In this document: positions 1 to 64,000 of the stretch, in pieces
How the letters are laid out: the number at the start of each line of letters is the position of its first letter
How positions within the stretch are numbered: the first letter of the stretch is position 1
Source: a virus
Lineage: Duplodnaviria > Heunggongvirae > Uroviricota > Caudoviricetes
Reading direction: 5' to 3' (one strand)
DNA: 64,000 nt
IMG/VR virus record: IMGVR_UViG_3300033067_001661
Coordinates: 269,624 to 333,623 of that record
Notes under the pieces: generated by a model
Seen by the model: the letters and a program-made list of their open reading frames with translations, nothing else
The model's database searches: none
What the model was told of the DNA's origin: nothing
Program-made: the position numbers and the translations under genes

Positions 1-1129
1 AACTCGAAGCTTCTATATTTGTCATAACAACATAATTAGCAGAGTCTCCCTTTATCAAACTTTCCTTACAAAGATAATCCGAACCGCTAACAGGGCAGAT
101 AGACCTATTTATATATGCTTTTGAACTTTGAAGCCAAGCGCCTATTTTCAACCCAGAAAAAGAGCAATTATGTAAACAGAAACTCTCTTGCGAAGAAAAC
201 ATCTCAATACCAATAAGCTCTGAATTTGATGTTGGACCATAACCTTTTATGGATATGTTTTCCATATAGAATCTATCGCCCTTGACTTTTATCAAAGATT
301 CTTCAGAACCAGGATTATAGTCTGCTACAATGGAAAAATGACTAAGATATTGATAATCAGAAACAGTAACTACTTGATCTGTTCCGTCAAATGTTATCTG
401 AGAAGATACATCAAAACTATAATTTCCGCCTGCGTTTGTAAAAACATATCTGACATAATTCAGATGCCAAGTACCCGCCCAAGTAACAGCATTTGCTAGT
501 GTTGAAAATTCTTTACATTCTGAATTAGCAGGATTATCTTGTCCAGGGCCTGTATAAGACGGATTGATTTTTAAGCTAACATACGAACCTGGTTGGTTTA
601 TATTGTGTCCAGGATTTGTAATTTCAGCATTAGTCCAAGAGTTATAAACAGTAGGCTGAGAAACGGTTACGGTTGTAGTAGTGCTAGCGACCTCTACTCC
701 TGCAAAAAAGATTCTCAACGTTATTGTAAATGGACTTCCTCCATTATTGTGATAGTAAGTATATGCAGCGCACTTCGCTCTTTGCATTGAATTTGAAAGA
801 CCGCTACACTTGGTATAACCAGTATTGTCTACATCAGAATCAATCGTTGGTATTGGAAACCTTGTTTTGTTCTTAAAGTTTCCAGTAACAAGCTGATTAG
901 TTGTTGTGCTTGTAAGATCTAAATCTTGATACCCCGCTGGATTTGAGTAGTATCTCTCATTGTCTTGATTGCCATTCAAAGGAGGTGAAGGGTCTCCAAA
1001 GTCCCAAAGATACTCAACCGTTTCCGAACTATTTCCATCAAGAAGACTAGTGCCTGCCGATACGAAAACCGTAAACGGAGCATAGCCCGAAGTATCTGAA
1101 ACTACTGTTATATTAGCTGTCCAGGCCAT
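1..1129 (-). CDS. Partial gene (N-terminal part in window, C-terminus beyond window start). PKD-like domain (WDFGD, AYTYYHNNGGSPFTITL) followed by a right-handed beta-helix-like region. Tail fibre/depolymerase-like structural protein.
   Basis: Manual translation of the minus strand from the ATG at 1127-1129 (GGGG SD upstream) gives MAWTANITVVSDTSGYAPFTVFVSAGTS...WDFGD...KCAAYTYYHNNGGSPFTITLRIFF, homologous to an internal segment of the 3422-aa neighbour. Open to position 1. Confidence 0.55.
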   Translation of the reverse strand, partial: MAWTANITVVSDTSGYAPFTVFVSAGTSLLDGNSSETVEYLWDFGDPSPPLNGNQDNERYYSNPAGYQDLDLTSTTTNQLVTGNFKNKTRFPIPTIDSDVDNTGYTKCSGLSNSMQRAKCAAYTYYHNNGGSPFTITLRIFFAGVEVASTTTTVTVSQPTVYNSWTNAEITNPGHNINQPGSYVSLKINPSYTGPGQDNPANSECKEFSTLANAVTWAGTWHLNYVRYVFTNAGGNYSFDVSSQITFDGTDQVVTVSDYQYLSHFSIVADYNPGSEESLIKVKGDRFYMENISIKGYGPTSNSELIGIEMFSSQESFCLHNCSFSGLKIGAWLQSSKAYINRSICPVSGSDYLCKESLIKGDSANYVVMTNIEASS

Positions 1130-1141
1130 TTGTTCCCCATT

Positions 1142-3385
1142 TTATAGATACACTATCTCTTTTGAGTATCTCCAACCAAACTCTTGTAGTTCGTCTTTCT
1201 GCCTAACTCTAAACCAATAAAACTCGCCTCGAACCAAAAGCTCAGAAGACTGATTGATATACCTTATCTTCTTATCTTCGTAATTACTGGTTATACCATT
1301 GCCAGAAAAAGGTTGAAAATCTCCATTATAATCTTCAAAATACCAATTAGTTATGTCGGCAAAAGTATCCTTTGATATCAATATGTTACCCTTATCAAAA
1401 TCGTCATATTCCCTAGCAATCTGTAGCTCAAAGTGATAAAACCTAAAATCACCCGGATAATGCTCAAGCGTTGTTTCAAAGTTCCAAGACCCAACAACTT
1501 CAATATTTGCTGGAACAATCGAATCTATTAAACTCTGATTCTGAAGCGTTTCCAAAACAATGCTAGAAACCTTGGTCTCTGTATACGTCAAATATTGATT
1601 GAGATTTGGATACGCAAAATCATAAGAAGTCGCATTCCTATCAACAACAAAATTAACAAGTTTACCTGTTAGTTGAACAAAATCATTCTTCCATGACAAA
1701 TCATCAAACTCCGCTGATAGCTGGTCAAATGGGTATATCAACTCCTCTTGAACAAATTCATCTGATCCACTTGCTACATATGTTCTAAGCTTATCAAGAA
1801 CCTTTGTTTTTCTGTATATACAAGCAACAGCCTCTGCAAGACAGTTCTCCATATTATCCCACGCCTTTGAGGGAGATAACAGTTCGCTTTCCGTAAAAGG
1901 AACAGGGAAGGCAAAAGAAGCCAAAGGATCGCCAAAGCAGGCTATAGGAGAGTTTATAAGAGGCTGAGAAAAGAACATTGCTTCTCCCATTGTTGCTCCT
2001 CTAAAAAGAGCGTCCATAAACGGAACAGGCCTCAAAAACGCATACGCATTTGTTCCAGACATAGAGCCTGCCGCAGCAACATAGCCTTGCCTTATAGCAA
2101 GTACAGGCCAAGAACGAGCGTCTAAGTCTCTTATAGAAAACCCGCCATCAAAATCAGCATTGTAAAAGAAAGCTCTTGTCTCTGCTGTTGTTTGAAAATA
2201 GTTCAACGAACCTCTATCAGCGCCCCATCCCCAGAAAAACGAGTCTCCCTCAACCTGAGAAAAGAATGGATCTCTCGAAGGAGAAGATTGAGAAGTAGTC
2301 TCGGTCGCTAAACCGAGCCTCTCTAAATAGCTATCTCTAAAATTGAGAAGATCTAATGAATAATCAGAAGCACCTGCAAACGAATAAGCAGAATATGGAT
2401 CAAAATAGAACTTGCCACCAACCTGAGACCTTCCTTTTGCTATTTCAATATTATCAAACCAAGGCGTTGTTACAATATTTGGACCGTCTATTCTTGTGCA
2501 AATCAAAGCCTGTAAAGCATCAAAGCCGTCGAATCTCTTAAATACTTGTCTGTTGTAAATCGGATTGGCGGCATTCTTCTCAAAAGGATAAAATAGTCTA
2601 GAAAGTCTTGATGTTGAAGATATTACATCAGAACCGTCTCTAAATCCACCAGGAACATATGGCATCAAAATAATTGCATAAACGCTTCGATCAGAAACGG
2701 GATAGCTTGTTATAGCAGTCCTGATTGGATCTTCTACTTCTTCTTGAAACTCTATATAGTCTGATAGAACTTCCCTATTAGAGCAGGGTATAGCTATCAA
2801 CTGATTGTCTTCAAGGCCATGAATCTCTTTATATCGCAATGCAGACGATAGGCTGTCTGCGTCCCCTTCTCGGTAAACGCAAACAACGTTGTCCCTTGAA
2901 AGTATTGCGGTAGGGTTGACAATTGTTTGCTGGCCCCCATCTGGGGTTGGTCCCTGAATCGAAAAAAAAACACAAGTAACCGTACTTGGCTCAGACCTAT
3001 TACCATAGATGTCAACAGTAACAACTCTATAGCAATATGTATTCCCAAGAACAGCGGTAGAGTCAACAAAGTCTTCCGTTATCGAAGTTCCTATCAAAGA
3101 AAAAACGCCGTCTGCTTGATTGGATCGATAGATTTCGTAATACGCAAAGTCCGTAATCAAACCGCTAATAGCCTCGCTATTGAACGCTATATTGATAGTT
3201 GAAGACGGAACAGACCTATTGCCGTAAATGTCAACGGTAACAACCCTATAGTAGTATACCGTTCCCAATACTGCGGTTAAATCAGTAAACGAGCCGCTTG
3301 TTGATGTACCTATGAGAGTGAAGGGTCCAGTTGGAGTTGTAGCCCTAAAAATCTCATAATACGCAAAATCTGTAGGCAAAATCAT
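1142..3385 (-). CDS. Structural protein with two tandem FN3-like repeats at the N-terminus (YYYRVVTVDIYGNRS repeated twice) and a large C-terminal domain.
   Basis: 747-aa ORF. Internal ~95-aa repeat FAYYEI(F/Y)R...LIGTS...TAVLG..Y.YRVVTVDIYGNRS typical of fibronectin-III/Ig-like phage decoration or fibre domains. AAGGAG SD 6 nt upstream of the ATG. Packed directly behind the giant gene. Confidence 0.6.
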   Translation of the reverse strand: MILPTDFAYYEIFRATTPTGPFTLIGTSTSGSFTDLTAVLGTVYYYRVVTVDIYGNRSVPSSTINIAFNSEAISGLITDFAYYEIYRSNQADGVFSLIGTSITEDFVDSTAVLGNTYCYRVVTVDIYGNRSEPSTVTCVFFSIQGPTPDGGQQTIVNPTAILSRDNVVCVYREGDADSLSSALRYKEIHGLEDNQLIAIPCSNREVLSDYIEFQEEVEDPIRTAITSYPVSDRSVYAIILMPYVPGGFRDGSDVISSTSRLSRLFYPFEKNAANPIYNRQVFKRFDGFDALQALICTRIDGPNIVTTPWFDNIEIAKGRSQVGGKFYFDPYSAYSFAGASDYSLDLLNFRDSYLERLGLATETTSQSSPSRDPFFSQVEGDSFFWGWGADRGSLNYFQTTAETRAFFYNADFDGGFSIRDLDARSWPVLAIRQGYVAAAGSMSGTNAYAFLRPVPFMDALFRGATMGEAMFFSQPLINSPIACFGDPLASFAFPVPFTESELLSPSKAWDNMENCLAEAVACIYRKTKVLDKLRTYVASGSDEFVQEELIYPFDQLSAEFDDLSWKNDFVQLTGKLVNFVVDRNATSYDFAYPNLNQYLTYTETKVSSIVLETLQNQSLIDSIVPANIEVVGSWNFETTLEHYPGDFRFYHFELQIAREYDDFDKGNILISKDTFADITNWYFEDYNGDFQPFSGNGITSNYEDKKIRYINQSSELLVRGEFYWFRVRQKDELQEFGWRYSKEIVYL

Positions 3386-3397
3386 AATTGCTCCTTA

Positions 3398-6300
3398 TCA
3401 AACAATGTAACCAGCTTCCTGAAGGTTGCTAACAACTTCGTATATCTTGCTATAAGTGTCTGCTGTATCCTCTTGCGTGTTGTTTGTCCCAAGAGTTTGT
3501 CCGCAGAACCACCCAACCATAGAAACATTACGCTTATTCATAACCCTAAACAGATTCATCATATGATCTCTGTCGTCTATAACAGAGGCCGAGAACCCGT
3601 TTGGATACTTTGGATTACCTCTTTCATAAAGATTGTTATAAACAAGAGGGGTATTGTTGTAGCTCAACCATGCTGCTATAGGCTTATTTGGATTAGCGAC
3701 TTCACACGCTCTTAGTGAATAATCAAGAGAGGCAATTCTCATTGCTTTAACTATTTCATTTGGATTCTTTATTTTGTTCAAATCAATATTAAACCTAGAT
3801 GCATTTTCGTAATAAGTATTGTAGCCATAGCCAGTTGGGAAACCTATCCAATCAGTAAGACCCCATCCATAATTAGAAGGAACATGAACGTCTGATTTCA
3901 TATTTGGGCCAAAATCAACAGGACTTTCTCTAAATCTATAACCATTAGCGTTATACTGCCTTGTTGCTCCAAAAAGCAACCAGTTTCCACAAATAACATT
4001 AGGCCAAACTTCTTTTGCAGGTTCAAATAAAGACTTGTATAATCCCCAATCAACTCTCATTGCGTTTATACTAGAATAAACATGAACCAATTTTGAAGCT
4101 CTCAATGATTGATCATATATGTAAGGATAAAGCTCTGAAGTTGGAACTGGAAGACCATCAAGATCTTTTAGCTGAGCCGTAAAATCTGCATAACTAATAG
4201 ATCCATCAAACAGAGTATTACTAGACCTACTATCTGCCATAAGCCAATTATGCCAATTGGCTCTCTCGCTTTCAACTCCTCCCGCAAAACCACCATTACC
4301 ATCGCCTTCGTAGTCAGGATCCAAATAATAAGGATGAGGAATTCCCTCTTGATTAAGAGCGTTTGCAAGTATGCCAAAATACTCTTGCATTCTAGTTCTG
4401 GCTTCTTGTATTCCTGCGGTTGACCAAACTCCAGAATACCTTCCATTGCTCAAGAAATCTGAACTATGTCTAAAGAGAGCGGTGTTGGGTGTTCCCCAAT
4501 CATAAGGACCAAAATTCTGAGGCCAAAAAGCCCATCTGAAAGGCTCATTAGATCTAACGGAAGCCCATCTATTTCTTGCTTCAACAACTTCAGCAACAGC
4601 TTCTGCGGCTCGTTGAGCCATTGTTCTATTGTCGCTATTGTTCCAAGAAACAAACTCATTAACAAGTATGTAGGTATTTGAAAGATCAAAAAGCTCATTA
4701 CCAAGATCTACGGCCCGCCTACTACCTTGTACAATAATCTTTGGAGGAGTTCTATTGGTTGAAGAAGGTTCAAACTCAGAAGAAGGAGCATTCCATGCAA
4801 CAACAACATTACCGTCTCCAACATTGGCTGTTGAAGAAATGTTCTTTGGCGGATTAAGTACAGGATCGTCAGCTATATGAGTTACTTCAAAAGCTGTTGG
4901 AGAAGAAGCGTTGCCATATACATCATACGCAACAATCTTGTAGTAATACGTTCTTGCCGGAAAGACTTGATAATCAACAAAGATTGGCTTTTTAGTATAA
5001 AGCTTCTCTTGATATGGAAGATTCAAGTCTGGCTCGCCATTTATAATCCTAGCTCTAGAAACAACATAATGACTAAAATCAGCTTCAATATTAGCATTCC
5101 ATGAAAGAATAATTGATTGCTCATGAACATCAGGATAATCTTGGTTAACAATTGCGTCAATAATCTTGTATTGCAAACCAGAAGGAGCAGCAAGAGACGA
5201 AACGCTTGCAGGCTTCTGATCGTAAACAAATCTCCTATCAGCAGCATTGAAAATCGAAGCGTCTACAAGAGGGGACTTAAGAGAAGCATGTTGCTCGTTA
5301 TCTATACTTCCAACAACAAATCCCCATCTTGCAAAAGCTGCCAAAGCATTCTTTGTGTGACCTTCATTATAAGTCGAATACGGGAAATCCGACCAATGAG
5401 TGTTAAAGTAGAACATAACCAAGGTCTCATGTCCTGGTAATATGTAGTCTGCAAGAACGTGAGGTCCAGATTGTAAATCAAAAGAGAACAAGAAGCTCAT
5501 ACAATTGATATTAGTAATGTCTTCTGGAGATTTCTCGGCAAGAAGCCTTAGGCCATCATATTTATATCCAATATAGTCAATCGCTCTTTTATTTTGTCTA
5601 AGCGCTCCCTTTGTTCCTGCCGCATACGCATCAAGACCAAGCATATTTGTCTTGGCATAATTAGCCATCAAATGGAGTTCGTTAGCTGCTTTATTCATAA
5701 TGTAAGCAGAATCCATATTTTCAAAGCCAACAAAATCTTTAGCTTCTGGATTCCATTGCTTATGAACTGTTGTTCCATATCCTTGATAGAAACCAAATAC
5801 AGGAACCTCCTGTATTGCGTCTCTTAACATATAAATCGTTCCTTTTAGCAAGTTTGGATTTACAGTAAAAGTTCCAGGAACGCAAGTTCCATTACCAAGA
5901 CGTGTATAGCAAGTATCTGATACTGTTGCAGCAGAAGAATGAGGGAATGTTCCATTTGTATCAAAAAACGGAGTCAACATAATAGATGGATAGTTATATG
6001 GATTTTGATTGTAGTACAAGCCAGCAGGACTCCACATGAAGAATCTTTCGTATCCAAGCGTATTGTATAGATACTTAACCTTATTAGACCACCAAGCCCA
6101 GCCCCAAGTGGCAGGATTTTGATTGTTTACATCTTCAAATCCATGATAATACAATGGTTGAGTGTTGCTAGAAATAGCAGGAACCACAGGCCTTATTGGT
6201 CTTGGATCTTTCATGTAACTAACAGAACCATGCGTAGCTGCAAAATAAGCCTTATAAGGAGCTAACGTCTTAACCCAATCTCTTACGTTTCTAGTAACTC

Positions 6301-9300
6301 TAACAGATAGAGTTACTTGCATAGACTGTCCGCGAGCAAGACAATCCGCATTAACTGTAGCGGAATCACCTTGTATATCCGTAAGCCAAGCAAGTCTGTT
6401 AGATATACAAGATACGCCAATACCTCCAATAGAACCAACGCCATATTGTCCTATGAATTCTTGAGAAATCAAATCGCTAGTTGCAAAGTTATAAAGAACA
6501 GACACACCAACTGCATAGGTTTCTCCTACTACTACAACAACTGGCGCAAACCTATCAAACGGATAATTCAATCCAGGACCAAAATAGTTCCTAAACGAAG
6601 TATCATAATCCATAAGATTTGAGCTATCAGTACATCTCAGGAACTTTCCTTTGAGACCAGAAAGAACACCCTCAACTCTAAGCACGCCAATTCTTTGCCT
6701 TACATCGCCAGTTACGCTATCATTAGCTCCGCTTGGGCCGTCATTGGTATATGTAATAGCAATATCATATCCGTCAGTTGTTGGAGTTACAGTTGTTGTT
6801 GTTTTGATATAGTTGCCAAGAGTTATTGATGAGAACTGCGAATAAACCCATCTACCAAAACCGCTATAAATATCGCTCTCTATACTAACCGCACTAGTAT
6901 TCCCCAACAAAGAAGTAGCAAGATATCCGCAACCAAAGAGATCTATAGAGGTTGAAGGACTTCCAAGATTATTATTAACAAACAACGTGTTTATAGCACC
7001 ATAAATAGCATTTGAAAGGTCTGTTAGAGTAGCATAAGAAGAAACGGTTAGACTCGTTATGGATAATGTTGAATTATCATTCTTGACAAAAGTTGCTCCA
7101 AACTTCTTTATACCTCCGTCAAGAAGTAAGCCAAAATAAGCGTTTTTGATATTAGAATTTCCGTTTGGATCAAACTTAATCCTAAGCGCCCTAGACGTAG
7201 TATCTCCGATTGAAGAGAAGCTCAATATATCACTAACGTTTGACGTAAGCTTTTTGATAACGGGCTTAGCAACAGAAGCATAATTGTTATCAACAGTATT
7301 TATGACAGGATCTGTAATGGCAACAAACGCATTCTGAGCGCCAGATGGAGGCGTCCAGCCCGGTTCTGCCGTTCTTGTCCTTGTTGTTATGCTTGGCGAA
7401 ACAGTAAACGCAGACGTTGAGTAAGAAAGAGCATAAGGTTTTGTAGCTCCAACTCCACAACTAAACGAACCCCTAAACTCGTCATTGAAATCCTTTGAAG
7501 CTGCTGGATACAAAATAGACAAAGACGCTAAAGGAGTATTCGTTGAAGAATCAAGCTTGTACTTATAGATTGATTGAAGATCAGTTGTGATTACTTCAAA
7601 CTGAGATGGATTTTCTTCATATCCGGTAGAAACCCATTGATCCCATGTTTTTACAACACCATTGACAAAGGCAAAATCCATAAAACCAAGTCTTTGCGGC
7701 CATACGTTGTTACTAAATTTGTCAAACTGACCAGTATTAGTCCCGACAGAAATCCATCTAGATATACAATAACCACTATGTTCTGTATTGAGATTGTTTA
7801 CAAATTCAATACCACTCAGGCCAACACCTGTCGCTGTAGTAAAGTTCCAGAAAGCTTTTTGATAGCTAGTATTTACGTCAGCTATCGCTGTGTTATTTCC
7901 TATCTTAAGGTTATTTACAAGGCCATAAGACCCTCCAAACTCAAATAGTCCAGAATTGATTCTTGTAGAACCTGCTGTATAAGTGTTTGGTCTCAATACG
8001 TTGTTAACTATAGTTATATCTGAGGAAGGCGGCGTAACAACAAACAAACTCTTAGTTCCACCTGCTAGCATTTCATTCGAATCAAACCTAATCGCAAAAA
8101 CATCATTCAAGCTGTTTGATCCGTCTTGTAAAACAGAACCATAGACGGTAACATATCTTGAGTTGTATAGATTGATGGGGCCTGAAGAAGATATTGAAGA
8201 ACCCTGCAACGAAGCAAGATGATCTATCCTACAGAAATTCATAGAGAGCTTCTCTGCAAGACCGCTAGTTCCTCCAAAGTTTATTGGAGAATCAGCCGCT
8301 GTTCTTACAGCAAAAACTTGAGCGCCATCAACAAACCCATTTAGAGTTGCATGAACGCACTTGTTGATAACGAAATTACAACCTATGAAATCGTAACTCT
8401 TGATTTTTGTTGTTGACGTATGACATTGATTGAAATATACGCCTGTTACAAAATGCGAAGCTGTTACTGCTTGATAGAGATTCCTAAACAAACAACCTGA
8501 GAATGTTATATTACTTGCGTTTGTAGTGGCAGAAGCAGGTGACTTTATTACACATCCTATAAGGTTAGAAGTATTATCGCTTCCTTGCTCAAGACCACCT
8601 GGATCTCCTGTGACATTGGCAGAGGCTCCAAACTGAATATCCTGAAAATTAACATTGTATGCAGTTGCAGCCAACTCAAACAAAGCTGTTGGAGAACTCC
8701 TGCTGAAAGAGCCATTCTTTGCAACAATTCTTGGTTTCTGCGTCGAGTATGCCGTTGAAGATCTGATCAGAATATTTGGCTTGCTTATTGTAATCTTTCC
8801 GTTAAGAGGAAAGTTCAAATTGTTTGAACCGCTATATCCTGGTAAAAGCTCAATAATCGCCTTACCATTAGTTCTGTTTGAGTTTATCCAAGAAACAGCA
8901 GCGTCTATTGTTTGGAAAGTATTTGAAGGAGGAGTAAGTTGCTCTGGAACAACTTGCAACAAAACCCAATTGTTAGGATTATTGGTTGGATAAGAGTCTA
9001 TTGTTGGATTAGAAACAGTAACAGTTGTAGAAACTGTAGAGCTAACCACTCCATTATGCCATATCTTCAACGTTATAGTAAACGGAGTTCCGTTGTTATT
9101 GTGGTAGTAGGTATATGCAGCATTAATGCCCCTCTGCTTGCTAGATAGAGAAGTTTTTCTATGAGAACTTCCGTCAGAGTTAAAATCGCTATCAACTCTC
9201 GGATCAGAAATCATAGTTCTCGAAATAACAGAAACAGGAGGGTTATTATCTCCAAAGTCCCACTCAAACGTACAATCTTGAGCGTCAACACCATTGAAAT

Positions 9301-12300
9301 ACGAGTTAGTTGCGTCAACATGAACCGTAAATGGAACTTCACCAGAAGAAGGTGTTACAACGTTTATGAAAGGAATAACTCTGTTGAATACATTTGTTCC
9401 ATAAGAACCAAGAGCTATTGATTTGTAAGAATTCCACCAACGAGAATTCTCGATCCATCTACCAAACTCATTAGTCGTATCTGTTCTCGTATTTGTCAAA
9501 TCGGTCCAGACGTTGTGACGACCTATCCATTCATCAACTCCTATATCAACACCAGGAGGAGAACTACCCGTCCAAGCTGTCCATGATCTAATAACAAAAT
9601 ATCCTTTATCAAAGTCTGGTGGAAAAACCAATCCGCTAGGAGACTTCAAGGTTCCTTTTAGAGTATTCATTACAAACCTAAGGTTTGATGAATCCCATGT
9701 TACGGTAACATTTCCTATATTTCTAGGAGACGTTGGAGATCCTGAATTCCATGTAGAACCATAAGAAGCAGTAACTATAGCTATGGTCGCTATCTTATTA
9801 TTGAATCCGTCTTGTATCTTCTGAGCAACGTCCGCCATGCTTGCTGTTGTTGAGAAGTTTATACCCTCAACCTTTACAGGATAGCCGTCAACAGCGATAA
9901 TGAAACAACCATTTGTAATAGCTTGCCACTGAGCAAGTGTTTTGCTTACAGTTGGAGTAAATCTATGATTACTAGAATAAAGGCTTGGCAAATTGCCATA
10001 CCACATGATATAACCGTCAGCGCCAGAATCAAGAATCTGAGTATACATTCCTTGAGACAAGGTTGCATTCTGCGCCATACCCATAAAGACATTATATCCA
10101 CTAGACTCAAAGAACGTTGGCATAACAAAGGGGTATATTGGTCTAACCTTGCCAAAAACTTCTATGATTTTTTCTATAGTACCCTTTACGATAAGAATTT
10201 CATCAGTCTCTGCTGCTGTCCAACCTTGGTAAAGAGGATATAAAGAAGGAGCAAAGAAGTCATTATAATCAGCAAAAGGAACAGTAACATATACTCCGTT
10301 CTGATATCTCTGATTAATCCTTCTCATGCTAGCATCAAAAACGGAACCAGGAATAGGATGAGCCAAGCCACCGCTGCCCCAATAATAAGCTCCGTAGTAA
10401 CTATTGGCCGAAAATGGAGTTCCATAGTAACCAATCTTAATGTTTGATATACCTTTCAGTCCAGCCCTAACCTTGGTTCTAGTGTACAAGCTTCTAAACT
10501 GTTCAAGGTTTGCGTCAACTTCAGCTTCCGTAACTCCATAAGGCCAATTTGGGCCGGTTACAGTAACATTGCAAAAATCACCTTCAACGTCCCATACAAA
10601 AATATCTGCTTTTTCGGCCAAGAAAGCGTCAAGCTTTGAGTCTATAAACGAATCGGTAAACTGAGACCAACCAGCCGTCATAGAAGAATAAGCTGTATAC
10701 GATCTAACAATATTGTATTGAGACTTTAGCTGAGGAACAGTTGGCATTCCAGAAAAACTTCTTACAGTACCATTGGATGTTGTAGAACCAAAAGTCTCCA
10801 TAACAGTTATGGACCTATCTCTTGTATACTTGTCCGCCGTAGCCATTGAAGAAAGAGCGTGCCACCAATCATTACCAACAACCCATCCATTAGACCATTC
10901 ATTTGAATCAAAGTCTTGGCCCGAATAAATGTTGCTATCATATTCCTGATTTGTATTAGAATATGTACCTATCCAAAGGGCGGAACCAATATTGGTTCCT
11001 CCAACAGGCAAAGATCCGGAATAACCATAGCAATACAAAAACTCTCGTCCTTCATACGAACTATGATCGGGAGGCGTCTGAACAGATGGGGTTGTGTAAG
11101 TAAACTCAAAACACGGAACTTGAGTTGAAGACAATGGGGCATTATTTGAAACACTTGACTGATACGCAACAACAACGCTTCCCATCTCGTAAGGCCTTGA
11201 AGCTGTCAAGCTTGGATATATAGCCGTAGTTGGAAAGAAATTGTTGATGTAGTACAAATCAGCATTTATCGCTGCTTCAATGATATTCGCAACGCTTGTT
11301 GACTCTGCTCCACCAACGCTTGTTGCAACTGAGAAATTAACACCAGTAACCGATCTGTTATATCCTTGCGCAAAATAATTGAAACAACCATTCGTAATGG
11401 TTTGCCAATCAGAAAGCGTCTTAATAGGAACGGCTGGAGGGCCTCCAGAAGCTGTCATAAAGTGACGAACTCTTGCTCTTCTAAAGCTTGGTCTATAAGT
11501 ATTCCAAACAATAGCTCCGTCAGCTATTCTCTTGCACCAAGAAAGCATCTTGATCATATAGTTTCCGCTTACAAGCTTAGAACACCAAGGTGTAGAGAAG
11601 TGGAATGACGGATTCAAGAAAACATACAAAGGCTTATTTCCTGCTGTATACTTTGCAGCTTGAATAAGATTTTCTTTGTAATACACATCATCAAAAGGGT
11701 CTTGCTCTCCATAAAACGGATAAACGTCACAAGTTATGAAATCCGTATAGTCTGAGAATTTCTTTGTATAATAAGAAGCTCCTGATTTTCTAAGATTAAC
11801 TCTTCTAAACTTAGAAGTCCATGTATCATAGCTTGTTGTATACCCAGTATTATTGCCTCTTGAGAACCAATAAAGAACAGGATTGTAGTAGCTCTTGAAG
11901 TTTGGATTGAAGTAAAATCCAACCTTAACATTGCTGATACCCCGTGCTGCAAGAAGCTCTTTTGTTCTTGTATAAACTCGATTGAAAGATTCCAACATAT
12001 TATCTATGACGGTATCAGAATTTGAAGCTGGATCAAGATATGACTGGAAAAACTCCAAATCATAAGCATAATAAAGCGCTTGATTATTACCAAGAGCAGG
12101 ATCTAGCCATGCCGTTATGCCAGCGTTGATATTACTGTCGCTAATAGTTAAAGTTCCAGTGAGAAGGGTTGTTGCTGCCTGAGAATAACTTTCAACAAAC
12201 GGGGATATCCCGCCTGTTTGCATAAAATTGATTCCATAAGATTCAAAACCCGTAAAAGAGGGCTGTCCTGTATAGTTAGAGGACATGAAATACTTGAAAT

Positions 12301-13666
12301 CTTTCAATTCTGCATTTTCCAAAGAAGCTTCGCTATAAGCCTGCCACCAATCTTGGTCTTCAGCATAGTCTCTCCATTCCATATTATTTTGAGTTCCGCC
12401 ATATACCCATTGTTGATTACCAGGCAAGCCAGCAGTATTCACTGTTGGAACGCCTATGAACTGATTAACAGCCAAATCTGTTCCGCTTATATTTGCTCCC
12501 CAAGCGTTCTTGGACTCAATAGTAAACCATCCTCTATGGAAGTTTGGAGGCATTGGGGTAGAAACCCCATTTGTTGTCATATTGAATAAAAAGCCCTTTT
12601 GAGAAGAAGACCATGTTACGGTAACGGTTCCCAACGGATAGGGATAATTTCCGTCATATGACGGGTTTGAGCTAGAACTGATTTTTGTCTGTATTGCTGA
12701 CTGCAAAATAGAAGCAACCTGTGTCATGGAAGTTGCAGCAGAAGTATTTATGTTTTGTATCTTGAGTCTTGCGTTGGCAACAGAAATAGAGAAGGCTCCA
12801 CTTGTTACAGTTCTCCAAGTAGTTAGGTCAGCCGCCTCGTTTGCACCAGAAGGCCTCCAGAACCAGTTTGAATACAAATAGCTCGCGCCCCATCCGCCCC
12901 ACATGATTATGCCATTAGCTTTTTCTTTTGCAAGAGCAACCATTTGAGACATATTGTTGTAACTTACCATTGCTCCAATATGCGTACTAGATGGATGAAA
13001 TGAAAAAGTATAGAATGGATATATTGGCTTACCATTCGCAATTTTTGACTTCATTTGATCAATGGTAACTCCAGCAAATATCTTCCAATCATTTATGAAC
13101 GATTGACTATTGCCATAAAAAGGATAACAGCTTGGAGCTACAAAATCGCAACAATTAGTAAATGGAGAAGAAACAAAAGCTCCATTTACATATCTTTGCG
13201 AAAGTCTATCCATCCAAGCGAGCCATGATTGGTAATTCGCCTGATATGTTGGATTATTTGGATTTTGAGTATATTGCAGAGGAGCATAATAATTGTTTGG
13301 ATGACCGCCAGGTATATCATACCAGCCAATTTTCAAATCGGGCCGACCCTGAGCGGCTGCTCTCGCTTTTGATCTGTTGTAAATTTCAACAAGGCAATCA
13401 AGAGCAGAATCCTTATCTGCCTCGCTCATAGAGGAATTCCAGATATAAAATCTTGGATTCTCCTCGTCCCAGGCTATTCCGTCCCAACCCTCGCTAACGG
13501 CTTGATCGACATACTGATTTATGACATCATTGTTAATTGTTAAGGTTTGATAATTAGATATCGGACTTGTACAAGCAGAAATAGCGTTCATCCCATAGAC
13601 AGACCTAAATTGTCCGGCAGAAGGCTGTCCCGTAAAACCAAAACTCGCAAAAAACTTAAATGACAT
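3398..13666 (-). CDS. Giant 3422-aa multidomain protein. At least three tandem TIM-barrel glycoside-hydrolase-like modules, a PKD domain, a pectate-lyase-like right-handed beta-helix (Asn/Gly-rich repeats), an FN3 domain (YYYKIVAYDVYGNASSP) and a further C-terminal module. Putative tail fibre or virion-associated polysaccharide depolymerase.
   Basis: Single uninterrupted 10.3 kb ORF. Repeated motif sets (KIGWYDIPG / KVGFYFNPN / KIGYYGTPF; CYPFYG / DVYPFYG / SLYPLYQG; KPIYPFYTFSFHP / KPLYVFLNPSFHFS / RPIYPFVMPTFFES; GIIMWGG / GAIVWNTY / GYIMWYGN) define tandem modules. WDFGD + AAYTYYHNNNGTPFTITL = PKD. NN.L/NNV.. beta-helix repeats. Confidence 0.65.
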   Translation of the reverse strand: MSFKFFASFGFTGQPSAGQFRSVYGMNAISACTSPISNYQTLTINNDVINQYVDQAVSEGWDGIAWDEENPRFYIWNSSMSEADKDSALDCLVEIYNRSKARAAAQGRPDLKIGWYDIPGGHPNNYYAPLQYTQNPNNPTYQANYQSWLAWMDRLSQRYVNGAFVSSPFTNCCDFVAPSCYPFYGNSQSFINDWKIFAGVTIDQMKSKIANGKPIYPFYTFSFHPSSTHIGAMVSYNNMSQMVALAKEKANGIIMWGGWGASYLYSNWFWRPSGANEAADLTTWRTVTSGAFSISVANARLKIQNINTSAATSMTQVASILQSAIQTKISSSSNPSYDGNYPYPLGTVTVTWSSSQKGFLFNMTTNGVSTPMPPNFHRGWFTIESKNAWGANISGTDLAVNQFIGVPTVNTAGLPGNQQWVYGGTQNNMEWRDYAEDQDWWQAYSEASLENAELKDFKYFMSSNYTGQPSFTGFESYGINFMQTGGISPFVESYSQAATTLLTGTLTISDSNINAGITAWLDPALGNNQALYYAYDLEFFQSYLDPASNSDTVIDNMLESFNRVYTRTKELLAARGISNVKVGFYFNPNFKSYYNPVLYWFSRGNNTGYTTSYDTWTSKFRRVNLRKSGASYYTKKFSDYTDFITCDVYPFYGEQDPFDDVYYKENLIQAAKYTAGNKPLYVFLNPSFHFSTPWCSKLVSGNYMIKMLSWCKRIADGAIVWNTYRPSFRRARVRHFMTASGGPPAVPIKTLSDWQTITNGCFNYFAQGYNRSVTGVNFSVATSVGGAESTSVANIIEAAINADLYYINNFFPTTAIYPSLTASRPYEMGSVVVAYQSSVSNNAPLSSTQVPCFEFTYTTPSVQTPPDHSSYEGREFLYCYGYSGSLPVGGTNIGSALWIGTYSNTNQEYDSNIYSGQDFDSNEWSNGWVVGNDWWHALSSMATADKYTRDRSITVMETFGSTTSNGTVRSFSGMPTVPQLKSQYNIVRSYTAYSSMTAGWSQFTDSFIDSKLDAFLAEKADIFVWDVEGDFCNVTVTGPNWPYGVTEAEVDANLEQFRSLYTRTKVRAGLKGISNIKIGYYGTPFSANSYYGAYYWGSGGLAHPIPGSVFDASMRRINQRYQNGVYVTVPFADYNDFFAPSLYPLYQGWTAAETDEILIVKGTIEKIIEVFGKVRPIYPFVMPTFFESSGYNVFMGMAQNATLSQGMYTQILDSGADGYIMWYGNLPSLYSSNHRFTPTVSKTLAQWQAITNGCFIIAVDGYPVKVEGINFSTTASMADVAQKIQDGFNNKIATIAIVTASYGSTWNSGSPTSPRNIGNVTVTWDSSNLRFVMNTLKGTLKSPSGLVFPPDFDKGYFVIRSWTAWTGSSPPGVDIGVDEWIGRHNVWTDLTNTRTDTTNEFGRWIENSRWWNSYKSIALGSYGTNVFNRVIPFINVVTPSSGEVPFTVHVDATNSYFNGVDAQDCTFEWDFGDNNPPVSVISRTMISDPRVDSDFNSDGSSHRKTSLSSKQRGINAAYTYYHNNNGTPFTITLKIWHNGVVSSTVSTTVTVSNPTIDSYPTNNPNNWVLLQVVPEQLTPPSNTFQTIDAAVSWINSNRTNGKAIIELLPGYSGSNNLNFPLNGKITISKPNILIRSSTAYSTQKPRIVAKNGSFSRSSPTALFELAATAYNVNFQDIQFGASANVTGDPGGLEQGSDNTSNLIGCVIKSPASATTNASNITFSGCLFRNLYQAVTASHFVTGVYFNQCHTSTTKIKSYDFIGCNFVINKCVHATLNGFVDGAQVFAVRTAADSPINFGGTSGLAEKLSMNFCRIDHLASLQGSSISSSGPINLYNSRYVTVYGSVLQDGSNSLNDVFAIRFDSNEMLAGGTKSLFVVTPPSSDITIVNNVLRPNTYTAGSTRINSGLFEFGGSYGLVNNLKIGNNTAIADVNTSYQKAFWNFTTATGVGLSGIEFVNNLNTEHSGYCISRWISVGTNTGQFDKFSNNVWPQRLGFMDFAFVNGVVKTWDQWVSTGYEENPSQFEVITTDLQSIYKYKLDSSTNTPLASLSILYPAASKDFNDEFRGSFSCGVGATKPYALSYSTSAFTVSPSITTRTRTAEPGWTPPSGAQNAFVAITDPVINTVDNNYASVAKPVIKKLTSNVSDILSFSSIGDTTSRALRIKFDPNGNSNIKNAYFGLLLDGGIKKFGATFVKNDNSTLSITSLTVSSYATLTDLSNAIYGAINTLFVNNNLGSPSTSIDLFGCGYLATSLLGNTSAVSIESDIYSGFGRWVYSQFSSITLGNYIKTTTTVTPTTDGYDIAITYTNDGPSGANDSVTGDVRQRIGVLRVEGVLSGLKGKFLRCTDSSNLMDYDTSFRNYFGPGLNYPFDRFAPVVVVVGETYAVGVSVLYNFATSDLISQEFIGQYGVGSIGGIGVSCISNRLAWLTDIQGDSATVNADCLARGQSMQVTLSVRVTRNVRDWVKTLAPYKAYFAATHGSVSYMKDPRPIRPVVPAISSNTQPLYYHGFEDVNNQNPATWGWAWWSNKVKYLYNTLGYERFFMWSPAGLYYNQNPYNYPSIMLTPFFDTNGTFPHSSAATVSDTCYTRLGNGTCVPGTFTVNPNLLKGTIYMLRDAIQEVPVFGFYQGYGTTVHKQWNPEAKDFVGFENMDSAYIMNKAANELHLMANYAKTNMLGLDAYAAGTKGALRQNKRAIDYIGYKYDGLRLLAEKSPEDITNINCMSFLFSFDLQSGPHVLADYILPGHETLVMFYFNTHWSDFPYSTYNEGHTKNALAAFARWGFVVGSIDNEQHASLKSPLVDASIFNAADRRFVYDQKPASVSSLAAPSGLQYKIIDAIVNQDYPDVHEQSIILSWNANIEADFSHYVVSRARIINGEPDLNLPYQEKLYTKKPIFVDYQVFPARTYYYKIVAYDVYGNASSPTAFEVTHIADDPVLNPPKNISSTANVGDGNVVVAWNAPSSEFEPSSTNRTPPKIIVQGSRRAVDLGNELFDLSNTYILVNEFVSWNNSDNRTMAQRAAEAVAEVVEARNRWASVRSNEPFRWAFWPQNFGPYDWGTPNTALFRHSSDFLSNGRYSGVWSTAGIQEARTRMQEYFGILANALNQEGIPHPYYLDPDYEGDGNGGFAGGVESERANWHNWLMADSRSSNTLFDGSISYADFTAQLKDLDGLPVPTSELYPYIYDQSLRASKLVHVYSSINAMRVDWGLYKSLFEPAKEVWPNVICGNWLLFGATRQYNANGYRFRESPVDFGPNMKSDVHVPSNYGWGLTDWIGFPTGYGYNTYYENASRFNIDLNKIKNPNEIVKAMRIASLDYSLRACEVANPNKPIAAWLSYNNTPLVYNNLYERGNPKYPNGFSASVIDDRDHMMNLFRVMNKRNVSMVGWFCGQTLGTNNTQEDTADTYSKIYEVVSNLQEAGYIV

Positions 13667-13720
13667 TCGTATCCCCTAAAGAGTTCCTATACCATTATCG
13701 GGTAGCACTAGAGCTAATAG

Positions 13721-13754
13721 GAATTAAAAGAACACAGAGAGATACTCTGTGTTC
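13721..13754 (-). terminator. Rho-independent terminator after the dUTPase gene (minus strand).
   Basis: Perfect 11-bp inverted repeat GAACACAGAGA(G/ATA)TCTCTGTGTTC, followed on the minus strand by TTTTAATT. Confidence 0.6.
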
Positions 13755-13800
13755 TAAAAGAAGCTTCAAAACCCCTTCTAAATCAGGAAGTTTTAGATAT

Positions 13801-14277
13801 TTAGTTACCTGAAGAACCAAATCCGCCAGAGCCTCTTGCTGTCTCAACAAGCTCCTGAGCTTCAATAAAAGAAGCGTCTACAGTAATCGAAACAACAAGT
13901 TGAGCTATTTTGTCACCCTTCTTGTATTTCTTAAATGGCTTTGGCAAAGTAACATAAACTTCACCATCTGGCATTTGACTATATCGAAGAGTAGGCTTAA
14001 ACCTTACAAGAAGCTCTCCTCTGTAACCATTATCCACAAGACCAATACTATTAGCCAACGCCATATCATACTTACTAATACTAGACCTAGGCCATATCTC
14101 TGTATGAACGCCTTGAAGAGGTTCCACTGCAAGTCCTGTCCTATACTGTATAAAGCCTTCCGAATCAACAACGCCGTCGTCGATTGCTACCAAATCGAAT
14201 CCTGCGTCTCCATTTTTGGCTCTTGTCGGTATTTGAGCCTCAGGAACCAACTTTCTGAACTTAATTTGCGTCTTCAT
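13801..14277 (-). CDS. dut: dUTP diphosphatase (dUTPase), trimeric type.
   Basis: 158 aa. Canonical dUTPase motifs: AGFDL (motif 1), RSS (motif 2), GLVDNGYRGEL (motif 3), C-terminal Gly-rich GSGGFGSSG (motif 5). Confidence 0.85.
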   Translation of the reverse strand: MKTQIKFRKLVPEAQIPTRAKNGDAGFDLVAIDDGVVDSEGFIQYRTGLAVEPLQGVHTEIWPRSSISKYDMALANSIGLVDNGYRGELLVRFKPTLRYSQMPDGEVYVTLPKPFKKYKKGDKIAQLVVSITVDASFIEAQELVETARGSGGFGSSGN

Positions 14278-14293
14278 GATTACTCCTTCTATT

Positions 14294-16837
14294 TTAGCCG
14301 CACTTGCTATGTCCGCAATCCTTACAAGTCAAACAGCCCTCAAGACGAACAACATTAGAACTTGAGCAGCTTGGGCAAGCTACGCCAGAAGCCTTTGTTC
14401 CGTCAGGAATATACTTCTTCAATACTCTTGCCATAGCTTTACCAAAATTTGTCATGTCGCCAGGAGACTTTTCTAACTGATCAACAACATACGCTATATC
14501 TGAACCATGACGAAGAGATAGACTGATCATTCTAGTAATAACAGCCTGCTCGTCTGTCAAAAGGTCGCAAACATTCTGAACAACAGAACCGTCTTCGGCT
14601 TTGAGTTCATACTCTCCCCTCTTCTTCTTAGTAAGAGTTCCCTTCTTCAGGGTTGTAATGCAACCATTCTTACCAGCAAACACTTCATAAGGATGGCCTT
14701 CAAATATTCCAACAAGAACAAAGAAGTCTTCTCCTCTTGATTTGGTGTGATGAATGTCGCAATCAAGAACTTGAGGCCTCTTTGGAGCGTTTGTCTTCTG
14801 AATATTCTCTTTCTTCTTCTCAGAAGCAGAAACAAGAACGCCAGTCCTGCAACCGTCTCTATAGACCGTAAAGCCCTTACATCCAGCCTCCCAAGCTTTC
14901 ATGTAAACATCAGCAACGAGTTCTTTCGTAACATCATTAGGAAGATTACAAGTCTTGCTGATAGCATGGTCAATCCATTTCTGCGCGACAGATTGAATAT
15001 CTACGCTCGCAGACCAGTCTACGTCGTTTGATGTTGCCTTGTAATATGGAGACTTCTTAAAGAAGCTCAAATCATCATGAGAGTTGATAGAACCCTTTTC
15101 GCTTTCGTCAATCTTATAACCATTGACATCCATCCATTCCTTGAATTGATGATGGAATACAAAGAACTCTTGCCATTTATCACCCTTCTGATCTACAAAA
15201 TCAACGCGAGTATTGATTCCGTCGCCAGGATTAATCTTCTTACGACGCTTGTATAGCAAGCTATATGCAGGCTCAATGCCGGAAGTTGTCTGAGTCAGTG
15301 TAGAAACAGAGCCAGTAGGAGCGGTTGTTGTATTAGCTATATTCCTGCGACCATACTTCTTGTAAATAGCATAAACATCAGGAGCCGCTTCCCAAATGCG
15401 ATTAAGGAATGGATGATCCTTTTCAAGCTTATGATCAAAAACAGGGAAAGCGCCTCGCTCCTTAGCCATAACACATGACGCTCTGTATGAACCGATAGCA
15501 AGAGCTTGATACATCTTCTCGGTAAGAACAATAGATTCCTTAGAGCCGTAGCGAACTCCTAGCGCTGCAAGAGCATCGCCAAGAGCCGTAATACCAAGTC
15601 CGGTTCTACGACCGTTTACACACGCCTGTCTAATCCTTGTCCAAAGATTTCTTTCAACAAACTTTGCATCGTCAGATTCTGGATCTGCGTCAATCTTGGC
15701 GAGAATCTTATCAATCTGTTCAATTTCAATATCAATCATGTCGTCCATGAGACGTTGAGCAACTTCGGCAACTCGCTCTATTTCCTTAACATCAAGGAAT
15801 GAGTTTTCTGTAAACTTGTTACCAACAAAAGATAACAAGTTAATACAAATCAACCTACAAGAGTCATATGCGCTAAGAACAATCTCTCCGCATGGATTTG
15901 TGGAAAGACTCTCATAACCAAAGTCCTTATAGATATCAGCAGGAGTAAACTTCTGAGCAGTATCCCAAAAGAGAAGTCCAGGCTCCGCGGACTGCCAAGC
16001 AGCGTCAATAATCTCTTTCCACAAAGATTCTGCGTCAACCATCTCCCTAATCTTTGGTTCGCTAGAATTAACAGGCCAACGCAACTCAACTTGCGTCTTA
16101 TTCTTAACTGCATTCATGAACTCGTCAGTTAAACGAATAGAGATATTTGCGCCAGTTACCCTAGATAGATCTTTCTTGATGTTTATGAAAGTCCTGATTT
16201 CGGGATGATGACATGAAATAGTCAACATCAAAGCGCCGCGACGACCATTCTGCGCAACTTCTCTACAAGTATTAGAGAACCGCTCCATAAAAACGCCAAT
16301 ACCGTCAGTCGTTCTAGCTGCATTATTAGTTTGAAGACCACGAGGACGGATATGGCTAATATCAAAACCAACGCCGCCACGACGCTTCATAATTTGAGCC
16401 TGTTCTTGATCTGTCTTCAAGATACCGCCATAACTATCCTCAGGCGACGGTATAACAAAACAATTGGAACAAGACTGAATTTGATATGGATTTCCAATTG
16501 CGCTCATTGGAGAACCCTGAGGTACGATATATTTGAAATGCTTGAAATACTCGTATATCTCTTGCTCTGAAAGAGGATTAGGATATTTCTTCTCTATCCT
16601 CGCAAACTCTCTAGCAAGTCTACGATGCATTTGATCTGGATTTGATTCCAGAATTCTACCTTCATTATCTCTAAGAGCGTACTTACTTACAAAAACGCTC
16701 GCCGCCAAACTATCTCCCCCAAAGTATTCAAGCGATTTGTCCAACGCTTCTTGATTCGAGTATATCTTCTTAATTGAGCCTTCGTCTACACTAACATCAG
16801 TATCCATCATAATCATTTTCTTCTCCATGTATTCCAA
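14294..16837 (-). CDS. nrdJ: Ribonucleotide reductase catalytic subunit, probably class II (adenosylcobalamin-dependent, NrdJ-like). Class assignment not certain.
   Basis: 847 aa. Active-site NPCGEI motif. C-terminal CxxC...CxxC zinc ribbon (CPSCSS...CLTCKDC) typical of class II RNRs. No adjacent small (R2) subunit gene. Confidence 0.7.
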   Translation of the reverse strand: MEYMEKKMIMMDTDVSVDEGSIKKIYSNQEALDKSLEYFGGDSLAASVFVSKYALRDNEGRILESNPDQMHRRLAREFARIEKKYPNPLSEQEIYEYFKHFKYIVPQGSPMSAIGNPYQIQSCSNCFVIPSPEDSYGGILKTDQEQAQIMKRRGGVGFDISHIRPRGLQTNNAARTTDGIGVFMERFSNTCREVAQNGRRGALMLTISCHHPEIRTFINIKKDLSRVTGANISIRLTDEFMNAVKNKTQVELRWPVNSSEPKIREMVDAESLWKEIIDAAWQSAEPGLLFWDTAQKFTPADIYKDFGYESLSTNPCGEIVLSAYDSCRLICINLLSFVGNKFTENSFLDVKEIERVAEVAQRLMDDMIDIEIEQIDKILAKIDADPESDDAKFVERNLWTRIRQACVNGRRTGLGITALGDALAALGVRYGSKESIVLTEKMYQALAIGSYRASCVMAKERGAFPVFDHKLEKDHPFLNRIWEAAPDVYAIYKKYGRRNIANTTTAPTGSVSTLTQTTSGIEPAYSLLYKRRKKINPGDGINTRVDFVDQKGDKWQEFFVFHHQFKEWMDVNGYKIDESEKGSINSHDDLSFFKKSPYYKATSNDVDWSASVDIQSVAQKWIDHAISKTCNLPNDVTKELVADVYMKAWEAGCKGFTVYRDGCRTGVLVSASEKKKENIQKTNAPKRPQVLDCDIHHTKSRGEDFFVLVGIFEGHPYEVFAGKNGCITTLKKGTLTKKKRGEYELKAEDGSVVQNVCDLLTDEQAVITRMISLSLRHGSDIAYVVDQLEKSPGDMTNFGKAMARVLKKYIPDGTKASGVACPSCSSSNVVRLEGCLTCKDCGHSKCG

Positions 16838-16890
16838 TTAGGTGTAAAAGGGATTTCCAATAATAGTATTCGTCTTCCTTCTGTCAGAAT

Positions 16891-18234
16891 TTAGAAATCG
16901 TCATCTAAAAAATCTTCTAACATAGGATTCATTGATTGTCCAAAGCCAAATGGCTTATTCTTACTCTGTTGCTCCATGTAGGTGGAATAATCCTTATCCT
17001 TTGTTTCCTTAATTGCTCTATCAAAATGCTTCTTTTGAAGAAGGAGTTTTTCTCCTTCGAAAGAAGAATCTTTGACTGCAAATATAGCAGAGGTTAAACA
17101 GAGGTCGTTCATGTGAGCGCCAGTTAGACCTTCAGTTGCCTTTGCAAGTTTTTCAAAATTAACGGTCTTGGCTACAACAAACTTCTCCGTGAACTTACGG
17201 AGCATTTTTACTCGACATTCTTCGTCGGGCTTATCAACGCTTATGATTCTATCAAATCTTCCCGGGCGATTCTTAATCGCGTTCTCAAGTTCTCCAAGCG
17301 CATTTGTTGTTCCGAGCGTTATGATATCGCCAAAAGATTCAAGACCGTCAAGCTTATTCATAAGCTCCATAACGAACGCCGAGCCACCCTTTGATCTATC
17401 AGAAGCAATCCAATCAATGTCTTCTATTACAAAGAGGCATGGAGCAAGATCTTTTGCTATCTCGCAAACTCTAGATATAGAATTGGGATTAGGAAAATCA
17501 GAAGGCAAAGCGTACAAAACGCTATATCCTGATTCTCTCGCAAGACACTTACAAATCTTTGTCTTACCAGTACCAGGTACGCCATGAAGAATAACGCCTC
17601 TCTTAACCGAGAGACCATATTTCTTGAAAGTTTCTCTTAGAGCAAAATTCTCTTCTATATTAGACTTAATAACCTTCTTCGTACTTTCGGGAAGAATGAT
17701 ATCGTCCCAAGAAACATTTTCTAGCTTTAAGAAGTTGCCTCTGCAATCAATTTTCTTACCCTTATAAAGGTTATTCTCAGAAGCATACTTCTTAAGTTTT
17801 TGCAACAGCTTAGAATCTTCTTCAGAAGTTGTTATGCTATAGGAATATTCTTCTCTTCCATGACCCCTATCAATTTGAACACAAAGCTTGCTACCTTCTT
17901 TCTCATAAAAGAGACAGCCTTCTCTGTATCCCTTGATATACTTGTCAGGAGATATCTCTATGTCGAATGTTACAACAGGAGTTTTCGCTGTAAACGAAAA
18001 ATCGCACTGCTCTGTTAGAGTCCATCCCTCTTTAGTAAAGAAGTCATTCCAAACAGCCTGCATCTTTCTATGCTCATAAGGAGAGAGCGTCTCCGAATTG
18101 AGGGCTGTTGTTTTGGCGTTTCCAAATAAACCATTAATATAGTTATCCCTAAAAGAGTCTCCTTCAGCAGCCATTAATGAATGGGCGAACTCTAATAAGG
18201 TTGCGTCCTTAAGATTAATCTTAGATATGTCCAT
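16891..18234 (-). CDS. AAA+ ATPase (classic AAA clade).
   Basis: Walker A GVPGTGKT, Walker B LFVIEDIDW, SRH-like region. ORF track starts at 18345 (non-ATG, overlaps upstream gene by 110 nt). The internal ATG (MDISKINL) at ~18234 abuts the upstream stop and is the more likely start. Confidence 0.75.
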   Translation of the reverse strand: MDISKINLKDATLLEFAHSLMAAEGDSFRDNYINGLFGNAKTTALNSETLSPYEHRKMQAVWNDFFTKEGWTLTEQCDFSFTAKTPVVTFDIEISPDKYIKGYREGCLFYEKEGSKLCVQIDRGHGREEYSYSITTSEEDSKLLQKLKKYASENNLYKGKKIDCRGNFLKLENVSWDDIILPESTKKVIKSNIEENFALRETFKKYGLSVKRGVILHGVPGTGKTKICKCLARESGYSVLYALPSDFPNPNSISRVCEIAKDLAPCLFVIEDIDWIASDRSKGGSAFVMELMNKLDGLESFGDIITLGTTNALGELENAIKNRPGRFDRIISVDKPDEECRVKMLRKFTEKFVVAKTVNFEKLAKATEGLTGAHMNDLCLTSAIFAVKDSSFEGEKLLLQKKHFDRAIKETKDKDYSTYMEQQSKNKPFGFGQSMNPMLEDFLDDDF

Positions 18235-18235
18235 A

Positions 18236-19381
18236 TTATATATTGCTCTTCTCTGTTCTCGCTTTATCAGCGTAGTATTCAAAAAACGGGGCAACGAGTT
18301 GCTCGATACGAACCGCCCCATTTTCCTGCCTCTTAGCAAAGTCAATTACTGCTGATATCTTATCGTCAAGAGGAACCTTCGCCGCGCCAGCACCACGACG
18401 CCCTCCTCCATACTTTTTGCCAAATATCTTCTGAATAAACTGAGAAACATTGATACCCAAAACGCCTGTTCTGAAAGATGCTATCAAAAACTTGGGCTTA
18501 TCAAAGCCTTCGTCAACAAGCCCCATAACAAGAGCGCTATCTATTGACTCGACTTCGAGCATTTCTTCGCAAAGCTTCGCAAGCAAAGCTCTTTGCTGAG
18601 GATTAACAATGCCAACATTTGATATGGTCAGGTTGTTTCCGCTAATACAGAAGTTTGAATATGCTCTTCTTCTAAGCTCCAACAAAGCCAAAGGCTTAGG
18701 ATAATCGTAGATCTTCCTAAGAAGCTCAACGTCCATAATTGACCTGAGAAAATCCATTGCGTCAATATCGTTCTGAACGGTTCCTTCTGATTTCAAATCC
18801 GCAGTATCTGTTGAAATGCCAAGATAAAGAGCCGTTGCAAGACCTTTGCTTATTGGAATATTCAATCCCGTTAGCATTTCAAGCAATATAGTCGAGCATG
18901 CGCCGTACTGCTTATTTATATACATAGGACAGTCTATACAAGGATTAATTGTATGATGGTCTATAACAGCGTCTGGCTTTCTATCTTTTTCAAGGAAAGC
19001 AAAAACTCCGGTATTGTTTTCTTTTCCGAAGTTTGCGCTTGTATCAACAACAATGACGCAGCTTTTCTTGATGTTGTCTTTTATTTGCTGAGTTGATTCT
19101 TCTTCGTTATCCTCGTCAACCTCAAGCTTAATTGCTGAAATATTGAGGACATTCATCATGACGCTATTTTGGGTATAAGGAATTTCTCCGCCATAATAAA
19201 TGACGGCATTCTTCCCCTTTGATTGAGCAAGGGTTTGAATGGCAAAAGCCGAAGCCAAACAATCGGGGTCTGGCTGGTCATGACAAATGATTGAAATGTC
19301 GTCGTTCTTGTCAATAATAGACAACCACTTTTCAACAACCTTAGTGTCAATCTTGATATTTTCCGTTTGCTGATCGCCCAT
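18236..19381 (-). CDS. DHH-family phosphoesterase with DHHA1 domain (NrnA/RecJ-like nanoRNase or pAp phosphatase).
   Basis: DHH motif VIDHHTINP. Upstream Asp-rich motifs (ICHDQPDPD, VVDTS). C-terminal GGGRRGAGAA resembles the DHHA1 GGGH motif. Confidence 0.7.
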   Translation of the reverse strand: MGDQQTENIKIDTKVVEKWLSIIDKNDDISIICHDQPDPDCLASAFAIQTLAQSKGKNAVIYYGGEIPYTQNSVMMNVLNISAIKLEVDEDNEEESTQQIKDNIKKSCVIVVDTSANFGKENNTGVFAFLEKDRKPDAVIDHHTINPCIDCPMYINKQYGACSTILLEMLTGLNIPISKGLATALYLGISTDTADLKSEGTVQNDIDAMDFLRSIMDVELLRKIYDYPKPLALLELRRRAYSNFCISGNNLTISNVGIVNPQQRALLAKLCEEMLEVESIDSALVMGLVDEGFDKPKFLIASFRTGVLGINVSQFIQKIFGKKYGGGRRGAGAAKVPLDDKISAVIDFAKRQENGAVRIEQLVAPFFEYYADKARTEKSNI

Positions 19382-19382
19382 T

Positions 19383-20036
19383 TTATGTCAACCTATTTAA
19401 CCACTCTAACCTAGGAAGCCCATTGGGTTTACACTCGTCAATGGCTGCCTGCAAAGAAATCTTGGGCCAGTATGGTGCATCGCCACAATTCGTTACGGGA
19501 ATCGGAGATTCACGGCTGATCCATTCCATTGCCGCAGAAAAATTGGTCAGAGTATTTGTACTATGATTCTTGTTCTTTCCATAAAAATCCGTTTGCTCTC
19601 CTCGATAAGAACAATCGCAACCGAGAAGAACAACTTTAGAAAAACCCATCGCAACGGCAAGCTGAACAGAAAGACAAGCTGTTGAACCGCCGCCATGCAA
19701 AACGCTTGGGTCTTCTCCAAAAGAAAAACCACCTCGCTCTATTCTAAAATGCGTAAACAGTTCTTCTTTGTCTATTTCTTTTCTTGTTAGTTTTGCGCAA
19801 GCAAGAGTAACAAGATCACGAAAACAATCTTCATACAAAGATTCATCCTGCCACATAAGAATGCATGGCGAAAGAACCTTATATGCTCGATTCGTGCCTA
19901 TGGTAAAATAGTTCTTGATTAGGTCAAGATTGTTGTCAAGAAGAGAAGGCCCATTGCCTATTATGAAAGCTGTCTCACCGACAAACCTTTTCTTCCAGAG
20001 CTTTATGGGAAACTTGTATCTCGACCTAAAAATCAT
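19383..20036 (-). CDS. GNGPSL-motif protein, paralog 1. CstII/GT42-sialyltransferase-like or DUF115 (MptE/Maf-like) fold. Putative glycosyl/nucleotidyl transferase.
   Basis: FIIGNGPSL near the N-terminus and GGGSTACLSVQLAVAMGFSKVVLLGCDC in the centre, matching the (A)GNGPSL ... AVAIALGYKEIYLSGID layout of Campylobacter Cst-II and DUF115 proteins. Start corrected to the internal ATG (MIFRSRY), which abuts the upstream stop. Confidence 0.4.
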   Translation of the reverse strand: MIFRSRYKFPIKLWKKRFVGETAFIIGNGPSLLDNNLDLIKNYFTIGTNRAYKVLSPCILMWQDESLYEDCFRDLVTLACAKLTRKEIDKEELFTHFRIERGGFSFGEDPSVLHGGGSTACLSVQLAVAMGFSKVVLLGCDCSYRGEQTDFYGKNKNHSTNTLTNFSAAMEWISRESPIPVTNCGDAPYWPKISLQAAIDECKPNGLPRLEWLNRLT

Positions 20037-20719
20037 AACAAGAACTGATTCCAATACTCTCTGTTTTGTTTATGCTTAGCGTCTATCGAAGATAACACTG
20101 AAGAAAGAGATTGTCTAGGAAACAAATCATTATCAGAGCAACTAATGATTGTTCTTTTACCGCTTTCGTGCAAATCCTTAATCCAGGAAAGACCTACATA
20201 ACACTGAGACATTGTTCTTGGATTATGAAACTTGTTGTTGCCGTAAAAATCGCTTTCGCCGTCTCTTGGCCTACAGTCGCAACCAAGTAGAATTATCGGA
20301 TTACAACCCATTAAATAAGCAAGCTGAACGGCCAACGGCGACGTTGACCCGCTCCCTTTTAGAGTTGATACAGTTTCTGGTAAAGCAAAGCCACCAGGAC
20401 TAATCTTAAAATGATAGTAACGATTCTCTGGATCTGCATGAGCAGTACAATACTTGATAGCCTTTACTTCTGATAATCTCTTGCGCTCAGAATACCAAAG
20501 GCTAGCGTCCTGCCACATAAGAATCGTTGAATCAAGTTTATAGAAAGACCTGTTTATACCTATGGTTAGGTAATTAGATAAAGGGGTGATGTCTTCGTCA
20601 TTGAGAGAAGGTCCATTACCCAGTATGAAAACTGGACAATTAGGGAACTTTCCCAACCACTTACGAGCATCACCCCTTTGCTTGATTGACGAATACCTGA
20701 TTCTACGTCGCTGCTGCAT
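20033..20719 (-). CDS. GNGPSL-motif protein, paralog 2 (tandem duplicate of 19383..20036).
   Basis: FILGNGPSL, TILMWQDASLW, LLGCDCRPRDGESDFYGNNKFH, all parallel to paralog 1. Likely start at the internal ATG (MQQRRRIRYS) ~20719 rather than the track start at 20809. Confidence 0.4.
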   Translation of the reverse strand: MQQRRRIRYSSIKQRGDARKWLGKFPNCPVFILGNGPSLNDEDITPLSNYLTIGINRSFYKLDSTILMWQDASLWYSERKRLSEVKAIKYCTAHADPENRYYHFKISPGGFALPETVSTLKGSGSTSPLAVQLAYLMGCNPIILLGCDCRPRDGESDFYGNNKFHNPRTMSQCYVGLSWIKDLHESGKRTIISCSDNDLFPRQSLSSVLSSIDAKHKQNREYWNQFLL

Positions 20720-21329
20720 CTGCTGCCCCAAACGGATTGCCTTCAACCTTGACGAACTGAGTCCAGGATGATGGAACGTTTGACGAGGCAAGCCTTGCAA
20801 AGCGAGCATAAACAGGACTCCACTTTGGCCTCTCAGGCTTCTTCAAAAGCTTGAGACCTGCCTCGTCTGGAGTTCTATCGGCCTTTTTCGCATTGACTTC
20901 CAGGCAGCACATAACCAGGTTTTCCCAAGTGCTTGCGCCGCCTCTTGATCTTGGAATAACGTGGTCAATAGTACCAGTATCCATTGAAATACTTCTACCC
21001 GTGTATTGACAGGTATAGTTATCTCTAATCAAGAGATTTCTACGAGTTAGCTTGACCTCTCTTTGAGGAAGCCTCTCGTACTCTGAAAGAACAATGATTT
21101 CCGGGACTCGAACCTCAGTTCTAGAAGTCCTGATAACCCTTTCTCCCTCTCGAACTGGCAAAGTCATCCAGTCCTCAAAGTTGTACAAGATATAGGTTTC
21201 AGGATCAAGAATATGAGCGAGACCAAGCATCGTCTTGGCAATTGCCTTCTTCGTAGTGCAAATCGAAACAGGACTCCAACTCTTGTTCAAAACGAGAGTC
21301 GGCATTGTGATTGAAGATTGAGTTGCCAT
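20703..21329 (-). CDS. HNH endonuclease.
   Basis: HNH core IDHVIPRSRGGASTWENLVMCC (His-Asn-His with Cys ligands). Confidence 0.7.
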   Translation of the reverse strand: MATQSSITMPTLVLNKSWSPVSICTTKKAIAKTMLGLAHILDPETYILYNFEDWMTLPVREGERVIRTSRTEVRVPEIIVLSEYERLPQREVKLTRRNLLIRDNYTCQYTGRSISMDTGTIDHVIPRSRGGASTWENLVMCCLEVNAKKADRTPDEAGLKLLKKPERPKWSPVYARFARLASSNVPSSWTQFVKVEGNPFGAADAAAT

Positions 21330-21333
21330 ATTA

Positions 21334-21888
21334 CTACGTCTCAGTCGGAACGCTCAGGTTCTTTTTGAATGCATCTATGAACTCTTGGTTCATGTCTACA
21401 ACTTCGATTTTGATTCTTCCGTTATAGGCCTCAGCAACATGCGCCATTTCTCTAGCAACATCGAACTTGCTAAGGCCTCCGATACCACATCCTAGGCCTC
21501 CAAAAGCTATCGAGCTTTCACCATTTGCGATTGCTGTTTCAAAAACTTTCGTCAAGAGAGAGGGTATCGTGCCTAAAGAAGTTTGTCCACCAGGATACTT
21601 CATTGTGACCGCATGGTAGATTCTTTTCACTCCCCTGCGCTTCAAAAGCCCTGCGTCAGAGATGTAAACGTCCCCAACATCGAACGGACCTTCTTTTTCG
21701 ACGACCTCAGCCACAATTGTTCGGATATTGACACCATTTGGTTCGGTACTTGTACCTGCCGAACGAGCGATAGCGCCTGCTACGCCCGCTCCCATGACTC
21801 CAATACCGTTTGCGGCGTTCACGATAACGTCAACGCCTTCAACCTTCGTGATATCGCCAACGTAGACCTTCATGGCTAACCCTTTCAA
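21334..21888 (-). CDS. Macro domain protein (ADP-ribose binding/hydrolase).
   Basis: GDITKVEGVDVIVNAANGIGVMGAGVAGAIARSAG matches the macro domain signature (GDIT...AIVNAAN..L..GGGV..AI). Confidence 0.8.
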   Translation of the reverse strand: MKGLAMKVYVGDITKVEGVDVIVNAANGIGVMGAGVAGAIARSAGTSTEPNGVNIRTIVAEVVEKEGPFDVGDVYISDAGLLKRRGVKRIYHAVTMKYPGGQTSLGTIPSLLTKVFETAIANGESSIAFGGLGCGIGGLSKFDVAREMAHVAEAYNGRIKIEVVDMNQEFIDAFKKNLSVPTET

Positions 21889-22703
21889 GACTGAAGTATA
21901 GCCTCCAATCCCTTCATGTAGTTGGGATTGAGTTTCACTTTTTTCTGCAACCGCTCAAGAATCTTGGAGTGCATTTGACTGATTCTGGATTCGCTGTAAC
22001 CAGTCTCTTTTGCAATCTCTTTCATGGTCATATTATCGTAGTAATGCATGTGAACAATCTTCCTCTCAAGAGGAATGAAGTTCTTGCCCATGAGTTTCTT
22101 GAACATTTCTTCACGAAGAACATTGCCATCAGGTCTCTCTTCGTCAGTTGTAATACTCTCTATCTGAATCTCTTCTCCTGAATCCGAATTTTCGGATTTA
22201 CCTGCATTCATGCTGATGCAACTAACCGGAGTAGCCTTTGAACTAATCTCCATGTATTCATCCAGTGACATGCCCATATGGTCAGCAATCTCTTCATGAG
22301 TTGGCATTCTACCAAGCTCTGATTCAAGAGTCTGCTTTACCTTCTGAATCTTAGAGTATCGCTGTCTAACCAGACGAGGAACCCAATCAACTTGACGAAT
22401 ATTGTCAAGGATTGAACCTTTTATACGATGTATTGCGAAGGTTTCAAACTTATTCTTGAGAGACGGATCAAATCTCTCAACAGCATGAAACAACCCGTCC
22501 GTACCCCAGGCAACAAGGTCGTCGATATCGACCTCTCTTATCTTCTTGTGCATTCTTTCTGCCACTTTGCTTACAAGTGGGTAGTAAATCTCAAGTAAAG
22601 AGTTTCTTGCTTTGATGTACTGCGGGTCTTGCTTATCCAACGTCTCTCGTATTACAACAAACTCTTCCCACTTGTTTCTGATTGATTCTTCACTAATCAT
22701 CAA
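21885..22703 (-). CDS. RNA polymerase sigma factor, FliA (sigma-28)/WhiG family homolog.
   Basis: Collinear similarity to E. coli FliA across regions 2-4: YYPLVSKVAERM; DDLVAWGTDGLFHAVERFD; FETFAIHRIKGSILDNIRQVDWVPRLVRQR; LESELGRMPTHEEIADHMGMSLDEY; IPLERKIVHMHYYDNMTMKEIAKETGYSESRISQMHSKILERL. GAAGGAG SD 7 nt upstream. Confidence 0.8.
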   Translation of the reverse strand: MMISEESIRNKWEEFVVIRETLDKQDPQYIKARNSLLEIYYPLVSKVAERMHKKIREVDIDDLVAWGTDGLFHAVERFDPSLKNKFETFAIHRIKGSILDNIRQVDWVPRLVRQRYSKIQKVKQTLESELGRMPTHEEIADHMGMSLDEYMEISSKATPVSCISMNAGKSENSDSGEEIQIESITTDEERPDGNVLREEMFKKLMGKNFIPLERKIVHMHYYDNMTMKEIAKETGYSESRISQMHSKILERLQKKVKLNPNYMKGLEAILQS

Positions 22704-22798
22704 CTAGCTCCTTCTCTGCTGTCAGCTACAACCAAGTATACAACGCTACAAAAGCACTATCTTTGTATTCAGAACCAGAGCCTCATATTTAGGCTGAT

Positions 22799-23863
22799 TT
22801 ATCCTAAGATTGTCTTTGAAGTGCTTGCGGTAAATGTTGGAACACTCGCTACTGAATAAGGATCTTGAAATGCAACCTTTGTTTCTGGTTGTATTAAGTC
22901 TCCTGCGGTTGGCCTCCAAAACTTAGGAAGCTCAGGCGCAAGGCCGTAACCTCTCTTATCCTTATTTAGCTTTCTTACATTTCTAACAAGCTTCATTGTA
23001 GTTTCAGATTGAACATTATGAGCAACGCCTGGTTCAACCGCATTTCCAAAGATTTTCTCTCTTGCGGGAAGAGGTAGATATGTCTTAGCGATTTCACCTG
23101 TATGAACAAGCTCGTCAACAGCCTTGTCTCTATTCTTGATTTGCCATGCAACATAGGCAATGGCACCAATAAATCCAGCACCAAGAACAGCGAGAGCAAC
23201 CCAAGCTATTTGAGTAAGATACAAGCTAACCGCTACAGAAACGCCTAGTGTCGCTACACAGCCCGCAGCAATCATAAATGCCACAGGCGTCTTAAAGAAG
23301 AAACCAATAACAACAGAAGCGCCGATTCCAACAACGCAAGCTACCGTTATCCATGCTAGAAGCGTATTAAGCATCTTCTTTTGAGAACTTTCCAAGTCTT
23401 TGATCTTGTTTTGTAACTTTGCCTTTTCCGTTTCTGCTGCCTTTGCAAAATCGGTATATTTATTGATCGCTACTTGTTGTTCTGCAAGTTTACTTTCTGT
23501 ATCCTTCAACTTTTGCTCTACCGCTGAAAGCGTTGCCGAATCTTGACGAAGACCTTTAGTTTCTTCTCTAATTCCAGAGATTTCTGGCTTTACAGCCTCT
23601 TTGACTTCAGGCGGAGTTTTACTTTCGATAGAACTCGTATGAGTATCTATCTTGTCGGCATGGTCTGAAACACTCTTTGATGTTTCACCAACCGTTTTAG
23701 CTGCTTCGCCAACGTGTTCTTTTTCTCTATCAACTGTTGGCACTGCGGGAGAAGCATTCGGCGTAGTTCCTTTAGAAGAGCAAGACGATAAAACAAAAGT
23801 CCATCCCAATAATCCCAAAAGAAGAACTAAAGCAGTCATGCTAAACGCAAATTGGTTTTTCAT
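22799..23863 (-). CDS. Lipoprotein (signal peptide + lipobox LSSC) with a long coiled-coil region and 2-3 transmembrane helices.
   Basis: N-terminus MKNQFAFSMTALVLLLGLLGWTFVLSSC. Heptad-rich K/E segment. Hydrophobic stretches LLAWITVACVVGIGASVVIGFFF and MIAAGCVATLGVSVAVSLYL. Confidence 0.5.
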   Translation of the reverse strand: MKNQFAFSMTALVLLLGLLGWTFVLSSCSSKGTTPNASPAVPTVDREKEHVGEAAKTVGETSKSVSDHADKIDTHTSSIESKTPPEVKEAVKPEISGIREETKGLRQDSATLSAVEQKLKDTESKLAEQQVAINKYTDFAKAAETEKAKLQNKIKDLESSQKKMLNTLLAWITVACVVGIGASVVIGFFFKTPVAFMIAAGCVATLGVSVAVSLYLTQIAWVALAVLGAGFIGAIAYVAWQIKNRDKAVDELVHTGEIAKTYLPLPAREKIFGNAVEPGVAHNVQSETTMKLVRNVRKLNKDKRGYGLAPELPKFWRPTAGDLIQPETKVAFQDPYSVASVPTFTASTSKTILG

Positions 23864-24066
23864 ATTTTTCCTCCAAATGTCTTGTTCAAAAGTTCGGTAG
23901 CTTCTTCGTTTGTAAAGTCTCTATAGGAATAAATAACGTAGTAGTGTCCATTTACATACAAAAGTTTGGCGCAAAATCCTACCTCGCAAAGCTTGTTTTT
24001 ATTGAACAAGGCCTCTTCGCTAGTCCATTCACAGCCAATACCAGATATCTTAATTGGTTGAGTCAT
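23860..24066 (-). CDS. Small hypothetical protein (68 aa) in an overlapping small-gene operon.
   Basis: ORF with 4-nt overlap to neighbours on the same strand. No recognisable motifs. Confidence 0.3.
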   Translation of the reverse strand: MTQPIKISGIGCEWTSEEALFNKNKLCEVGFCAKLLYVNGHYYVIYSYRDFTNEEATELLNKTFGGKI

Positions 24067-24385
24067 TGGGTTTGGATTTGTCTAGAGCATTCAAAAACTC
24101 TATGGCTGACCAAGTAAAGCCCAAGGCGATAACGCCTGTAAAAGGCCATAAAAACAAGTCAGTAATCCAAAACTTTAACACAAGCTCGCCAACAAGGGTT
24201 GTCCAAAAAGAGCAACAAACCGTACATTCTAGAAGCTCAGGCAGTTTCCTGTAAATCTTGCCAAATAAAAACTTCAAAGGTTTAGTCAATATAGTAACAG
24301 GCCAATCCTCTCCTTTTTCAACAAGGAGGATAGCTAAGGCATAACCAAACAAAACAGACAAGATACAATGTGTTATGAGTTCCAA
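24050..24385 (-). CDS. Small membrane protein with three predicted TM helices (holin candidate).
   Basis: 111 aa. Hydrophobic segments ITHCILSVLFGYALAILLV, CTVCCSFWTTLVGELVLKFW, LWPFTGVIALGFTWSAIEFL. Located ~0.5 kb from the endolysin gene. Confidence 0.35.
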   Translation of the reverse strand: MELITHCILSVLFGYALAILLVEKGEDWPVTILTKPLKFLFGKIYRKLPELLECTVCCSFWTTLVGELVLKFWITDLFLWPFTGVIALGFTWSAIEFLNALDKSKPNDSTN

Positions 24386-24612
24386 CTGTTTATCTCCGGG
24401 AAATCAAATATGTATCCATAACGATTGATGTAAGAAAATATCTCGTCAAACCCTACAAATTCCCTAAATAATCGAGTCGTCTTGATAGAGAAAACAAACC
24501 TATCATCTGTATAAACGAACGTATGCCCTATCTTTCTACTAAGCAGCAAGTAGCTTATTTTATAGCCACTTCTTGAACAATCGCCATAGAAGAAAGACTC
24601 ATACTCTCTCAT
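24373..24612 (-). CDS. Small hypothetical protein (79 aa).
   Basis: ORF overlapping neighbours by 13 and 4 nt in an operon arrangement. Confidence 0.3.
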   Translation of the reverse strand: MREYESFFYGDCSRSGYKISYLLLSRKIGHTFVYTDDRFVFSIKTTRLFREFVGFDEIFSYINRYGYIFDFPEINSWNS

Positions 24613-24947
24613 GCCTTCTTTTTGCTATTTCCGAACTTATCAGACCTCTGTAGCGCTGTCTGAATTATTTCCCACTTACTCTTCCCAATCTCGCTCTTGC
24701 TAAGGGATAAAGACGTTTTAGCCTTTGAAGTGAGACTCATAGCCATAACCGTCACATATAGCCATTTGTTTTCTGGCGCAGAAATGCTATACTTTTCAAA
24801 GAAACCCCAATCAGAAAGCTCTGCATACAAAACAAGAGCTTCACCAGTAACAGCCTTGTCTGGTCTAGAAAAAGCCTCCTTAATTTGCTCGTAAGCCTCT
24901 ACCGCCTTTTCAACCGTTTGTATTTTGAAGCTCATTACCTTTTCCAT
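24609..24947 (-). CDS. Small hypothetical protein (112 aa).
   Basis: ORF. Start overlaps the divergent endolysin 5' region. Confidence 0.3.
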   Translation of the reverse strand: MEKVMSFKIQTVEKAVEAYEQIKEAFSRPDKAVTGEALVLYAELSDWGFFEKYSISAPENKWLYVTVMAMSLTSKAKTSLSLSKSEIGKSKWEIIQTALQRSDKFGNSKKKA

Positions 24948-25854
24948 ATTGAAATCTCCATGTCAATCTAAAGTATATCGTCAATCAAGGGAAAGTAATA
25001 AAGCCGAAGTATATAGAAGTATGCAACAAGAAAATGGATGGTACATCAGAGCAAAAAGTCTAACTCTCCACAAAGAGGCAGACGTAAACTGGAAAGACGT
25101 TCGCAAAGGGCTTGGTATAGGAGGAACCTTAGGCGTATTACCTCTTAGCTTTAGTCTTATGGGACAACCTTCGGTTCCAGAAAATAAACAACAAGCTCCA
25201 ACAAGAGAAGTTCAACCTCAGCAACAACCGCCTAAAGCAACCCCAGTTGAGCAATCTAAATTAGAACAAACTCCACAACTCCAAAAGGCTACTCCTCAGC
25301 AATTGCCTCAAGGTATGGTTTCAGAAGACGAGCTTGAATCTTTTATCGCCCCGTTTGAAGGCGGCTTTATAGCTAAGGCATATAAAGATAGTAAAGGAAT
25401 ATGGACTGTTGGTTGCGGTTTTAACCTGGAAAGAAAAGACGCAAACACTCTTCTTAAAAGTATTGGCGCAACTAAAAATGGGCTAATCTCTGGCAAAGAA
25501 ACCCTTAGTCAAGATCAAATGTCTAAGCTATTTAGAGTTAATCTAAAAACGGCTATCGCTGACGCCCAAAAATGGATTCCAAACCTAAGTAGTCAACCCA
25601 AAGAAATTCAACTCATTTGCGTTGATATGTCCTTCAATATGGGAGGACCAACTCTGTCTAAGTTTGTTAATACCGGCAAAGCTATAGCCAACAAAGAATA
25701 CTCAAAGGCTGCTGGTCTCATGGAAAAGAGCGCCTGGTATGGGCAAGTTGGAAATAGATCAAAGCATCATGTTAGAGTTATGAAAGAGCTTGGGAAGAAT
25801 CAAGCTCAAACACCAGCTTCGCAATCTTCGCAGCCGCAGAAGCGTCAGCCATAG
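24925..25854 (+). CDS. Endolysin, GH24 (T4-lysozyme-like) muramidase, with an N-terminal hydrophobic segment (possible signal-anchor-release domain) and a Pro/Gln-rich linker.
   Basis: Catalytic-region pattern FEGGFIAKAYKDSKGIWTVGCGFN (E ... D ... T as in T4 lysozyme [21 protein letters not shown]). Hydrophobic GLGIGGTLGVLPLSFSLMG. True start may be the downstream ATG (MQQENGW, ~25021), because the 5' end overlaps a minus-strand gene. Confidence 0.65.
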   Translation: MKLITFSILKSPCQSKVYRQSRESNKAEVYRSMQQENGWYIRAKSLTLHKEADVNWKDVRKGLGIGGTLGVLPLSFSLMGQPSVPENKQQAPTREVQPQQQPPKATPVEQSKLEQTPQLQKATPQQLPQGMVSEDELESFIAPFEGGFIAKAYKDSKGIWTVGCGFNLERKDANTLLKSIGATKNGLISGKETLSQDQMSKLFRVNLKTAIADAQKWIPNLSSQPKEIQLICVDMSFNMGGPTLSKFVNTGKAIANKEYSKAAGLMEKSAWYGQVGNRSKHHVRVMKELGKNQAQTPASQSSQPQKRQP

Positions 25855-26341
25855 CTCTATGAAGGCCCAAGCCATCGCCAAGGCCTTCTCTAATTAGAAC
25901 ATCCTTAACGTTGCACTTCTCGCGAGAAGACAAGTTTCTTCTTTGCATATAGATTGTTTTGAGATCTCGATGCTCCCCAAATGGGAAAGAGATTTTACTT
26001 CTCTCGCAATCGCCAATCAAACAACCCAAATCCCAACTACCCCATGTATACCATATACGATTGGTTGGATCGTAGTTACTCTCTTTGCACCATTTGTAAA
26101 ATCGGTCAAATACCTGCTCAAGATGCTCAGCGGAATCAACGTCTGATTGTTTTATGGAAGTAAGTCTTTTACAGAAACCAGATAGCCTAGTATTAAACTT
26201 TGGTTTAACAAGACTCTCCCATGAACCAATCTTTTCATAACTATCATTGCAGACAATGATTCCAATGTCTATAATTTCATTAAGATCAGGTGTTCTTGGG
26301 CTTTCCCAACAAGTTGCTTCTAGGTCTACAATGAAATACAT
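25778..26341 (-). CDS. DEDDh 3'-5' exonuclease (ERI-1/KapD/DnaQ-like).
   Basis: Exo I motif YFIVDLEATCWE at the N-terminus. Downstream Asp and His-containing motifs (HRAMADASAAAKI = exo III YxxxD region). Confidence 0.65.
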   Translation of the reverse strand: MYFIVDLEATCWESPRTPDLNEIIDIGIIVCNDSYEKIGSWESLVKPKFNTRLSGFCKRLTSIKQSDVDSAEHLEQVFDRFYKWCKESNYDPTNRIWYTWGSWDLGCLIGDCERSKISFPFGEHRDLKTIYMQRRNLSSREKCNVKDVLIREGLGDGLGLHRAMADASAAAKIAKLVFELDSSQALS

Positions 26342-26344
26342 GAC

Positions 26345-27283
26345 TTACATCATCTTCGACAGATTATCCATAAATTCTTTTCTTCTGCGAGGACTCCATC
26401 CTTTTGCATCGAAAGCGGCGTTGAGCTTGTCGTTTAGATTCTCTACATTCATTAGAGACTTGTAAATATCAACCTCGTCATGAGAAATATGCACAGACTT
26501 CATTCTATGAATTTCAAAAGCTTCTGTAGCAATAGGAGCGAGTTCTTTGCAAATATTGTACATAGCCTCAGCGTACACTCTGATCTCATACTGAGCATGA
26601 GGATCGTATCTTAATCCTATAAAGTGATACAAGTTATGAAGATCAATCTTCCAATACCACTCAGTGTAATACGCAACTGGCAAGAACATTCTTGCAGTCT
26701 CTCTTGAAACGCCTTGAGATAAAAACTCTTGATAATCGCCATATGTTTCAGAAGCGACAGTCTGCAACCTACCAATAAAGGCGTCTTTCGTTTCTTGAGA
26801 CAAGCTTCCGTCAGAGACTTGTTTATTCATTTTGCTCTGCCCCATTATCCTTTCAGGATCTGGAACATAGCAAAGGTCAGGAACTTCCGAGTAACGAGCC
26901 GAATACTCGTTGACGTTAGCTGTTCGATGGCGAATCCACTGTCGAGCAACAAACATAGGCATTCTGGCATGAAACTTGAACTCAACCATTTCAAACGGAG
27001 TCGTATGACGATGCCTCATGAGATAGTTAATGAGGCCCTTATCCTCATTAACAGCCTTTGTACCTCTTCCATAGGAAACTCTTGCAGCCTGAACAATGGC
27101 TGCGTCAGCAGGAATGCTGTACGGGTCTGTTGGGCTAGGCATCGAATCAACAAGGCGAATGAAACCAGCGTCTAGAACCTTGTGAACCTCAAAAGCCTTA
27201 TGGGGTTTCTCTTGCTCAGGATAAACAACACTTTCATTATGCATATGAACCTCTTCGTTTACTCTGTCATTCGGCATTTCCAT
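26345..27283 (-). CDS. thyX: Flavin-dependent thymidylate synthase ThyX.
   Basis: ThyX signature RHRTANVNEYSARY (RHR-x7-S). ORF track extends to 27418 with a Cys/Leu-rich 45-aa extension that overlaps the plus-strand gene at 27391. The internal ATG (MEMPNDRV) ~27283 is the more likely start. Confidence 0.85.
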   Translation of the reverse strand: MEMPNDRVNEEVHMHNESVVYPEQEKPHKAFEVHKVLDAGFIRLVDSMPSPTDPYSIPADAAIVQAARVSYGRGTKAVNEDKGLINYLMRHRHTTPFEMVEFKFHARMPMFVARQWIRHRTANVNEYSARYSEVPDLCYVPDPERIMGQSKMNKQVSDGSLSQETKDAFIGRLQTVASETYGDYQEFLSQGVSRETARMFLPVAYYTEWYWKIDLHNLYHFIGLRYDPHAQYEIRVYAEAMYNICKELAPIATEAFEIHRMKSVHISHDEVDIYKSLMNVENLNDKLNAAFDAKGWSPRRRKEFMDNLSKMM

Positions 27284-27390
27284 CGCACAACAAAGGAGAT
27301 ACACCCAACAAAGACAATAGCGTAAAGAGGAAAAAGAAGTGGAATACCGAAAATGATGTGTAAGGAGAACACTACATTGAAGGTCTATAT

Positions 27391-28002
27391 ATGAAATGGT
27401 ATGAAAAAGCAATCCCAAGAATACGAGACATTCAGCCTTATCTAAAAGAGGCTTCGAAGAATATTTCTAATTTCAAGCAAGTTAAGAACATATATGCTTG
27501 GGGTTCTCTCGCTGAAAACTTCAACAAGAAAGACCATAGAATCAAAGACGTAGACATACTTATTGAATGCAACTTTGATTCTGGCGATTTACTAGCTATT
27601 GACAACAGCTTCAATGGCGCTCTAAAAATGTCTTCTGAAGAGCTAGAAGACTTAGGATTCAATCCGGCAGCCGTTCTCTTTACGAAGTCAATACTAAGCC
27701 ATAAAATGCCTTCTATTGATTTCTGGGCAGTCTCAAAGGACAAGAAACTACTGCACTGGGGACCAATAACCGAGACAGTTGAAGAGTGGAAGCAGGTTAG
27801 AAAAGAAGCCGAAAACAAAGCCGAGATTCTAACAGGTTTCAAAAACAAAGAGGTTCTTAGCGCTTCAGAAAATGACCGAAAGAAATGGCATGAAGCATAT
27901 GAAAAGTATCTTCAGGATTTCTCAAGCGGTTGTCCTCAAGGATGGTACTCTTCTCAAAACAATGTAGATAAGATATTCGAAAAAGCCGTTAAGCTTTTAT
28001 GA
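27391..28002 (+). CDS. Minimal nucleotidyltransferase-fold (pol-beta superfamily) protein.
   Basis: GS-x(n)-DxD motif: AWGSLAENFNKKDHRIKDVDILIE. N-terminus MKWYEKA shares the recurrent MxWY motif. Confidence 0.5.
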   Translation: MKWYEKAIPRIRDIQPYLKEASKNISNFKQVKNIYAWGSLAENFNKKDHRIKDVDILIECNFDSGDLLAIDNSFNGALKMSSEELEDLGFNPAAVLFTKSILSHKMPSIDFWAVSKDKKLLHWGPITETVEEWKQVRKEAENKAEILTGFKNKEVLSASENDRKKWHEAYEKYLQDFSSGCPQGWYSSQNNVDKIFEKAVKLL

Positions 28003-28409
28003 GCGATATCTTCTTGAAAAATCCAGTTTGCGCTATCTGCGGTTCAAAAAGCGTATCTAAAACAAATAAACACATCTTTTATCTCATAGACTGCAAAGAC
28101 TGCGAGCATGCTTATACTTTGATAGAAGAGAAAAGCCTAAAGAAGTTTACCAAAGAAAACTCTCTTGAGTATAGCTTCTGTCCATATTCAGATATTATGA
28201 AAAAGCTTCGCAATGAACGATTTGAAGTTCAACTTCGTTACGGAGATTACAACAGTCATCTCTGCCACTATTTTTCAGAGAAAAGCTTGAGAAAGTTCTT
28301 GTCAAACCTTGGCGTTGATTTTGACCTTCAAATAGAAGACAAAATAGCTACATTTACCATTCTTCTTCCTCGTCGCCGTCAGCAAGAAGCTCGTCAATGT
28401 CTTCCTTGA
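27999..28409 (+). CDS. Zinc-ribbon protein (CxxC...CxxC), translationally coupled to the upstream NTase-fold gene.
   Basis: CAICGSK ... CKDCEH. ATGA start/stop overlap with 27391..28002. Confidence 0.4.
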   Translation: MSDIFLKNPVCAICGSKSVSKTNKHIFYLIDCKDCEHAYTLIEEKSLKKFTKENSLEYSFCPYSDIMKKLRNERFEVQLRYGDYNSHLCHYFSEKSLRKFLSNLGVDFDLQIEDKIATFTILLPRRRQQEARQCLP

Positions 28410-28782
28410 GAACATACATTTGTCGCCAGTCTATATCTATGAAATCGGGATACTCGTCATAGATATAAGACAAAACTTCGTCGTTGATATAGATTGCTAT
28501 ATCTTCACAAGTCATATAAGGAGACGGTTCTTTGATTGGAACTCTAACTCTTCTTTCGCAAAAATACCCAATCAGAATGTTGGATACAGCGCTACTACGT
28601 CGTTTGCCGACAATTTCTAAAGGCTCCTGCTCCACAAAGTAGTCTCTTATCGAGATCAAACTCGTAATGAACGTCTTTTGCCACTCCTCTCGGGTCTTGC
28701 TCATAAAATCTCCTTTACAGGTATATCGAGCAGAGGAAGTGTTTTTCTTTGCAGCGTAAATAGAAAAGACGATAATATACAA
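28354..28782 (-). CDS. Hypothetical protein with an acidic C-terminus (DGDEEEEW).
   Basis: 142-aa ORF. Convergent 56-nt overlap with 27999..28409. Confidence 0.3.
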   Translation of the reverse strand: MYIIVFSIYAAKKNTSSARYTCKGDFMSKTREEWQKTFITSLISIRDYFVEQEPLEIVGKRRSSAVSNILIGYFCERRVRVPIKEPSPYMTCEDIAIYINDEVLSYIYDEYPDFIDIDWRQMYVLKEDIDELLADGDEEEEW

Positions 28783-28796
28783 AAGGAAGGCAAATA

Positions 28797-29306
28797 ATGA
28801 TCAAATCTATCTTAGATGCAACCTGTCAAATCTTTGTAGCAATTCTTGGAAAGTTTCGTTCCAAAAAGACAGTCGAGGCACCAGCCGTAAGTCTTCAAAA
28901 CGAACAAGCGATTACCATAACAATCAAAGCCGACGAAGAGAATGTAGAAACAAGCATTCCCGTCATTACAAAAGACAAACTACTGTTTCAACCCAATACG
29001 ATGCAGGCAAATAGTCCTCTAGAATGCCCTATTCGTTCTAAAAATCAACAAGCGTCAACAGAGATATCTATTGACGCTCCTAAGATTGAAAACTTCAAAA
29101 TAACGATTGAATGCAATGAAACAGCCATCAATCATCTCAACAACCTTTGTAGGTTCTTTGAAGTGAATCAGCCAGACGCCCTTGCAAGAGGGGTTTGGTT
29201 GCTCACAATAGCGAGAGATGTTGAAGTTAACAATAAGAAACTTGGTATCATAACGACAGACCAGAATGGTCTAATTGTTGACGTTATGCCAATCAATATT
29301 GTTTAA
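28797..29306 (+). CDS. Hypothetical protein (169 aa).
   Basis: ORF with AGGAAGG-like SD upstream. No recognised motifs. Confidence 0.3.
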   Translation: MIKSILDATCQIFVAILGKFRSKKTVEAPAVSLQNEQAITITIKADEENVETSIPVITKDKLLFQPNTMQANSPLECPIRSKNQQASTEISIDAPKIENFKITIECNETAINHLNNLCRFFEVNQPDALARGVWLLTIARDVEVNNKKLGIITTDQNGLIVDVMPINIV

Positions 29307-29894
29307 GTCTTATCTACAATAAGAATACCATTACAAACAGCTTTGCAAAGTTCAATAAATCTATCTAGACATAAATCCGATTTCATCTTATTTATGTCTT
29401 TATGAACCCATTGAATGTTATTTTTCTTGTAACCTAAATTTGAATCAATTCTATCAAGAGAAGCGGTTGTTTTACCATTCTTATGCTCTTTTATAGAATT
29501 AGCAAAAACAATATCCAACCCCGTTATAGCACACTTTTTATTTTGTTTCTCGTACAAAGATTGAAGATATTCCTTGCTAATTGAATGGTCAAAAATCAAT
29601 TTCTCTCGCACTATGCTTTATGTGCGCAAATAACACGGATGATATTTTGCCATTAAGTTTTCTATCTTCAGCTTTACAATTTCGACATTTACTGCTTCTT
29701 CCAGAGAGTAGATGGTCTTGTATTATTTTTGCAGTTCTCCCGCATTCGCATATACAGTTCCATCTATGAGTATATCTTTGCTTTTTTCTTCTATTATCAA
29801 TACCAATAATAGGATCTGCCTTGTCTATAACATTCCATTTGCCAAACTTATTTCCAGATAAGTTTTTAGGCGTTTTCATAAACATAAATTGCAC
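29303..29894 (-). CDS. HNH_3-type homing endonuclease. N-terminal GNKFGKWNVI + Cys4 zinc finger in one frame, HNH (LDRIDSNLGYKKNNIQWVHKDINKMK) in the +1 frame. Either disrupted by a frameshift (pseudogene) or expressed by +1 ribosomal frameshifting.
   Basis: ORFs 29589..29894 and 29303..29611 overlap by 23 nt. Together they reconstitute the usual ~195-aa architecture (LxGxxFGxLxVI, CxCxCG...CxxC, then DRID..GY...N..W). Junction is at GAU UUU UGA C (29588-29597). Confidence 0.55.
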
Positions 29895-29943
29895 TCCACA
29901 CTTAGGTTAGTGTGAAATACAATATATGTGTTGAGATTCCTTC

Positions 29944-30093
29944 TTATTTATCCAGAATTGTAATTCCATTTAAGTGGTCAATCTCATGCTGAGCGCAACG
30001 AGCTTCTAAGTCTCTTAGATGCTCTTTTACTTTCTTGCCCTCATAATTGATATACTCAATGAGTATGTACCTGCTTCGAACAATTTCTTTTCG
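29944..30093 (-). pseudogene. def: Peptide deformylase C-terminal fragment (motif 3 QHEIDHLNG) without its N-terminal half on this strand.
   Basis: Minus-strand translation ...CLFPGFRKEIVRSRYILIEYINYEGKKVKEHLRDLEARCAQHEIDHLNGITILDK matches the PDF C-terminal half (CLS.PG...V.R...EGK...QHE.DHL.G). Upstream on this strand is only antisense of the acidic gene. Confidence 0.6.
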
Positions 30094-30133
30094 AAAGCCT
30101 GGAAAGAGGCAAGTTCCTATAAGGAGATAAGAA

Positions 30134-30334
30134 ATGGGACGAGAAAAGGAATTTGAAGACATTGAGGACTCGTTTGAAAGAGAAGAAGACGACGACCTCG
30201 ATCTTGACGATGAGGACGAAGACGAGGACGAAATCGAAGACAAAGAAGACGAGTTTGACGATGACGAAGAGTACGAAGACGATTACGAAGACGACGATGA
30301 CGACTTCGACCTCGACGACGATGACGAGTTCTAA
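30134..30334 (+). CDS. 66-aa hyper-acidic protein (about 70% Asp/Glu); DNA-mimic or anti-restriction-like candidate.
   Basis: MGREKEFEDIEDSFEREEDDDLDLDDEDEDEDEIEDKEDEFDDDEEYEDDYEDDDDDFDLDDDDEF. AAGGAG SD 6 nt upstream of the ATG. Strong terminator immediately downstream. Confidence 0.6.
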   Translation: MGREKEFEDIEDSFEREEDDDLDLDDEDEDEDEIEDKEDEFDDDEEYEDDYEDDDDDFDLDDDDEF

Positions 30335-30340
30335 ATTAAA

Positions 30341-30366
30341 CCCCGCTTCTTGGCGGGGTTTTCTTT
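30341..30366 (+). terminator. Rho-independent terminator after the acidic-protein gene.
   Basis: CCCCGC-TTCTTG-GCGGGG stem followed by TTTTCTTT. Confidence 0.65.
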
Positions 30367-30369
30367 GGT

Positions 30370-30990
30370 GAAAAACTGGCCGAGTTCGTTTGTATATTCC
30401 GAAAGAGTGAATTGAACGATAAGCAGCCTTCTGTAGTCGGAACGCAGAAGGCGAATGAACAAGAGTATTCGAGACTCTTATCTCTTCTCGAATAGGCTTT
30501 CCCTCTTTGGCCTCTGTTGTAAAGGGGGTTACGCTCTAAAAGAGCGGTCTTTGCTGAGAATTCCGACTTCTACAGCATTGTCTTGGAATCCCGCAAGGGA
30601 TAGCTGCTCAACAAGCTTTGCCTTTTCACTTGTTGACGTAGGTGAAAACAAGACGGCCTGACTGAATGAGAACTAAGTCTTAACGCCGACCTTAAAAGAC
30701 CAACTTAGTAACCGCTTCGGCGGATTCAGTCGCTTTCGCTTTTCTTTTAGAGATGCGTTGGCGGCTGAAAAGGTTGTTGCGCAGCGCAATGGCGCAATTA
30801 AGTTGTTATAGCGCATTACAAAATACTCTTCTATATACTGATACGGATTTGCGATAGCAAAGACGTATCACCGAGCGTAGCGAGGAAAAAGCTGATAACG
30901 TTCCAAACTCCCCTATCCCAATGAAAAGGTACAGTTTTAGAGTGCCGAAACCTGCTTCCAAAATTGAAATTTTCAAACTAAGGACTTAAC
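30370..30990. other. ~620-nt region with no credible ORF, rich in perfect hairpins including UUCG-type tetraloops; candidate structured non-coding RNA or relic. Strand unknown.
   Basis: Hairpins TATTCGAGA...TCTCGAATA (9 bp), CGCTCT-AAA-AGAGCG, CCGC-TTCG-GCGG, GCCTTCTG...CAGAAGGC; repeated GCGCAAT units. Only one 68-aa ORF of low plausibility. Confidence 0.3.
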
Positions 30991-30993
30991 AGA

Positions 30994-31308
30994 TTGAACA
31001 TCGAAGACGTACAACTCATGCAAATACCTTCAGAAATACTTCGACAGAAGTGTATTGAAGTTGATTATTTTGAAGATCTAAAGCCTTTTGCTGACAAGAT
31101 GCTATCTATTATGCTAGCTAACAATGGTATTGGGTTAGCAGCAAATCAGGCAAATATTCCCTGGAGAATGTTTGTAATGAAAACCGAGAAGATGAAGAAA
31201 CCAAAAACCTTCATCAACCCGGTTATTCTTTATGAATGCGTTCCATACAAAGATTCAGAAGGCTGTTTATCTTGCCCTGATGAAAGACTTCTTTTTCGAT
31301 ATTGCTAA
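30994..31308 (+). pseudogene. def: Peptide deformylase N-terminal fragment (motifs GIGLAANQ and EGCLS), truncated just after EGCLSCPDE.
   Basis: MNIEDVQLMQIPSEILRQKCIEV...ANNGIGLAANQANIPWRMFVM...FINPVILYE...DSEGCLSCPDE aligns with E. coli PDF from residue 1 through motif 2, then diverges and stops. The C-terminal half lies ~900 bp away on the opposite strand. Confidence 0.6.
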
Positions 31309-32002
31309 CTGCAATACCGTTCAGGTGTTCAAAATGAGTTGTTCTAAAAACTCTGTTACCTTTCCTCTGTAAAAAACCCTTCCAGAAGGCTATTCTACCT
31401 TCAGCCCAGGTCTTATCGTCAACAAAAGAAAACTCTTTGCGAACCATTGCGGTTAGCCCAAAGAATGTTTCGACAGGAGTTGAAGCGATTCTTAATAGAT
31501 CAATATCAACAATTAGATTCGCCTCATAATCCGCTTCAGGAGGGTTCTTGTCGTGTCTTGTCCATATAACAAGATCGTGAATTCTTCCGGCTCTTTCGGC
31601 TGAGAATCCCATACTAACAAGGTCTTCAAGCGCATACCAAGCGCTTTCTTCTTCGTTTGTTGTCGTCTTCGGGTTTAGACGGTAAATTGAATCGTGATAG
31701 AACCAGGCCAACAAAACGTCGTCAATTGATCCCTCAGAACAATCGCAATCGCTTTCAATTGAGAGTATATCTTTTACACCCTCAATGACATGGTTGAAGT
31801 CGTGATATTGACGATCAACATGAGGTTCCTCAGAGACTGGAGTTGCGTATTTCGCAACAAGAGTATCAAAGTTTGCCCTGGTTTGAACAAGAGCAGAAAG
31901 ACTTGATCTTGCATTGATTGCTCTGTCATAGATGTAAAAGAGATAATCCATCCCAATATCGGGAGTCAATCTCTTATCTGCCATCTTTGTGAAATCTCTC
32001 AT
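31223..32002 (-). CDS. Hypothetical protein, possibly an HD-like metal-dependent hydrolase (several H/D pairs). Weak.
   Basis: 259-aa ORF. YHDFNHV, WFYHDSIY, RIHDLVIWTRHD. Its 3' end overlaps the PDF N-terminal fragment by 85 nt. Confidence 0.3.
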   Translation of the reverse strand: MRDFTKMADKRLTPDIGMDYLFYIYDRAINARSSLSALVQTRANFDTLVAKYATPVSEEPHVDRQYHDFNHVIEGVKDILSIESDCDCSEGSIDDVLLAWFYHDSIYRLNPKTTTNEEESAWYALEDLVSMGFSAERAGRIHDLVIWTRHDKNPPEADYEANLIVDIDLLRIASTPVETFFGLTAMVRKEFSFVDDKTWAEGRIAFWKGFLQRKGNRVFRTTHFEHLNGIAVSNIEKEVFHQGKINSLLNLCMERIHKE

Positions 32003-32511
32003 TTCTTCACCTTCCCCTCAAGAGCAATCGCAACATGCTCAGGAACGTATTTCCTTATCTCTTTCTGCCATCCGTCGTAGCCAATCAAGCTTTTCACAAA
32101 ACTGCTTGAAACAATTGAGAGATCATGCGGCGGTTGCAGCATGACTGTTTCGACGGCAACGCCTCTATCTAAAGCCATTCTACGGTTGATTTCAGCCATT
32201 GTTGACTCAACGGAGAAATCTTCGGCATTTCGAACGCCTCTCAAGAGGTGAGTTGCTTTTTCTTGTTTCACGAAATCAACCAGGTAGTTCGGACCAATTG
32301 CCATTACCTTGACAGTCGGAGGAACACAAATCCTGGTCATTTCGATTCTCTCTTCAACAGAAAAGAGATACCTGCCAACTTTGTTGGGGTTTACCGCAAT
32401 GCAAACAACAAGCTCTTCAAAAAGTTGAGTTCCCTGATTGATTAGCCAGAGATGACCCGCAGTAATAGGGTCAAGGCTTGCCGCATAGATTGCTTTGGGT
32501 CTCATGACCAA
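31999..32511 (-). CDS. coaD: Phosphopantetheine adenylyltransferase (CoaD)-like nucleotidyltransferase.
   Basis: AIYAASLDPITAGH (T/HxGH motif), LLRGVRNAEDFSVE, SIVSSSFVKSL (ISSS motif). Collinear with E. coli CoaD (AIYPGTFDPITNGH...LIRGLRAVADFEYE...SFISSSLVKEV). 170 aa. Confidence 0.65.
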   Translation of the reverse strand: MVMRPKAIYAASLDPITAGHLWLINQGTQLFEELVVCIAVNPNKVGRYLFSVEERIEMTRICVPPTVKVMAIGPNYLVDFVKQEKATHLLRGVRNAEDFSVESTMAEINRRMALDRGVAVETVMLQPPHDLSIVSSSFVKSLIGYDGWQKEIRKYVPEHVAIALEGKVKK

Positions 32512-32535
32512 TTGTAGGTGCTAAAAAAGCACAAA

Positions 32536-33483
32536 TCAAAAATCAACCTCTTCGTCTTCTCTTAGGTATGGAATATCTGATTGATAGACAGCCATGCTGA
32601 TATCGCAAATTTCCCCAGAATGTTCCTGGGAGAGAACGATAGCCTCAGCAAAACAACAACCTGTCAGGTTTCTGAACGATTCAACAAGCTGACGGAGTAT
32701 CGTGTTTACTTCGTTCTCAGAGGACGCTCTCATAACAGAAAGAGCATGAATGCATCCTTCTGTTTGCTTCTTGGCATTATAGAAGTTTTGCGAAGAGCCA
32801 CCAACAAGATGTTTTCCAAAAAAGGTTGAATCTCTAGGTAGTAGACTTAGTACATGCTTATTCTTGTCATCAATCGTTAGTTTGCGCTTTTCAAAGTCAA
32901 GGATAGATTCTCTATGAACCTTTAGGGTTTGAACTTCATACGGATCTTCCATATCCGCAATAACAGCAAACCAGGATTCATCGTCCTGAACCTTAATTGG
33001 TTCGCAAAGCATGGTTTGTACATTTAGTTTGTGAATTAGCTCATTCTTCGGCTTGAGATTTGTTCCGCCAATAGCAAAGTTGCGATTGCCTTTTTCATCA
33101 ATATATTTTGAAATAGTTATCTTCAGTGTTGGGCTATCGGTTTTCTCTATTTTAGAAACTTGTTCGCCAAGACGGGCTGAGAGTCTGCTAACGCAACGAG
33201 CTAGCTCTTCTTTGTTCTGTATTTCAATGTATGGAACAAAGAAACATCCAGTATTGCAATCCTTATTGATATGCGTAGAAATATTGTCTTTATGAAGCGC
33301 AAGACCAAAGCAGGAAACATCAAAACCAAGAGGAAGTTTCCTGTAACCGTCTTCAATGCTATCAACATCATTAAAGACAAGCTCAAAACGAACATTGCCT
33401 TCGGTTATATAGTGAGGTAGACAGTTTCTGCCCCAACCATTAAGAGGTTCATTTTCCATTGATAACCTTGTCTGCGTTTGCAA
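32536..33483 (-). CDS. Hypothetical protein (315 aa), third gene of the ATPase cassette.
   Basis: ORF overlapping the upstream gene by 35 nt. No recognised motifs. Confidence 0.4.
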   Translation of the reverse strand: MQTQTRLSMENEPLNGWGRNCLPHYITEGNVRFELVFNDVDSIEDGYRKLPLGFDVSCFGLALHKDNISTHINKDCNTGCFFVPYIEIQNKEELARCVSRLSARLGEQVSKIEKTDSPTLKITISKYIDEKGNRNFAIGGTNLKPKNELIHKLNVQTMLCEPIKVQDDESWFAVIADMEDPYEVQTLKVHRESILDFEKRKLTIDDKNKHVLSLLPRDSTFFGKHLVGGSSQNFYNAKKQTEGCIHALSVMRASSENEVNTILRQLVESFRNLTGCCFAEAIVLSQEHSGEICDISMAVYQSDIPYLREDEEVDF

Positions 33484-34027
33484 GTATTTGGGTATTGACT
33501 ATACCATAGTCATTGACTATGTAACTATCAAGGTTGTTGGTTACTATTTTGCCGCAAAATGCCAGGTTCAAACAGAATGAACGAGTAAGCATTTCTTTTG
33601 CTGGTCGATCAACTCCCGTAACGTCAAAAACTTGAAACTCAAGCTTGTCAGAAACTAAGACAATCGAGTTTGTCAAGAGCCGAACGGTTAGATGGTCGTT
33701 TTGTGAAATATGAGCAGCAAGTCTGTCAACAAACTCCTCAGAGATACTCATGGAAGTTTCAACTTCTTTTCCTGCAACTCTTAGACACGCTGTTACAGTC
33801 TCGACCATTCTTTTTGTGTCAAAATAAGAACTTGCAACTAAGAAAACAAATGGTTTACAAGATCCTACCTTTGGAGTAAAAACCTTTGTAACCATATTCT
33901 TCCGAGAGGTTTCTAACAAGATTTTGTTTCTACTTAAAAAGATATCTTTACAAGCAAAACAAAACTCGCTAAGTTTCTGGGAGAGAATGTTAAATCGTGA
34001 TTTGTTTTCTTCCATGTGAATACTCAA
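33449..34027 (-). CDS. Hypothetical protein (192 aa), second gene of the ATPase cassette.
   Basis: Start overlaps the ATPase stop by 4 nt (translational coupling). Confidence 0.4.
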   Translation of the reverse strand: MSIHMEENKSRFNILSQKLSEFCFACKDIFLSRNKILLETSRKNMVTKVFTPKVGSCKPFVFLVASSYFDTKRMVETVTACLRVAGKEVETSMSISEEFVDRLAAHISQNDHLTVRLLTNSIVLVSDKLEFQVFDVTGVDRPAKEMLTRSFCLNLAFCGKIVTNNLDSYIVNDYGIVNTQILANADKVINGK

Positions 34028-35034
34028 TCAACAAGAGGCTGACCCTTGATGATTGGTATATCGAATAAGCAGCTATCCCCAAACTTGTTTTTCACGTGAT
34101 CAATCATAATGCTACTATGAGTTGTCACAATAAACTGTTTAGTTGGAAACTTTTCCAGTATCTTTTCCAGCATTTTTACATGCCTTTTAAAGTATACATG
34201 CATTTCTATATTATCAACGAGAACGATATCGCTTTTGTCAATAACAGCAGGGTCGCAGAGATTTCTTAGAAGCGTTGCAATCTTCTTCTCTCCTGCGCTC
34301 ATGGATTTGTAATGGACTTTAACTTCACCCTTCTGAATCACAAAGTCCTGATAGAATGCAAGTTCAGCATTTTTGTGGTCAGAAAGATGAGCGTAAATCT
34401 CTTCCTTTGAAACTGTTGGTTTTGATTCTGAGGAAGCGATTGCTTTGTAGTTATTTGCGTAAACGCTTATAATCTCTTTAAGAGACTCATTACCCGCTTC
34501 AACGCCTGTAGCTGAAACAGGTTTCTCAACAAAACACTTGTACCCATATATTGCTTCTGCAAGTTCAAGAAAAAGCTCAATCCTCTCGGACGGGATTTGG
34601 AACTTACTATTGTTTATAGGATGGTCTGCGTCAATGAATACTATGTTTTCAGAACCTAGATTTGCAAGATCGTTTCTTATAACATCATCGTCTTTGATGT
34701 GAACGATAAGCTCTTCGCCTTTCTGGTTTTCAAATATAGCAATCATTTCCATATCTTCGTTGTACTTTGTAAAACCTGCGTAGTTTGGGTCGTAGTCTGG
34801 ATGGAACTGCATCTTCCTTAGAAGAAGGTTCTCTTCGTCTTTCTTTCTTTTTGAGTATGCCTTGGCTCTAGAAAGAACAGCAATAGCATTAAGCCCTGTG
34901 CTTTTTCCGCAACCGTTTGGCCCAAAGAATACGCAAAGAGGTTTATAAGAACCGTTGTTATATGTGAATCTGAAAATGCTTCGCTTATTGAAACCTGCGT
35001 AGTTGGATAGTTCTAGTGAACGAATTTTGAGCAT
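34024..35034 (-). CDS. ABC/SMC-type ATPase of the AAA_15/AAA_21 (RecF/OLD-like) class.
   Basis: Walker A FFGPNGCGKST. ABC-signature-like MSAGEKK. Walker B IVLVDNIEMHV. H-loop-like VTTHSS. No fused nuclease domain. Confidence 0.7.
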   Translation of the reverse strand: MLKIRSLELSNYAGFNKRSIFRFTYNNGSYKPLCVFFGPNGCGKSTGLNAIAVLSRAKAYSKRKKDEENLLLRKMQFHPDYDPNYAGFTKYNEDMEMIAIFENQKGEELIVHIKDDDVIRNDLANLGSENIVFIDADHPINNSKFQIPSERIELFLELAEAIYGYKCFVEKPVSATGVEAGNESLKEIISVYANNYKAIASSESKPTVSKEEIYAHLSDHKNAELAFYQDFVIQKGEVKVHYKSMSAGEKKIATLLRNLCDPAVIDKSDIVLVDNIEMHVYFKRHVKMLEKILEKFPTKQFIVTTHSSIMIDHVKNKFGDSCLFDIPIIKGQPLVD

Positions 35035-35041
35035 GAAAAAA

Positions 35042-35075
35042 CCTCCTGACTAACCGTTTATCGGCAATCAGGAGG
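35042..35075 (-). promoter_or_regulatory. Perfect 8-bp hairpin (CCTCCTGA...TCAGGAGG) followed by U6, directly upstream of the ATPase start. Acts as a terminator for the upstream gene and sequesters the ATPase Shine-Dalgarno (GGAGG).
   Basis: Minus strand reads CCTCCTGATTGCCGATAAACGGTTAGTCAGGAGGTTTTTTC-ATG. The 3' arm contains the only SD for the ATG at 35034. Confidence 0.5.
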
Positions 35076-35095
35076 TCGGAAAGGGGGTAGCAATT

Positions 35096-35344
35096 TTAGT
35101 TCTTTGGTTTTGCCTTTTTCTTGGCCTTTTTAGGTTCAGGGTTTTTCTTTTGGAACCAGCCCATCTGATTCAGAATGACGGTCGGCTCAATCGGGTTCTC
35201 GTCGTCCTCTACTCCAAGAAATACAAACGCAAACCTTTTGCCCTTTGGGGACTTAAAGGTTACGTTCATGCCGCCACCAAGTTTGTTGACGAAGCTGGTT
35301 GTTGCTACAACCTGCCCTCTATTTAGAGAAAAAGCGCTTGACAT
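35096..35344 (-). CDS. Small protein (82 aa) with a lysine-rich basic C-terminal tail (KKAKKKAKPKN).
   Basis: ORF with stop in an AAG AAC TAA A context. Possible nucleic-acid-binding tail. Confidence 0.4.
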   Translation of the reverse strand: MSSAFSLNRGQVVATTSFVNKLGGGMNVTFKSPKGKRFAFVFLGVEDDENPIEPTVILNQMGWFQKKNPEPKKAKKKAKPKN

Positions 35345-35527
35345 TCTTGACCTTTTCGGAAATCTTGTAACAGAACCATGAAATCATGGCAAGGATTGCC
35401 ATGCCCATAACATGCTTTTGATGCATAGCACTATTGCGGTCGGATTCCTCGGCAACAGGTTGCATGAAATCTTCAAACTTCTTACTCATAAGCAATCCCC
35501 CGCCCTTTCGAGTAGGGGACTGTTGTA

Positions 35528-36781
35528 TTACTTGGTGACGGGAAGGGTCGCGGGAGTGGTTGTTGAGGCATTGAAGGGGGTATTAGGACGAGCAGAAGGC
35601 TGACCAAGAGCCGTTCTGATAGCGCCCATGAAGTCGCCAGACAGAGAGGTGAAGCTCATGTTCTGAGGGAGGAAACCGTTGAAGTTCTGGAATGCAGAAC
35701 TCATGTTTCGAGAAATCTCAATCTGAGCAAAGGTCTGCCCGCCGATTCCCTCATAAGCCGCATAGAGAAGCTTCTGTGCTTCGGCCTTGGCGCGGCCCTC
35801 AGCAAGAACAGCAGATGCTCTGTTCTCAGCAGCCGCCTTCTCAGCCTCAGACGCAATCTTCAATCTTTCAGCCTCAGCCTGAGCCGCAAGAATGGTTTGC
35901 TGCTTCTGCGCTTCAGCAGCGGTCAGCTTTGCGGCGGCTTCCTGCTCAGCCTTGAGCTTGGCAACCTGCTTGTCTCTTTCGGCCTCAACAACCGCCTTGT
36001 TCAGGTCAGCCTGGGCAACGGCTCTTACTCTCAGAGCGTCAGCCTCAGCAGCTTTGGTTTCTTCGTCGGCGCGCAACTTCTTTTGCTGGGCAATCTGACG
36101 GGCCTTGATTTCCTCAGTGTACTTCGGGTCAAGACCAATCTTCTCAATAACGAAGTTTTCGACAACGATTCCCTGCTTACGGAGTTCGCTGTCAGGAGAA
36201 GCAAGATCCTGCTCGATTTCAGTCTGCAACTTAACAAGGCCTTCGCCAGAATAGGCGTCAGTCGCCTTCATCTTTGTTGCATGATTTTTGACGACCAACT
36301 GAACAGTATTGCGAAGAAGACGCTCTTCGATAATGTTCGGGTCTGCGGCGTCCATGTGAGCATGATAATTCTTGTGGATGCCAACAATGTTGGACTGATC
36401 AAATCTCCAACGAACACTGAGATTGATGTGCATGTCTTGCTGGTCTTGCGACTGGACAAGATATGCGTCATAGTCTCTTCCATGACCGCTTTCGCCCGCT
36501 GAAGCAGGAGAATCATTCATGACGAAAACTCTGCTCGTCATGTCGTAGCGATAGATGTTGGTCGTCATTCGGTTTCTGGAATAGGTTCCAGGAGGAAGAG
36601 GGTTGGGATCAACACCACTCCAGGTCTCTTTGACGCCAACCTCGCTACCAGCAACGGTTTCGAGGTCAACAAGGGTAACACCACACAGAAGAAGACCAAC
36701 ACCAATAACACCCGAAATAGCAAGCTTGACCGGAAATTGACTCATCGAATTTGCTCCTGAATATGGACTTCTGCGACTCAT
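35528..36781 (-). CDS. SPFH/band-7 domain protein (flotillin/YqiK/HflKC-like) with an N-terminal TM helix and a long Ala/Glu/Lys coiled coil.
   Basis: N-terminal hydrophobic segment. SPFH-like core. AQQKKLRADEETKAAEADALRVRAVAQADLNKAVVEAERDKQVAKLKAEQEAAAKL typical of flotillin-like proteins. Confidence 0.65.
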   Translation of the reverse strand: MSRRSPYSGANSMSQFPVKLAISGVIGVGLLLCGVTLVDLETVAGSEVGVKETWSGVDPNPLPPGTYSRNRMTTNIYRYDMTSRVFVMNDSPASAGESGHGRDYDAYLVQSQDQQDMHINLSVRWRFDQSNIVGIHKNYHAHMDAADPNIIEERLLRNTVQLVVKNHATKMKATDAYSGEGLVKLQTEIEQDLASPDSELRKQGIVVENFVIEKIGLDPKYTEEIKARQIAQQKKLRADEETKAAEADALRVRAVAQADLNKAVVEAERDKQVAKLKAEQEAAAKLTAAEAQKQQTILAAQAEAERLKIASEAEKAAAENRASAVLAEGRAKAEAQKLLYAAYEGIGGQTFAQIEISRNMSSAFQNFNGFLPQNMSFTSLSGDFMGAIRTALGQPSARPNTPFNASTTTPATLPVTK

Positions 36782-37248
36782 GACTTTCTTTCTGACTGCC
36801 GTTGCAGCCTGTCGATCTGATCGAGAACTCGATCAGTTTCTGCGGCGGTTTCTGCGGCTCTCCTCTTTAGCTCTTTATCCTTGTAATGCTTGAGAAGATT
36901 AAGGCCTAAGCAAACAACCCCAACAAGGGCTACTGGAGGGACGACAAACTCAAGCAACTGAGGACGCCGAGCAAAGATTGAGACCAGGAAAATAACGGCA
37001 CAAAAACCAAACATAACTAGTGTTATGGTTCCGTAATGATCCTTTTGAGGAACAAAAACAGCGCCTTTATCGGACAGATTCTTGTACTCTTCACCCTGTC
37101 TGTAGAGGTCAACTTGCTCTTTCTTGAACATAACGGTGTTTCTGTCCCTAAACTGTTGAAAAACACCGTCTTCACCAAGTTGATGAACCTTTGAAACGGG
37201 TAGACCAAGCTGGTCTGCGGCTTCTTTCTCTGTTACGAACATTTTCAT
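36778..37248 (-). CDS. Membrane protein (2 TM) with an N-terminal HTH-like segment, translationally coupled to the SPFH gene (NfeD-like partner candidate).
   Basis: 4-nt overlap with the SPFH start. Hydrophobic LVMFGFCAVIFLVSIF and VPPVALVGVVCLGLNLL. Confidence 0.4.
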   Translation of the reverse strand: MKMFVTEKEAADQLGLPVSKVHQLGEDGVFQQFRDRNTVMFKKEQVDLYRQGEEYKNLSDKGAVFVPQKDHYGTITLVMFGFCAVIFLVSIFARRPQLLEFVVPPVALVGVVCLGLNLLKHYKDKELKRRAAETAAETDRVLDQIDRLQRQSERKS

Positions 37249-37276
37249 GTGCTACCTCGCTAACCTTTCCAACCGC

Positions 37277-37849
37277 TTATAGTAGGCTTCGATTTTTCAC
37301 AAAGAACCAAGAGGGCCAAGGTTCCTTTGTCGTTTGGATTTTCGTGTCAACTCTTTTAGCAAACTCGTCAACGGCCTGCTTTACCCCAAAATCTCCATGA
37401 ACAGGTATTTCACCGTTCAAGTAATCATGTCCAGAGATTAGGCCTCCATATCGAACTTTCGTATACCAGGCTTCGATATCTTGTTTCACATATTCGTATT
37501 TGTGGTTTGCGTCTATGTAGACAAAATCAAGAGACTCGTCATCAAAAGCAGAAGCTGCAATCATAGACATTTCTCGTATAATGAAAAACCTGTCACCAAA
37601 CTTCTTTAATCGCTTTTTCGTCTCTTTCAAATGATCTTCTTGTTTATTTTGCGGAACGTTTGAAGCGTCGTTATAAACTTCTTTTTCCTGCTCTTCCCAG
37701 CAATCAATACAGAACAGTTTTTGTCCTTTCCATTTCGAAAGGATAAGTTCAGAAAAGACTCCCCGCTTTACGCCTACTTCTGCTCCTTGTCCAACAAGAT
37801 GCAGACTATTGAGGTAGTCTCCGAAATCTGATCTATATTTGAGTATCAT
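37277..37849 (-). CDS. Class I SAM-dependent methyltransferase, TylF/MycF/FkbM-like (Methyltransf_24-like) small-molecule or sugar O-methyltransferase family.
   Basis: GVFSELIL...LFCIDCWEE and VYIDANHKYEYVKQDIEAWYTKVRYGGLISGHDY match this family's signature layout. Confidence 0.6.
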   Translation of the reverse strand: MILKYRSDFGDYLNSLHLVGQGAEVGVKRGVFSELILSKWKGQKLFCIDCWEEQEKEVYNDASNVPQNKQEDHLKETKKRLKKFGDRFFIIREMSMIAASAFDDESLDFVYIDANHKYEYVKQDIEAWYTKVRYGGLISGHDYLNGEIPVHGDFGVKQAVDEFAKRVDTKIQTTKEPWPSWFFVKNRSLL

Positions 37850-38643
37850 GAGCTATAACTTGTGTAGTTCATTGGCTCATCAAGATTCTCGTTATAGAAA
37901 AACCAGCCAATAAACTGTTCGCCGAAATAATCAGCAATCACAATTTTGACATGAGTTGTTGCAAATCCAATTTCAGGACAACTCTTATTATTGTATCTCT
38001 CTTCGCAAACGTCCTGCTTGAAAACGCTATTTATGATAGAGTCATAGAATATGTCGCTATTTTGCCAGCCAGCGGCCTTAGCTTGTTCAAAAGAAGTGTT
38101 CTTGGTCTTCTTTAGGACTCTTTCAATCATCTTTGGAGCAGAACGAAGTATCAAGGGTTGGCTAATAACCTTGCCTCTGATTTTGCATCGAATATTTGCA
38201 TAAGTCAAACGGAATAGCTCTGAATGTTCTTCTTTTTCAGGAAGCAAAAGAACTCCGCTATCAATAAGGTGAATACCAACCTTCTTGCCATTGATTGTCT
38301 TTGGCGTAAGTTCGCTTATCCTTTCTTGTAAACCATCTGGTAGAGACTTGAACGATCTCATACGACCTCTTTCCTGGTCTTCTTGGAACTTGACCTCTAT
38401 CTTGTCTTTGAATTTTCTTCTTATATTCTTCACGAAACGCTCAGCATCTTCCTTTGATTCAAAGCAGTAATCGCAAGAGGTTGTGTTCCAGCTATAGAAG
38501 CCGCCTTTGTTCTTTTTTGCTTCCTGTTCTATTTTGTCAAATGGAGGACAGAGAGGAAACCCGTCTCCATGAAGCATTTGCTCCATAGATTCTTCGGCTC
38601 CTTGCGCCAACGAAACCGTTACGCTGAACTTGCAATTAGACAT
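37846..38643 (-). CDS. Hypothetical protein (265 aa), translationally coupled upstream of the methyltransferase.
   Basis: ORF with 4-nt overlap to the downstream gene. Cys-containing motifs but nothing recognisable. Confidence 0.4.
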   Translation of the reverse strand: MSNCKFSVTVSLAQGAEESMEQMLHGDGFPLCPPFDKIEQEAKKNKGGFYSWNTTSCDYCFESKEDAERFVKNIRRKFKDKIEVKFQEDQERGRMRSFKSLPDGLQERISELTPKTINGKKVGIHLIDSGVLLLPEKEEHSELFRLTYANIRCKIRGKVISQPLILRSAPKMIERVLKKTKNTSFEQAKAAGWQNSDIFYDSIINSVFKQDVCEERYNNKSCPEIGFATTHVKIVIADYFGEQFIGWFFYNENLDEPMNYTSYSS

Positions 38644-38704
38644 TCGGCTAGGACTCCAAAAAGTTCCTAGGACTCATCGGAAATCCACTAGCCACTTTTT
38701 AAGA

Positions 38705-41700
38705 TTACACAGAACCTGCCAAGATCGTTCGGTCATACCAAGTGGAGGCTTGGCGAGGATTCTCTTCGTCGTCATTGCCTTCAACTTCTCTTTCGAGAAC
38801 AGCGTCATTGAAGTCAATAGCAATCTGCCCGAAGTCGTTATCTTTTCCGCCAAACTCGATACCGTTTTCCGCGAACATCTCGTTCAGGTCTTTTCCAAGC
38901 TGTACGTCGGCTTCCATATCAGCCGCTCTTGCTTTGGCAATCTCTTCCTGAATCTTGGCGTCATTCAATCCGTTGAGAATGTACTCTTCGGCTTCCGAGT
39001 CAAGATTCTGAATAATTTGAGCGATCTTGATTTTGCTTCTAACAAACTTGTAGAAAACCTCGTCAGGGCTTAGTCTTCCGTCTGGTCCCTTAACAACCAT
39101 ATACTTCGTATTTACTGGCATGACGTTAGTGATTCTGAAAGCCCGGCCCTCTGTTTGCTCTGCAATATATGGAGACCAGTCAAAGTCGTTCATAATTACG
39201 TTTTGCGTAGAGTTTTCCAAGCTAACACCTGTACCGCCCTTCTTGGCAGCAATAACCATTGCTCTCGCAGGGTTTTCAGGGTCTTTGAACTGCGCAACAG
39301 CATTCATGATCGCAGCACCGTTGTCGTCTCCCATGATACGAACAACTTCAAAATCTGGGTCTTGTGCTTTTAGATGAGCGTCAAGGCCTGCATACAGCGA
39401 TTGGCAACAAGTTCTGAAGTTAGAGAAGACAAGAACTTTTTCTCCTCTATCAAGAATCTCTTTCGCAAGAGCCATAGTATGAGGAACTTTCATTTGCGCA
39501 ATAAGAACTCTTTGCTTCGTGAGAACAGCAAGAGCAGCGCCAGCGTTTCCGCCATACTGAGCTTTTATGTTTTCGAAATCTCTAGCAAAGGCTCTTATAT
39601 CAAAGTCTTCTTCAGAAATATACTGTTCGTCAATAACGTGTTCTGGAAGATTTGGATTGATAGCCTTTTGAGAACGGCTTAGATAGGCTCCAGAAAGGGT
39701 TAGCCATTTCCTAAGATTATAAGCCTTCTCTTCTTGTAGAGCCAAAATTTCTCTAGCCTTGATTGGATCTGCAAAGTCTCTAATTGTTGACTTTCTTCCA
39801 ACGAATTCTTTATTGAAGTCTCTTGTTGAAATCTCGCCAAGAGTGTGACCAACAATGCTTAGGATGTTATGAACGTCAATTGCCGTATTAGCTGCTGAAG
39901 TTGCAGAAGCACCCCACTTAAATGGAACTCTTGGAGCAATCAAAGCCATAATCTGAGAAGCTCCGCTTGTTTCATTTTTGATCAAATGAGCTTCGTCAAG
40001 AATAAGGGCGGTAAACTGCGTATTGAAAATTCCGTCAATAATCTGTTGCTTAGATCTCCAACGAGGCTTGAGAACAGGAGAACCGTTTGGTTGAAGGATA
40101 ACGCCTGCATTGTTCTTTTCTGGAGCAGCAGAAATGTTGGGATAGGTTATGATTGTCCACTTCTTATTGTCGCCAGGATTGAAACTTATGTTAGCAGGAT
40201 CTTCTCCAAGCTTGTTTTGAATTTCATTAGCCCATTGTATTTGAGTTGTCTTAAGAGTAATGATGAGGCATCTTCCGCCTGACTGCTTAAGTCTCATAGC
40301 AGCAGCAACAAGAGTTGTTAGTGTTTTACCAGTTCCTGTTTTGTCGCCAAGGATTGCATTGCCTCTTTCATAGAGCCATCTTACGCCGTCCTTTTGTTTA
40401 TCAAAAAGCTTTGCCCTGTCGCCTGTTATTTCTTCTACGTCTTTGTAGAATCTTTCATAATCAAACTGAGGATTGCCCTTAGCGTCTCTTAGTTGACGAC
40501 CATTTTCGTCCTTAACTTCGTAACCGTCGAGTTCTCCAGAGTATCTTGTTCTTTCAAGAGCTTTTGATCTCAAAAGACCGCTTAGTACGGCTCTTAGATT
40601 TGTTACGTCCCAGCCTCTGCTTTTAATTAGCGCTCCAAATCGGAAAAAGTCATCGAAAGAGCCATAGACATACCATCTATTTTGCTGGTCTAGCCTCATT
40701 CCTGACGGCTCCCATCTTCCATTAGGAAGTTGCTTTGGAGGTTTTGCATGATAGTTTTCAGGAGCAGGGTCTAGTCTTAGATCGGTAAGATCGCCTTTGC
40801 TTGGGAAAGAGAACTTAACATAGTCTTCCATTTCCTGAATAAGCTGAGGAGTTCTTGGGAAATTGATAGACACAAGAAACTTGGTATTTCTTGTTGCGTC
40901 CTGAACAATAAGGGTTTTGAGTGGGTCTTTGAGGTTCTCTTTGTTTTTCTCAAGCTCGTCTTTATATTCTTTGATTGCAGCGTCAAGCTCGGCTGTGTCA
41001 AAGCCTTTTTGTCTCATAAACTCAGACATAGATTCGAGTCTTGAGGGAAGAATTGGAGGGTCGCCTCTAAGGTCAAATCTCCAAGCAACATAAGCAGGAT
41101 CCCAGCGGCCTCCTATTTTGTTGTTTACAATGAAGTTTCTAATATCATTGTTTCTTTCGAACTTTACAATCAAAGTTTGCCAGCCTTCAGGCTTTGAAAC
41201 TTGAACTTTATTTTTCTGTTCAACAGGTTGCTGTTGTTGTTCAGCAGGAACGGCTGGATCGTTTTGTTTTTCATATCTTTGTATTTGAGCCGTATCAAAA
41301 CCCATTTCTGATAGTTTATCAAGAATCTGAGTAAAGAATGGACCTTCTGTTGTTCCAATATTAAAGAACGGACCTTCCATGTCCTTTGTTTTTGAAAACA
41401 ACTTAAAGTCAGCAATTTGTAAGGCTCCCTTTTTCGCCTTATTGACCCATGTTGCCCAAGTTGGATAAGTTCCATTTGGCTTCTTTGTGCTTTGAATGTA
41501 AACTTTTGCAAGAGACTGCAAAGAGCTAAACTCGTCTTTGGTCATGCTTGGAGCTTGAACAACAATTGACATCCAACTACCAAAAGGAGCTTCTTTAACA
41601 AAGAGTAAAGGCCTGTTTCCTCCTCTTTGAGGACGAGCAGCAGGCGGTTGAGCGGGTGGCTGAGCAACAGGTGGTTGAGCAGGATTTTGTTCCACAGGAG

Positions 41701-41824
41701 CCGCAGCCTCTGGTTGAGGAGCAGGCTCTTGTTGCGGTTGAGCAACAGGTTGAGGTACGGGCGCAGGAGCCGCTGGCTCATTTACATTCTGCGCAATCTT
41801 TGTTATATCAAAATAGTTATTCAT
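38705..41824 (-). CDS. SNF2-family helicase/ATPase (1039 aa) with an N-terminal Pro/Gln/Ala-rich low-complexity region.
   Basis: Motif I LGDKTGTGKT, motif II ALILDEAHLIKN, motifs V/VI GGTGVSLENSTQNVIMNDFDWSP...QTEGRAFR. N-terminal PAAPAPVPQPVAQPQQEPAPQP. Confidence 0.8.
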   Translation of the reverse strand: MNNYFDITKIAQNVNEPAAPAPVPQPVAQPQQEPAPQPEAAAPVEQNPAQPPVAQPPAQPPAARPQRGGNRPLLFVKEAPFGSWMSIVVQAPSMTKDEFSSLQSLAKVYIQSTKKPNGTYPTWATWVNKAKKGALQIADFKLFSKTKDMEGPFFNIGTTEGPFFTQILDKLSEMGFDTAQIQRYEKQNDPAVPAEQQQQPVEQKNKVQVSKPEGWQTLIVKFERNNDIRNFIVNNKIGGRWDPAYVAWRFDLRGDPPILPSRLESMSEFMRQKGFDTAELDAAIKEYKDELEKNKENLKDPLKTLIVQDATRNTKFLVSINFPRTPQLIQEMEDYVKFSFPSKGDLTDLRLDPAPENYHAKPPKQLPNGRWEPSGMRLDQQNRWYVYGSFDDFFRFGALIKSRGWDVTNLRAVLSGLLRSKALERTRYSGELDGYEVKDENGRQLRDAKGNPQFDYERFYKDVEEITGDRAKLFDKQKDGVRWLYERGNAILGDKTGTGKTLTTLVAAAMRLKQSGGRCLIITLKTTQIQWANEIQNKLGEDPANISFNPGDNKKWTIITYPNISAAPEKNNAGVILQPNGSPVLKPRWRSKQQIIDGIFNTQFTALILDEAHLIKNETSGASQIMALIAPRVPFKWGASATSAANTAIDVHNILSIVGHTLGEISTRDFNKEFVGRKSTIRDFADPIKAREILALQEEKAYNLRKWLTLSGAYLSRSQKAINPNLPEHVIDEQYISEEDFDIRAFARDFENIKAQYGGNAGAALAVLTKQRVLIAQMKVPHTMALAKEILDRGEKVLVFSNFRTCCQSLYAGLDAHLKAQDPDFEVVRIMGDDNGAAIMNAVAQFKDPENPARAMVIAAKKGGTGVSLENSTQNVIMNDFDWSPYIAEQTEGRAFRITNVMPVNTKYMVVKGPDGRLSPDEVFYKFVRSKIKIAQIIQNLDSEAEEYILNGLNDAKIQEEIAKARAADMEADVQLGKDLNEMFAENGIEFGGKDNDFGQIAIDFNDAVLEREVEGNDDEENPRQASTWYDRTILAGSV

Positions 41825-41844
41825 TCAATCTCCAAGATTCATAT

Positions 41845-44649
41845 TCAATATGTCGTAGCCGCTTTCCTATACCATCCTTTAGAAGCATTCTTTTGCGGAA
41901 AATCCATTCCTGGATCTTGATTATCAACGTCTTCGACAACAGGAAAGTTGAAAGGAGTCTTTCTCTTATTACACATCTCGACAATCTCAGGGTCTTGAGC
42001 CGCAATGATATCAAGCTCGCTACAGTTTATGTAGTTTATCTTATCTCCTGGCATCGCCGTCCGCATAAGCCTCTTAACAACCTCTATATACTTTTGTTGA
42101 ATGACAGGATTTTCTTTTAGAAACTCAGGTAATTTAGTAAACTCTTTAGCCAAAGCGTTCTGAAAGTTCATATTTGTTGAATAAACTCTTGATTGTATAT
42201 ACGCTTCAACAACCTGAGGGTTCTCTTGAACTTGAGGAGGAAGAGTTAGGTAAACAGAAGCTCTCCATTTCATTGTTTTAAGAACCTGCTCAATGCCTTG
42301 ATCAAAGTTACCAACCGCTGCTTGATAGTCCTTATCTTGCAACAGTTTCTGGTCAACCTTGTCTTTACCAACAAGCTTTTTCTTAAGAGGGTCATTTGCA
42401 AGAACCTGCTCTTTATACAATCGGTAAAGTTCAGGATCTTCTTTGTAGCGAGGATCAAAACTTGGGAAGTTGTGTATATTCTTGATAAGAACTTTTCTCT
42501 TTGTAAGATTTACAAAGTTTTGGAATCCAGGCGTTTTTCTAGCCCAAAGAGGGGCTATTGCTGAAAACTCAGAGTCCATATAAGAATCAAGAAGAACCGA
42601 AGTCTCTGTTTGTCGAGAATGAGGCTCTTGGTGAGCTTTGCTTATCTTGTCAGCATACTTTTCAGCCATTTCCTCAACATTAGCAGGATCTGCAAAAATT
42701 CTATCAATAACAGGTCTTGGAGTATCAATAGCTATATAGCCTTCTCTAACCGCAGCTTCAGCGCTTTGATTTTTGGCAACATTGATAGCTTGCTCAAAAT
42801 CCTTGTCCGCATGAAGTTCTGGCAACAAATCTCCAATTACTTGTTGAAGAGCGTCATATTCAATCTTGGCGGTAGCAATTCTACCCTTTTGTTCTTTGGT
42901 TTTTCTACTCGCGCTGAAAACATTTGCCTTCCAATAAAGACCTTCTTGGTACTTTCTAAGAACAGCATGCTTGAAGACTTCTTTACCTCTTGGGTAGTCT
43001 CTCCAGTGATTAGGAACCTTCTCAAGAACATTTCTAATACGGTCAGGGCTGTTTTCATAAAGAACCGTAAGTCTTCCATGAACATTTTCCATGAAAGCAG
43101 GATCTCTAAGAACAAACTCTGGCATGTTCTGAGCATTGGCGGCAACGTTCTCGGCCATCTGAAGAGCGTCGTTTCCTCCAAGATTTTGAACCTTCTTGAA
43201 CCAACCTTCTTTACACGCAGTTTGAAGTCCCTCTAAAAGCTGAGGATACTGAGCAAACTTGTCGTTTTCTGTAACCCTGTTATAAAGAGCAGGATTGGTA
43301 AGAAGCATTTTTCTAAACTCTTCAATCTCTTCAAGATTTGGCGTACCGTCATCATTGAAGAAGCTCTTATTAAGGTTTGCTTCCTTGAGGATTTGGTCCC
43401 AGTGGGTCTTTGCGTAAGAAGTAATCCTTGGTTCAAGGCCTTCTCTATAGATAATGTCCGTAATTTCTCGCCAATAAGCTGTTGGGCAAGAACGACTTAC
43501 GCCGCCAGCGTAACTCTGGTCTCCTGCGATTTCAACAATATCTTCGCCGCTAAATCGAATACCAACATTGGCTTTACCATTTTCAACTAATATCCAGAAA
43601 TCGCCAGCACTAAGGTATCTTGGGCCGTTGCTGTTTTTGGTTGTACACCAAGCATTCGGAACTGAAAAGTTGTGAAGTATTTCAACGTTGTTTTCAAATA
43701 CTTTTTCAGCAGGTATTTGCTTGCCGTCTTTATCAATGCCTTCCTTTGTCTTGTCCTTGCTTGGCAGCTTTAGCCAACCAGTTTTATCAGCTTCGTTATA
43801 ACCCTGTTTAGCAACCGCAAGGCTATGTTCAACAAGGCTCTTCTCGTAGTCTTTGAATATATCAATGTTACGAGAGTTGTTCTGGTTTATAGCGTCCTGA
43901 ACTTGCTCTGGCGGAAGATTTACTTCCTGAGCAATCTGGTCAATAGGCTTACCTTCTTTGGCAAGGGCTAAAACCTTCTTGAAAACATTCTCGTCTTTGA
44001 TTGGCCCGTTATACTTGAACTTTACGTTCTTGACCTTTTGAAAGATTTGAGCAATAACAGGCGGAGACGCAGACGGAGCAGGGTTGATAGTCTTTGGACC
44101 TGAACTATCAAAGACAGGATTCAAAAGAAGATAAACGAAAGCAGGACTATTTGAGTAGTCAGGATGGTCTTTGACGTAGGTTATCCAACCGTCGAATGCT
44201 TGCTTCTTAATGTTGTTGATAACGCCTACATAGAACTTTTCAGCGCCTTCCTTGTCATATTTAGCCATGTTGTAGGCATGCTCAAGTTCAGGGTTGAAAA
44301 TGTTGTTCTGTCTAGCAAAGTTATAACCTGCCTCAACATCAAACTTCTTTATATAGTTACTATTTGGGTTATTCTGGTCTACTTTGGCAAAAACTTTTGG
44401 TAGTAGAACCGCTTTGATAAAATCGTTGATATCGTTTTGATTCTCAATCGACTTTTGGAGTTGAGTGTCTTCTCCAGCCTCGTTTTTGCCTTCGACAGTA
44501 TAACCGTTCCACTTGATCATACCCTCATAGCGCATGATAAGAAGTTGAAGAGCGGGGTCTGTAACTCCGTACTTCTGTATCTTTTCTTTTGGTCCTGCGA
44601 CCTTTATCATTGACCTGATTATTCTATACCAACTCATTAGTTTTCCCAA
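41845..44649 (-). CDS. Large hypothetical protein (934 aa).
   Basis: Long ORF. Internal start MSWYRIIRS (MxWY motif). No recognised catalytic motifs. Confidence 0.5.
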   Translation of the reverse strand: MGKLMSWYRIIRSMIKVAGPKEKIQKYGVTDPALQLLIMRYEGMIKWNGYTVEGKNEAGEDTQLQKSIENQNDINDFIKAVLLPKVFAKVDQNNPNSNYIKKFDVEAGYNFARQNNIFNPELEHAYNMAKYDKEGAEKFYVGVINNIKKQAFDGWITYVKDHPDYSNSPAFVYLLLNPVFDSSGPKTINPAPSASPPVIAQIFQKVKNVKFKYNGPIKDENVFKKVLALAKEGKPIDQIAQEVNLPPEQVQDAINQNNSRNIDIFKDYEKSLVEHSLAVAKQGYNEADKTGWLKLPSKDKTKEGIDKDGKQIPAEKVFENNVEILHNFSVPNAWCTTKNSNGPRYLSAGDFWILVENGKANVGIRFSGEDIVEIAGDQSYAGGVSRSCPTAYWREITDIIYREGLEPRITSYAKTHWDQILKEANLNKSFFNDDGTPNLEEIEEFRKMLLTNPALYNRVTENDKFAQYPQLLEGLQTACKEGWFKKVQNLGGNDALQMAENVAANAQNMPEFVLRDPAFMENVHGRLTVLYENSPDRIRNVLEKVPNHWRDYPRGKEVFKHAVLRKYQEGLYWKANVFSASRKTKEQKGRIATAKIEYDALQQVIGDLLPELHADKDFEQAINVAKNQSAEAAVREGYIAIDTPRPVIDRIFADPANVEEMAEKYADKISKAHQEPHSRQTETSVLLDSYMDSEFSAIAPLWARKTPGFQNFVNLTKRKVLIKNIHNFPSFDPRYKEDPELYRLYKEQVLANDPLKKKLVGKDKVDQKLLQDKDYQAAVGNFDQGIEQVLKTMKWRASVYLTLPPQVQENPQVVEAYIQSRVYSTNMNFQNALAKEFTKLPEFLKENPVIQQKYIEVVKRLMRTAMPGDKINYINCSELDIIAAQDPEIVEMCNKRKTPFNFPVVEDVDNQDPGMDFPQKNASKGWYRKAATTY

Positions 44650-44745
44650 AAGTTATAGTATCCCTGTCTATATTTCCGTAAAAATACCTTCTATCCTTCC
44701 TGAATTAGAGGACTCTCTACCTTTGAAATCGGCAAATTTTCGCGC

Positions 44746-44786
44746 AAAGAAAAACCGCCGGTCCAACCCGAAGGTCAAACCGGCGG
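44746..44786 (-). terminator. Rho-independent terminator downstream of the high-GC AAA+ gene.
   Basis: CCGCCGGT...ACCGGCGG 8-bp stem followed on the minus strand by TTTTTCTTT. Confidence 0.6.
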
Positions 44787-44835
44787 CTGAGATAAGAAGA
44801 ACGGATTATTCCGTCAACTTATGCGAGGTTGGTGA

Positions 44836-46452
44836 TTAGGACTTGACAACAGCGCCAATCGGAGGAGCCTTGACGCTGTTCAAGTTGAGGCCCATCTTCT
44901 TGACATCCTCAGCGCTCTTGAAGGGCTGACCAGTGCCGTCAGCGTTAGCGACCTGGAGGAACTTCATGAGAGTCTCAGTAACGGCGAGGTCAGCAATCTG
45001 CTTGAGAACAGGAGGCAGGTTAGCGCCGCCCGTTGCAGCAATGCCGCGACCGATACCAGCGCCCAAGCAGGCGAGGCCGACTTCCATGACCGAAGGACCG
45101 TCGCCCGTCTTGGCCCCGTTGAGGAGGCGCATGTGAGGCTCCATGCCCTTCATGGCAATGATGAGGTCTTCGCTGGTGACCTGACCAGTGATATCGTTGG
45201 TGCGAGTAAGCGCCGAAATCTTGCTGCGCTCAACGCATTCGCGGATAGTCGCCGGAATCTGACCCGCCAAGAACTCAGCGGCAGGATTCAGGTCAGTGCC
45301 GACAGCGAGCAAGTCGCCGCCGTACTTCTGAATCAGACGCAGCGTTGCCTCGCGGTCGGGCGGCTCAACAGGGATAACCGTGTCGATACGACCAGGGCGG
45401 AGGAAGGCGCGGTTGATGTTCTCGGCGTGGTTGGTCGTCAAGATCGTAATGATCTCAGCGTCCTTGTAGTCAGCGCCGTCAATGGTGTTCAGCAACTCGT
45501 TCAACTGAGTGCTGCGAGGACCGTTGGTAGCAATATCAACGTCCTCAGCAAAGATGACGCAGGGCGAGTACAGCTTGGCGTACTTCAGAGCAATCGGCAG
45601 GTCTTCGACGTTCGAAACGTACATGAACGTCCAGCCGTTGTCTTCGCAAATCTTGGCCGTGGTGTAGGCGGTCAAGGTCTTGCCGCAGCCGTAAGGACCA
45701 GTGAGAAGAACGCCGCGCTTGAGAGGAATACCGAACTCGCGGAACGCGCCCGTCTTCTCAATCGCAGAGAACAGACCAGTCTGGATGAGGTCAGCAACTT
45801 CCTTGCCGAAAACAAGGTTGTCCTTACGAGCGTTGGAAACGTCCAGGAAGGTCGGAGCGTCATTGGTCGGGTGGAAATCGCGGCCTTCGCGCATCCAGGC
45901 GAACGAGACCTTGATAGCCTTGCCCTTGTAGATGCTCTTCTCGCGAAGGTTCTTCTCGGTACGAGCCGCAATGTTCTGTACCGACTTCTGGTACTTCTTG
46001 AGAATCGTACCGCCGATGATGAACTTCGGCTTGGTGTTACCCTTGCCAGGGATGACGGTCGTAAGAACGCTGTCCTTCAACTGGGGGAACGAAATGTTAC
46101 CCCAAGGAACCTGAGTCTTGGCGTTGTGACCAATCGGAACCGTCATCATGGTCGGAGGGGTCGGACCACAGAAACCAGGAGTCGGAGTACCGATAGCAAT
46201 ACCGAACTCCTCAAGACAGGCGCGATTGAAGTTCACCAAGCCGTCGAGAGGGAAACATTCGATCTCATGGTTGATAGACGTTTCGGCCTCTTCGTCAGCC
46301 TGAATGCCGCGAAGAGCGTCAATCGCCTCCTGAATCTCCATGTCGCGGGGGTCGCTCGGCAGAGTAATCAGCTTGCCAGAACGCTCAACCTGAACGTCCT
46401 GAAAGGGATTCTCCTGAAGTTCCGTCTTCTTTGCTTTGGGAGTGATAGGCAT
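44836..46452 (-). CDS. AAA+ ATPase (538 aa) encoded in a conspicuously GC-rich island.
   Basis: Walker A LLTGPYGCGKT, Walker B VIFAEDVDI, arginine-finger region FLRPGRID. GC content and codon usage visibly differ from flanking genes. Confidence 0.75.
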   Translation of the reverse strand: MPITPKAKKTELQENPFQDVQVERSGKLITLPSDPRDMEIQEAIDALRGIQADEEAETSINHEIECFPLDGLVNFNRACLEEFGIAIGTPTPGFCGPTPPTMMTVPIGHNAKTQVPWGNISFPQLKDSVLTTVIPGKGNTKPKFIIGGTILKKYQKSVQNIAARTEKNLREKSIYKGKAIKVSFAWMREGRDFHPTNDAPTFLDVSNARKDNLVFGKEVADLIQTGLFSAIEKTGAFREFGIPLKRGVLLTGPYGCGKTLTAYTTAKICEDNGWTFMYVSNVEDLPIALKYAKLYSPCVIFAEDVDIATNGPRSTQLNELLNTIDGADYKDAEIITILTTNHAENINRAFLRPGRIDTVIPVEPPDREATLRLIQKYGGDLLAVGTDLNPAAEFLAGQIPATIRECVERSKISALTRTNDITGQVTSEDLIIAMKGMEPHMRLLNGAKTGDGPSVMEVGLACLGAGIGRGIAATGGANLPPVLKQIADLAVTETLMKFLQVANADGTGQPFKSAEDVKKMGLNLNSVKAPPIGAVVKS

Positions 46453-46801
46453 ACGCTTCTTACCTCATTTTTCTCCGCACAACGGCGGACTAGGAAACTG
46501 AAAGGACCGAAACCCTTCGGCCCAACTGACAGAACAATAGCACCCCAAACAATGCGAAGAAAACTCTTGCATGTGGAAATACAGAGAATCTTTTCGCTTT
46601 TCGTGTCTTTGGAAGCATTCTCGCTTTTACTATAGGTGACGTTTGAGCCGCCAAAAGAGAACGCCCGACCTTTTCAGGTACGGGCGCTGAGTATTTTCGC
46701 CGGTTTTCTCTTTTCTCGCCTCTCCGATTACTCGCAAGGTGTAAAAAGCATCTCTGCCTTTTACAAGACCGTACAGGTCTCGGTAGCCTGGTTATAGGAA
46801 C

Positions 46802-49210
46802 TTATACAACTCTTCTGTGTCTCAAAGCTCTAAAGAAGGGATAGCCGTCATTCGTCATGAGGCCCGGCTTAATTACTAAGCCAGGATTTTCTTCTTTCAT
46901 CTTCTTCATCAAAAGAGTCCCAACACCCTGCCTTCGGTATTTTGGAACAACCTCAATCATGCTAATATGCAACTCATTGTCAAATATGTTGTAGCTCAGT
47001 TGTCCAACAAGATCTTTCGTTTGTGTATCGTAGGCTCGTATAACCATGTCCGATTGCCCATGATGATACCCGATACACTCTGAATCCTCAACCTCTATAT
47101 TACTCTTGATAGGCTCTGTGTTTCTCTGGGTCTCGTCCGGCGAAAACTCGCTTGCTAGTTTGCACAAATCGTACCAGCCGCTTGCTCTTCGTTTCGTTTT
47201 TCCCTTGAGCGCTTCCTTCTTTTTACGAGCAATCCCCTCAAGAGTCCAAAGTATCGTCGGGTAGTGAGACCTTTCTTGTTTCTTGTTGAAGTATTTACTT
47301 ATCCATCTTGGTATTCTGATTTGAGTTTGCATAAGAAGTTTTTCAACATCTTCTATAACAGCGTCGTCAAGGCAATACGGAAGGTTCTCTTGTCGATGAG
47401 AGTCGGCTGCTTCGTCTTGGATCTTCTGCCTTTCGTCTTCCCAATCGCTGACCGCTTTTTGATACTCTTCAGGATCTTCAAAATCATCTTCCTGAGGTTC
47501 GTCTGGAAACTCTAAGTAAGAATCATCATAGTAATCAAAGAATTTCTCGTCGTTTTCTTGCCTCTTTTCATATATTTGCGCAATCTGAAACTGAGCGTCA
47601 AGAACCTGAGCCATGAACCTCTTTTGATTTTTCTCGTCAAGCTGATCAAAGCTCTTAAGCTTGCTGTAATCAAACTCTTTAGCTTGACTCATATTGTAAT
47701 AAGCTTTTTCAATAGTTTTCTGCTCAACAGCTTGCGGACTCGTATATCTTTCCCATCCTTGCCATTTATCTTTGAGAGCTTGATTTGTCTCTCTTTGAAC
47801 TGCTGCCGCCGCCTCTGGTATATAGTCTTTGAGGTATATCTTTTTGTTCTCAGGCGACATCCTATCGAACTGTTCTTTCTTCATGACGCTATGCTTTGCA
47901 GACCTATGCGCCCAATTCAGCGCCATTGCTTTCATTTCTTTTTCGTTAATAAGACCTTGATTGAGTTTTTGTATATCAGAATCAACAGCGGCTCTGGCTA
48001 ATACTTTCGAGACATGATGCGTTTGATATCCGCCGTCATTGCGGTATCCTCGATCATTATTGAGTTTATTGTAAACAGCTTCGTATGCGTCTTGATATTC
48101 CCATTTTGTTAGAGATACTGGTAGGCCATAACCCTCCGCTCCCTTATATATGGCTCTTTCAAGATCGTCGTCCATGCTTCCGTAGCTAAGATCGCTATAA
48201 TCAAAGTCGTCCATACCCTCAATAGCAGCGCCTTTGAGAGTTCTCATCCATTCGCCAATCATTGCTTTTAGATTGTCGCTTGGATCGGCATTTCCTGTTT
48301 TAGGACCGTTGCCGTAAATTTGTCTAAACGTCCAACTATTAGGGCTAACCTCCATTGTTACATAAGGCATGTTAGAAGGGTCTCGAAGCGAAAAAATTCT
48401 AGTATTACCCTTCATAACGTCATCGCAATAGCTTCCGACGCAATGACCCATCTTACCGCCTTCGGTTCTTAGGTTGTTTTTTGTTACAACTTGCTTGATT
48501 GTCCAACCGGCCCAATCAGGCCTACTCCATTGAGGACCAAATACAACGTCTTCTCTTTTCTCGCCGTAATACTCAAGCCCCTCGCCTTCTCCAGAAATAA
48601 CATCATGCCAGTTTTCAGCAAACTGATCTGCTTGGTCAAGAGTTAGTCCGGCAAGGTTGGTGTTTGCATTTGTAACGCCGTATTCATTGATAACGATGGC
48701 TTTTTCTTCTGGCGTCTGAGCGGCTTGAAAAGCTTGTCTCGCAGGAAGAACGCCTCTTACATACCAGTCAAATATACTCTGAGCAATATCTGGAATCAGA
48801 GTAAAGTTGACATTTCCTCGCCCAGGAATTGAATATCCGTCGCCAGTTAGAGCCATACCGTCAGGCTTCTTTTTGATCTGATACTCATTTCTTGCTTTTC
48901 TTAGAGATACAAGTAACCACTTTTGAAACTCAAGGTTCTGAAACCTATTGGCAAGCTGAAGCTCTTGAGGAGTGTTTGGGTTTTGCTGAGGTTGCTGGTT
49001 CTGCGGTCTAATCTTGTCCATAAGCAAAGCTGACGGAGTTTGAGGAAACTTGCGCAGATAACCAATAACTTGTTGCTTTAGTTCTGGATTCGTTATCGTT
49101 GTAACAAAACTTACCGTTTCTTCAGGAACTCCAATTCGCGCAAGAAAAGCTTCAACAGAGTTGTCGCCTGCTGCGGATTCTTTTATGATTTGACCATAAT
49201 ACCAGTTCAT
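46802..49210 (-). CDS. Large protein (802 aa) with a C-terminal GNAT acetyltransferase domain.
   Basis: C-terminal IEVVPKYRRQGVGTLLMKKM (GNAT motif A R/Q-x-x-G-x-G/A). N-terminus MNWYYGQ. Confidence 0.55.
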   Translation of the reverse strand: MNWYYGQIIKESAAGDNSVEAFLARIGVPEETVSFVTTITNPELKQQVIGYLRKFPQTPSALLMDKIRPQNQQPQQNPNTPQELQLANRFQNLEFQKWLLVSLRKARNEYQIKKKPDGMALTGDGYSIPGRGNVNFTLIPDIAQSIFDWYVRGVLPARQAFQAAQTPEEKAIVINEYGVTNANTNLAGLTLDQADQFAENWHDVISGEGEGLEYYGEKREDVVFGPQWSRPDWAGWTIKQVVTKNNLRTEGGKMGHCVGSYCDDVMKGNTRIFSLRDPSNMPYVTMEVSPNSWTFRQIYGNGPKTGNADPSDNLKAMIGEWMRTLKGAAIEGMDDFDYSDLSYGSMDDDLERAIYKGAEGYGLPVSLTKWEYQDAYEAVYNKLNNDRGYRNDGGYQTHHVSKVLARAAVDSDIQKLNQGLINEKEMKAMALNWAHRSAKHSVMKKEQFDRMSPENKKIYLKDYIPEAAAAVQRETNQALKDKWQGWERYTSPQAVEQKTIEKAYYNMSQAKEFDYSKLKSFDQLDEKNQKRFMAQVLDAQFQIAQIYEKRQENDEKFFDYYDDSYLEFPDEPQEDDFEDPEEYQKAVSDWEDERQKIQDEAADSHRQENLPYCLDDAVIEDVEKLLMQTQIRIPRWISKYFNKKQERSHYPTILWTLEGIARKKKEALKGKTKRRASGWYDLCKLASEFSPDETQRNTEPIKSNIEVEDSECIGYHHGQSDMVIRAYDTQTKDLVGQLSYNIFDNELHISMIEVVPKYRRQGVGTLLMKKMKEENPGLVIKPGLMTNDGYPFFRALRHRRVV

Positions 49211-49243
49211 ATTCTAAAATTCGTACTTTTACAATCAAAACCT

Positions 49244-51406
49244 TCAAAACTCTCTTATTACAATATCGTTTCCAAAAGTCTGATGAATATTGTTCTTACA
49301 AACTTCTTTCATTCTTTTGCAATACATTTCTCTAGCGGCATTCATGGGCATGAGATTTCGATTAAAACAAGCATCGCAAGCGGTTAGGCTCGCCATTCTT
49401 TTGCAAGTATCAACCCTTCCTTTGTAAATATAATCGTCTGATAAATCGCCTTCGACCTTCCATGTACCATGATTGTTTACCAGGTCTGTTTCTTTTGTAT
49501 GCCTGAAAGAACCATTCCTGTAAAAGAACCAAAGATAGTTACAGCCATACTCGCCTTTTTCAAAACCAGAATGACCAATGTTTAAGTAATTGTCGTCTAG
49601 GTCATAAACTTGTTCATTTTGAGCTTTCTTGTACCAATTTGTATTAGAAGCATTTTTGGCGGTTATTCCAAAGTTCTTTTCATAATAGGTTGGAACCGCT
49701 TTGTCTTTATCATTTAGTATGTAGGGTTCCATTTCAGGCCATCTCGCCTTCATAATAACTACAGCATACTGACCAGCGGCCCAGCCATTTTTATGCTCCA
49801 TGATTTTCTGTTCAAGTTCAGGCCATCTTTGCTTTACTGCGTCTCTTGCGTAATAAAGAGCTTCAGATAGTCCTCCCCATTTGTCATTAAGGAGTTTTGG
49901 TTCAATTTCTGGCCATCTTCCCTTAATAACCTCTTTTGCATATTGGTACATATCCCATATTTTGTTGCTTTGAATAATAGCTCTTTCAAGTTCAACCCAT
50001 CTAAAATTACAATTCTTGGCATAATCTATGGCATATTCAAAATCATAACTCTCTTGACCAACCTTAAGTAGATAGTCTTCAAATCTCTTTTCTGCTCTTC
50101 TATTACCATTTAGATGCCAAAGATAACTAACAACTTCTTCTGCGCGACGAGGATTCTCAAACATCGCAGCTTCATACTCGGGCCAAGTTGAATAGTCGCC
50201 ATTTCCAGGTTTGCCCTCTCCAAAGTTATAACTTGAATATCTGTCTTTCCAATAATCATGAGCATATGTTGAGTTTATAACCTGAGCTTCGTGCCTCTCT
50301 TCTGTCCAACGAAGGCCTCCAGAAAGGACCGCTTCCATGTACTCTTCTATGCGAGAACCATTGATAACGCCATAGTTCTTGAGCATCTTTTTATCAGACA
50401 AGATTGGCTTGAATATGATTCTTTCCTCAACAGCTTTAAGTCTTCCAAAGTCTCTTGCATACTCAAGTATATCATTAAAGAGGTAAGAGGGAAAATCTCC
50501 GTCGTTTTCTTGAAGTTCTTTTTCAAAGTAGTTTGCAAAATCTTCAGCAGCACCGTCATAAAATACGTTCTTAGCATAGTTGCCAAAGAAGTCTTCGTCT
50601 TTAATGTGACCAAGCTGAACAAGCTTTTTGAGAACTTCAATAAAAGATTGCGGAGGCTGGTCTATGGACTTATCAAGAATGTCCATTACTTGATCTAGGT
50701 CTTTTGTTGTTTGAGCATACTTCTGCCACTTGCCGCCTTCATTATGTAAAAACAAGAACAAAGGACCGCTCTTCAAATACATTTGTGCATTTTCAAGACC
50801 GTCATTATCAGCATTAGTACACCACTTTGTTCCTTTGCCAAGCTCGCAAACAGCCTCAGGCGTTGTCATCTCAATAACACGCCATTCGTTGTCTCTGTAA
50901 ACCTCTCTGCTGCCTTGCATCTTTACGTTCTTGGCAACCTGTCTTTTGCTTTCTTCATTAACACCAGTAACCCTACTAACAGCTTCTTCAAGATCTCCAA
51001 GAGAAGGGTACTGCTGTATATTCTTTAGCTCAAACTTGTTGTTTTGCTGCGTAAAAACAGACAAAGCTCTTGTTAGTCTACCAAGGTCTTCTGGAAGTCT
51101 TATTACGCCACGATGTAGCCATGCATATACAGGAAACAAGAAGCGATTCGGTATTTTGCCTTGAACTTCATGCAAAAATCCCTTATATCTGTTGAGATGA
51201 AACTCAAGCCTTGAGGCTCCTTTTTCATTTGTAAGTTTCGATAACTCAACAGCCGTTCCTCGGTCCCAGTTATTCAATGACATTAAATAGGCTTGAGCGC
51301 CTTGGCTAAAACCTAAGGCTTGAAGATTGAGATCAGCTATGCGAAGAAACCAACTCACCTTTTCTTTTTCCTTTTCTTCTTGGTACTCTTTGCCTTGACA
51401 TACCAA
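49244..51406 (-). CDS. Large hypothetical protein (720 aa) containing four tandem ~27-aa helical repeats (YAxxVIKGRWPE-x-EP).
   Basis: FEYAIDYAKNCNFRWVELERAI / MYQYAKEVIKGRWPEIEPKLLN / ALYYARDAVKQRWPELEQKIME / GQYAVVIMKARWPEMEPYILN. Confidence 0.5.
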   Translation of the reverse strand: MVCQGKEYQEEKEKEKVSWFLRIADLNLQALGFSQGAQAYLMSLNNWDRGTAVELSKLTNEKGASRLEFHLNRYKGFLHEVQGKIPNRFLFPVYAWLHRGVIRLPEDLGRLTRALSVFTQQNNKFELKNIQQYPSLGDLEEAVSRVTGVNEESKRQVAKNVKMQGSREVYRDNEWRVIEMTTPEAVCELGKGTKWCTNADNDGLENAQMYLKSGPLFLFLHNEGGKWQKYAQTTKDLDQVMDILDKSIDQPPQSFIEVLKKLVQLGHIKDEDFFGNYAKNVFYDGAAEDFANYFEKELQENDGDFPSYLFNDILEYARDFGRLKAVEERIIFKPILSDKKMLKNYGVINGSRIEEYMEAVLSGGLRWTEERHEAQVINSTYAHDYWKDRYSSYNFGEGKPGNGDYSTWPEYEAAMFENPRRAEEVVSYLWHLNGNRRAEKRFEDYLLKVGQESYDFEYAIDYAKNCNFRWVELERAIIQSNKIWDMYQYAKEVIKGRWPEIEPKLLNDKWGGLSEALYYARDAVKQRWPELEQKIMEHKNGWAAGQYAVVIMKARWPEMEPYILNDKDKAVPTYYEKNFGITAKNASNTNWYKKAQNEQVYDLDDNYLNIGHSGFEKGEYGCNYLWFFYRNGSFRHTKETDLVNNHGTWKVEGDLSDDYIYKGRVDTCKRMASLTACDACFNRNLMPMNAAREMYCKRMKEVCKNNIHQTFGNDIVIREF

Positions 51407-53670
51407 CCAGCCTTAGAAGAAGCCTCTCTTCTTTCTTTCTTTTCTTCCTTGCTTGGAGCAAGAACATGCAAACCCTTCATCGCTCTTGTATATGCGACAT
51501 ACTTAGCATTTTCTTCTTGCAAAAGCTCTTCTGGCGTTTTGGCTTTAGGATGAGGAAAGAGATTCGGTTCAAGAATAAAGACTCTATCAAACTCCAAACC
51601 CTTAGACCTATGCGCAGAAGTAAGAGTTACATAGGATAGAGGGTCTTTCTTCTTCAAAGCCTCTGCTTCTTCCGCATTATCCATATTGACGCCAGCAAAC
51701 TTTTTCTTGATATAGTCAATAAAGCCCGTGCTGTCGTCAACTCTCATATTCAACTGAGGGTCTCTATAGCCAGAAGCCGCTAAATACTCAATAACATTAC
51801 TCAAGGCTTCGGTTGTTGCCTTCATATCCTTGAGTTCTGACTCTCTTGCAATCTTGCCCTTCCAAGCTGTTTCTCTTTCGCTAAGGAAGTTGTTGATCGT
51901 TTCGCCAAGAACTCGTATAGGAACCTTCTTCGCCATTCTGCCCTTGCCCGTTATCTTTTCGATATGGTCAACAAGCTCTTTTGAGAAGTCTCTACCAATG
52001 ATGACAAACTCAACATTGTTCTTCATAAGCTCAAGAGCAGTCTTTACAAGAGGAGAGTTCGTTCTTGCAATAAACGCTGTTTGTTCCGCAAGCCTATTTC
52101 TTTGCCTCTTCTCGTTGAAGATATCGCCCATAGCTTCTTCAACCTTGCGGCCTTCGGTTACTTGACCGTCAAAGTCCCTACCAGCCTGAAGATTCTTAAC
52201 ATGGGTCTTTTCATTGACGTACTTGATAATGGCTCTTCCGCTTCTGTAGTTAACAGGAAGTTCATGAGGAACATTACCGTTCGGAGCCTGACCAAGAACG
52301 CCTTGAACCTTCTGGAAAGCTTGAGCGTCAGCGCCTCTAAACATATAGATAGCTTGATTTGGGTCGCCTACCGCAATAACCCTCGCGCCTGCCTGAGATA
52401 ACTTCTGCAACATAATCGTTTGACAAGTATTGAAGTCTTGAACTTCGTCAGCCAAAACAACGTCAAAATGAGGCCACTTTACGTCGTTGATCGCAGAATA
52501 CCATAACGTATCGTCATGGTCTCTCATAGAGTTAAGCTCTGGTGTTGGCGCATTTCCGGGCAAGCAATAATGCAACAAGTCAAGAGCCTTGTCTATAATC
52601 TGAGGCGCATAGTTGACGCCCGCTGCGTTTGGTTGCTTATCCTTATTAGGAGATAAGTCTGTGTCAATATTGTACTGACGGATAATCTCTGTCATTTGCT
52701 GAGCAGCATTTTGCGACTGAGGATGAACCGCAAACGCCTTACTCAAAGAAGCAAGTTGCTTGATTGTTTGCTTTGCAACGTATTTTACAGATTGAGGGAA
52801 CGTGTTGTCCCTTTCCATCATGTGGTCAAGAATCTGAGTAATACGCTCGCCAAAGTTGTTCCATAAATCTGTATGCTGAATCATGTTAAGTTCAGAGCTT
52901 CGACCTAGAACTTGTCCAAGGAAGCTGTGGCTTGTCTTAACTTCAACACCGTTCGGGAACTTACCCTTGCCCGTAGAAGCTTCAACTTGGTTCTTCTTGT
53001 TGAAAACCAAGTATAGCCACTTTTCGCCAGGCGGCTTAAAGCTTGCCAAGTGACGAAGCATGGTCGTCTTACCAGACCCGGCAAGAGCGTTGATCATAAT
53101 GCTCTGAGGCGTATTAAGGAATGAGTTCTCAATATCTTTTTGTTGAGGACTGATTCTGTTGGCTGGAATTCGGCCAGGAGCTTCGGGTTGTTGCTGTTCA
53201 GCTTCTTGAGCTTTAGGATTGAGTTGATGATACTTGTTAAAAAGAACCGCAGGATTTGTGCCTGAAACCTTTTGACCGTTTTCTTCAACTGACTTAATAG
53301 TTTTCGCAACTTCAGCGTTTGGGATTGTTCCAAAGTCGCCATTTTCTGTTTGATAGTCCCATCCCGTCGCTCCCTTAGCGGCAACAACAGGCTCGCCAGT
53401 TGCAATCATTGTTGCAAGAATCCATGTTCTTTGTTTTTCAGGCTGCGGCATAGCAGCCTGCGGCGGACGAGGCTGGGGAGCTTGAGGTTGTCTGTTCTGA
53501 GGAGCGGCAGGAGCTTCATTAAGCTTCCTTACTCCTTTGCATTGCGGATATTTGCTGCATCCAAAAAACTCACCATACGGTCCCTTCCTCTTCGCCATCG
53601 GAGAACCGCATAACGGGCATGGGCCGTTCGCCTTCTTCTTCATATTGCTCGCTTTCTTTAACCAATCCAT
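51355..53670 (-). CDS. UvrD/PcrA-like superfamily-1 DNA helicase with an N-terminal topoisomerase/primase-type zinc ribbon.
   Basis: CPLCGSPMAKRKGPYGEFFGCSKYPQCKG (zf-C4_Topoisom-like). Walker A LAGSGKTTML. Walker B VLADEVQDFN. Motif VI TSAHRSKGLEFDRVFI. Confidence 0.8.
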   Translation of the reverse strand: MDWLKKASNMKKKANGPCPLCGSPMAKRKGPYGEFFGCSKYPQCKGVRKLNEAPAAPQNRQPQAPQPRPPQAAMPQPEKQRTWILATMIATGEPVVAAKGATGWDYQTENGDFGTIPNAEVAKTIKSVEENGQKVSGTNPAVLFNKYHQLNPKAQEAEQQQPEAPGRIPANRISPQQKDIENSFLNTPQSIMINALAGSGKTTMLRHLASFKPPGEKWLYLVFNKKNQVEASTGKGKFPNGVEVKTSHSFLGQVLGRSSELNMIQHTDLWNNFGERITQILDHMMERDNTFPQSVKYVAKQTIKQLASLSKAFAVHPQSQNAAQQMTEIIRQYNIDTDLSPNKDKQPNAAGVNYAPQIIDKALDLLHYCLPGNAPTPELNSMRDHDDTLWYSAINDVKWPHFDVVLADEVQDFNTCQTIMLQKLSQAGARVIAVGDPNQAIYMFRGADAQAFQKVQGVLGQAPNGNVPHELPVNYRSGRAIIKYVNEKTHVKNLQAGRDFDGQVTEGRKVEEAMGDIFNEKRQRNRLAEQTAFIARTNSPLVKTALELMKNNVEFVIIGRDFSKELVDHIEKITGKGRMAKKVPIRVLGETINNFLSERETAWKGKIARESELKDMKATTEALSNVIEYLAASGYRDPQLNMRVDDSTGFIDYIKKKFAGVNMDNAEEAEALKKKDPLSYVTLTSAHRSKGLEFDRVFILEPNLFPHPKAKTPEELLQEENAKYVAYTRAMKGLHVLAPSKEEKKERREASSKAGWYVKAKSTKKKRKKKR

Positions 53671-53745
53671 CCGCTAAACCCCTTCTCGTCGAACGCCGCC
53701 ATGCTCGCACGAAAAAATTTCCCAGAGGTATAATGCTTAATTTTT

Positions 53746-54243
53746 TCACACTTTCCCTCTAAATCGCTTGTCGTTCCTCATCCATGCCGGTATATAAGCT
53801 CCAGGATTCCTCTCCAACTCTTTTAGCTTCTCAGCCGTCATGCGCTCTTGCTCCGCTGTCCATCCCCCAACCTGCTGACCAACCTCCAAGTTATGCCTTA
53901 TGTCCGCTGGCTTTCCTATCGAAGCGTCCATGCTGTCGAACTTCTCAACGCCCTTGCAGTATTGCATTGGAATGTCGCCAACCGTCGTCACAACCGTACC
54001 AACCCGACCTTCTATTAAATTTCGCGGAAGTACAAAAGAAAGGATTACCGTTTCGTCGCCCTCAAAGAACTGCTTCCCAAACGCCTTCGCTAGCTCTTTG
54101 TTCGTCGTAAGGTTCGGTACGTCCGATTTCCTCAAAACGCCAGACTTCTTCATTAAAAGATAGTTCTCACGGCTGGTGCCATGATACAAAGTTACAAAGG
54201 TCTCGTTAGCGGCCTTATACCACATGATACTATAGTATCGAAA
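53746..54243 (-). CDS. Hypothetical protein. Likely start at the internal ATG (MWYKAANE).
   Basis: ORF 53746..54270. The internal ATG at ~54243 gives the MxWY N-terminus. Confidence 0.4.
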   Translation of the reverse strand, partial: FRYYSIMWYKAANETFVTLYHGTSRENYLLMKKSGVLRKSDVPNLTTNKELAKAFGKQFFEGDETVILSFVLPRNLIEGRVGTVVTTVGDIPMQYCKGVEKFDSMDASIGKPADIRHNLEVGQQVGGWTAEQERMTAEKLKELERNPGAYIPAWMRNDKRFRGKV

Positions 54244-54307
54244 TATAAACGGCCTTTCCTTTCTCAACAATCAAGGATTAGAGTATAGTTTTTCGATACA
54301 TAGTAGT

Positions 54308-55414
54308 ATGAACTGGTACTCTAGAGCAAAGTTTGCAGCAACGCCTATATGGAACGTCCAATATAGCAGAGACTCCATATCCAGCATGCTTTACGCCCTC
54401 TATGAACTTACTTATAAATACCAATACTTACAACACCATAACTTTCAAGGCTACCCAAAGAGACTTGAAAATATCCTCAAACAAATAGAAAACTCCGCAA
54501 GAACTGTTATCGCAGACTTTGTGGATATACTCGTTCCAGTCTTCGAAAACTGGCTTTCGGGTCACGCCCTCCTTACCCCTCGAACTTGGGCAACAAAAAG
54601 AGTACAAGAATGGTATGAAATCGAAGGAGGCAGTCCCGCTTCCCTCGCTAGTATGATCGTGGGCGAATGTAATATTCAAAGAGAAAGACGAAACTTTAAC
54701 ATATCACCAGAGCTTCATAGACTTGACGAACCTATAAAGAACGGTCAAGCTCGTGTACTCAGTAGATTGTTTGAAACCGCAAAGCTTGAACTTATAGAAG
54801 GTGACATGGAAAACGCTCTCTACGAAAAAAGACAAGAAGAAGAGGAAGTAGACGAAGAGCAGCTAGAAGCAGAAATAAAACAACGCTATGAAGAAATGCC
54901 ATTCTCTGAATATCTTAGTACCTTTTATAATGACGACCTAGGAGATTTTCTTGAGATGGCTTCTCAGTTTTATGACCTTGAAGAGATTTACGTAGAGTTT
55001 GCTCAGTTCTTATGCTTCCCTATTTGGTACGGCTTCTGGAAGCCCCAAGGTATAGACCAAACAAGACAAAGAATAGAGAATGCCTATAACATGCTCAAGA
55101 GCGTTGAGAGTCAGCCTATCGGTCAGGCCCTCGCTACAATCAATATTGTTATCAACTCCGCCCACCAAACCGGAGATATGCTCGATTATATAGCTGACGT
55201 TACTCAAGACACAAAAGGCGAGATTCGTCGAGCAATGGACCTTCTTAGTAATGCTACCGAGTTTGAGGAGTGGGACTTGGACCTTCGAGAGGTTGGATTG
55301 CAGTTGCCGCCAAAGCAGTCCCCAATGGCTATACAAAATACACAAAAACCCAACCAAGTTGGGCTTCCTCCTGTTGCGCGAAATCTTATGTTCGAGCCGC
55401 CTAAAGAGGTCTGA
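54308..55414 (+). CDS. Hypothetical acidic protein (368 aa).
   Basis: ORF on the plus strand, N-terminus MNWYSRAKF. Glu-rich segment EEEVDEEQLEAE. Confidence 0.45.
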   Translation: MNWYSRAKFAATPIWNVQYSRDSISSMLYALYELTYKYQYLQHHNFQGYPKRLENILKQIENSARTVIADFVDILVPVFENWLSGHALLTPRTWATKRVQEWYEIEGGSPASLASMIVGECNIQRERRNFNISPELHRLDEPIKNGQARVLSRLFETAKLELIEGDMENALYEKRQEEEEVDEEQLEAEIKQRYEEMPFSEYLSTFYNDDLGDFLEMASQFYDLEEIYVEFAQFLCFPIWYGFWKPQGIDQTRQRIENAYNMLKSVESQPIGQALATINIVINSAHQTGDMLDYIADVTQDTKGEIRRAMDLLSNATEFEEWDLDLREVGLQLPPKQSPMAIQNTQKPNQVGLPPVARNLMFEPPKEV

Positions 55415-55426
55415 CGCTCTAAAGTA

Positions 55427-55759
55427 TTAGAGAGGTCTGACGCTCTCAAGCCTTGCTTTGCTTACCCTTACCTCGCCGCCATTCGCAGAATCGCCTCCTG
55501 ATACTATATCAGCTTCTTCATACGAATAGGTGAGCAAAAGCTCTTGCCCGTCCGTCATATTACTGTAATAGTCTATAACGAACTGTTCTGTCGTTCCTAA
55601 GAAAGTATCGCCAACGACGCTGCCAATGGTAAGGTTGTATTGGAGGTTGCGGTTGGCTAGAGAATAAGCCTTGCCGTTGGCAAAGCCAACGACCTTAAAC
55701 CCTGTTCTTCTATTTTGCGCGAATTTATACCACATTGCGATTCTTGTACTCTCTGCCAA
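55427..55759 (-). CDS. Hypothetical protein (110 aa).
   Basis: ORF only. Confidence 0.3.
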   Translation of the reverse strand: MAESTRIAMWYKFAQNRRTGFKVVGFANGKAYSLANRNLQYNLTIGSVVGDTFLGTTEQFVIDYYSNMTDGQELLLTYSYEEADIVSGGDSANGGEVRVSKARLESVRPL

Positions 55760-56618
55760 GCCATCTCAAAGCTGCGGGTAACTGTTTAGGCCATACATAC
55801 CTATATAGCTCGCTCTTCATAACTTGTACACTCTTATTACCAAAACCTCTTATCAAAGCTTTCTTCGCTTCGTCAAAAGTCCATCTTCCGCCATACCTAT
55901 CAACAAAGCTCTGTACAAACTTGTTAGGGTCAAACTCCTCGTCTACCCTAAATACCCTTCTTGAAGCCAAGGTCGATTCATGATTACTGTTACCCTTGAA
56001 CTCGTAACCCTTGTTGCTTGCCAAGAACTGTTGTCTTGATACGTTAGATAGCTGACCGTTGCGGTTGTCTCTTAGCCATACCCTGATAATGCGGTTCGGA
56101 TTCAAGTGTCCAACGAATAAAGCTTGGCTCTCGCCAAATCCTAATAGCGTATTCGCAAGCTCAGGTCTTTCGCTCTGAGCGATGGGCGGAATATTACGGT
56201 CTACCGCTCGTTGCCTTGCTCGAACTCTTTCTTCTTCTCTTTTGGCTTTGCTGTTGCCAAAGTATTGAGCCATCTCACCTTGAACGGTATAAGAACCGCC
56301 TGGCCAAACAGGAGCCTCAAGCTCGCTCATGTTCGCATGAAACTCGACTATCCAAGCTCCAAACTCCGAAGCTTTCTTTGGGTCTGTTGTTACAAATAAT
56401 CCTGTAGGATTGTTGTCGGCTTCATATGAGTAAACCCTGCCAACTCTTGACTTGCCAGATAATCCGTAACGACATGCGGCTATGGCGTCCTCCAAATCCC
56501 TAAAACCATGAAAGACCCTTATTACGTCGTTGGTCTTTAGGGTTGGTCTTTCTTCAGGACTTCTACCAGGAGGTAAAGTAAGCCTGTCTGCAAACTTAGC
56601 AAGATCATACCAACTCAT
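55725..56618 (-). CDS. Hypothetical protein. Start corrected to the internal ATG (MSWYDLAKF), which abuts the upstream stop.
   Basis: ORF track 55725..56726 overlaps the upstream gene by 112 nt. The ATG at ~56618 gives a 4-nt overlap instead. Confidence 0.4.
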   Translation of the reverse strand: MSWYDLAKFADRLTLPPGRSPEERPTLKTNDVIRVFHGFRDLEDAIAACRYGLSGKSRVGRVYSYEADNNPTGLFVTTDPKKASEFGAWIVEFHANMSELEAPVWPGGSYTVQGEMAQYFGNSKAKREEERVRARQRAVDRNIPPIAQSERPELANTLLGFGESQALFVGHLNPNRIIRVWLRDNRNGQLSNVSRQQFLASNKGYEFKGNSNHESTLASRRVFRVDEEFDPNKFVQSFVDRYGGRWTFDEAKKALIRGFGNKSVQVMKSELYRYVWPKQLPAALRWLGREYKNRNVV

Positions 56619-56998
56619 GCAGGCCGTCCTTCCCTCATAATCTTCTGAACGAAGTTCATGACTTGAGAGTTTGGAGGCATGCTCTTGAGTTTGTTGTATT
56701 CTTCGTGAGAGCCTATCCAATACCATATAAACTGAGATTGAAACTTAACAGCTAATGCTCTGTAACGACCGCCAACCTGAGCAGACCAAACTTCTAGCTT
56801 TCCCCTATTTTCGGGTAATGGTTTAATGCCGACTTGTTGAGGATTGGAAAGAAGCGTTTGATATTTTTGAGAGGCTAGCTGTTGAACTTGAACTGGCAAC
56901 AAGGATAGCGAGTCTCTGAAGCTCTTGGTATGCCAATGCCCAGTATCGAATCCGGCTTCTACAAGCCTACAATAGTTTTCAGAGATTATAAGTTTCAA
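56615..56998 (-). CDS. Small protein with a RelE/HigB-like toxin-fold C-terminal signature.
   Basis: GKLEVWSAQVGGRYRALAVKFQSQFIWYWIGSHEEY resembles the HigB/RelE-family C-terminus (LKGDREGYWSITVRANWRITFQFINGDAYILNYEDYH). Confidence 0.4.
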   Translation of the reverse strand: MKLIISENYCRLVEAGFDTGHWHTKSFRDSLSLLPVQVQQLASQKYQTLLSNPQQVGIKPLPENRGKLEVWSAQVGGRYRALAVKFQSQFIWYWIGSHEEYNKLKSMPPNSQVMNFVQKIMREGRPA

Positions 56999-57002
56999 AG
57001 TA

Positions 57003-57422
57003 TTAGACCTTTGGCGGTTCTTGGTTTGTAAGCCAAGGAGTATTATTGTCTTTTGGAGGTAGTATACCCTTGTGTCCGGCTTGACCTTTCTGAGCTAATA
57101 GAGCTTGTAAGCTCTTCTTGTCATGATTGCCAACGCCTTGACGAGGAGGATAACCTGCGTCAATCCACATGTTGACGGTTGAACGGTCTGTGTCGTATGG
57201 GCTTATATCAGGATAAAGAGTTTTACCTTCAGGGGTTACAACAGTATGATAAGCTTTGGCAACCTCTGGAACGCCCCTGTGGTCCCTTTCAATGTCAATT
57301 TCTATCTTACAAGTATGACCCTTGTAACTCCATGCGTCGTCATGCATAGCTTTCTTATAAGATTTTGTTTGTATATTCTTCATTGTTCGTTTTCCTCTCT
57401 TCTCATAGATACTATCGAACAA
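57003..57422 (-). CDS. Hypothetical protein (139 aa).
   Basis: ORF only. Confidence 0.35.
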   Translation of the reverse strand: MFDSIYEKRGKRTMKNIQTKSYKKAMHDDAWSYKGHTCKIEIDIERDHRGVPEVAKAYHTVVTPEGKTLYPDISPYDTDRSTVNMWIDAGYPPRQGVGNHDKKSLQALLAQKGQAGHKGILPPKDNNTPWLTNQEPPKV

Positions 57423-57455
57423 TGAGGTATCCTTTCGTTGCGCGAAATTTTAGAG

Positions 57456-58277
57456 TTATGAGAAGTAGCAGTTTAAGAAATCAAAGATATCCTGAACGCC
57501 AATGTTTCCGTCATTATTGAAATCCCCGCTACCGCTAAAGTAGCTATTAAGAAAACTAAACAACCCTTCTAAGGTTCTTGAGGACTCGCAGCAAGAGTAG
57601 TTCTGAACGCAAATCCAAGTTCTCCTATTCCTTGTTACAGACTCTATCGAGCATGGACTGAACGCCTCAAGAACAACTCCGTTTGAGGTTGTATCCATAA
57701 GATAGCCAATGTAAGCAGGAGAACAAGAATCGTCATGACCCGCTCCTAAGGTATGAGCTAACTCATGAGCCGTTACCCTCCCTAAAATGAGAGAGTCGTT
57801 TGTGGCTATACCGTTCACAACGCATACTCCAGGTCCGCAGGCTCCTCCTAAGAAAGAGAAACCTCCTAAAGACGTATTCGTTACTCTGCCGGAAATTAAC
57901 ACAACACTTCCAGGTCTATACTGATTGTATAAAGCCGTATTGCTCCACTTTGCTATCATCTCTGTTAGAAAGCCTGTTGTCGTTGGAGGCATACCGTAAC
58001 CGTCATTATTGGTTGTATTAATCACCACTCCCGCATTTACTATATCAAGAGCAAAGTCCCTCAAATAGATTGGTCTCATGTAAGCTAAAGACTGTTGCAC
58101 AAAGGACATACAAGCAACGCTTCCCCTGCTTTGGTAGTATTGATAGTCAAACTCAAATACAACCCTGTACGGTATGACTTGATTACAAGTATATGTAGGA
58201 GGCGGAGGTATGCCGCCAAATGCATAGCTTATTGTAGCCAAGACTGCGATTATCGTGTTTCTTATACAAAAGTACAT
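57456..58277 (-). CDS. Secreted zinc metalloprotease (metzincin/reprolysin-like HExxHxxGxxHD) with a C-terminal dockerin/EF-hand-like Ca-binding repeat.
   Basis: Signal-like N-terminus from the internal ATG (MYFCIRNTIIAVLATISYAFG). VTAHELAHTLGAGHDD. C-terminal GDFNNDGNIGVQDIFDFLNCYF (DxNxDGxIxxxD loop + helix). Confidence 0.65.
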   Translation of the reverse strand: MYFCIRNTIIAVLATISYAFGGIPPPPTYTCNQVIPYRVVFEFDYQYYQSRGSVACMSFVQQSLAYMRPIYLRDFALDIVNAGVVINTTNNDGYGMPPTTTGFLTEMIAKWSNTALYNQYRPGSVVLISGRVTNTSLGGFSFLGGACGPGVCVVNGIATNDSLILGRVTAHELAHTLGAGHDDSCSPAYIGYLMDTTSNGVVLEAFSPCSIESVTRNRRTWICVQNYSCCESSRTLEGLFSFLNSYFSGSGDFNNDGNIGVQDIFDFLNCYFS

Positions 58278-58281
58278 ACCA

Positions 58282-59247
58282 TCAACTCCCAAACCAACAA
58301 CTGAGGAACTCAAAGATATCGCCTACGTCAACCTGAAGGTCATTGTCATAGTCTGCTGCTAAAGATTGACAAAAGTAACAGTTTAAGTATCTAAACAAGT
58401 CTTCAACGTCGCAAGTTCCAGAACCGTCAAAGTCTCCTTTATAAACTGGAGAGCTATCGTCGTATATTTCTAATATAAGATCTCCCAAATGGTCATAACC
58501 TATTTGCGTTGGAACTGTTGGCGTTGCTGTTCTTACAAGATTTACTATTGAGGTTTTAATCTTTGTGTTTGCTCCGTAGAGCGAAGATAGGTCAAATATG
58601 TCAGAGCCTTCTGTATGATGAATGTCTGTCCTAAAGAACCATCCATGATTGTAGATATTAAAACGAGGGGTTACTGTTGGACCTCTGTACCATTCGTCAT
58701 AACCAAATACGCCCCATGTCAAGGGTCTTGTTAGTTGCGACCCAGATACAATGGAGTTTCCATAATCTCCTAACATTTGATTAAAGAAGAATAATGGAGA
58801 AGGAACGGACCCCGCAGGAGAGCTTGGATATATACTTGGAAGCCTATAGTAGCTATACAAGTCCACCCACATAGAGTTGCTGTCGCAATACCAGTCTGTA
58901 AGCATAATCCATGTATGCGGTCCTGCTGCGCTGTTTGCGCTATCAACCCTTAGAAAAAGGTCGAGTATTCTGTCTCTTTGTCCGGGTTGAATAGGCCAAG
59001 CTCCAGCGCCATAGTCTGGAATAGACAGTTCTCTTCCGTTTGCGAACATTTGAATGTCGGTTCTGTAGCCGACGTTGTAGCATTGCCCCGTACTTATCTC
59101 CAACGGCAAAGCGTCTATTCTAAGCCTTGCGTTTCTGCATACAAGCTTGAAGTTACCAGAAGCGTGCTGAGGTAACGGCGGAACGTCTGCCGAAGCTACC
59201 GATACGCAAAATCCTAATATCAAACATGCTAAAGACTTTATACCCAT
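58282..59247 (-). CDS. Secreted protein (321 aa) with two C-terminal dockerin/EF-hand-like Ca-binding repeats.
   Basis: Signal peptide MGIKSLACLILGFCVSVASA. C-terminal GDFDGSGTCDVEDLFRYLNCYF and DYDNDLQVDVGDIFEFLSCWF. Confidence 0.5.
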   Translation of the reverse strand: MGIKSLACLILGFCVSVASADVPPLPQHASGNFKLVCRNARLRIDALPLEISTGQCYNVGYRTDIQMFANGRELSIPDYGAGAWPIQPGQRDRILDLFLRVDSANSAAGPHTWIMLTDWYCDSNSMWVDLYSYYRLPSIYPSSPAGSVPSPLFFFNQMLGDYGNSIVSGSQLTRPLTWGVFGYDEWYRGPTVTPRFNIYNHGWFFRTDIHHTEGSDIFDLSSLYGANTKIKTSIVNLVRTATPTVPTQIGYDHLGDLILEIYDDSSPVYKGDFDGSGTCDVEDLFRYLNCYFCQSLAADYDNDLQVDVGDIFEFLSCWFGS

Positions 59248-59376
59248 AAGAGTTCTCCCTTTGTTATACTACTAGGGTTCTCTATGGGCGTAATCAGTCC
59301 TTTTCTCTATTCAATTTGAGCTTAAAGTTGGGGAAGCGTTTTGGCTGCTTGGAGAATTTAGCAGCTAGAATGGGGT

Positions 59377-59411
59377 AAGGTATCCCTCTGTGCGCGAATT
59401 TTAATTGACGG
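59377..59411. repeat. Intergenic repeat copy A (AAGGTATCCCTCTGTGCGCGAATTTTAATTGACGG).
   Basis: One of three near-identical ~35-nt copies spaced ~950 bp apart. Overlaps the stop codon of paralog 1. Confidence 0.7.
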
Positions 59412-60303
59412 CATCATCTTGAAGCGGTTGCCCAATAATTCTTTTTTCTTGAAGTCTCTTTAGTTTATTAAGTATTGAGTTATAGAAGCCAACCCTCTCT
59501 CCTTCAGGTCTCATTGTGAGAGCATATCTCCAAACATATTGTTTTCTTTCTTCTTCATCCATTGAATCTAAAAAGTTCCAGAAACCTCCTCTTGCAGCCC
59601 ATGAAGCCTTCATCTTTTGCGATAAGTTCTCAAGGTATTCTGGATCATCAAGATACTTTCTTCTCTTCGTCATTACATTTTCTGCGTACTCTGGATTCTG
59701 CCATTGTTCTCTTCTTAGGTTCGCGTTCGTTTCTGCAACATTCTTTGCAAATTCTGGATCTTCCCACATTTTCTTCATTTTGTCAGAATGAAGCTTTTGA
59801 TATGCTGGGTCTTTCCATGTTTCTTTTCTTTTATTTGACTGCATTTTAGCATACTCTGGATCTTGCCAAAGAGCTTTTGATTGTTCCCGAGTTCTATTGG
59901 CGGCTTGTTCCCTAAATACAGGGTCTTGCATTTTGGTTCTCATAGATTCTCCTTTATCTCTTATTGCAATTCCTTTGCTTTCAAGAACCTTTCTTATCAA
60001 TAAAAACGAAAAACCTAAAGCTTTTTCTATGTCATGTATGCTTTTGCCAGCATTATACATGCTAATGATCTGCTCTTGTATCTCATTTGGCACTTGCTTT
60101 CTTGTTTGACCGCCACCATGACTTGATTTGTTAACATTTTCTTCTTTTAGAACCTTTTCAATTGTGTAAAAGGAAACGCCAGTTTCCTGTCTTATCTTAG
60201 AAACATTTTTGGTTTCGTTGTACATTTGTACAATCTTATCCCTTGTTTCTTTCGGGATAACATTGGGAGGTCTTCCTTTATTTTGAGCAAGTATATACCA
60301 CAT
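59401..60303 (-). CDS. Free-standing NUMOD1-repeat (tandem HTH) DNA-binding protein, paralog 1, with C-terminal W-x-DPE(Y/F) repeats. No nuclease domain.
   Basis: YNETKNVSKIRQETGVSFYTIEKVL and YNAGKSIHDIEKALGFSFLLIRKVL match the NUMOD1 pattern (S..EAA..LG.S...I...L). Five repeats of ~14 aa (WQDPEYAKMQ..., WKDPAYQKLH..., WEDPEFAKNV..., WQNPEYAENV...). Start corrected to the ATG at 60303 (MWYILAQN). Confidence 0.55.
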   Translation of the reverse strand: MWYILAQNKGRPPNVIPKETRDKIVQMYNETKNVSKIRQETGVSFYTIEKVLKEENVNKSSHGGGQTRKQVPNEIQEQIISMYNAGKSIHDIEKALGFSFLLIRKVLESKGIAIRDKGESMRTKMQDPVFREQAANRTREQSKALWQDPEYAKMQSNKRKETWKDPAYQKLHSDKMKKMWEDPEFAKNVAETNANLRREQWQNPEYAENVMTKRRKYLDDPEYLENLSQKMKASWAARGGFWNFLDSMDEEERKQYVWRYALTMRPEGERVGFYNSILNKLKRLQEKRIIGQPLQDDAVN

Positions 60304-60328
60304 GTTAGTAATTATTCGTCTAAAAGGC

Positions 60329-60371
60329 AAGGTATCCCTCTTGCGCGAATTTTAAGTGACGGCGTACCCTT
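60329..60371. repeat. Intergenic repeat copy B (AAGGTATCCCTCTTGCGCGAATTTTAAGTGACGGCGTACCCTT). Lies between the paralog 2 stop and the paralog 1 ATG.
   Basis: Near-identical to copies A and C. Ends (AAGGTA ... TACCCTT) form an imperfect inverted repeat. Confidence 0.7.
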
Positions 60372-61234
60372 TACTTAATGTTTCTTTTAACGTTAGGAAT
60401 AGTATTTTTGAGTTTATTCATTATGTTATAGTAAGATCTTTTTGCTGGTGTTGGCCAGTTTTCAAAGCTAGCATTTTTTGGTAAATGATACTGCCGTATA
60501 ATTATTCCTGCAACAATACCATCCTGAACGCTTTTGTCTTTTGAGGCAAGCCAGGCCCACCACTCGTCTCCTTTTCTTGGAGATACATCAATATCGTTTC
60601 TTACTAAGAATTTATGTATTAAGTTTGGAGAAACTTGTAATAAAGCAGCAATTTCTCTTATGCTCTTTCCTTCTTGGAATAGGTTGGTTATTTTTTGTTG
60701 TTCTTCTAAATTCCAATCTCTAGGAGTGTCTATTCTTCTTTGTATTTTAGCAGCTTCTAAAACTCTTTGTATTGCTTGTATGCTTTTCAAGTTAAAAGCA
60801 GTCGCTATCTCACTAAGGCTATACCCATCATTATACATTTGACAAATTTCTTCTTTTTGTTCGTTCGTAAAAACTATTGTTCTAGCGGTTTGGTAGTTAG
60901 TTCTTAGAGGAATGTTGTTTTGTATTAAAACCTTTGCAATACTCTGAGGGCTAACATTATACAATCTACTTAAGGAATCCATGCTAGCGCCATTTTTATA
61001 CGAAATAATGATGTCTTTTATTTGTTCAGCCGTCCAGTCAATCGGTTTCTTGGGACTTCTCATTTGAACATTATTTTTATTCAAGATTGTCATAATCGTA
61101 CTTTTACTAACGTTATAGTTATCTGCTATTTGTATAGCCGAATATCCAAGATGATAAAACTCAACAATGTCAGCAATATCTTGCGGAGATAAGTTTGTTC
61201 TTGGGCGAGTATTTTGTGCAATAATGTACCACAT
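60371..61234 (-). CDS. Free-standing NUMOD1-repeat DNA-binding protein, paralog 2 (four tandem HTH units).
   Basis: YHLGYSAIQIADNYNVSKSTIMTIL / YKNGASMDSLSRLYNVSPQSIAKVL / YNDGYSLSEIATAFNLKSIQAIQRVL / FQEGKSIREIAALLQVSPNLIHKFL. N-terminus MWYIIAQN. Confidence 0.55.
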   Translation of the reverse strand: MWYIIAQNTRPRTNLSPQDIADIVEFYHLGYSAIQIADNYNVSKSTIMTILNKNNVQMRSPKKPIDWTAEQIKDIIISYKNGASMDSLSRLYNVSPQSIAKVLIQNNIPLRTNYQTARTIVFTNEQKEEICQMYNDGYSLSEIATAFNLKSIQAIQRVLEAAKIQRRIDTPRDWNLEEQQKITNLFQEGKSIREIAALLQVSPNLIHKFLVRNDIDVSPRKGDEWWAWLASKDKSVQDGIVAGIIIRQYHLPKNASFENWPTPAKRSYYNIMNKLKNTIPNVKRNIK

Positions 61235-61287
61235 TATGTAATAGATTTCGTCAATATAAACAGAATTCCTTTCGGCGTGAATTGGAT

Positions 61288-61331
61288 AAGGTATCCTTTT
61301 ATTCCTGAATTTTAAGTGACGGTATACCCTT
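61288..61331. repeat. Intergenic repeat copy C (AAGGTATCCTTTTATTCCTGAATTTTAAGTGACGGTATACCCTT). Lies between the HNH stop and the paralog 2 ATG.
   Basis: Shares AAGGTATCC...GAATTTTAAGTGACGG...TACCCTT with copies A and B. Degenerate possible fourth copy at ~62272-62310 (GGGGTATCCTTTCCAACAAAATTAAAT). Confidence 0.65.
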
Positions 61332-61347
61332 TGGGTTTATTATCCTA

Positions 61348-62175
61348 TTAGGAAGAAAATCTTTCTTTCCAGTGATGAAGTGTATGACAATTCATGCAAA
61401 GAACGTCGCATTTATCTATTTCTTTTTGTATTGCTTCTGTGCTTTTCCCTCTTGTAGCCATTTTGCTTATTAAGCTTTCTTTTGTAGAGGGATCTCTATG
61501 ATGAAAACAAAGAACTGCTGGATGACTTTCTCCGCATGTCTTGCAGGGATGAGCTAGCTTGTAATTCCAAACATATTCCATTGCTTTATATTTTCTTCGA
61601 GTTAGGTTTTTTTGAATATCTAGTTTTTTGTTTTTGCATACTTGTTCTGTTGTAGGAACTGTGCTTTTTAACTTATTTTGCCTCTTTTTGAAATAATAGT
61701 GCTGAGCATCAGTATACTTGTATTGCGTCTTCAAAAATGTTTGTTTCTCAAGTTCTTTGATTTCTGATAAGAGTTTTTCTTTTTCTTTTAGACGACTCTC
61801 ATGTTGTTCTAGAAAAATAGATTCTTGTTTATCTCTAAGATTTTCTAGTTCTTTTCTTACTATTTCTTGCTCTAGTTTACGTTTTGCTTCGTTTTGTAGA
61901 TTGATTTTCTGATTTTCTAATTCTATTAGCTCACTTTGTTCTTTTTGAGCCTTTTCAAGATTCTTTAATAGAAGATCATATCGTTGCTGATTTTCTTCGC
62001 TCATCCCTTCGAGAGATATCTTTTTGATTTCTCTTCTAATAGAACCAAGATGTTGTCCTAAGCGATATCTTTCTTTATTCTGAGACCGCCATTTTTTCTT
62101 GTATTCTTTTTGTCTTTGTTTATCTTTGTATGGCATATATTTCATTATCGTGTGTTTTACTGTTCTACGTTTCAA
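61348..62175 (-). CDS. HNH endonuclease with an N-terminal K/E-rich coiled coil.
   Basis: C-terminal CKTCGESHPAVLCFHHRDPSTKE...CDVLCMNCHTLHH (Cys4 + HH...H HNH core). Confidence 0.65.
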   Translation of the reverse strand: MKRRTVKHTIMKYMPYKDKQRQKEYKKKWRSQNKERYRLGQHLGSIRREIKKISLEGMSEENQQRYDLLLKNLEKAQKEQSELIELENQKINLQNEAKRKLEQEIVRKELENLRDKQESIFLEQHESRLKEKEKLLSEIKELEKQTFLKTQYKYTDAQHYYFKKRQNKLKSTVPTTEQVCKNKKLDIQKNLTRRKYKAMEYVWNYKLAHPCKTCGESHPAVLCFHHRDPSTKESLISKMATRGKSTEAIQKEIDKCDVLCMNCHTLHHWKERFSS

Positions 62176-62332
62176 TCTTCACGCTAATAGGAAAAGACCG
62201 TAGCTGAGTATACTCTAGGATACCTATGTGAAATATAGATATCTTACTTTTTGAGAGACGGCGGGCTGGGGGGTGGGGTATCCTTTCCAACAAAATTAAA
62301 TCGTTATGAGTGAGGAGTCTTCCACTGCGCCG

Positions 62333-62370
62333 TTCTTAAATAGCAAACCCCAACCAACATGGCTGGGGTT
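62333..62370 (-). terminator. Rho-independent terminator closing the high-GC small-gene array (minus strand).
   Basis: AACCCCA-GCCATGTTGGT-TGGGGTT stem followed by TTGCTATTT on the minus strand. Confidence 0.55.
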
Positions 62371-62489
62371 GCTGAGACAATCAAATCTGTGTGAGTCTTT
62401 GGTGGTGGGAGTTTAGTTCTTCATGGCTCGCTCCTTTGTTAAGACCCTTCGTTCCGTTGTCTGACTCTGTTGTTCTTTGCGACCGAAGT

Positions 62490-62783
62490 TTAGTTACGGT
62501 CGATGGTCGTCTTCATGGGGCCTTGCCCTTCGAGGCTGAGGTAGCGGAGGGCCGCTGTGTCCTCTCCAGCCTCTCGGACGATTCGAGCGGCCTTGCGGCA
62601 AGCCTCTCTGCTGCCCTTGGCGACGAGGGCCTTGCCGTTGTTGTGGACCTTGAGGGCGACGGCCTTGGCGTCGTCGTAGGAGAGTTCGGGGTTGATGCGC
62701 TGAACGAGGGAGATGACGAATTCGAGGCTGTGGGTCTTGCTGTTCTTGAGGAAGGTTCGGAATGGCTTGCGAGCGGTTTTCAT
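62490..62783 (-). CDS. ClpS-like (ATP-dependent Clp protease adaptor fold) small protein; N-degron pocket residues not conserved.
   Basis: From the internal ATG (MKTARKPF...; AAGGA SD 6 nt upstream): SLEFVISLVQRIN...DDAKAVALKVHNNGKALVAKGSREACRKAARIV aligns with E. coli ClpS PMEFVIDVLQKFF...[33 protein letters not shown]. The ClpS NDD triad is replaced by NSK. ORF track 62490..62966 uses an upstream GTG. Confidence 0.5.
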   Translation of the reverse strand: MKTARKPFRTFLKNSKTHSLEFVISLVQRINPELSYDDAKAVALKVHNNGKALVAKGSREACRKAARIVREAGEDTAALRYLSLEGQGPMKTTIDRN

Positions 62784-62816
62784 GGGCTGTCCTTTCTTCC
62801 TTACAAGCGACGGCAG

Positions 62817-62828
62817 GAAGTTTAGTTC
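62817..62828 (-). promoter_or_regulatory. Conserved intercistronic element GAACTAAACTTC (one of six copies in 62410-63734), ~45 nt upstream of the ClpS-like ATG. TAAACT is a plausible -10 hexamer.
   Basis: Copies (plus-strand AGTTTAGTT) at 62410-62419, 62485-62496, 62817-62828, 63225-63236, 63471-63482, 63723-63734. In four of them AAC-TAA is the upstream gene's last Asn codon + stop. Confidence 0.55.
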
Positions 62829-62947
62829 CCCCGTTTCTTCTTCCGCTGCCTCTCCTTGCGGTTGTGCTTCTTCTCTTGCTGTTCGGCCCAGTTCTGGATG
62901 GCTTGAGCGTCTCGGTCTGCGTCGGTCTGATACTTCATGCGGTCCTT

Positions 62948-63187
62948 TCAGACGGCGATGATACACTCGCCAGTAATCTTATGGCGAGAGTGTCCGCCGA
63001 AGATGGTTTGGTTATTGACCATTTGAGCGTGTTCGCCGAACGTCTTGAGGCCATGCTCGATGAGGGCTGCGCCGACTTGAGCGGCGATTTGTTCGGCGTT
63101 GAGGGTTTGGGCGTTGACTTCGACGATTTCCAACAAGGTTCCGCTGGGGCGTTCGAGGTTCTGAATGTGGCGGATTTCAACTTTCAT
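62948..63187 (-). CDS. Small hypothetical protein (79 aa) in the high-GC array.
   Basis: ATG with AAAGGA SD. GAACTAAACTTC element ~45 nt upstream. Confidence 0.4.
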   Translation of the reverse strand: MKVEIRHIQNLERPSGTLLEIVEVNAQTLNAEQIAAQVGAALIEHGLKTFGEHAQMVNNQTIFGGHSRHKITGECIIAV

Positions 63188-63229
63188 GGGTAAGAGTCCT
63201 TTCTTACCTTTCGGGTTCGGTTGAGAAGT

Positions 63230-63451
63230 TTAGTTCTTCCCGGCGACGGCTGCGAGGGTTTTGCGAAGTTTCTTGGGGATGTTCACTCGGGTCTTGTCGT
63301 TGCCGACGAAGCGGAGAATCTTGTCCACCATCTTCTGGGCCTTGTCGGGTCCAGCGACTCGGACGATATCCCCAACGTCGATATAAACACCGAGTTGGAC
63401 GTTGGCTGACTTGCGAGGCTTGGACTTCTTGGGCTTGGTTGCGTTGCTCAT
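63230..63451 (-). CDS. Small basic hypothetical protein (73 aa; N-terminal KPKKSKPRK).
   Basis: ATG preceded by the GAACTAAACTTC element. Stop codon embedded in the next copy of the element (AAG AAC TAA ACT TC). Confidence 0.4.
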   Translation of the reverse strand: MSNATKPKKSKPRKSANVQLGVYIDVGDIVRVAGPDKAQKMVDKILRFVGNDKTRVNIPKKLRKTLAAVAGKN

Positions 63452-63484
63452 GGCTTTCTCTCTTTCGCGAGAAGTTTAGTTCGC

Positions 63485-63703
63485 TCAATACTCCACCCAA
63501 ACATTCCAATGGTCAATATCGAGGTAGTAGGAACAAAGGGTGGCGTTGCCGATTCGTTGCCTCTTGATGAGGGTTGGGAGTTCTTGGCACTTCTTTACAT
63601 GGGCTGCGATAGCCTCTCTGACTTGGTTTTCTGGAGTTTCGGGCGGAAGCCTCAAGATCTCGTGCCAAGACCGCATGAGGTAGATGTTGATCCCGTTCGT
63701 CAT
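63485..63703 (-). CDS. Small hypothetical protein (72 aa).
   Basis: ATG preceded by the GTAACTAAACTTCC element 20 nt upstream. Confidence 0.4.
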   Translation of the reverse strand: MTNGINIYLMRSWHEILRLPPETPENQVREAIAAHVKKCQELPTLIKRQRIGNATLCSYYLDIDHWNVWVEY

Positions 63704-63732
63704 AGTTCTTGGGTTTGCTTGGGAAGTTTAGT

Positions 63733-64000
63733 TACTTCTCCTTGACGATTCGGTAGCCCCAGGTCGGGACTTGCTGAATCACAAAGCCTTCGGCGACGTT
63801 GGGAAGCGGGAAGAATTCGCCCTGATACCACTTTCCCTCTCGTTCGCAGCCGCCGTTATAGCGGATTGCGCCGTACTTGGGAGGGATTGAGGTGGAGGAA
63901 CCAATGTAGCCCTTGAATGGGTAAGGCGTTCCAAGACCGTCCTTAGCGACATGCTTGGCCTTCTTAGCGCAAGTCTTGGCGTCCCAGGTCTCGGCCTTGT
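63733..64000 (-). CDS. Partial gene (C-terminal ~88 codons in window; N-terminus beyond window end), high-GC.
   Basis: Minus-strand translation ...KAETWDAKTCAKKAKHVAKDGLGTPYPFKGYIGSSTSIPPKYGAIRYNGGCEREGKWYQGEFFPLPNVAEGFVIQQVPTWGYRIVKEK*, stop inside the GTAACTAAAC element. Confidence 0.4.

What the first reader, a model, noticed from the sequence alone, without database searches (positions are those of the whole stretch)
21885..22703. Phage-encoded FliA (sigma-28) homolog
The ORF is collinear with E. coli FliA across regions 2.1-4.2, with near-identical spacing of conserved blocks. A phage carrying its own flagellar-type sigma factor could redirect host RNAP to phage middle/late promoters, or manipulate host motility gene expression. 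I could not find canonical TAAA-N15-GCCGATAA promoters in the window by eye. The recurring GAACTAAACTTC and ~35-nt repeats are candidates for its cognate sites, but that link is speculative.
Basis: partly seen in the sequence, partly recalled or inferred. Interest (0 to 1): 0.6.

Follow-up and report, generated by a model that had tools for sequence, protein, structure and literature searches.

The report
Huge-phage sigma-28-type transcription factor
A very large aquatic phage carries its own copy of the bacterial "flagellar" sigma factor, and matching promoter-like boxes in front of several phage genes suggest it steers the host RNA polymerase onto the phage's own genes rather than onto motility genes.

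Summary
The ORF is real. It lies on the minus strand at 21885..22703, with a likely ATG at 22700 (271 aa). It is a complete group-3 sigma-70-family factor. It has regions 2, 3 and 4, passes the NCBIfam FliA/WhiG subfamily cutoff only narrowly (194 vs 189.6 bits), and fails every equivalog model. It is 34% identical to E. coli FliA with 4% gaps. [quoted passage not shown]

It is a syntenic core gene of uncultivated viral contigs up to 494 kb. No close relative was found in GTDB genomes. About 70 homologs form their own clade, marked by a conserved C-terminal tail (NPxY...L...L).

However, sigma-28-like -10 boxes (consensus tGnCGATAA) are enriched upstream of genes: 11 found vs 1.8 expected in the window. 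Several are conserved at orthologous positions in divergent relatives. There is no conserved -35, and a held-out set of loci showed only a weak trend.

The sigma gene itself has a different conserved promoter (ATAGTG-N14-TATACTT). The GAACTAAACTTC repeat is confined to a distant GC-rich module and is not the cognate site.

Verdict: a new member of the known class of phage-encoded sigma factors, with a plausible, untested cognate promoter class.

The parts
21885..22700 (-). Sigma factor CDS (271 aa from ATG 22700; the mechanical ORF starts at TTG 22703). Its stop overlaps the start of the next gene.
22380..22592 (-). Region 2 (aa 37-107). Includes RIKGSILDNIRQVDWVPR, with D, R and R aligned to E. 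coli FliA D81, R84 and R91, the -10 and extended -10 readers.
   Evidence: residue roles from PMC12784957
22137..22352 (-). Region 3 (aa 117-188). Ends in an acidic, low-confidence linker (aa 160-188), equivalent to region 3.2.
21939..22067 (-). Region 4 (aa 212-254). Its recognition helix is SESRISQMH, against GESRVSQLH in E. coli FliA.
21888..21935 (-). Clade-specific C-terminal tail KLNPNYMKGLEAILQS (NPxY..L...L). Absent from E. coli, Aquifex and Streptomyces sigma-28 proteins. Predicted helical at low confidence.
22734..22760 (-). Conserved promoter-like element upstream of the sigma gene: ATAGTG (22755-22760), a 14-nt spacer, then TATACTT (22734-22740). It contains no CGA box.
22708..22714 (-). 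Shine-Dalgarno sequence GAAGGAG, 7 nt before ATG 22700.
13695..13702 (-). Candidate cognate -10 box CCCGATAA. It follows a terminator hairpin and lies 28 nt before the 3422-aa DUF3383 gene (3398..13666). Relatives keep it as CCGATAA, GCCGATTA or GGCGATAA.
18360..18367 (-). Candidate box GACGATAA upstream of the AAA ATPase gene (16891..18345). Related boxes sit upstream of the orthologs in L004, L005 and L024.
24975..24982 (-). Candidate box GACGATAT, 27 nt before gene 24609..24947. TGACGATA is present in all seven sequences of the orthologous set (six lineages, L004 and L005 being close relatives).
27346..27353 (+). Candidate box ACCGAAAA, 37 nt before gene 27391..28002. YCGAA is conserved in the relatives examined (CGAAA in most, CGAAG in L005).
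28768..28775 (+). Candidate box GACGATAA, 21 nt before gene 28797..29306. Relatives carry GTCGATAT and GTCGATAA.
35058..35065 (-). Exact GCCGATAA at the apex of a terminator hairpin (35036-35077, -24.1 kcal/mol) whose 3' arm is the AGGAGG ribosome-binding site of gene 34024..35034. Box and hairpin are both kept in L018 with different stem sequences. The box alone is kept in L022.
38674..38681 (-). Candidate box TCCGATGA, 30 nt before gene 37846..38643. TAAA lies one position farther upstream than the canonical spacing (N16 rather than N15). L018 has GTCGATTC.
44726..44733 (-). Candidate box GCCGATTT, directly after a terminator and upstream of gene 41845..44649. L028 has GTCGATTC and L018 has GTCGAAAA.

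Best explanation
The gene encodes a functional group-3 sigma-70-family factor of the FliA/WhiG (sigma-28) type. It is a vertically inherited core gene of a clade of very large uncultivated aquatic phages.

Proposed mechanism, all of it inferred:
1. The gene is transcribed from its own conserved promoter (ATAGTG-N14-TATACTT). That promoter differs from the boxes described below and is presumably read by a host holoenzyme.
2. The protein binds host core RNA polymerase.
3. It directs the polymerase to phage promoters whose main determinant is a sigma-28-like extended -10 element, tGnCGA(T/A)A(A/T), with no conserved -35 element.
4. These boxes lie 20-45 nt upstream of start codons of replication and nucleotide-metabolism genes (ribonucleotide reductase, AAA and SMC-like ATPases) and of a giant DUF3383 gene that I take, from memory and not from a test here, to be structural.

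What is shown: the family assignment, conservation of the DNA-reading residues, the viral context and synteny, and the enrichment and orthologous conservation of the boxes. What is inferred: RNAP binding, the pairing of this sigma with these boxes, and the order of events.
For: Family assignment:
- Pfam r2, r3 and r4 all match.
- TIGR02479 FliA_WhiG scores 194 bits (cutoff 189.6), against 134 for SigBFG and 91 for RpoD_Cterm.
- The best solved relatives by sequence are WhiG, E. coli FliA, Aquifex FliA and P. aeruginosa FliA.
- The best Foldseek hit is a B. subtilis integrative model labelled RPSD-RPOB, which I read as SigD.
- Identity to E. coli FliA is 34%.

DNA-reading residues: those equivalent to Ec D81, R84, R91, R74 and the 4.2-helix S and Q are invariant across the phage clade. 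Their roles come from PMC12784957.

Viral context:
- Homologs at 66-94% identity lie on IMG/VR contigs of 19-494 kb.
- The best GTDB hit is 36% identical.
- A block of about 20 kb is syntenic in nine loci.
- The sigma-Macro-HNH-MptE-DHH-AAA-RNR order holds down to 45-57% identity, including a 486,833-bp Tara scaffold.
- Tail-bearing homologs are essentially monophyletic in a neighbour-joining tree.

Promoter boxes, tested with the literature consensus (CGA fixed):
- Window alone: 4 boxes within 1 mismatch in upstream zones vs 0.25 expected (P=1e-4). Within 2 mismatches: 11 vs 1.8 (P=4e-6).
- Window plus eight relatives: 37 vs 10 (P=4e-11).
- An unbiased 5-mer ranking of 118 upstream zones is topped by GTCGA, TCGAA and TCGAT, alongside T-runs and the ribosome-binding site.
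- Boxes persist at orthologous positions where the flanks no longer align.
- In the aligned sites G-15, T-10, A-9 and A-8 are favoured while -7 is not. This matches sigma-28 and not sigma-70.

No second sigma gene is present in the window.
Against: - No transcription data exist, and the sigma-promoter pairing is purely inferential.
- The box carries little information and is not enriched genome-wide by simple counts.
- No -35 element is conserved, although the sigma keeps a FliA-like 4.2 helix. TAAA at near-canonical spacing occurs in only 5 of 28 sites.
- In held-out loci covering the 41-64 kb part of the genome, enrichment was weak and not significant: 2 vs 0.5 and 6 vs 3. The stricter post-hoc pattern gave 0 hits there.
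- Orthologous sites are not independent, so the pooled P values are optimistic.
- Some boxes lie too close to the mechanically called start codon (18360, gap of 14 nt).
- A host FliA, if the host has one, could read the same boxes.
- The viral nature rests on IMG/VR classification and gene content. No capsid, portal or terminase gene is in the window.
Confidence: 0.6

Rival explanations
1. The sigma is an auxiliary gene aimed at the host. It switches on, or competes for, the host's late flagellar and chemotaxis regulon to alter motility during infection.
For: The residues that read both the FliA -10 and -35 elements are conserved. The protein could therefore in principle recognise host sigma-28 promoters. 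The nearest cellular homolog, P0114 (38-40% identity), sits next to a ParA/MinD-type gene and near an MCP gene, as genuine fliA genes do. Two MptE/Maf-like genes, a family linked to flagellin glycosylation, lie nearby.
Against: The gene is a syntenic core gene embedded among replication and nucleotide-metabolism genes across a deep clade. That pattern is not typical of a sporadic host-derived accessory gene. The clade is long separated from cellular FliA, at 45% identity or less. Sigma-28-like boxes sit in front of phage genes. No flagellar gene is in the window.
Confidence: 0.12
2. The sigma is functional, but the CGA boxes are not its targets. The boxes would be read by another factor or be non-promoter signals, and the phage sigma would recognise a different, unidentified motif, for example the TATACTT class.
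For: The box has low information content, has no -35, and shows only a weak trend in held-out loci. TATACTT is itself over-represented, 23 vs 8.1 expected. A 9-10-nt block RTATACTTAA is unusually well conserved upstream of the sigma gene.
Against: Conserved D81, R84 and R91 equivalents predict a GC-CGA type -10, not TATACT. The flanking preferences of the boxes (G-15, T-10, A-9, A-8, free -7) match sigma-28. TATACT resembles an ordinary sigma-70 -10.
Confidence: 0.2
3. The window is not from a phage but from a cellular genome or large plasmid-like element, and the gene is an ordinary cellular alternative sigma factor.
For: No capsid, portal or terminase gene is in the window. There is no match to cultured phage genomes. 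Contigs of 0.46-0.49 Mb overlap the size of tiny cellular genomes. Sources include NCBI MAG records.
Against: No close relative was found in 185,579 GTDB species genomes. All close relatives are IMG/VR viral contigs. The window has no tRNA genes. No ribosomal or other cellular housekeeping function appeared among the roughly 40 ORFs profiled. What did appear was PHROG-type helicases, RNR, dUTPase, ThyX, a phage lysozyme domain and a DUF3383 domain.
Confidence: 0.07
4. GAACTAAACTTC is the sigma's cognate site.
For: The motif is a true repeat and contains CTAAA, which resembles the sigma-28 -35 element.
Against: All six copies lie in one 1.3-kb GC-rich module. They sit 19-45 nt before the next ATG, too close for a -35, and no CGA box follows at a fixed distance. 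The relative L028 has GGCTAGACTT(T/C)C at the same intergenic positions, although the DNA-contact residues are invariant across the sigma clade. The exact word is absent from all 39 loci.
Confidence: 0.03

Closest known systems
Bacterial FliA / sigma-28 (E. coli, PDB 6PMI; P. aeruginosa, 9WSM), B. subtilis SigD, Streptomyces WhiG
   Same: Same group-3 architecture (regions 2, 3 and 4, no region 1.1). 34% identity to E. coli FliA with the same block spacing. Conserved D81/R84/R91-type -10 readers and the SRxSQ helix of region 4.2. The candidate target boxes share the GnCGATAA core of GCCGATAA and its non-conserved -7.
   Different: Encoded in a viral genome away from any flagellar gene. Fails every FliA, WhiG and sigma-28 equivalog cutoff. 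Forms its own clade with a conserved C-terminal NPxY..L...L tail, a roughly 30-aa N-terminal extension and a 3-residue deletion in region 4.1. The candidate promoters lack the TAAA -35. No FlgM or RsiG partner was identified.
Sigma factors of RNAP-less jumbo phages ('group 2' of Iyer et al. 2021, PMC7824862; review PMC13282480)
   Same: Same concept. Large phages without their own RNAP carry well-conserved bacterial-type sigma factors that are thought to recruit host core RNAP to phage promoters.
   Different: Those described are either RpoD-like or minimal single-HTH forms. A FliA/WhiG-type with a proposed cognate box is not described in the papers searched.
Phage-encoded group-3-like sigmas of Bacillus phages (SPO1 gp28 and gp33/34; sporulation-type sigF/sigG homologs, PMC9429907)
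   Same: Phage-borne alternative sigma factors that reprogramme host RNAP.
   Different: Different subfamily: SigB/F/G scores 60 bits lower here. Identity to those phage proteins is only 26-32%.
T4 gp55 late sigma (with gp33 and the gp45 clamp)
   Same: A phage sigma-family protein that uses promoters consisting only of a -10-type element. It carries a short conserved C-terminal tail that serves as a protein-docking epitope (PMC2988020).
   Different: gp55 is a truncated sigma (region 2 only) with an acidic-hydrophobic tail. This protein is a full sigma with region 4, and its tail is not acidic. No clamp or gp33 homolog was identified here, so the resemblance is only an analogy.

Membership tests
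Sigma-70 family | Regions 2, 3 and 4 present in order | tested here: met
   Pfam PF04542, PF04539 and PF04545 all score above gathering cutoffs. The fold search returns only sigma factors.
Group 3 sigma factors | No region 1.1 or non-conserved region; length about 240-280 aa | tested here: met
   271 aa, with no Sigma70_r1 hits. The N-terminal 30 aa are a short helix not homologous to region 1.1.
FliA/WhiG subfamily (TIGR02479) | Score at or above the curated cutoff, and better than sister subfamilies | tested here: met
   194.0 bits vs a cutoff of 189.6, a marginal pass. SigBFG scores 134 and the ECF superfamily model 101.
FliA / WhiG / sigma-28 equivalogs (NF005413, NF004935, NF005809, NF004572, NF009091) | Score at or above the equivalog or subfamily cutoff | tested here: not met
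   167 vs 201, 186 vs 343, 157 vs 326, 156 vs 378 and 111 vs 339. It is therefore not an ortholog of any curated cellular FliA or WhiG.
FliA (sigma-28) | -10 and extended -10 reading residues (Ec D81, R84, R91; Pa D87, R80, R97) | tested here: met
   D99, R102 and R109 are invariant in 37 sequences. R92 (equivalent to Ec R74) is also invariant. Roles are taken from PMC12784957.
FliA (sigma-28) | Region 4.2 residues reading the TAAA -35 (Pa S224, Q228) | tested here: met
   S238-R-I-S-Q242 aligns to Ec S219-R-V-S-Q223. S238, R239 and Q242 are invariant.
FliA (sigma-28) | Cognate bipartite promoter TAAA-N15-GCCGATAA in front of target genes | tested here: inconclusive
   There is no full match. 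-10-like boxes are enriched upstream of genes and conserved in relatives. No -35 is conserved. TAAA at the right distance occurs in 5 of 28 sites.
FliA (sigma-28) | Genomic and regulatory association with flagellar or chemotaxis genes | tested here: not met
   The neighbours are a membrane protein, Macro, HNH, MptE-like, DHH, AAA and RNR genes. The cellular homolog P0114, by contrast, lies next to a ParA/MinD-type gene and near an MCP gene.
FliA (sigma-28) | Control by an anti-sigma factor (FlgM, or RsiG for WhiG) | tested here: inconclusive
   No Pfam hit to an anti-sigma factor among the ten neighbouring ORFs. FlgM is short and poorly conserved, so absence is not shown.
Phage-encoded sigma factors | Encoded in a viral genome and conserved among related viruses | tested here: met
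   Close homologs lie on IMG/VR contigs with conserved synteny, and none was found in GTDB. PHROG phrog_351 'RNA polymerase sigma factor' matches at E=8e-36. Caveat: no virion hallmark gene is in the window.
Phage-encoded sigma factors | Binds host core RNAP and confers promoter specificity | not testable with these tools
   Requires biochemistry or infection transcriptomics.

The most novel reading that the evidence does not exclude
This clade of half-megabase phages may run much of its middle and late programme through a sigma-28-derived factor that has become independent of the -35 element, using only an extended -10 (tGnCGATAA). Its clade-specific C-terminal helix (NPxY..L...L) might be the adaptation that allows this. 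It could dock to another phage factor, as the gp55 tail docks to the T4 clamp, or it could shield sigma domain 4 from the host anti-sigma FlgM. At least one promoter is embedded in the loop of the preceding terminator. Transcripts started there would lack the 5' arm of the hairpin and would expose the ribosome-binding site.
Probability: 0.2. Interest if true: 0.65.

Novelty: new member of a known kind. Interest (0 to 1): 0.45.

Why it matters
Phages above 200 kb that lack their own RNA polymerase are assumed to reprogramme the host enzyme with their own sigma factors. For uncultivated huge phages, however, neither the sigma class nor the promoters are known.

This work gives a concrete, testable pairing. 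On one side is a sigma-28-type factor whose DNA-reading residues are conserved. On the other is a tGnCGATAA box in front of identifiable phage genes, across a widespread aquatic clade that includes a 487-kb Tara Oceans scaffold.

If confirmed, it would allow promoter and operon annotation and temporal-class prediction in these genomes. It would also be an example of a "flagellar" sigma lineage being repurposed for a viral programme. The finding is not surprising in kind, because phage sigma factors are textbook.

Tried and rejected
- A nucleotide search of cultured and GenBank phage genomes found no match. A protein search found only relatives at 37% identity or less.
- An exact-protein lookup found nothing on record.
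- The canonical bipartite sigma-28 promoter has 0 matches.
- Whole-window counts of CCGATAA, GCCGATAA within 1 mismatch, and CGATA show no global or noncoding enrichment. Enrichment appears only when the analysis is restricted to sense-strand zones upstream of starts.
- GAACTAAACTTC as the cognate site is rejected.
- The sigma-70-type promoter scan around the gene found no more hits than in shuffled sequence.
- The post-hoc strict pattern GNCGAWAW gave 0 hits in upstream zones of three held-out loci. I therefore do not claim the box is universal in the genome.
- A search for a conserved -35 found no informative position between -53 and -17.
- There is no second sigma paralog in the window.
- The clamp-binding reading of the C-terminal tail has no support. 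Other window proteins have acidic, SSB-like C-termini, but none shares the sigma's tail.
- The structure model adds little beyond the family assignment. Domain arrangement is uncertain (pTM 0.42) and the tail has low confidence.
- Literature searches found no description of a phage FliA-type sigma with cognate promoters. Absence from this library is not proof of absence.
Full report
**1. The observation**

The window has an ORF on the minus strand at 21885..22703 (272 codons from TTG). GGAG lies 7 nt upstream of the ATG at 22700 and the close homologs are 271 aa, so 22700 is the probable start.

Pfam finds sigma-70 regions 2 (aa 37-107), 3 (117-188) and 4 (212-254), all above gathering cutoffs. 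phmmer against PDB sequences aligns aa 30-255 with residues 11-236 of E. coli FliA (6pmi_F, E=7.5e-33). The other top hits are Streptomyces WhiG, Aquifex FliA and P. aeruginosa FliA. BLASTP against the E. coli FliA segment gives 34% identity over 229 columns with 4% gaps.

**2. Which sigma group**

NCBIfam places the protein in FliA_WhiG (TIGR02479). The score is 194.0 bits against a cutoff of 189.6, a narrow pass. The next subfamily, SigB/F/G, scores 134, the ECF superfamily model 101 and RpoD 91.

All equivalog-level models for FliA, WhiG or chlamydial sigma-28 are missed by wide margins. The protein belongs to the subfamily but is not an ortholog of a curated cellular FliA.

An AlphaFold model built from 37 sequences (mean pLDDT 77.8, pTM 0.42) matches only sigma factors in the PDB. 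The best hit is a B. subtilis integrative model labelled RPSD-RPOB, which I read as SigD, the FliA ortholog. The low pTM reflects uncertain domain arrangement, so I use the model only for family support.

**3. Is it phage-encoded?**

- The window has no nucleotide match among 50,697 deposited phage records. Protein matches there reach at most 37% identity.
- Homologs of the sigma at 66-94% identity lie on IMG/VR viral contigs of 19 to 494 kb.
- A scan of one genome per GTDB species found nothing closer than 36%.
- A block of about 20 kb around the gene is syntenic in all nine viral loci.
- The order membrane protein, sigma, Macro, HNH, MptE-like (x2), DHH, AAA, RNR persists in relatives whose sigma is only 45-57% identical. 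One of these is a 486,833-bp Tara Oceans scaffold.
- The window has no tRNA genes. No cellular housekeeping function appeared among the roughly 40 ORFs I profiled.
- What those ORFs do encode is RNR, dUTPase, ThyX, helicases, an exonuclease, a phage-lysozyme domain and a 3422-aa protein with a DUF3383 domain.
- No capsid, portal or terminase gene is in the window, so the viral assignment is strong but indirect. I put it at about 0.9.

**4. A distinct sigma clade**

Among the 118 best full-length database hits, 72 end with a conserved tail, NPxY(M/A)..L...L. In a neighbour-joining tree these 72 plus the window protein form a clade of 76 leaves with only three exceptions. The remaining hits, at 38-45% identity, lack the tail. 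One of them, P0114, lies next to a ParA/MinD-type gene and near an MCP gene, the usual setting of genuine fliA.

The phage clade also has an N-terminal extension of about 30 aa and a 3-residue deletion in region 4.1.

**5. DNA-reading residues**

A 2026 structural paper on P. aeruginosa sigma-28 (PMC12784957) assigns the following roles:
- R97 reads the GC of the extended -10.
- R80 and D87 read -12 and -13.
- A-11 is flipped out.
- The -7 position is not read.
- S224 and Q228 read the -35 element TCTAAAG.

The E. coli equivalents are R91, R74, D81, S219 and Q223. In the phage protein these positions are R109, R92, D99, S238 and Q242. All are invariant in a 37-sequence alignment spanning the clade and its cellular neighbours. 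The protein therefore looks equipped to read a sigma-28-type promoter.

**6. Searching for its promoters**

The full TAAA-N15-GCCGATAA pattern is absent. GCCGATAA-like words are not enriched in the window as a whole.

Reading the intergenic regions showed CGAT-containing boxes 20-45 nt before several start codons. Comparing orthologous upstream regions from relatives, where the flanking sequence no longer aligns, the boxes persist:

| Downstream gene | Box in window | Box in relatives |
|---|---|---|
| Giant gene 3398..13666 | CCCGATAA | ACCGATAA, GCCGATTA, GGCGATAA |
| SMC-like ATPase 34024..35034 | GCCGATAA | GTCGATAA, GCCGATAG |
| 24609..24947 | GACGATAT | TGACGATA in all seven sequences of the set (six lineages) |
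| 28797..29306 | GACGATAA | GTCGATAT, GTCGATAA |
| 27391..28002 | ACCGAAAA | YCGAA in all relatives examined (CGAAA in most) |
| 37846..38643 | TCCGATGA | GTCGATTC |
| 41845..44649 | GCCGATTT | GTCGATTC, GTCGAAAA |
| RNR 14294..16837 | CGAATACT | CGAATACT (L039), CGAATATT (L025) |

Aligning 28 such sites on CGA gives W-W-G-N-C-G-A-(T>A)-A-(A>T), with no preference at the next position and no informative position anywhere from -53 to -17. The favoured flanks (G-15, T-10, A-9, A-8) and the free -7 match sigma-28. A sigma-70 -10 would require T-7, and its extended TG would sit one position closer.

**7. Statistics and their limits**

I tested the literature consensus with CGA fixed. Upstream sense-strand noncoding zones were compared with all other sequence.

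| Data set | Within 1 mismatch, observed vs expected | Within 2 mismatches, observed vs expected |
|---|---|---|
| Window alone | 4 vs 0.25 (P=1e-4) | 11 vs 1.8 (P=4e-6) |
| Window plus eight relatives | 11 vs 1.6 | 37 vs 10 (P=4e-11) |
| Held-out loci L028, L029, L031 (region homologous to 41-64 kb) | 2 vs 0.5 (P=0.10) | 6 vs 3.0 (P=0.09) |

- An unbiased 5-mer ranking of 118 upstream zones against coding sequence is headed by GTCGA, TCGAA and TCGAT, together with T-runs and the ribosome-binding site.
- The pooled values are inflated because orthologous sites are not independent.
- My stricter post-hoc pattern gave 0 hits in the held-out upstream zones, although relaxed variants occur there.
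- I conclude that the box is a real conserved upstream element for a subset of genes. I do not claim it is a genome-wide rule.
- TAAA at near-canonical distance occurs in 5 of 28 sites, against about 2 expected. That is a hint, not a -35 element.

**8. Two structural details**

The exact GCCGATAA at 35058-35065 lies at the apex of a strong terminator hairpin (-24.1 kcal/mol, z=-6.2). The 3' arm of that hairpin is the AGGAGG ribosome-binding site of the next gene. In L018 both box and hairpin are kept with different stem sequences. A start a few nucleotides downstream of the box would give a transcript that lacks the 5' arm and leaves the ribosome-binding site free. This is inference.

The sigma gene has a different upstream element, ATAGTG-N14-TATACTT in the window. 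The block RTATACTTAA is conserved in all close relatives, and GTATACTT in L024. It contains no CGA box. This fits a cascade in which the sigma is made first from another promoter class. The order of events is not shown.

**9.

All six copies of GAACTAAACTTC lie at 62408-63734, in a module of small genes with 51% G+C against about 40% elsewhere.
- Each copy sits at or just after a stop codon.
- Each lies 19-45 nt before the next ATG, too close to serve as a -35 for that gene.
- No CGA box follows at a fixed distance.
- The exact word is absent from all 39 fetched loci.

The homologous module of relative L028 carries GGCTAGACTT(T/C)C eight times in the same intergenic positions. The motif has changed between relatives, while the DNA-contact residues are invariant across the sigma clade. 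That argues against it being this sigma's site. Its function remains unexplained.

**10. Comparison with what is known**

Reviews state that jumbo phages without their own RNAP usually carry bacterial-type sigma factors that probably recruit host RNAP to phage promoters (PMC7824862; PMC13282480). The huge-phage survey mentions a phage sigma-70 and AsiA-like proteins (PMC7162821). A survey of phage sigma factors centred on sporulation types does not mention FliA or WhiG (PMC9429907).

I found no description of a FliA-type phage sigma with proposed promoters. JGI's automatic annotation already labels several members as FliA.

T4 gp55 is a useful functional analogy, with -10-only promoters and a docking tail (PMC2988020). 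It is not a relative, and I found no support for a clamp-binding role of the tail here.

**11. Verdict**

- The family assignment (sigma-28 subfamily, phage-specific clade) is secure.
- The viral context is very likely.
- Redirection of host RNAP to phage tGnCGATAA promoters is the best-supported mechanism, at about 0.6, but it is untested.
- Host-motility manipulation and the GAACTAAACTTC link are unlikely.
- In kind, this is a new member of the known class of phage-encoded sigma factors. The added value is a specific, testable promoter hypothesis.

Noticed in passing
window 62408-63734 (- strand); L028 1-2750: A GC-rich (51%) operon of small genes carries GAACTAAACTTC at or after each stop codon. 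The last copy is followed by a terminator hairpin near 62340-62375. The homologous module in relative L028 carries GGCTAGACTT(T/C)C eight times in the same positions. The shared core is CTA(A/G)ACTT(T)C, which embeds a stop codon. Function unknown; a processing or reinitiation signal, or a promoter for another factor, are possibilities.
   Followed up: partly
window 3398-13666 (-): A single 3422-aa ORF has a DUF3383 domain at about aa 1240-1335 and no PHROG match. I take it, from memory of that family, to be a giant virion or tail-associated protein. It is conserved in all relatives and preceded by a terminator and a CCCGATAA box.
   Followed up: partly
window 21334-21888 (-) and 20703-21329 (-): A Macro-domain protein (ADP-ribose binding or hydrolysis) overlaps the sigma stop codon by 4 nt and is followed by an HNH nuclease. 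The sigma-Macro-HNH trio is conserved down to 45% sigma identity. A link to ADP-ribosylation of RNAP or of defence targets is conceivable but untested.
   Followed up: no
window 19383-20054 and 20033-20809 (-): Two tandem paralogs have a GNGPSL motif and a partial MptE-like (PF01973, formerly the Maf/DUF115 family) match. I recall this family as including flagellin nonulosonic-acid glycosyltransferases. It is a curious neighbour for a 'flagellar' sigma, and is conserved across the clade.
   Followed up: no
window 35036-35077 (-): A terminator hairpin has the next gene's ribosome-binding site as its 3' arm and an exact GCCGATAA in its apex. The relative L018 keeps both with a different stem sequence.
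   Followed up: yes
window 59248-62175 (-): Three tandem paralogous genes (309, 287 and 275 aa) lie here; the one profiled (59401..60330) carries HTH domains (HTH_58). They are separated by a repeated intergenic sequence, AAAGGGTA(C/T)(G/A)CCGTCACTTAAAATTC, followed by AGGGATACC.
   Followed up: no
window 16891-18345, 28354-28782, 32536-33483 (-): Three proteins end in acidic tails tipped with an aromatic residue (..LEDFLDDDF, ..DGDEEEEW, ..EDEEVDF). These are reminiscent of SSB-type C-terminal docking tips.
   Followed up: no
window 30185-30336: An imperfect GAC/GAA-rich repeat encodes a poly-Asp/Glu tract on the + strand, in a region without a confidently called gene.
   Followed up: no
L024 10666-12822; L039 9631-10887: In two distant relatives the ribonucleotide reductase gene is interrupted by an intein with a LAGLIDADG endonuclease. 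The window's RNR (847 aa) is not.
   Followed up: no

What the first reader, a model, noticed from the sequence alone, without database searches (positions are those of the whole stretch)
27391..61234. Recurrent N-terminal M-x-W-Y motif on many otherwise unrelated proteins
At least nine proteins start with M-(S/N/K)-W-Y or M-W-Y (in several cases at a corrected internal start): MNWYYGQI (802 aa), MSWYRIIR (934 aa), MSWYDLAKF (298 aa), MNWYSRAKF (368 aa), MWYKAANE (165 aa), MWYILAQN and MWYIIAQN (NUMOD1 paralogs), MKWYEKAI (NTase-fold). MDWLKKAS (UvrD-like) is a near variant. The nucleotide pattern is ATG-(NNN)-TGG-TA(T/C). Such a conserved extreme N-terminus across unrelated families suggests a shared targeting or sorting signal (e.g. 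virion packaging, export or injection, or protein-compartment import as in nucleus-forming jumbo phages). Alternatively it is a translation-initiation enhancer (downstream box) specific to this phage.
Basis: seen in the sequence. Interest (0 to 1): 0.6.

Follow-up and report, generated by a model that had tools for sequence, protein, structure and literature searches.

The report
Shared eight-residue tag on phage accessory proteins
Dozens of unrelated accessory proteins in this uncultured phage and many others carry the same short peptide (M-N/S-W-Y-K-x-A-Q) at the start of each protein module. It looks like a common address or docking tag that has not been described, and its destination is still unknown.

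Summary
Nine of 51 ORFs start M(x)WY (p about 1e-13). Counting a GTG-start MSWF and MDWLK, 11 of 15 consecutive genes at 41.8-61.2 kb carry it.

The motif is longer than reported: M, then N/S/T, W, Y/F, K/R, x, A/S/I, Q/K.

- It is conserved in orthologs down to 33% identity.
- Its codons vary synonymously, and the x residue comes and goes by in-frame indel.
- AlphaFold places it with very low confidence although it is invariant.

It is not specific to this phage. An IMG/VR scan found arrays of 4-7 consecutive MNWYKKA genes in contigs of 24-44% GC. The same scan of 596 Gb of prokaryotic genomes gave one true array.

It is also not strictly N-terminal. The same core, without Met, is conserved at C-termini and at junctions of fused modules.

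Carriers fall into at least 45 unlinked families, including ART, GNAT, PNK-like kinases, UvrD, HTH, PcfJ and lysozyme.

Best reading: a peptide-level tag that leads each module and is recognised by one shared partner. The closest analogue is the T4 capsid-targeting sequence, but the partner is inferred, not shown. A purely translational role is disfavoured, although tagged genes are depleted in Shine-Dalgarno sites.

The parts
27391..28002 (+). 203-aa protein, unknown family; N-terminal tag MKWYEKAI (core 27397-27414)
   Evidence: no Pfam or PHROG hit
25021..25854 (+). Phage lysozyme-domain protein; possible offset tag MQQENG-WYIRAKSL (core 25039-25056)
   Evidence: weaker member because the tag lies 6 residues in
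41845..44637 (-). 930-aa protein of unknown function with three tags. N-terminal MSWYRIIR (44614-44631). Internal CKEG-WFKKVQ (aa 479). C-terminal KNASKG-WYRKAATTY* (41857-41874).
   Evidence: All three are conserved in orthologs of 33-97% identity.
46802..49210 (-). 802-aa PcfJ + GNAT fusion. N-terminal MNWYYGQI (49187-49204). Junction tag RRASG-WYDLCKLA (47159-47176) sits before the GNAT module.
   Evidence: The modules are separate tagged genes in L001 (MNWYKNSAKE, MKWYKIATNSF).
49244..51358 (-). 704-aa protein; its homolog in L001 carries DUF4116. GTG start gives fMet-SWFLRIAD (51335-51352). Internal tag KNASNTN-WYKKAQNE (49619-49636) leads a 130-aa C-terminal module.
   Evidence: The GTG start is called independently in L004 and L058. 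The module is a separate gene, MSWYKRAKTF, in L006 and is deleted just after the tag in L058.
51355..53670 (-). UvrD-like helicase with a Zn-ribbon. N-terminal variant MDWLKKAS (53647-53664). C-terminal tail tag EASSKAG-WYVKAKSTKKKRKK (51388-51405).
   Evidence: The C-terminal tag is conserved in L004, L006, L007 and L058.
53746..54225 (-). 159-aa protein with a TLYHGT motif, which I read as ART-like; tag MWYKAANE (54205-54222)
   Evidence: orthologs MWYK.. and MNWYYLAN; no Pfam hit for this protein itself
54308..55414 (+). 368-aa all-helical protein of a large uncharacterised family; tag MNWYSRAKFA (54314-54331)
55427..55735 (-). 102-aa protein; tag MWYKFAQN (55715-55732)
   Evidence: L004 ortholog MWYKIAQN
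55725..56618 (-). 297-aa protein; tag MSWYDLAKFA (56595-56612). The start overlaps the stop of the upstream ORF as ATGA.
59401..60303 (-). 300-aa multi-HTH DNA-binding protein; tag MWYILAQN (60283-60300)
60371..61234 (-). 287-aa multi-HTH DNA-binding protein, paralog of the 300-aa protein; tag MWYIIAQN (61214-61231)
38705..41824 (-). SNF2-family helicase, 1039 aa. Possible degenerate N-terminal tag MNNYFDITKIAQ and C-terminal RQAST-WYDRTILAGSV*.
   Evidence: weak member
57456..58277 (-). Reprolysin-like Zn metalloprotease inside the tagged cluster, untagged; candidate processing enzyme
   Evidence: role inferred only
44836..46452 (-). AAA ATPase (phrog_10440) inside the tagged cluster, untagged; candidate tag reader
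   Evidence: role inferred only

Best explanation
The motif is a short linear peptide tag. Its consensus is N-cap residue, W, Y/F, K/R, x, A/S/I, Q/K, predicted to form a two-turn amphipathic helix.

The tag leads each independently evolving protein module of the phage's accessory, host-takeover-type gene set.
- When a module is its own gene, the tag follows the initiator Met directly.
- When modules are fused, the tag persists in the linker.
- Some proteins also carry it on a C-terminal tail.

**Shown:** it is selected at the peptide level, it is shared by many unrelated families, it is phage-specific, and it does not depend on position at the N-terminus.

**Inferred:** all copies are read by one shared trans-acting partner that brings these different enzymes to the same place. 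My preferred partner is the assembling procapsid. Under that model the tag would act like the T4 capsid-targeting sequence or the P1 DarB packaging signal. It would load effectors that are ejected with the DNA, and a protease might release them at the A-S dipeptide that precedes internal and C-terminal copies.
For: **Enrichment and starts.**

**Orthologous conservation.**
- The 368-aa family has M1, W3, Y4 and K8 invariant in 16 sequences of 33-82% identity.
- 100 of 170 diverse family members start with the tag.
- In the 930-aa family the N-terminal tag is kept in most full-length members and the C-terminal tag in all 12.

**Peptide-level rather than nucleotide-level selection.**
- Codons are mixed: Y is TAC 13 / TAT 18, all four GCN codons are used for Ala, and Ser is coded by both AGY and TCN.
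- The x residue changes by in-frame indel: MWYKAANE against MNWYYLAN.
- Substitutions are conservative: W to I, Y to F, K to R. More distant lineages have MKIYRIAQ or MRWF.

**Not part of the folds.**
- Residues 1-12 have mean pLDDT 36 in a model with mean pLDDT 81.7.
- 79 tagged proteins form 45 BLAST-unlinked families once the first 12 residues are removed.

**Module-leading behaviour.**
- The strict core W[YF][KR].[AS][QK] occurs 36 times in 89,461 residues against 0.28 expected. Nine of these copies are internal or C-terminal.
- Fused proteins keep a Met-less tag at the junction: P0062, P0070, P0056, P0048, P0110.
- P0023 keeps the tag at the N-terminus ahead of an inserted domain.

**Phage specificity.** Arrays occur in 15 IMG/VR contigs, against one true array in 596 Gb of prokaryotic genomes.

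**Cargo type.**
- Carriers include ART-PolyVal, GNAT, PNK/zeta-like kinases, UvrD, PcfJ, SLT, lysozyme and a nucleotidyltransferase.
- ART, GNAT, metallopeptidase and helicase domains are among those predicted to be injected with the DNA (PMC5512222).
- T4 internal proteins are likewise diverse defence proteins that share only a 10-residue CTS. In that CTS residues 4 and 7 matter, and Alt has propeptides at both ends (PMC3012670, PMC9026906).
- The first 30 residues of P1 DarB target a reporter to the capsid (PMC9024508).

**Context.** One array (L017) lies next to the major head protein and a protease-fused giant protein.
Against: - No virion, localisation or binding data exist, and no cultured relative was found.
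- In the window the tagged cluster lies at the upstream end of a unidirectional gene block, next to helicases and far from the giant DUF3383 protein. That position looks early rather than late.
- Other arrays sit next to tRNA nucleotidyltransferase, polynucleotide kinase, NAD synthetase and HNH genes rather than head genes.
- No consistent protease site follows the N-terminal tags.
- Near-identical tags across phages of 24-44% GC call for a very conserved partner, which could equally be a host protein.
- Redundant tags on fused modules are not needed for packaging.
- The depletion of Shine-Dalgarno sites is not explained by this model.
Confidence: 0.4

Rival explanations
1. Translation-level element. 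The first codons, or the nascent M-N-W-Y-K peptide, promote initiation or early elongation on mRNAs that lack a Shine-Dalgarno sequence. This covers a downstream-box-like enhancer and an early-elongation ramp.
For: - Tagged genes are depleted in SD-like sequences: 16/68 against 105/216, Fisher p = 2.4e-4. In the window the figures are 1/9 against 21/36.
- There is codon bias inside the tag relative to the rest of the same genes: AAC at codon 2, AGT for Ser, AAA 84% against 69%, GCA 62% against 27%.
- Within one genome the first 12 nt are nearly identical.
- In E. coli, K|N followed by Y|I at codons 3-5 raises protein yield (PMC6920384).
Against: - Copies without any start codon are conserved at C-termini and module junctions over deep divergence.
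- The register relative to AUG varies: MWY, MxWY and MxxWY.
- Y, A, S and K codons vary synonymously.
- Trp, the defining residue, is not among the yield-promoting residues, and it separates N from Y.
- The codon-bias statistics are inflated by shared ancestry.
Confidence: 0.12
2. Recognition tag for an unfoldase, protease or chaperone. The partner would be the cluster-encoded AAA ATPase with the Zn metalloprotease, or host ClpX, SecB or trigger factor. The tag would give timed turnover or keep modules unfolded.
For: - Tags sit on accessible termini and linkers and are unstructured in the model.
- An untagged AAA ATPase and a reprolysin-like metalloprotease lie inside the tagged cluster.
- From memory, not tested here: the pattern of a polar residue, two hydrophobic residues, a basic residue and a hydrophobic residue resembles the ClpX N-terminal recognition class. 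Aromatic-plus-basic octamers are typical SecB and trigger-factor binding sites.
- A conserved host partner would explain near-identical tags in very different phages.
Against: - Degrons and chaperone sites are usually degenerate, whereas W is invariant here (79/79).
- Host proteomes do not use the motif at gene starts.
- Homologs of the AAA ATPase occur in N4-like phages. I did not check those genomes for the tag.
- No direct test was possible.
Confidence: 0.15
3. Processing mark of polyprotein-like effectors. The tag, together with the basic-x-A-S sequence before it, is the site where fused modules are cut apart. The tag at the start of single-module genes would be an inherited remnant.
For: - Internal and C-terminal copies are preceded by [KR]-x-A-S-x(0-3): KNASKG, EASSKAG, RRASG, KNASNTN, KKASRGG, KEASMT, RQAST. 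This holds across the 930-aa family.
- The same modules are fused or separate in different genomes.
- A metalloprotease lies in the cluster.
- Polyvalent proteins are proposed to be autoprocessed (PMC5512222).
- From memory: assemblin-type proteases cut A|S.
Against: - The tag is most strongly conserved in single-module genes, where nothing needs cutting.
- Cutting before a C-terminal tag would release only a 9-20 residue peptide.
- The A-S preface is weak in the junctions of the 368-aa family.
Confidence: 0.08
4. DNA-level microhomology. The conserved 12-20 nt at gene starts serve as recombination junctions that shuffle gene cassettes. The peptide conservation would be a by-product.
For: - Within a genome the first four codons are nearly identical in up to six neighbouring genes.
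- Module boundaries coincide with tags.
- A 97%-identical relative has a deletion that starts exactly after WYKKAQ.
- Homing endonucleases flank several arrays.
Against: - The amino-acid motif is conserved across 24-44% GC with synonymous differences.
- It is maintained in orthologs at 33% identity and at C-termini.
- The right end of the L058 deletion lies in intergenic DNA, not in another tag.
- 12-20 nt is short for homologous exchange.
Confidence: 0.05
5. Direct ligand-binding arm. The aromatic-basic helix tethers each enzyme to nucleic acid (phage DNA, tRNA or the ribosome) or to the membrane, rather than to a protein partner.
For: - The tag has a W-Y pair followed by K/R, and C-terminal copies have lysine-rich flanks such as WYVKAKSTKKKRKK.
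- Many carriers act on nucleic acids: helicases, HTH proteins, PNK-like kinases, a nucleotidyltransferase and cREC.
Against: - Eight residues with only two or three hydrophobic positions are too short for a membrane helix.
- Sequence-independent nucleic-acid binding would not need an invariant Trp and a conserved Ala at i+4.
- Lysozyme and SLT carriers do not fit.
Confidence: 0.1

Closest known systems
[quoted passage not shown]
   Same: A roughly 10-residue N-terminal peptide is the only thing shared by a diverse, fast-evolving set of host-takeover and anti-restriction proteins. Residues 4 and 7 are critical in T4, and positions 4 (Tyr) and 7 (Ala) are the conserved positions after Trp here. 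Alt carries propeptides at both ends, as several proteins here carry tags at both ends (PMC9026906, PMC3012670).
   Different: No sequence homology was established. No prohead-protease site follows the N-terminal tag. The tag here also works as an internal, Met-less module leader. The carriers include large helicases. Encapsidation is untested. The distribution is across many unrelated uncultured phages, not one family.
P1 DarB N-terminal packaging signal (Dar anti-restriction system)
   Same: An N-terminal segment directs a large helicase/methylase-type anti-defence protein, and a heterologous reporter, into the capsid (PMC9024508). The carriers here include UvrD and possibly SNF2 helicases.
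   Different: The P1 signal was mapped to 30 residues on one protein. It is not a short motif repeated on dozens of proteins.
Polyvalent proteins of phages and conjugative elements (Iyer et al. 2017, PMC5512222)
   Same: The domain repertoire overlaps: ART-PolyVal, GNAT, metallopeptidase and helicases. The same modules are found fused or solo.
   Different: Here most modules are separate genes, and each module is marked by the tag. In the passages of that paper that I read there is no such linear motif. A link to portal or MuF proteins was not seen.
Hub-binding short linear motifs (bacterial beta-clamp-binding motif, SSB C-terminal tip partners) and cargo-loading peptides of encapsulins (from memory)
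   Same: These are short conserved peptides at N-termini, C-termini or linkers of many unrelated proteins. They are unstructured alone and are read by one partner.
   Different: The consensus is different. The partner here is unknown. Arrays of tagged genes are not a feature of those systems.
Early-elongation K|N-Y|I ramp (PMC6920384) and the downstream box
   Same: An N-terminal N/K ... Y pattern, A-rich early codons and SD-poor genes.
   Different: Trp is invariant and intervenes between N and Y. The motif is conserved away from start codons.

Membership tests
T4-type capsid targeting sequence | Short terminal peptide shared by otherwise unrelated proteins of one phage | tested here: met
   9-11 window proteins in at least 9 families; 79 proteins in 45 families overall
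T4-type capsid targeting sequence | Carriers are diverse host-takeover or anti-defence proteins | tested here: met
   ART-PolyVal, GNAT, PNK-like kinases, UvrD, PcfJ, HTH, lysozyme and SLT
T4-type capsid targeting sequence | Peptide is necessary and sufficient for encapsidation; carriers are present in virions | not testable with these tools
   No cultured relative and no proteome
T4-type capsid targeting sequence | Propeptide is removed by the prohead protease at a defined adjacent site | tested here: inconclusive
   An A-S dipeptide lies 1-4 residues upstream of most internal and C-terminal tags. There is no consistent site after N-terminal tags. No protease gene lies in the window apart from an M12-like metalloprotease.
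T4-type capsid targeting sequence | Strictly N-terminal location | tested here: not met
   Conserved internal and C-terminal copies
Polyvalent proteins | Two or more biochemically disparate effector domains in one polypeptide | tested here: inconclusive
   Met for the 802-aa PcfJ+GNAT protein and for database fusions such as P0055 and P0023. Most carriers are single-module.
Polyvalent proteins | Genomic link to portal, MuF or virion genes, or to a T4SS | tested here: inconclusive
   Only L017 lies next to head genes. The window and other arrays do not.
Downstream box / mRNA-level initiation enhancer | Conservation at nucleotide level at a fixed distance from AUG, only at starts | tested here: not met
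   Synonymous variation, register shifts and Met-less copies. SD depletion is supportive only as a correlation.
K|N-Y|I early-elongation ramp | K or N immediately followed by Y or I at codons 3-5 | tested here: not met
   The window lineage has N-W-Y or M-W-Y. Only the distant MKIYR variant in L009 partly fits.
Sec/Tat/lipoprotein signal peptide | Hydrophobic h-region after a short n-region; RR or lipobox | tested here: not met
   Residues after position 8 are polar and variable, for example MNWYKKAQNKKT and MWYIIAQNTRPR
N-degron / free-N-terminus signals | Requires an exposed N-terminal residue | tested here: not met
   The same core is conserved inside fused proteins and at C-termini

The most novel reading that the evidence does not exclude
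A portable eight-residue address tag is used by a large and diverse set of uncultured phages, with genomes from about 40 kb and contigs up to about 550 kb and 24-44% GC. The tag would route arbitrary protein modules to one destination, most attractively the capsid interior for co-injection with the DNA. The accessory gene arrays would then be a non-covalent equivalent of polyvalent proteins, each module carrying its own loading signal. The tag would define the injected effector set of these phages directly from sequence, and it could be used to load foreign cargo.
Probability: 0.3. Interest if true: 0.85.

Novelty: new variant of a known kind. Interest (0 to 1): 0.72.

Why it matters
If the tag is an address signal, a simple sequence rule (N-cap, W, Y, K/R, x, A, Q/K at a module start) would mark a whole functional class of otherwise unannotatable phage genes in metagenomes. 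I found 45 or more families, most with no known domain. The rule would also point to one conserved receptor that many different phages share.

It would also explain how accessory modules can be freely split, fused and exchanged, because each module carries its own tag. It would give a minimal portable peptide for loading cargo.

Whatever the destination, the data show a widespread phage-specific linear motif that I could not find in the literature by its sequence strings.

Tried and rejected
**Searches for relatives**
- Megablast of 15 kb against 50,697 phage records found nothing.
- tblastn of the 368-aa protein and of an L009 tagged protein found nothing.
- The helicase and the AAA ATPase find only distant cultured phages. 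LR756511 and LR756500, brought in by the AAA hit, have no tag in the 41 kb examined.
- A cultured homolog of a tagged ART-like protein (Brevibacillus phage Jenst) lacks the tag, and so do its neighbours.
- Literature string searches for MNWYK, WYKKAQ, KIYRIAQ and similar gave no relevant paper.

**Structure**
- The second AlphaFold run, on the 159-aa family with 6 sequences, failed with pLDDT 33.8 and is uninformative.
- Foldseek of the 368-aa model against the PDB gave no hit below E = 0.4.

**Promoters**
- The sigma-70 scan gave 28 sites against 31.6 in shuffles. Sites near tagged starts are placed too close to serve them.
- A TCGATA..TATAGTA element occurs upstream of only a few tagged genes.
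- I considered that TGG-TAT-AAA mimics an extended -10 box. I rejected this because the final T is missing and the Tyr codon varies.

**Partner-site ideas**
- The giant 3422-aa protein has no internal repeats that could serve as docking sites.
- There is no shared C-terminal motif that could pair with the N-terminal tag.

**Other**
- The genome-contig scan gave mostly chance internal hits, for example dCache sensors with R-x-WYKKA and a glycosyltransferase.
- Tag-to-tag recombination is not supported by the L058 deletion.
- No tRNA genes and no Rfam families occur in the window.

Full report
**1.

A scan for (ATG|GTG|TTG)(NNN)?TGGTAY finds 12 sites, and nine of them open long ORFs.

- With 51 ORFs of at least 80 aa, nine M(x)WY starts have binomial p = 5e-17 from residue composition.
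- The p-value is 1e-13 using the window's own WY dipeptide rate, and 2e-7 if five alternative starts per gene are allowed.
- The ATG-only DNA pattern occurs 11 times against 0.97 +/- 0.91 in shuffles.
- Two more genes belong to the set. The 704-aa ORF starts at GTG 51358 (fMet-SWFLRIAD), and the UvrD-like helicase starts MDWLKKAS.
- So 11 of 15 consecutive genes at 41.8-61.2 kb are tagged, and none of the genes at 1-24.9 kb are.
- The corrected starts are sound. They are usually the first ATG of the ORF. One overlaps the upstream stop as ATGA. Independent gene calls in orthologous contigs pick the same starts, including the GTG.

**2. Anatomy of the motif**

The motif is longer than M-x-W-Y. 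Aligned on Trp, 79 tagged proteins give the following counts:

| Position | Residues (count) |
|---|---|
| -2 | M 63 |
| -1 | N 41, S 16, M 10 (MWY forms), T 4 |
| 0 | W 79 |
| +1 | Y 73, F 6 |
| +2 | K 45, R 10 |
| +3 | K 34, I 11, R 9, L 9 |
| +4 | A 46, I 10, S 9 |
| +5 | Q 29, K 21 |

- After position +5 the sequence is variable and mostly polar.
- The residue before W is a classical helix N-cap (N, S, T, D or G).
- W, Y, A and Q/K fall at i, i+1, i+4 and i+5, which is one face of a two-turn helix. This is inference from the sequence.
- In the AlphaFold model of the 368-aa family, residues 1-12 have mean pLDDT 36 while the whole model has 81.7, even though M1, W3, Y4 and K8 are invariant in the alignment. 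Conserved but unplaced is the usual signature of a peptide that binds something else.

**3. The genome and its relatives**

- The window belongs to an uncultured freshwater phage. Related contigs of 72.6, 85.4 and 85.7 kb are cut at different places, so the genome is probably about 72-86 kb.
- It encodes a 3422-aa DUF3383 protein, RNR, ThyX, a sigma factor, two AAA ATPases, SNF2 and UvrD helicases and an M12-like metalloprotease.
- No cultured relative exists in the phage collection.

**4. The motif is widespread in uncultured phages**

- Orthologous loci at 45-82% identity carry the tag on the same genes and on additional genes.
- More distant loci show lineage-specific variants on many neighbouring genes: MKIYRIAQ and MKIFRIAQ in L009, MI[TRK]K[YF]S in L008, and MRWF in L007.
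- An exact-pattern scan of IMG/VR for M-x-W-Y-K-K-A-Q returned 18 stretches in 15 contigs of 23-548 kb and 24-44% GC.
- Neighbouring genes that were not selected by the pattern also start MNWYKKA or MNWYR. They form arrays of four to seven consecutive genes.
- The same scan of 596 Gb of bacterial and archaeal genomes gave 26 stretches. Only one is a true array, on a 19-kb contig binned with Halanaerobium. The rest that I examined are chance internal matches, for example in dCache sensors.
- The tag is therefore phage-specific and not a host targeting signal.
- The 368-aa family alone has 532 representatives at 50% clustering, and 100 of the 170 sequences I examined begin with the tag.

**5. 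Peptide or nucleic acid**

- Codons at the conserved residues vary: Tyr is TAC 13 / TAT 18, all four Ala codons are used, and Ser is coded by both AGY and TCN. They differ even between close orthologs.
- The x residue is gained or lost by a 3-nt indel between orthologs: MWYKAANE against MNWYYLAN.
- Substitutions are physicochemically conservative.
- Upstream DNA is not conserved.
- So the peptide is what is selected.
- Two observations remain open.
  - Tagged genes are depleted in SD-like sequences: 16/68 against 105/216, p = 2.4e-4.
  - Codons 2-8 are biased towards AAC, AGT, AAA and GCA relative to the rest of the same genes. Shared ancestry inflates that statistic.

**6. It is not an N-terminus-dependent signal**

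- A strict core, W[YF][KR].[AS][QK], occurs 36 times in 89,461 residues of these phages against 0.28 in shuffles. Nine of the copies are internal or C-terminal.
- In the window the non-N-terminal copies are:
  - KNASKG-WYRKAATTY* at the end of the 930-aa protein
  - EASSKAG-WYVKAKSTKKKRKK at the end of UvrD
  - RRASG-WYDLCKLA before the GNAT module of the 802-aa protein
  - KNASNTN-WYKKAQNE before the last 130 residues of the 704-aa protein
- These copies are under selection.
  - All 12 homologs of the 930-aa protein (33-97% identity) keep a C-terminal ..A-S-x-G-W-Y-K/R-K-A/L.. tail. Most also keep an internal G-WF-K/R-K/R-I/V-Q.
  - The UvrD tail is kept in four lineages.
- Modules that are fused here are separate, tagged genes elsewhere.
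- Conversely, database proteins that fuse another module in front of the 368-aa domain keep a Met-less NWYK..AQIW at the junction and carry a second tag at their own N-terminus. Examples are P0062, P0070, P0056 and P0083.
- P0023 keeps MSWYKIAKEV at the very N-terminus ahead of an inserted 170-residue domain.
- The rule is 'one tag in front of each module'.

**7. What carries it**

- After removing the first 12 residues, 79 tagged proteins fall into 45 BLAST-unlinked families.
- Recognisable domains are:
  - ADP-ribosyltransferase (ART-PolyVal) and GNAT
  - PNK/zeta-toxin-like P-loop kinases
  - UvrD with a Zn-ribbon
  - PcfJ
  - multi-HTH DNA binders
  - a poly(A)-polymerase-type nucleotidyltransferase
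  - cREC
  - SLT and phage lysozyme
  - an intein/LAGLIDADG insert
- Most carriers have no known domain.
- ART, GNAT, metallopeptidase and helicase domains belong to the polyvalent-protein repertoire, which was predicted to be delivered with the DNA (PMC5512222).

**8. Mechanism**

*Shown:* a phage-specific, peptide-level, module-leading linear motif shared by unrelated proteins and not integrated into their folds.

*Inferred:* the copies are read by one common partner. I favour a capsid-targeting function, with overall confidence 0.4, for four reasons.
- The only well-studied case in which diverse phage effectors share nothing but a roughly 10-residue N-terminal peptide is the T4 CTS. Its residues 4 and 7 matter, and Alt is processed at both ends (PMC9026906, PMC3012670).
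- P1 DarB shows the same principle for a large helicase-type protein (PMC9024508).
- ART, helicase and muralytic enzymes are the classes known to be virion-delivered.
- The conserved A-S shortly before internal and C-terminal tags could be a release site.

*Against it:*
- The window cluster lies at the upstream, early-looking end of a unidirectional gene block.
- Most other arrays neighbour RNA-repair or metabolic genes rather than head genes. L017 is the exception, next to the major head protein and a protease-fused giant protein.
- No protease site follows N-terminal tags.
- A tag this uniform across very different phages might instead fit a conserved host protein.

**9. Rivals**

The rivals are translational enhancement, a degron or chaperone/AAA+ recognition tag, a processing mark, recombination microhomology, and a direct nucleic-acid or membrane-binding arm. 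Each is weighed in its own section. None accounts as well for the combination of invariant Trp, Met-less conserved copies and phage specificity. The unfoldase/chaperone and translational ideas cannot be excluded with sequence tools.

**10. Novelty**

The concept of a shared terminal tag on diverse effectors is known from the T4 CTS, P1 DarB and secretion-system markers. This motif, its module-leading behaviour, its arrays and its breadth across uncultured phages appear to be undescribed. I file it as a new variant of a known kind, with the destination still to be determined.

Noticed in passing
window 54226-54307: The 82-bp divergent intergenic region between the 159-aa and 368-aa genes carries TTTCGATAC(T)ATAGTA directly before both ATGs, in inverted orientation. 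One copy contains a perfect 14-nt palindrome, GATACTATAGTATC. The element recurs upstream of the orthologs in L001, L004, L006 and L007 as TTCGATA..TATA. It could be an operator or a promoter for nearly leaderless mRNAs.
   Followed up: partly
window 56615-56998 (-): A 127-aa ORF ends in ..RALAVKFQSQFIWYWIGSHEEYNKLK.., which looks to me like a RelE/ParE-type toxin. Its stop overlaps the start of the tagged 297-aa gene as ATGA. L001 has a similar VWYYICTHEEYNRV segment inside a larger ORF.
   Followed up: no
window 57456-58277 (-) and 44836-46452 (-), 16891-18321 (-): A reprolysin-like (M12) Zn metalloprotease and two paralogous AAA ATPases. Homologs of the phrog_10440 copy are annotated FtsH-like in N4-like phages. 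Together they form a split 'AAA + metalloprotease' pair inside or near the tagged cluster.
   Followed up: partly
window 3398-13666 (-): A 3422-aa ORF rich in S/N/T/G, with a DUF3383 match at residues 1240-1335, no internal repeats by self-BLAST and no PHROG hit. Probably a giant structural or fibre protein.
   Followed up: partly
L001 11910-18610: A second shared N-terminus class in the same phage lineage. It reads MK[IKV][IV][TN]..SY.K on 718-aa (DUF4116), 1386-aa and 120-aa proteins. L007 has MKIIDTHSG-WFKEAQL, which joins the two patterns.
   Followed up: no
L004 181-4056 versus window 46802-49210: The ortholog of the 802-aa PcfJ+GNAT protein in the 82%-identity relative is 1291 aa because it carries an intein (Hint_2, LAGLIDADG). 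The window copy is intein-free.
   Followed up: no
L058 3632-5434 versus window 49244-51358: In a 97%-identical contig the 130-aa C-terminal module is deleted exactly after the internal WYKKAQ. The reading frame then runs into former intergenic DNA. This is a fresh example of how a C-terminal tag can arise.
   Followed up: yes
L007 11406-11960 and 16583-17128: Two genes start with a type IV pilin-like prepilin N-terminus (MAKGFTIIELLVV, MKGFTLIELLVV) near the tagged cluster, on a 494-kb IMG/VR contig. The contig may be a host chromosome with a prophage, or a very large phage.
   Followed up: no
all loci: Tagged genes are about half as likely as their neighbours to have a Shine-Dalgarno-like sequence. 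In the window the figures are 1 of 9 against 21 of 36. The preferred model does not explain this.
   Followed up: partly
window 44753-44788 (-): A strong terminator-like hairpin (16 pairs, 9 GC, T-run) lies between the AAA ATPase gene and the tagged 930-aa gene. It suggests separate transcription units inside the cluster.
   Followed up: no
window 19383-20809 (-): Two adjacent paralogous genes match phrog_4603, annotated alpha-2,3-sialyltransferase. They lie next to a phosphatase and a sigma factor.
   Followed up: no

What the first reader, a model, noticed from the sequence alone, without database searches (positions are those of the whole stretch)
29944..31308. Peptide deformylase gene split into two halves on opposite strands, separated by an acidic-protein gene and a structured non-coding stretch
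The PDF N-terminal half (motifs GIGLAANQ and EGCLS, intact from residue 1) is on the plus strand at 30994-31290. The C-terminal half (QHEIDHLNG) is on the minus strand at 29944-30093. Both fragments break at the CL(S/F)P position. This fits a ~1.2 kb inversion (approx. 30100-31290) whose breakpoint fell inside an originally minus-strand def gene. A short similar motif TTCTTTT(T)CGA occurs at both junctions (30084-30097 and 31289-31299) and includes the palindrome TTTCGAAA on the left. Alternatives are two independent pseudogene remnants or an assembly mis-join. Auxiliary phage def genes are known, but a programmed or relic inversion through one has not been described to my knowledge.
Basis: partly seen in the sequence, partly recalled or inferred. 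Interest (0 to 1): 0.7.

Follow-up and report, generated by a model that had tools for sequence, protein, structure and literature searches.

The report
Fixed inversion splits phage deformylase gene
A 1,187-base piece of an uncultivated huge-phage genome was flipped once, without any repeat or recombinase signature, cutting the phage's auxiliary peptide deformylase gene in two; this is a real but ordinary gene-killing rearrangement, and the more interesting item is the conserved structured RNA, about 570 nt long and not in Rfam, that sits inside the flipped piece.

Summary
A peptide deformylase (def) N-terminal fragment lies on the + strand (30994-31282) and the C-terminal fragment on the - strand (29944-30095). 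Four non-inverted relatives carry an intact def, and window 30096-31282 is exactly inverted relative to them. Both joints are blunt and reciprocal: no base was lost or gained, and there is no microhomology or inverted repeat. Rejoining the halves gives a perfect 146-aa def.

It is not an assembly artefact. The same two junctions, 100% identical, occur in contigs from several independent datasets, including Tokyo wastewater run DRR198489, SRR23702519 and four JGI samples.

It does not look like a switch. The rejoined def and the un-inverted neighbour protein of this lineage are absent from a 15-billion-protein collection. No recombinase catalytic domain was found among the window ORFs examined, and the event destroys def and rewrites the tail of a neighbouring HD phosphohydrolase.

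Verdict: a recent, fixed, illegitimate inversion that turned an auxiliary def into a pseudogene.

Two details were wrong. The 'CLFP' next to the C-half is a chance antisense match, and the TTCTTTT(T)CGA motif is at chance level.

Separately, the 'structured non-coding stretch' is a strongly covarying RNA of about 570 nt. It is conserved across this huge-phage clade, always follows a small acidic-protein gene, and has no Rfam match.

The parts
29944..30095 (-). def C-terminal fragment (codon 97, bases 2-3, through the stop; motif QHEIDHLNG). It has no in-frame start of its own inside the def part.
   Evidence: Pfam PF01327 profile positions 95-149. Collinear with the def 3' halves of L001, L006, L083 and L182. 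Sequence read.
30096..31282 (.). The inverted segment (1,187 bp). Breakpoints are 30095|30096 and 31282|31283. It carries the acidic gene with its ribosome-binding site, the hairpin, the structured RNA and def codons 1-96.
   Evidence: blastn orientation flips exactly at these positions against four relatives. No bases are lost or gained.
30134..30334 (+). Gene for a 66-aa D/E-rich acidic protein. It is ancestrally the next gene after the HD phosphohydrolase on the same strand.
   Evidence: ORF list. A small acidic gene occupies the same place in all relatives. No Pfam or PHROG hit.
30338..30361 (+). GC-rich hairpin followed by a U-run (terminator-like), directly after the acidic gene and conserved in the clade.
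   Evidence: alignments A2 and A6.
30358..30930 (+). Conserved structured non-coding RNA candidate (about 570 nt; ends approximate). Covarying helices lie at 30466-30494, 30503-30526, 30534-30544, 30603-30643 and 30725-30769. A near-invariant core lies at about 30654-30710.
   Evidence: It is 97-98% identical among close relatives whose flanking coding DNA is about 90% identical. MFE z-score is -5.05. In the 11-sequence alignment A6, 93.8% of cells are paired against 35-44% when slid; 31 pairs show compensatory changes; 0 of 500 shuffles reach this. Covariance model R1 finds it in sequences not used for training, at E 1e-29 to 1e-44. No Rfam hit. All six frames are full of stop codons.
30994..31308 (+). 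Truncated def ORF of 104 aa: def residues 1-96 (30994-31281; motifs GIGLAANQ and EGCLS) plus 8 junction-encoded residues ERLLFRYC.
   Evidence: Pfam PF01327 profile positions 4-99. The exact protein is found in other assemblies.
31223..32002 (-). HD-family phosphohydrolase gene. Its ancestral 8-aa tail (SLERGKFL) is replaced by 19 junction-encoded residues (31223-31282 is antisense of the def N-half).
   Evidence: phrog_19425 phosphohydrolase, E 4e-19. Relatives are 248 aa ending ...KEVFSLERG(M/K)FL, against 259 aa in the inverted lineage.
29303..29894 (-). Freestanding HNH homing-endonuclease cassette inserted at the 3' end of def (insertion about 29334-29965). In the window it is frameshifted into two overlapping ORFs. 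It is independent of the inversion.
   Evidence: PHROG endonuclease/HNH hits. Absent from L001, L006, L164 and L182; present in L083 and L165. Intact at 193-194 aa in L178, L179 and L009.

Best explanation
In the recent ancestor of this phage lineage a single non-homologous (illegitimate) recombination event cut the DNA at two unrelated points. One cut fell inside def, between the first and second base of codon 97. The other fell 8 codons before the stop of the upstream HD-phosphohydrolase gene. The 1,187 bp between the cuts was rejoined in reverse orientation with no gain or loss of bases.

The ancestral order on the gene strand was HD phosphohydrolase -> acidic protein -> hairpin -> structured RNA -> def. 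After the flip, def is a pseudogene. Motifs 1 and 2 (GIGLAANQ; EGCLS with the Cys metal ligand) sit on a 104-aa stub. Motif 3 (QHEIDH, with the two His ligands and the catalytic Glu) sits on a start-less fragment on the other strand. The HD protein acquired a new 19-aa tail. The acidic gene and the RNA now point the other way but are intact.

The rearranged genome is viable and has spread; it is found in several wastewater and other metagenomes.

Shown: the inversion, its exact ends, its derived state, its reality, its presence in multiple datasets, and the absence of repeats. Inferred: the molecular mechanism (rejoining of two breaks, or a topoisomerase-type exchange), the loss of deformylase activity, and the tolerance of that loss because def is an auxiliary gene.
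For: The two def fragments were identified by Pfam.

Four non-inverted relatives with intact def show an orientation flip exactly at 30095|30096 and 31282|31283. In the relatives the corresponding positions are contiguous: L001 8720|8721; L006 211|212; L083 9094|9095 and 10289|10290; L182 3185|3186 and 5289|5290. More distant clade members all have intact def in the ancestral gene order, so the window state is derived.

The rejoined halves give a 441-nt, 146-aa ORF without stop or frameshift. It has about as many lineage-specific amino-acid changes as its intact relatives.

The same junctions occur in independent assemblies: DRR198489 (Tokyo WWTP effluent, PMC9419991), SRR32380194, SRR23702519, JGI 3300045332/33/72/77 and a 333,623-bp JGI contig. 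All contigs read are 100% identical to the window over whatever part of 30003-31705 they cover, and their outer flanks are mosaic.

There is no inverted or direct homology between the breakpoint regions above shuffled controls, and zero microhomology.

Exact look-ups find the derived proteins but not the rejoined def or the HD protein with its ancestral tail from this lineage.

No serine or tyrosine recombinase catalytic domain was found in the window ORFs scanned or in the precomputed annotations of overlapping contigs.
Against: No reads were available, so a minority of un-inverted molecules within these populations cannot be excluded.

Only 64 kb of a genome of at least 333 kb was examined, so a recombinase or a second def copy could lie elsewhere.

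The mechanism is inferred only from the blunt, homology-free joints. Perfectly conservative joints with no loss at either end are somewhat unusual for random break-and-rejoin and would also fit an enzyme-mediated exchange.

Loss of enzymatic function is inferred from the known roles of the three PDF motifs and was not tested.
Confidence: 0.88

Rival explanations
1. Programmed, reversible inversion: an invertase-driven switch that turns def (or the acidic gene/RNA module) on and off within the phage population.
For: Both joints are perfectly conservative, as in site-specific recombination. Multi-HTH proteins with resolvase-type HTH_7 domains are encoded at 59401-61234. Short JGI contigs of the inverted lineage end inside the segment, which could reflect graph branching.
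Against: There are no inverted repeats and no shared core at the two ends: the inverted-alignment score is 6-8 against a shuffle mean of about 8.

The HTH proteins lack a resolvase or recombinase catalytic domain.

Orientation tracks sequence lineage. Every contig holding this lineage's exact junction-adjacent proteins (the 104-aa def stub, the 66-aa acidic protein) and reaching a junction is inverted, and every other relative is non-inverted.

The rejoined def and the ancestral-tail HD protein of this lineage are absent from 15 billion proteins, while the derived forms are present.

The 'off' state destroys one ORF and alters another rather than swapping modules.
Confidence: 0.04
2. Assembly artefact: a mis-join or chimeric inversion produced by the assembler or by amplification.
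For: The window comes from a metagenome assembly, and the first searches of IMG/VR, the metagenome-contig collection and GTDB genomes found no second copy of the junctions.
Against: Both reciprocal junctions are reproduced base for base in independent assemblies of independent runs and projects. These include a strain lacking the HNH insertion and strains with up to 9% divergent flanks. There is no inverted repeat that could mislead a de Bruijn graph.
Confidence: 0.01
3. The two fragments are remnants of two different def genes (different lineages), not two halves of one gene.
Against: The apparent overlap is a chance antisense match outside def. The halves abut to the base on intact relatives. 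L182's intact def reads CCTGATG|TTCGAAAAGAAATTGTTCGAAGCAGGTA, which is identical to the rejoined window sequence. There is no other def-like sequence in the window.
Confidence: 0.01
4. The split def is still functional: the two fragments are expressed separately and reassemble, or the 104-aa stub has a new function.
For: The 104-aa stub keeps its start codon and upstream region. It is 100% conserved in all inverted-lineage contigs, and neither half has decayed.
Against: The identity reflects recency: the whole stretch 30003-31705 is identical, non-coding parts included. The C-half has no in-frame start within def and no ribosome-binding site. Its only upstream start is a TTG inside the antisense of the acidic gene, which would add a poly-serine leader. 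The metal ligands are divided between the fragments (established knowledge of the PDF motifs).
Confidence: 0.03

Closest known systems
Phage-encoded auxiliary peptide deformylases (cyanophage S-SSM7 PDF, Frank et al. 2013; PDFs of huge phages, Al-Shayeb et al. 2020, PMC7162821)
   Same: The ancestral gene is a compact (146-aa) phage PDF with all three catalytic motifs. It is carried by an uncultivated huge-phage clade (related contigs 231-506 kb) next to nucleotide-metabolism genes.
   Different: In this lineage the gene is broken in two by an inversion and cannot encode a complete active site. This shows the gene is dispensable for this phage.
Site-specific DNA inversion switches (phage Mu Gin/G segment, P1 Cin, Salmonella Hin, shufflons, invertons)
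   Same: A discrete DNA segment of about 1 kb is flipped with base-perfect joints.
   Different: There are no flanking inverted repeats, no invertase catalytic domain among the window ORFs examined, and no sign of both orientations in one lineage. The flip destroys genes instead of alternating them.
Illegitimate (homology-independent) recombination, e.g. the type II topoisomerase/gyrase subunit-exchange model or rejoining of two double-strand breaks (general knowledge, not tested here)
   Same: A reciprocal rearrangement between two sites that share no homology, with no loss of sequence.
   Different: No enzyme or cleavage motif could be tied to the two sites. The assignment rests on exclusion.
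Freestanding HNH homing endonuclease genes of phages (T4 Mob/Seg-like behaviour)
   Same: A 0.6-kb HNH cassette sits at the 3' end of a conserved gene (def). It is present or absent among near-identical genomes, with a cluster of substitutions next to the insertion point (29953-30002).
   Different: It is frameshifted in the window. Its distribution is independent of the inversion: all four combinations of HNH +/- and inverted/non-inverted exist. A causal link to the break 130 bp away is only speculation.
Large structured bacterial and phage non-coding RNAs (GOLLD, ROOL, OLE, HEARO and similar Rfam families)
   Same: The non-coding stretch is long (about 570 nt) and multi-helix. It is more conserved than neighbouring genes, shows abundant compensatory base-pair changes and is phage-borne.
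   Different: It matches no Rfam model at gathering or permissive thresholds, in the window or in four distant homologues. So far it is restricted to one huge-phage clade, and it always follows a tiny D/E-rich protein gene.

Membership tests
Peptide deformylase (Pfam PF01327) | Motif 1 G(I/V)GLAAxQ and motif 2 EGC(L/I)S (Cys metal ligand) | tested here: met
   GIGLAANQ and EGCLS are in the + strand fragment 30994-31282. Pfam E 4.7e-21, profile positions 4-99.
Peptide deformylase (Pfam PF01327) | Motif 3 QHExDH (two His ligands and the catalytic Glu) | tested here: met
   QHEIDH is in the - strand fragment 29944-30095. Pfam E 5.3e-16, profile positions 95-149.
Peptide deformylase (Pfam PF01327) | All three motifs in one uninterrupted polypeptide | tested here: not met
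   The fragments are on opposite strands, 898 bp apart and divergent. Intact 146-147-aa versions exist only in relatives. There is no second def in the window.
Site-specific DNA inversion switch (invertase/inverton/shufflon) | Inverted-repeat recombination sites at both ends of the invertible segment | tested here: not met
   The repeat finder shows no inverted-repeat pair spanning the two joints. Local alignment of the ancestral sites in inverted orientation scores 6-8 against a shuffle mean of about 8. Microhomology is zero.
Site-specific DNA inversion switch (invertase/inverton/shufflon) | A serine or tyrosine recombinase encoded nearby | tested here: inconclusive
   None was found among the window ORFs scanned against Pfam or PHROGs, nor in the precomputed Pfam annotation of overlapping contigs; only HTH-only proteins at 59401-61234. 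The genome is at least 333 kb and only 64 kb was visible.
Site-specific DNA inversion switch (invertase/inverton/shufflon) | Both orientations occur within one lineage or population | tested here: not met
   Every contig that holds this lineage's exact junction-adjacent proteins and reaches a junction is inverted. Exact look-ups of the un-inverted gene products of this lineage are negative, while the positive control is found. Read-level frequencies could not be tested.
Known large structured RNA families (Rfam 15) | Match to a family covariance model | tested here: not met
   No hit at gathering threshold in the whole window. No relevant hit at E<=10 in 29800-31400, nor at E<=5 in four distant homologous loci.
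Structured non-coding RNA (generic criterion) | Conserved secondary structure supported by compensatory changes, and no conserved ORF | tested here: met
   A6: 73 pairs, 93.8% of cells paired against 35-44% when slid, 31 pairs and 101 cells with double changes, 0 of 500 shuffles reach this. A2 gives similar figures. Stop codons of all three types occur in all six frames of all 11 sequences.
Freestanding HNH homing endonuclease | HNH nuclease homology, and presence/absence polymorphism at one site among close relatives | tested here: met
   phrog_3322 at E 2.9e-18 and phrog_374 at E 1.5e-11. The insertion is present in the window, L083 and L165 and absent from L001, L006, L164 and L182.
Freestanding HNH homing endonuclease | Intact endonuclease ORF | tested here: not met
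   It is split into two overlapping ORFs (29589-29894 and 29303-29611) in the window. It is a single 193-194-aa ORF in L178, L179 and L009.

The most novel reading that the evidence does not exclude
The 'structured non-coding stretch' inside the inverted segment (window about 30358-30930, + strand) is a previously undescribed class of large (about 570 nt) structured RNA. It is specific to a clade of uncultivated huge phages. It is always encoded directly after a tiny D/E-rich acidic protein gene and a hairpin, is under stronger purifying selection than the neighbouring enzymes, and has an unknown function, possibly as a ribonucleoprotein with the acidic protein. The inversion carried this module intact, which may be why the rearrangement was tolerated.
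Probability: 0.7. Interest if true: 0.6.

Novelty: new member of a known kind. Interest (0 to 1): 0.35.

Why it matters
For the finding as posed, it matters little. It is a clean natural example of an auxiliary translation gene (def) being knocked out in a huge phage by a homology-free inversion, with the mutant lineage persisting across several metagenomes. This says def is dispensable for this phage. It also gives a base-perfect case of illegitimate inversion for anyone studying phage genome rearrangement.

It also carries a caution. A split gene with matching short motifs at the junctions can look like a programmed switch without being one.

The by-product matters more. The flipped piece contains a large, strongly covarying RNA that is unclassified in Rfam and conserved across a huge-phage clade. 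Large ornate RNAs of unknown function are rare, and each new class is a lead for new RNA biochemistry.

Tried and rejected
- **Known RNA families.** The non-coding stretch was tested as a group I/II intron, tmRNA, tRNA or other known RNA that might explain a split gene. Rfam (gathering and permissive thresholds) and ARAGORN were negative in the window and in relatives.
- **'FEHLNG' in the 259-aa ORF as a third def remnant.** Rejected. It is a conserved part of the HD phosphohydrolase C-terminus in all relatives.
- **'GTCLFPG' as duplicated def sequence (staggered break or two def copies).** Rejected. It is the antisense of the neighbouring gene's ancestral tail.
- **TTCTTTT(T)CGA or the TTTCGAAA palindrome as a recombination site.** Rejected. 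The copies are direct, lie outside the segment, and are at chance level. The 8-mer palindrome is created by the joint itself.
- **The HNH insertion as cause or marker of the inversion.** Rejected as a marker, because all four combinations of HNH +/- and inverted/non-inverted exist. A causal role of a nuclease cut remains untestable speculation.
- **Early searches that found nothing.** GenBank phage collection, megablast and tblastn with the SNF2 helicase: no close relatives. Junction and anchor pattern scans of IMG/VR and GTDB genomes: no extra inverted copies. Those came only from exact-protein look-ups in Logan and JGI assemblies.
- **Hidden ORF with a recoded stop codon in the non-coding stretch.** Rejected.
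- **The RNA as a def 5' leader.** Unlikely. In L003, L009, L182 and L186 a 256-266-aa gene on the other strand separates it from def, whereas the acidic gene is always adjacent.
- **The 15/16-nt complementarity between 30418-30433 and def codons 31256-31271.** Weaker in relatives and probably chance.
Full report
**1. What is in the sequence.**
The + strand ORF 30994-31308 (104 aa) matches Pfam Pep_deformylase at profile positions 4-99 (E 4.7e-21) and carries GIGLAANQ and EGCLS. The - strand ORF 29944-30243 matches positions 95-149 (E 5.3e-16) and carries QHEIDHLNG. Between them lie:
- a 66-aa D/E-rich gene (30134-30334, +);
- a terminator-like hairpin (30338-30361);
- about 650 nt with no credible ORF.

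Left of the C-half is a frameshifted HNH endonuclease (29303-29894, -). Right of the N-half, and overlapping its end, is a 259-aa HD-family phosphohydrolase on the - strand (31223-32002; phrog_19425). The window is mostly minus-strand genes of a replication and nucleotide-metabolism region: RNR, dUTPase, ThyX, helicases, a sigma-like factor and a 3,422-aa ORF. It has no close relative among GenBank phages.

**2. Relatives show a precise inversion.**
A back-translated search with the rejoined def found IMG/VR and metagenome contigs with an intact def:
- IMGVR_UViG_3300033121_001642 (L001/L002);
- IMGVR_UViG_3300020576_007456 (L006);
- FRDC01002731.1 (L083);
- more distant members on contigs of 256-506 kb.

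blastn of the window against L001, L083, L006 and later L182 (SRR26268948) gives the same picture each time. The flanks are collinear and window 30096-31282 is in the opposite orientation. The joints fall at 30095|30096 and 31282|31283. The corresponding positions are adjacent in every relative. No base is missing or added.

On the gene strand the ancestral order is HD phosphohydrolase -> acidic protein -> hairpin -> non-coding element -> def. This order holds in all distant relatives too, so the window's arrangement is the derived one. Rejoining 30994-31282 with the reverse complement of 29944-30095 gives a 441-nt ORF of 146 aa. It is 94-95% identical to intact relatives, has no stop or frameshift, and has no excess of private amino-acid changes.

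**3.
- The def break is ...EGCLSCPD|VRKEIVRS..., after the first base of codon 97.
- The 'GTCLFPG' that seemed to duplicate the CLSP motif on the C-half side is the reverse complement of AGCCTGGAAAGAGGCAAGTTCC. That sequence is the first bases of the flipped segment and ancestrally encoded the HD protein's tail SLERGKFL*. It is a coincidence.
- The HD protein lost that 8-aa tail and gained 19 residues read from the antisense of def.
- The def stub gained 8 residues (ERLLFRYC).
- The TTCTTTT(T)CGA motif is real, but both copies lie in the unflipped flanks, in direct orientation, 0 and 6 nt from the breaks. They encode K-E dipeptides in two unrelated proteins. Direct similarity of the two sites is matched by 657 of 1000 shuffles.

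**4. Not an artefact.**
Exact-sequence look-ups of the junction-dependent proteins find them in independent assemblies.
- The 104-aa stub is in Logan contigs of DRR198489 (L164) and SRR32380194 (L165), and in JGI samples 3300045333, 3300045332, 3300045377 and 3300045372 (L172-L175). These span the right joint.
- The exact 66-aa acidic protein is in six contigs, and all four new ones (L178-L181: JGI 3300045372, 3300045332 and 3300045377; SRR23702519) contain the left-joint 26-mer.
- DRR198489 is Tokyo wastewater-plant effluent (PMC9419991).
- L165 is 100% identical to the window over 11.5 kb and may be the same source.
- A 333,623-bp JGI contig carries the window's exact HD protein (P0070).

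L164 differs from the window at 209 positions, lacks the HNH insertion, and is still collinear through both joints. All contigs read are 100% identical to the window over whatever part of 30003-31705 they cover. Further out they diverge in patches, up to about 9% overall in L172. One recent inversion has therefore been carried into mosaic backgrounds.

**5. Not a switch, as far as assemblies can tell.**
- There is no inverted-repeat pair at the joints. The inverted-orientation alignment of the two ancestral sites scores at or below the shuffle mean. Microhomology is zero.
- No resolvase, invertase or integrase catalytic domain appears in the window ORFs scanned or in the precomputed Pfam annotations of overlapping contigs. 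The proteins at 59401-61234 have only HTH domains.
- Orientation follows lineage: contigs with this lineage's sequence are inverted, and relatives that are 85-94% identical are not.
- Exact look-ups for the rejoined def (three start variants) and for three variants of the HD protein with the ancestral tail return 'not in the collection' of about 15 billion proteins. The derived 259-aa control is found.
- The event destroys one gene and edits another.

I cannot exclude a low-frequency minority orientation without reads.

**6. Mechanism.**
Shown: a reciprocal, conservative, homology-free inversion.

Inferred: illegitimate recombination. This could be two double-strand breaks rejoined in reverse, or a topoisomerase-type exchange. 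Both are compatible with blunt, loss-free joints lacking homology, and nothing here discriminates between them.

The HNH cassette 130 bp from the left break is a tempting source of a break. However, it is absent from one inverted strain (L164) and present in one non-inverted strain (L083), so it behaves as an independent mobile element.

Consequence, from established knowledge of PDF: the Cys ligand (EGCLS) and the two His ligands and catalytic Glu (QHExDH) now sit on separate fragments. The C-fragment has no start codon of its own. Deformylase activity is therefore almost certainly lost. No other def is in the window. The lack of decay in either half, and the 100% identity of the region among inverted strains, indicate a recent event.

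**7. The non-coding stretch.**
*Conservation.* In the alignment of the segment with L083 and L001, the non-coding part is about 97-98% identical while def and the acidic gene are about 90% or less. The few substitutions include paired changes in a hairpin. The + strand folds with z = -5.05, against -3.4 for the - strand. nhmmer finds the element in the distant clade members.

*Covariation.* RNAalifold on 7 and then 11 sequences predicts 83 and 73 pairs, of which 30 and 31 show compensatory double changes. For the 11-sequence alignment, 93.8% of cells are paired against 35-44% when partners are slid by 1-3 columns. There are 101 double-change cells against 8-18 when slid, and 0 of 500 shuffles reach the observed values (the 7-sequence figures are).

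*Independent recovery.* A covariance model of the 173-nt core, trained on 7 sequences, recovers the element in four loci not used for training (L182, L183, L185, L186) at E 1e-29 to 1e-44. It finds nothing convincing in about 150 unrelated def loci.

*Non-coding and unclassified.* All six frames carry all three stop codons in every sequence. No Rfam family matches. A pattern for the invariant core hits only this clade in IMG/VR and nothing in GTDB genomes.

*Context.* The element always follows the small acidic gene and its hairpin. In several relatives it is separated from def by an opposite-strand gene, so it is not simply a def leader.

*Caveats.* Its ends, its long-range closing helix and the fold of the invariant core (two alternative pairings were predicted) are uncertain. 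Its function is unknown.

**8. Verdict.**
It is a fixed, pseudogenising, illegitimate inversion, which is an ordinary kind of event, and not a programmed system. Interest in the inversion itself is low. The candidate new large RNA inside it deserves its own follow-up.

Noticed in passing
window 30358-30930 (+): Structured non-coding RNA candidate of about 570 nt, conserved across a clade of uncultivated huge phages. It is more conserved than the flanking genes, shows 31 covarying base pairs, has no Rfam match, and always lies downstream of a small D/E-rich protein gene.
   Followed up: yes
window 29303-29894 (-); insertion about 29334-29965: An HNH homing-endonuclease cassette is inserted at the 3' end of def. 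It is frameshifted into two ORFs here but intact (193-194 aa) in L178, L179 and L009. It is present or absent among near-identical genomes, with a cluster of 10 substitutions at 29953-30002 that looks like a co-conversion tract.
   Followed up: partly
L172-L175 and L178-L181 (contig ends at window 30403, 30553, 30699, 30920): Short JGI and Logan contigs of the inverted lineage repeatedly end inside the RNA element. Co-occurring strains may share the ultra-conserved RNA sequence and break the assembly graph there.
   Followed up: no
window 30418-30433 vs 31256-31271: A 15/16-nt complementarity between the RNA element and the def codons for SEGCLS. It is weaker in L001 and L083 and absent in distant relatives, so it is probably chance.
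   Followed up: partly
window 59401-61234 (-), GC about 0.33: Two adjacent multi-HTH proteins (HTH_7 resolvase-type, HTH_38, HTH_58) without any recombinase catalytic domain, in an AT-rich patch.
   Followed up: partly
window 3398-13666 (-): A single 3,422-aa ORF. It was not analysed.
   Followed up: no
window 35001-37000, 45001-47000 and 62001-64000: Patches of GC 0.49-0.58 in a genome of about 0.40 GC. They cover a Band_7 gene, an AAA ATPase gene (with a long spurious antisense ORF) and a ClpS-like gene, and may be horizontally acquired.
   Followed up: no
window 56615-56998, 57456-58313 and 62490-62966 (-): A ParE-like toxin domain protein, a reprolysin-type (M12B) zinc metalloprotease and a ClpS-like adaptor encoded by the phage.
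   Followed up: no
L182 7503-9368, compared with window 26345-27418: In the non-inverted relative L182 the ThyX gene is 621 aa with a faint LAGLIDADG hit (an intein or a fused homing endonuclease). ThyX is 299 aa in near-identical contigs of the window lineage (L164/L165; the window's mechanical ORF is 357 aa). This is another mobile-element polymorphism in the clade.
   Followed up: no
window 19383-21329 (-): Two consecutive MptE-like (6-hydroxymethylpterin diphosphokinase-like) ORFs, next to another HNH endonuclease ORF (20703-21329).
   Followed up: no
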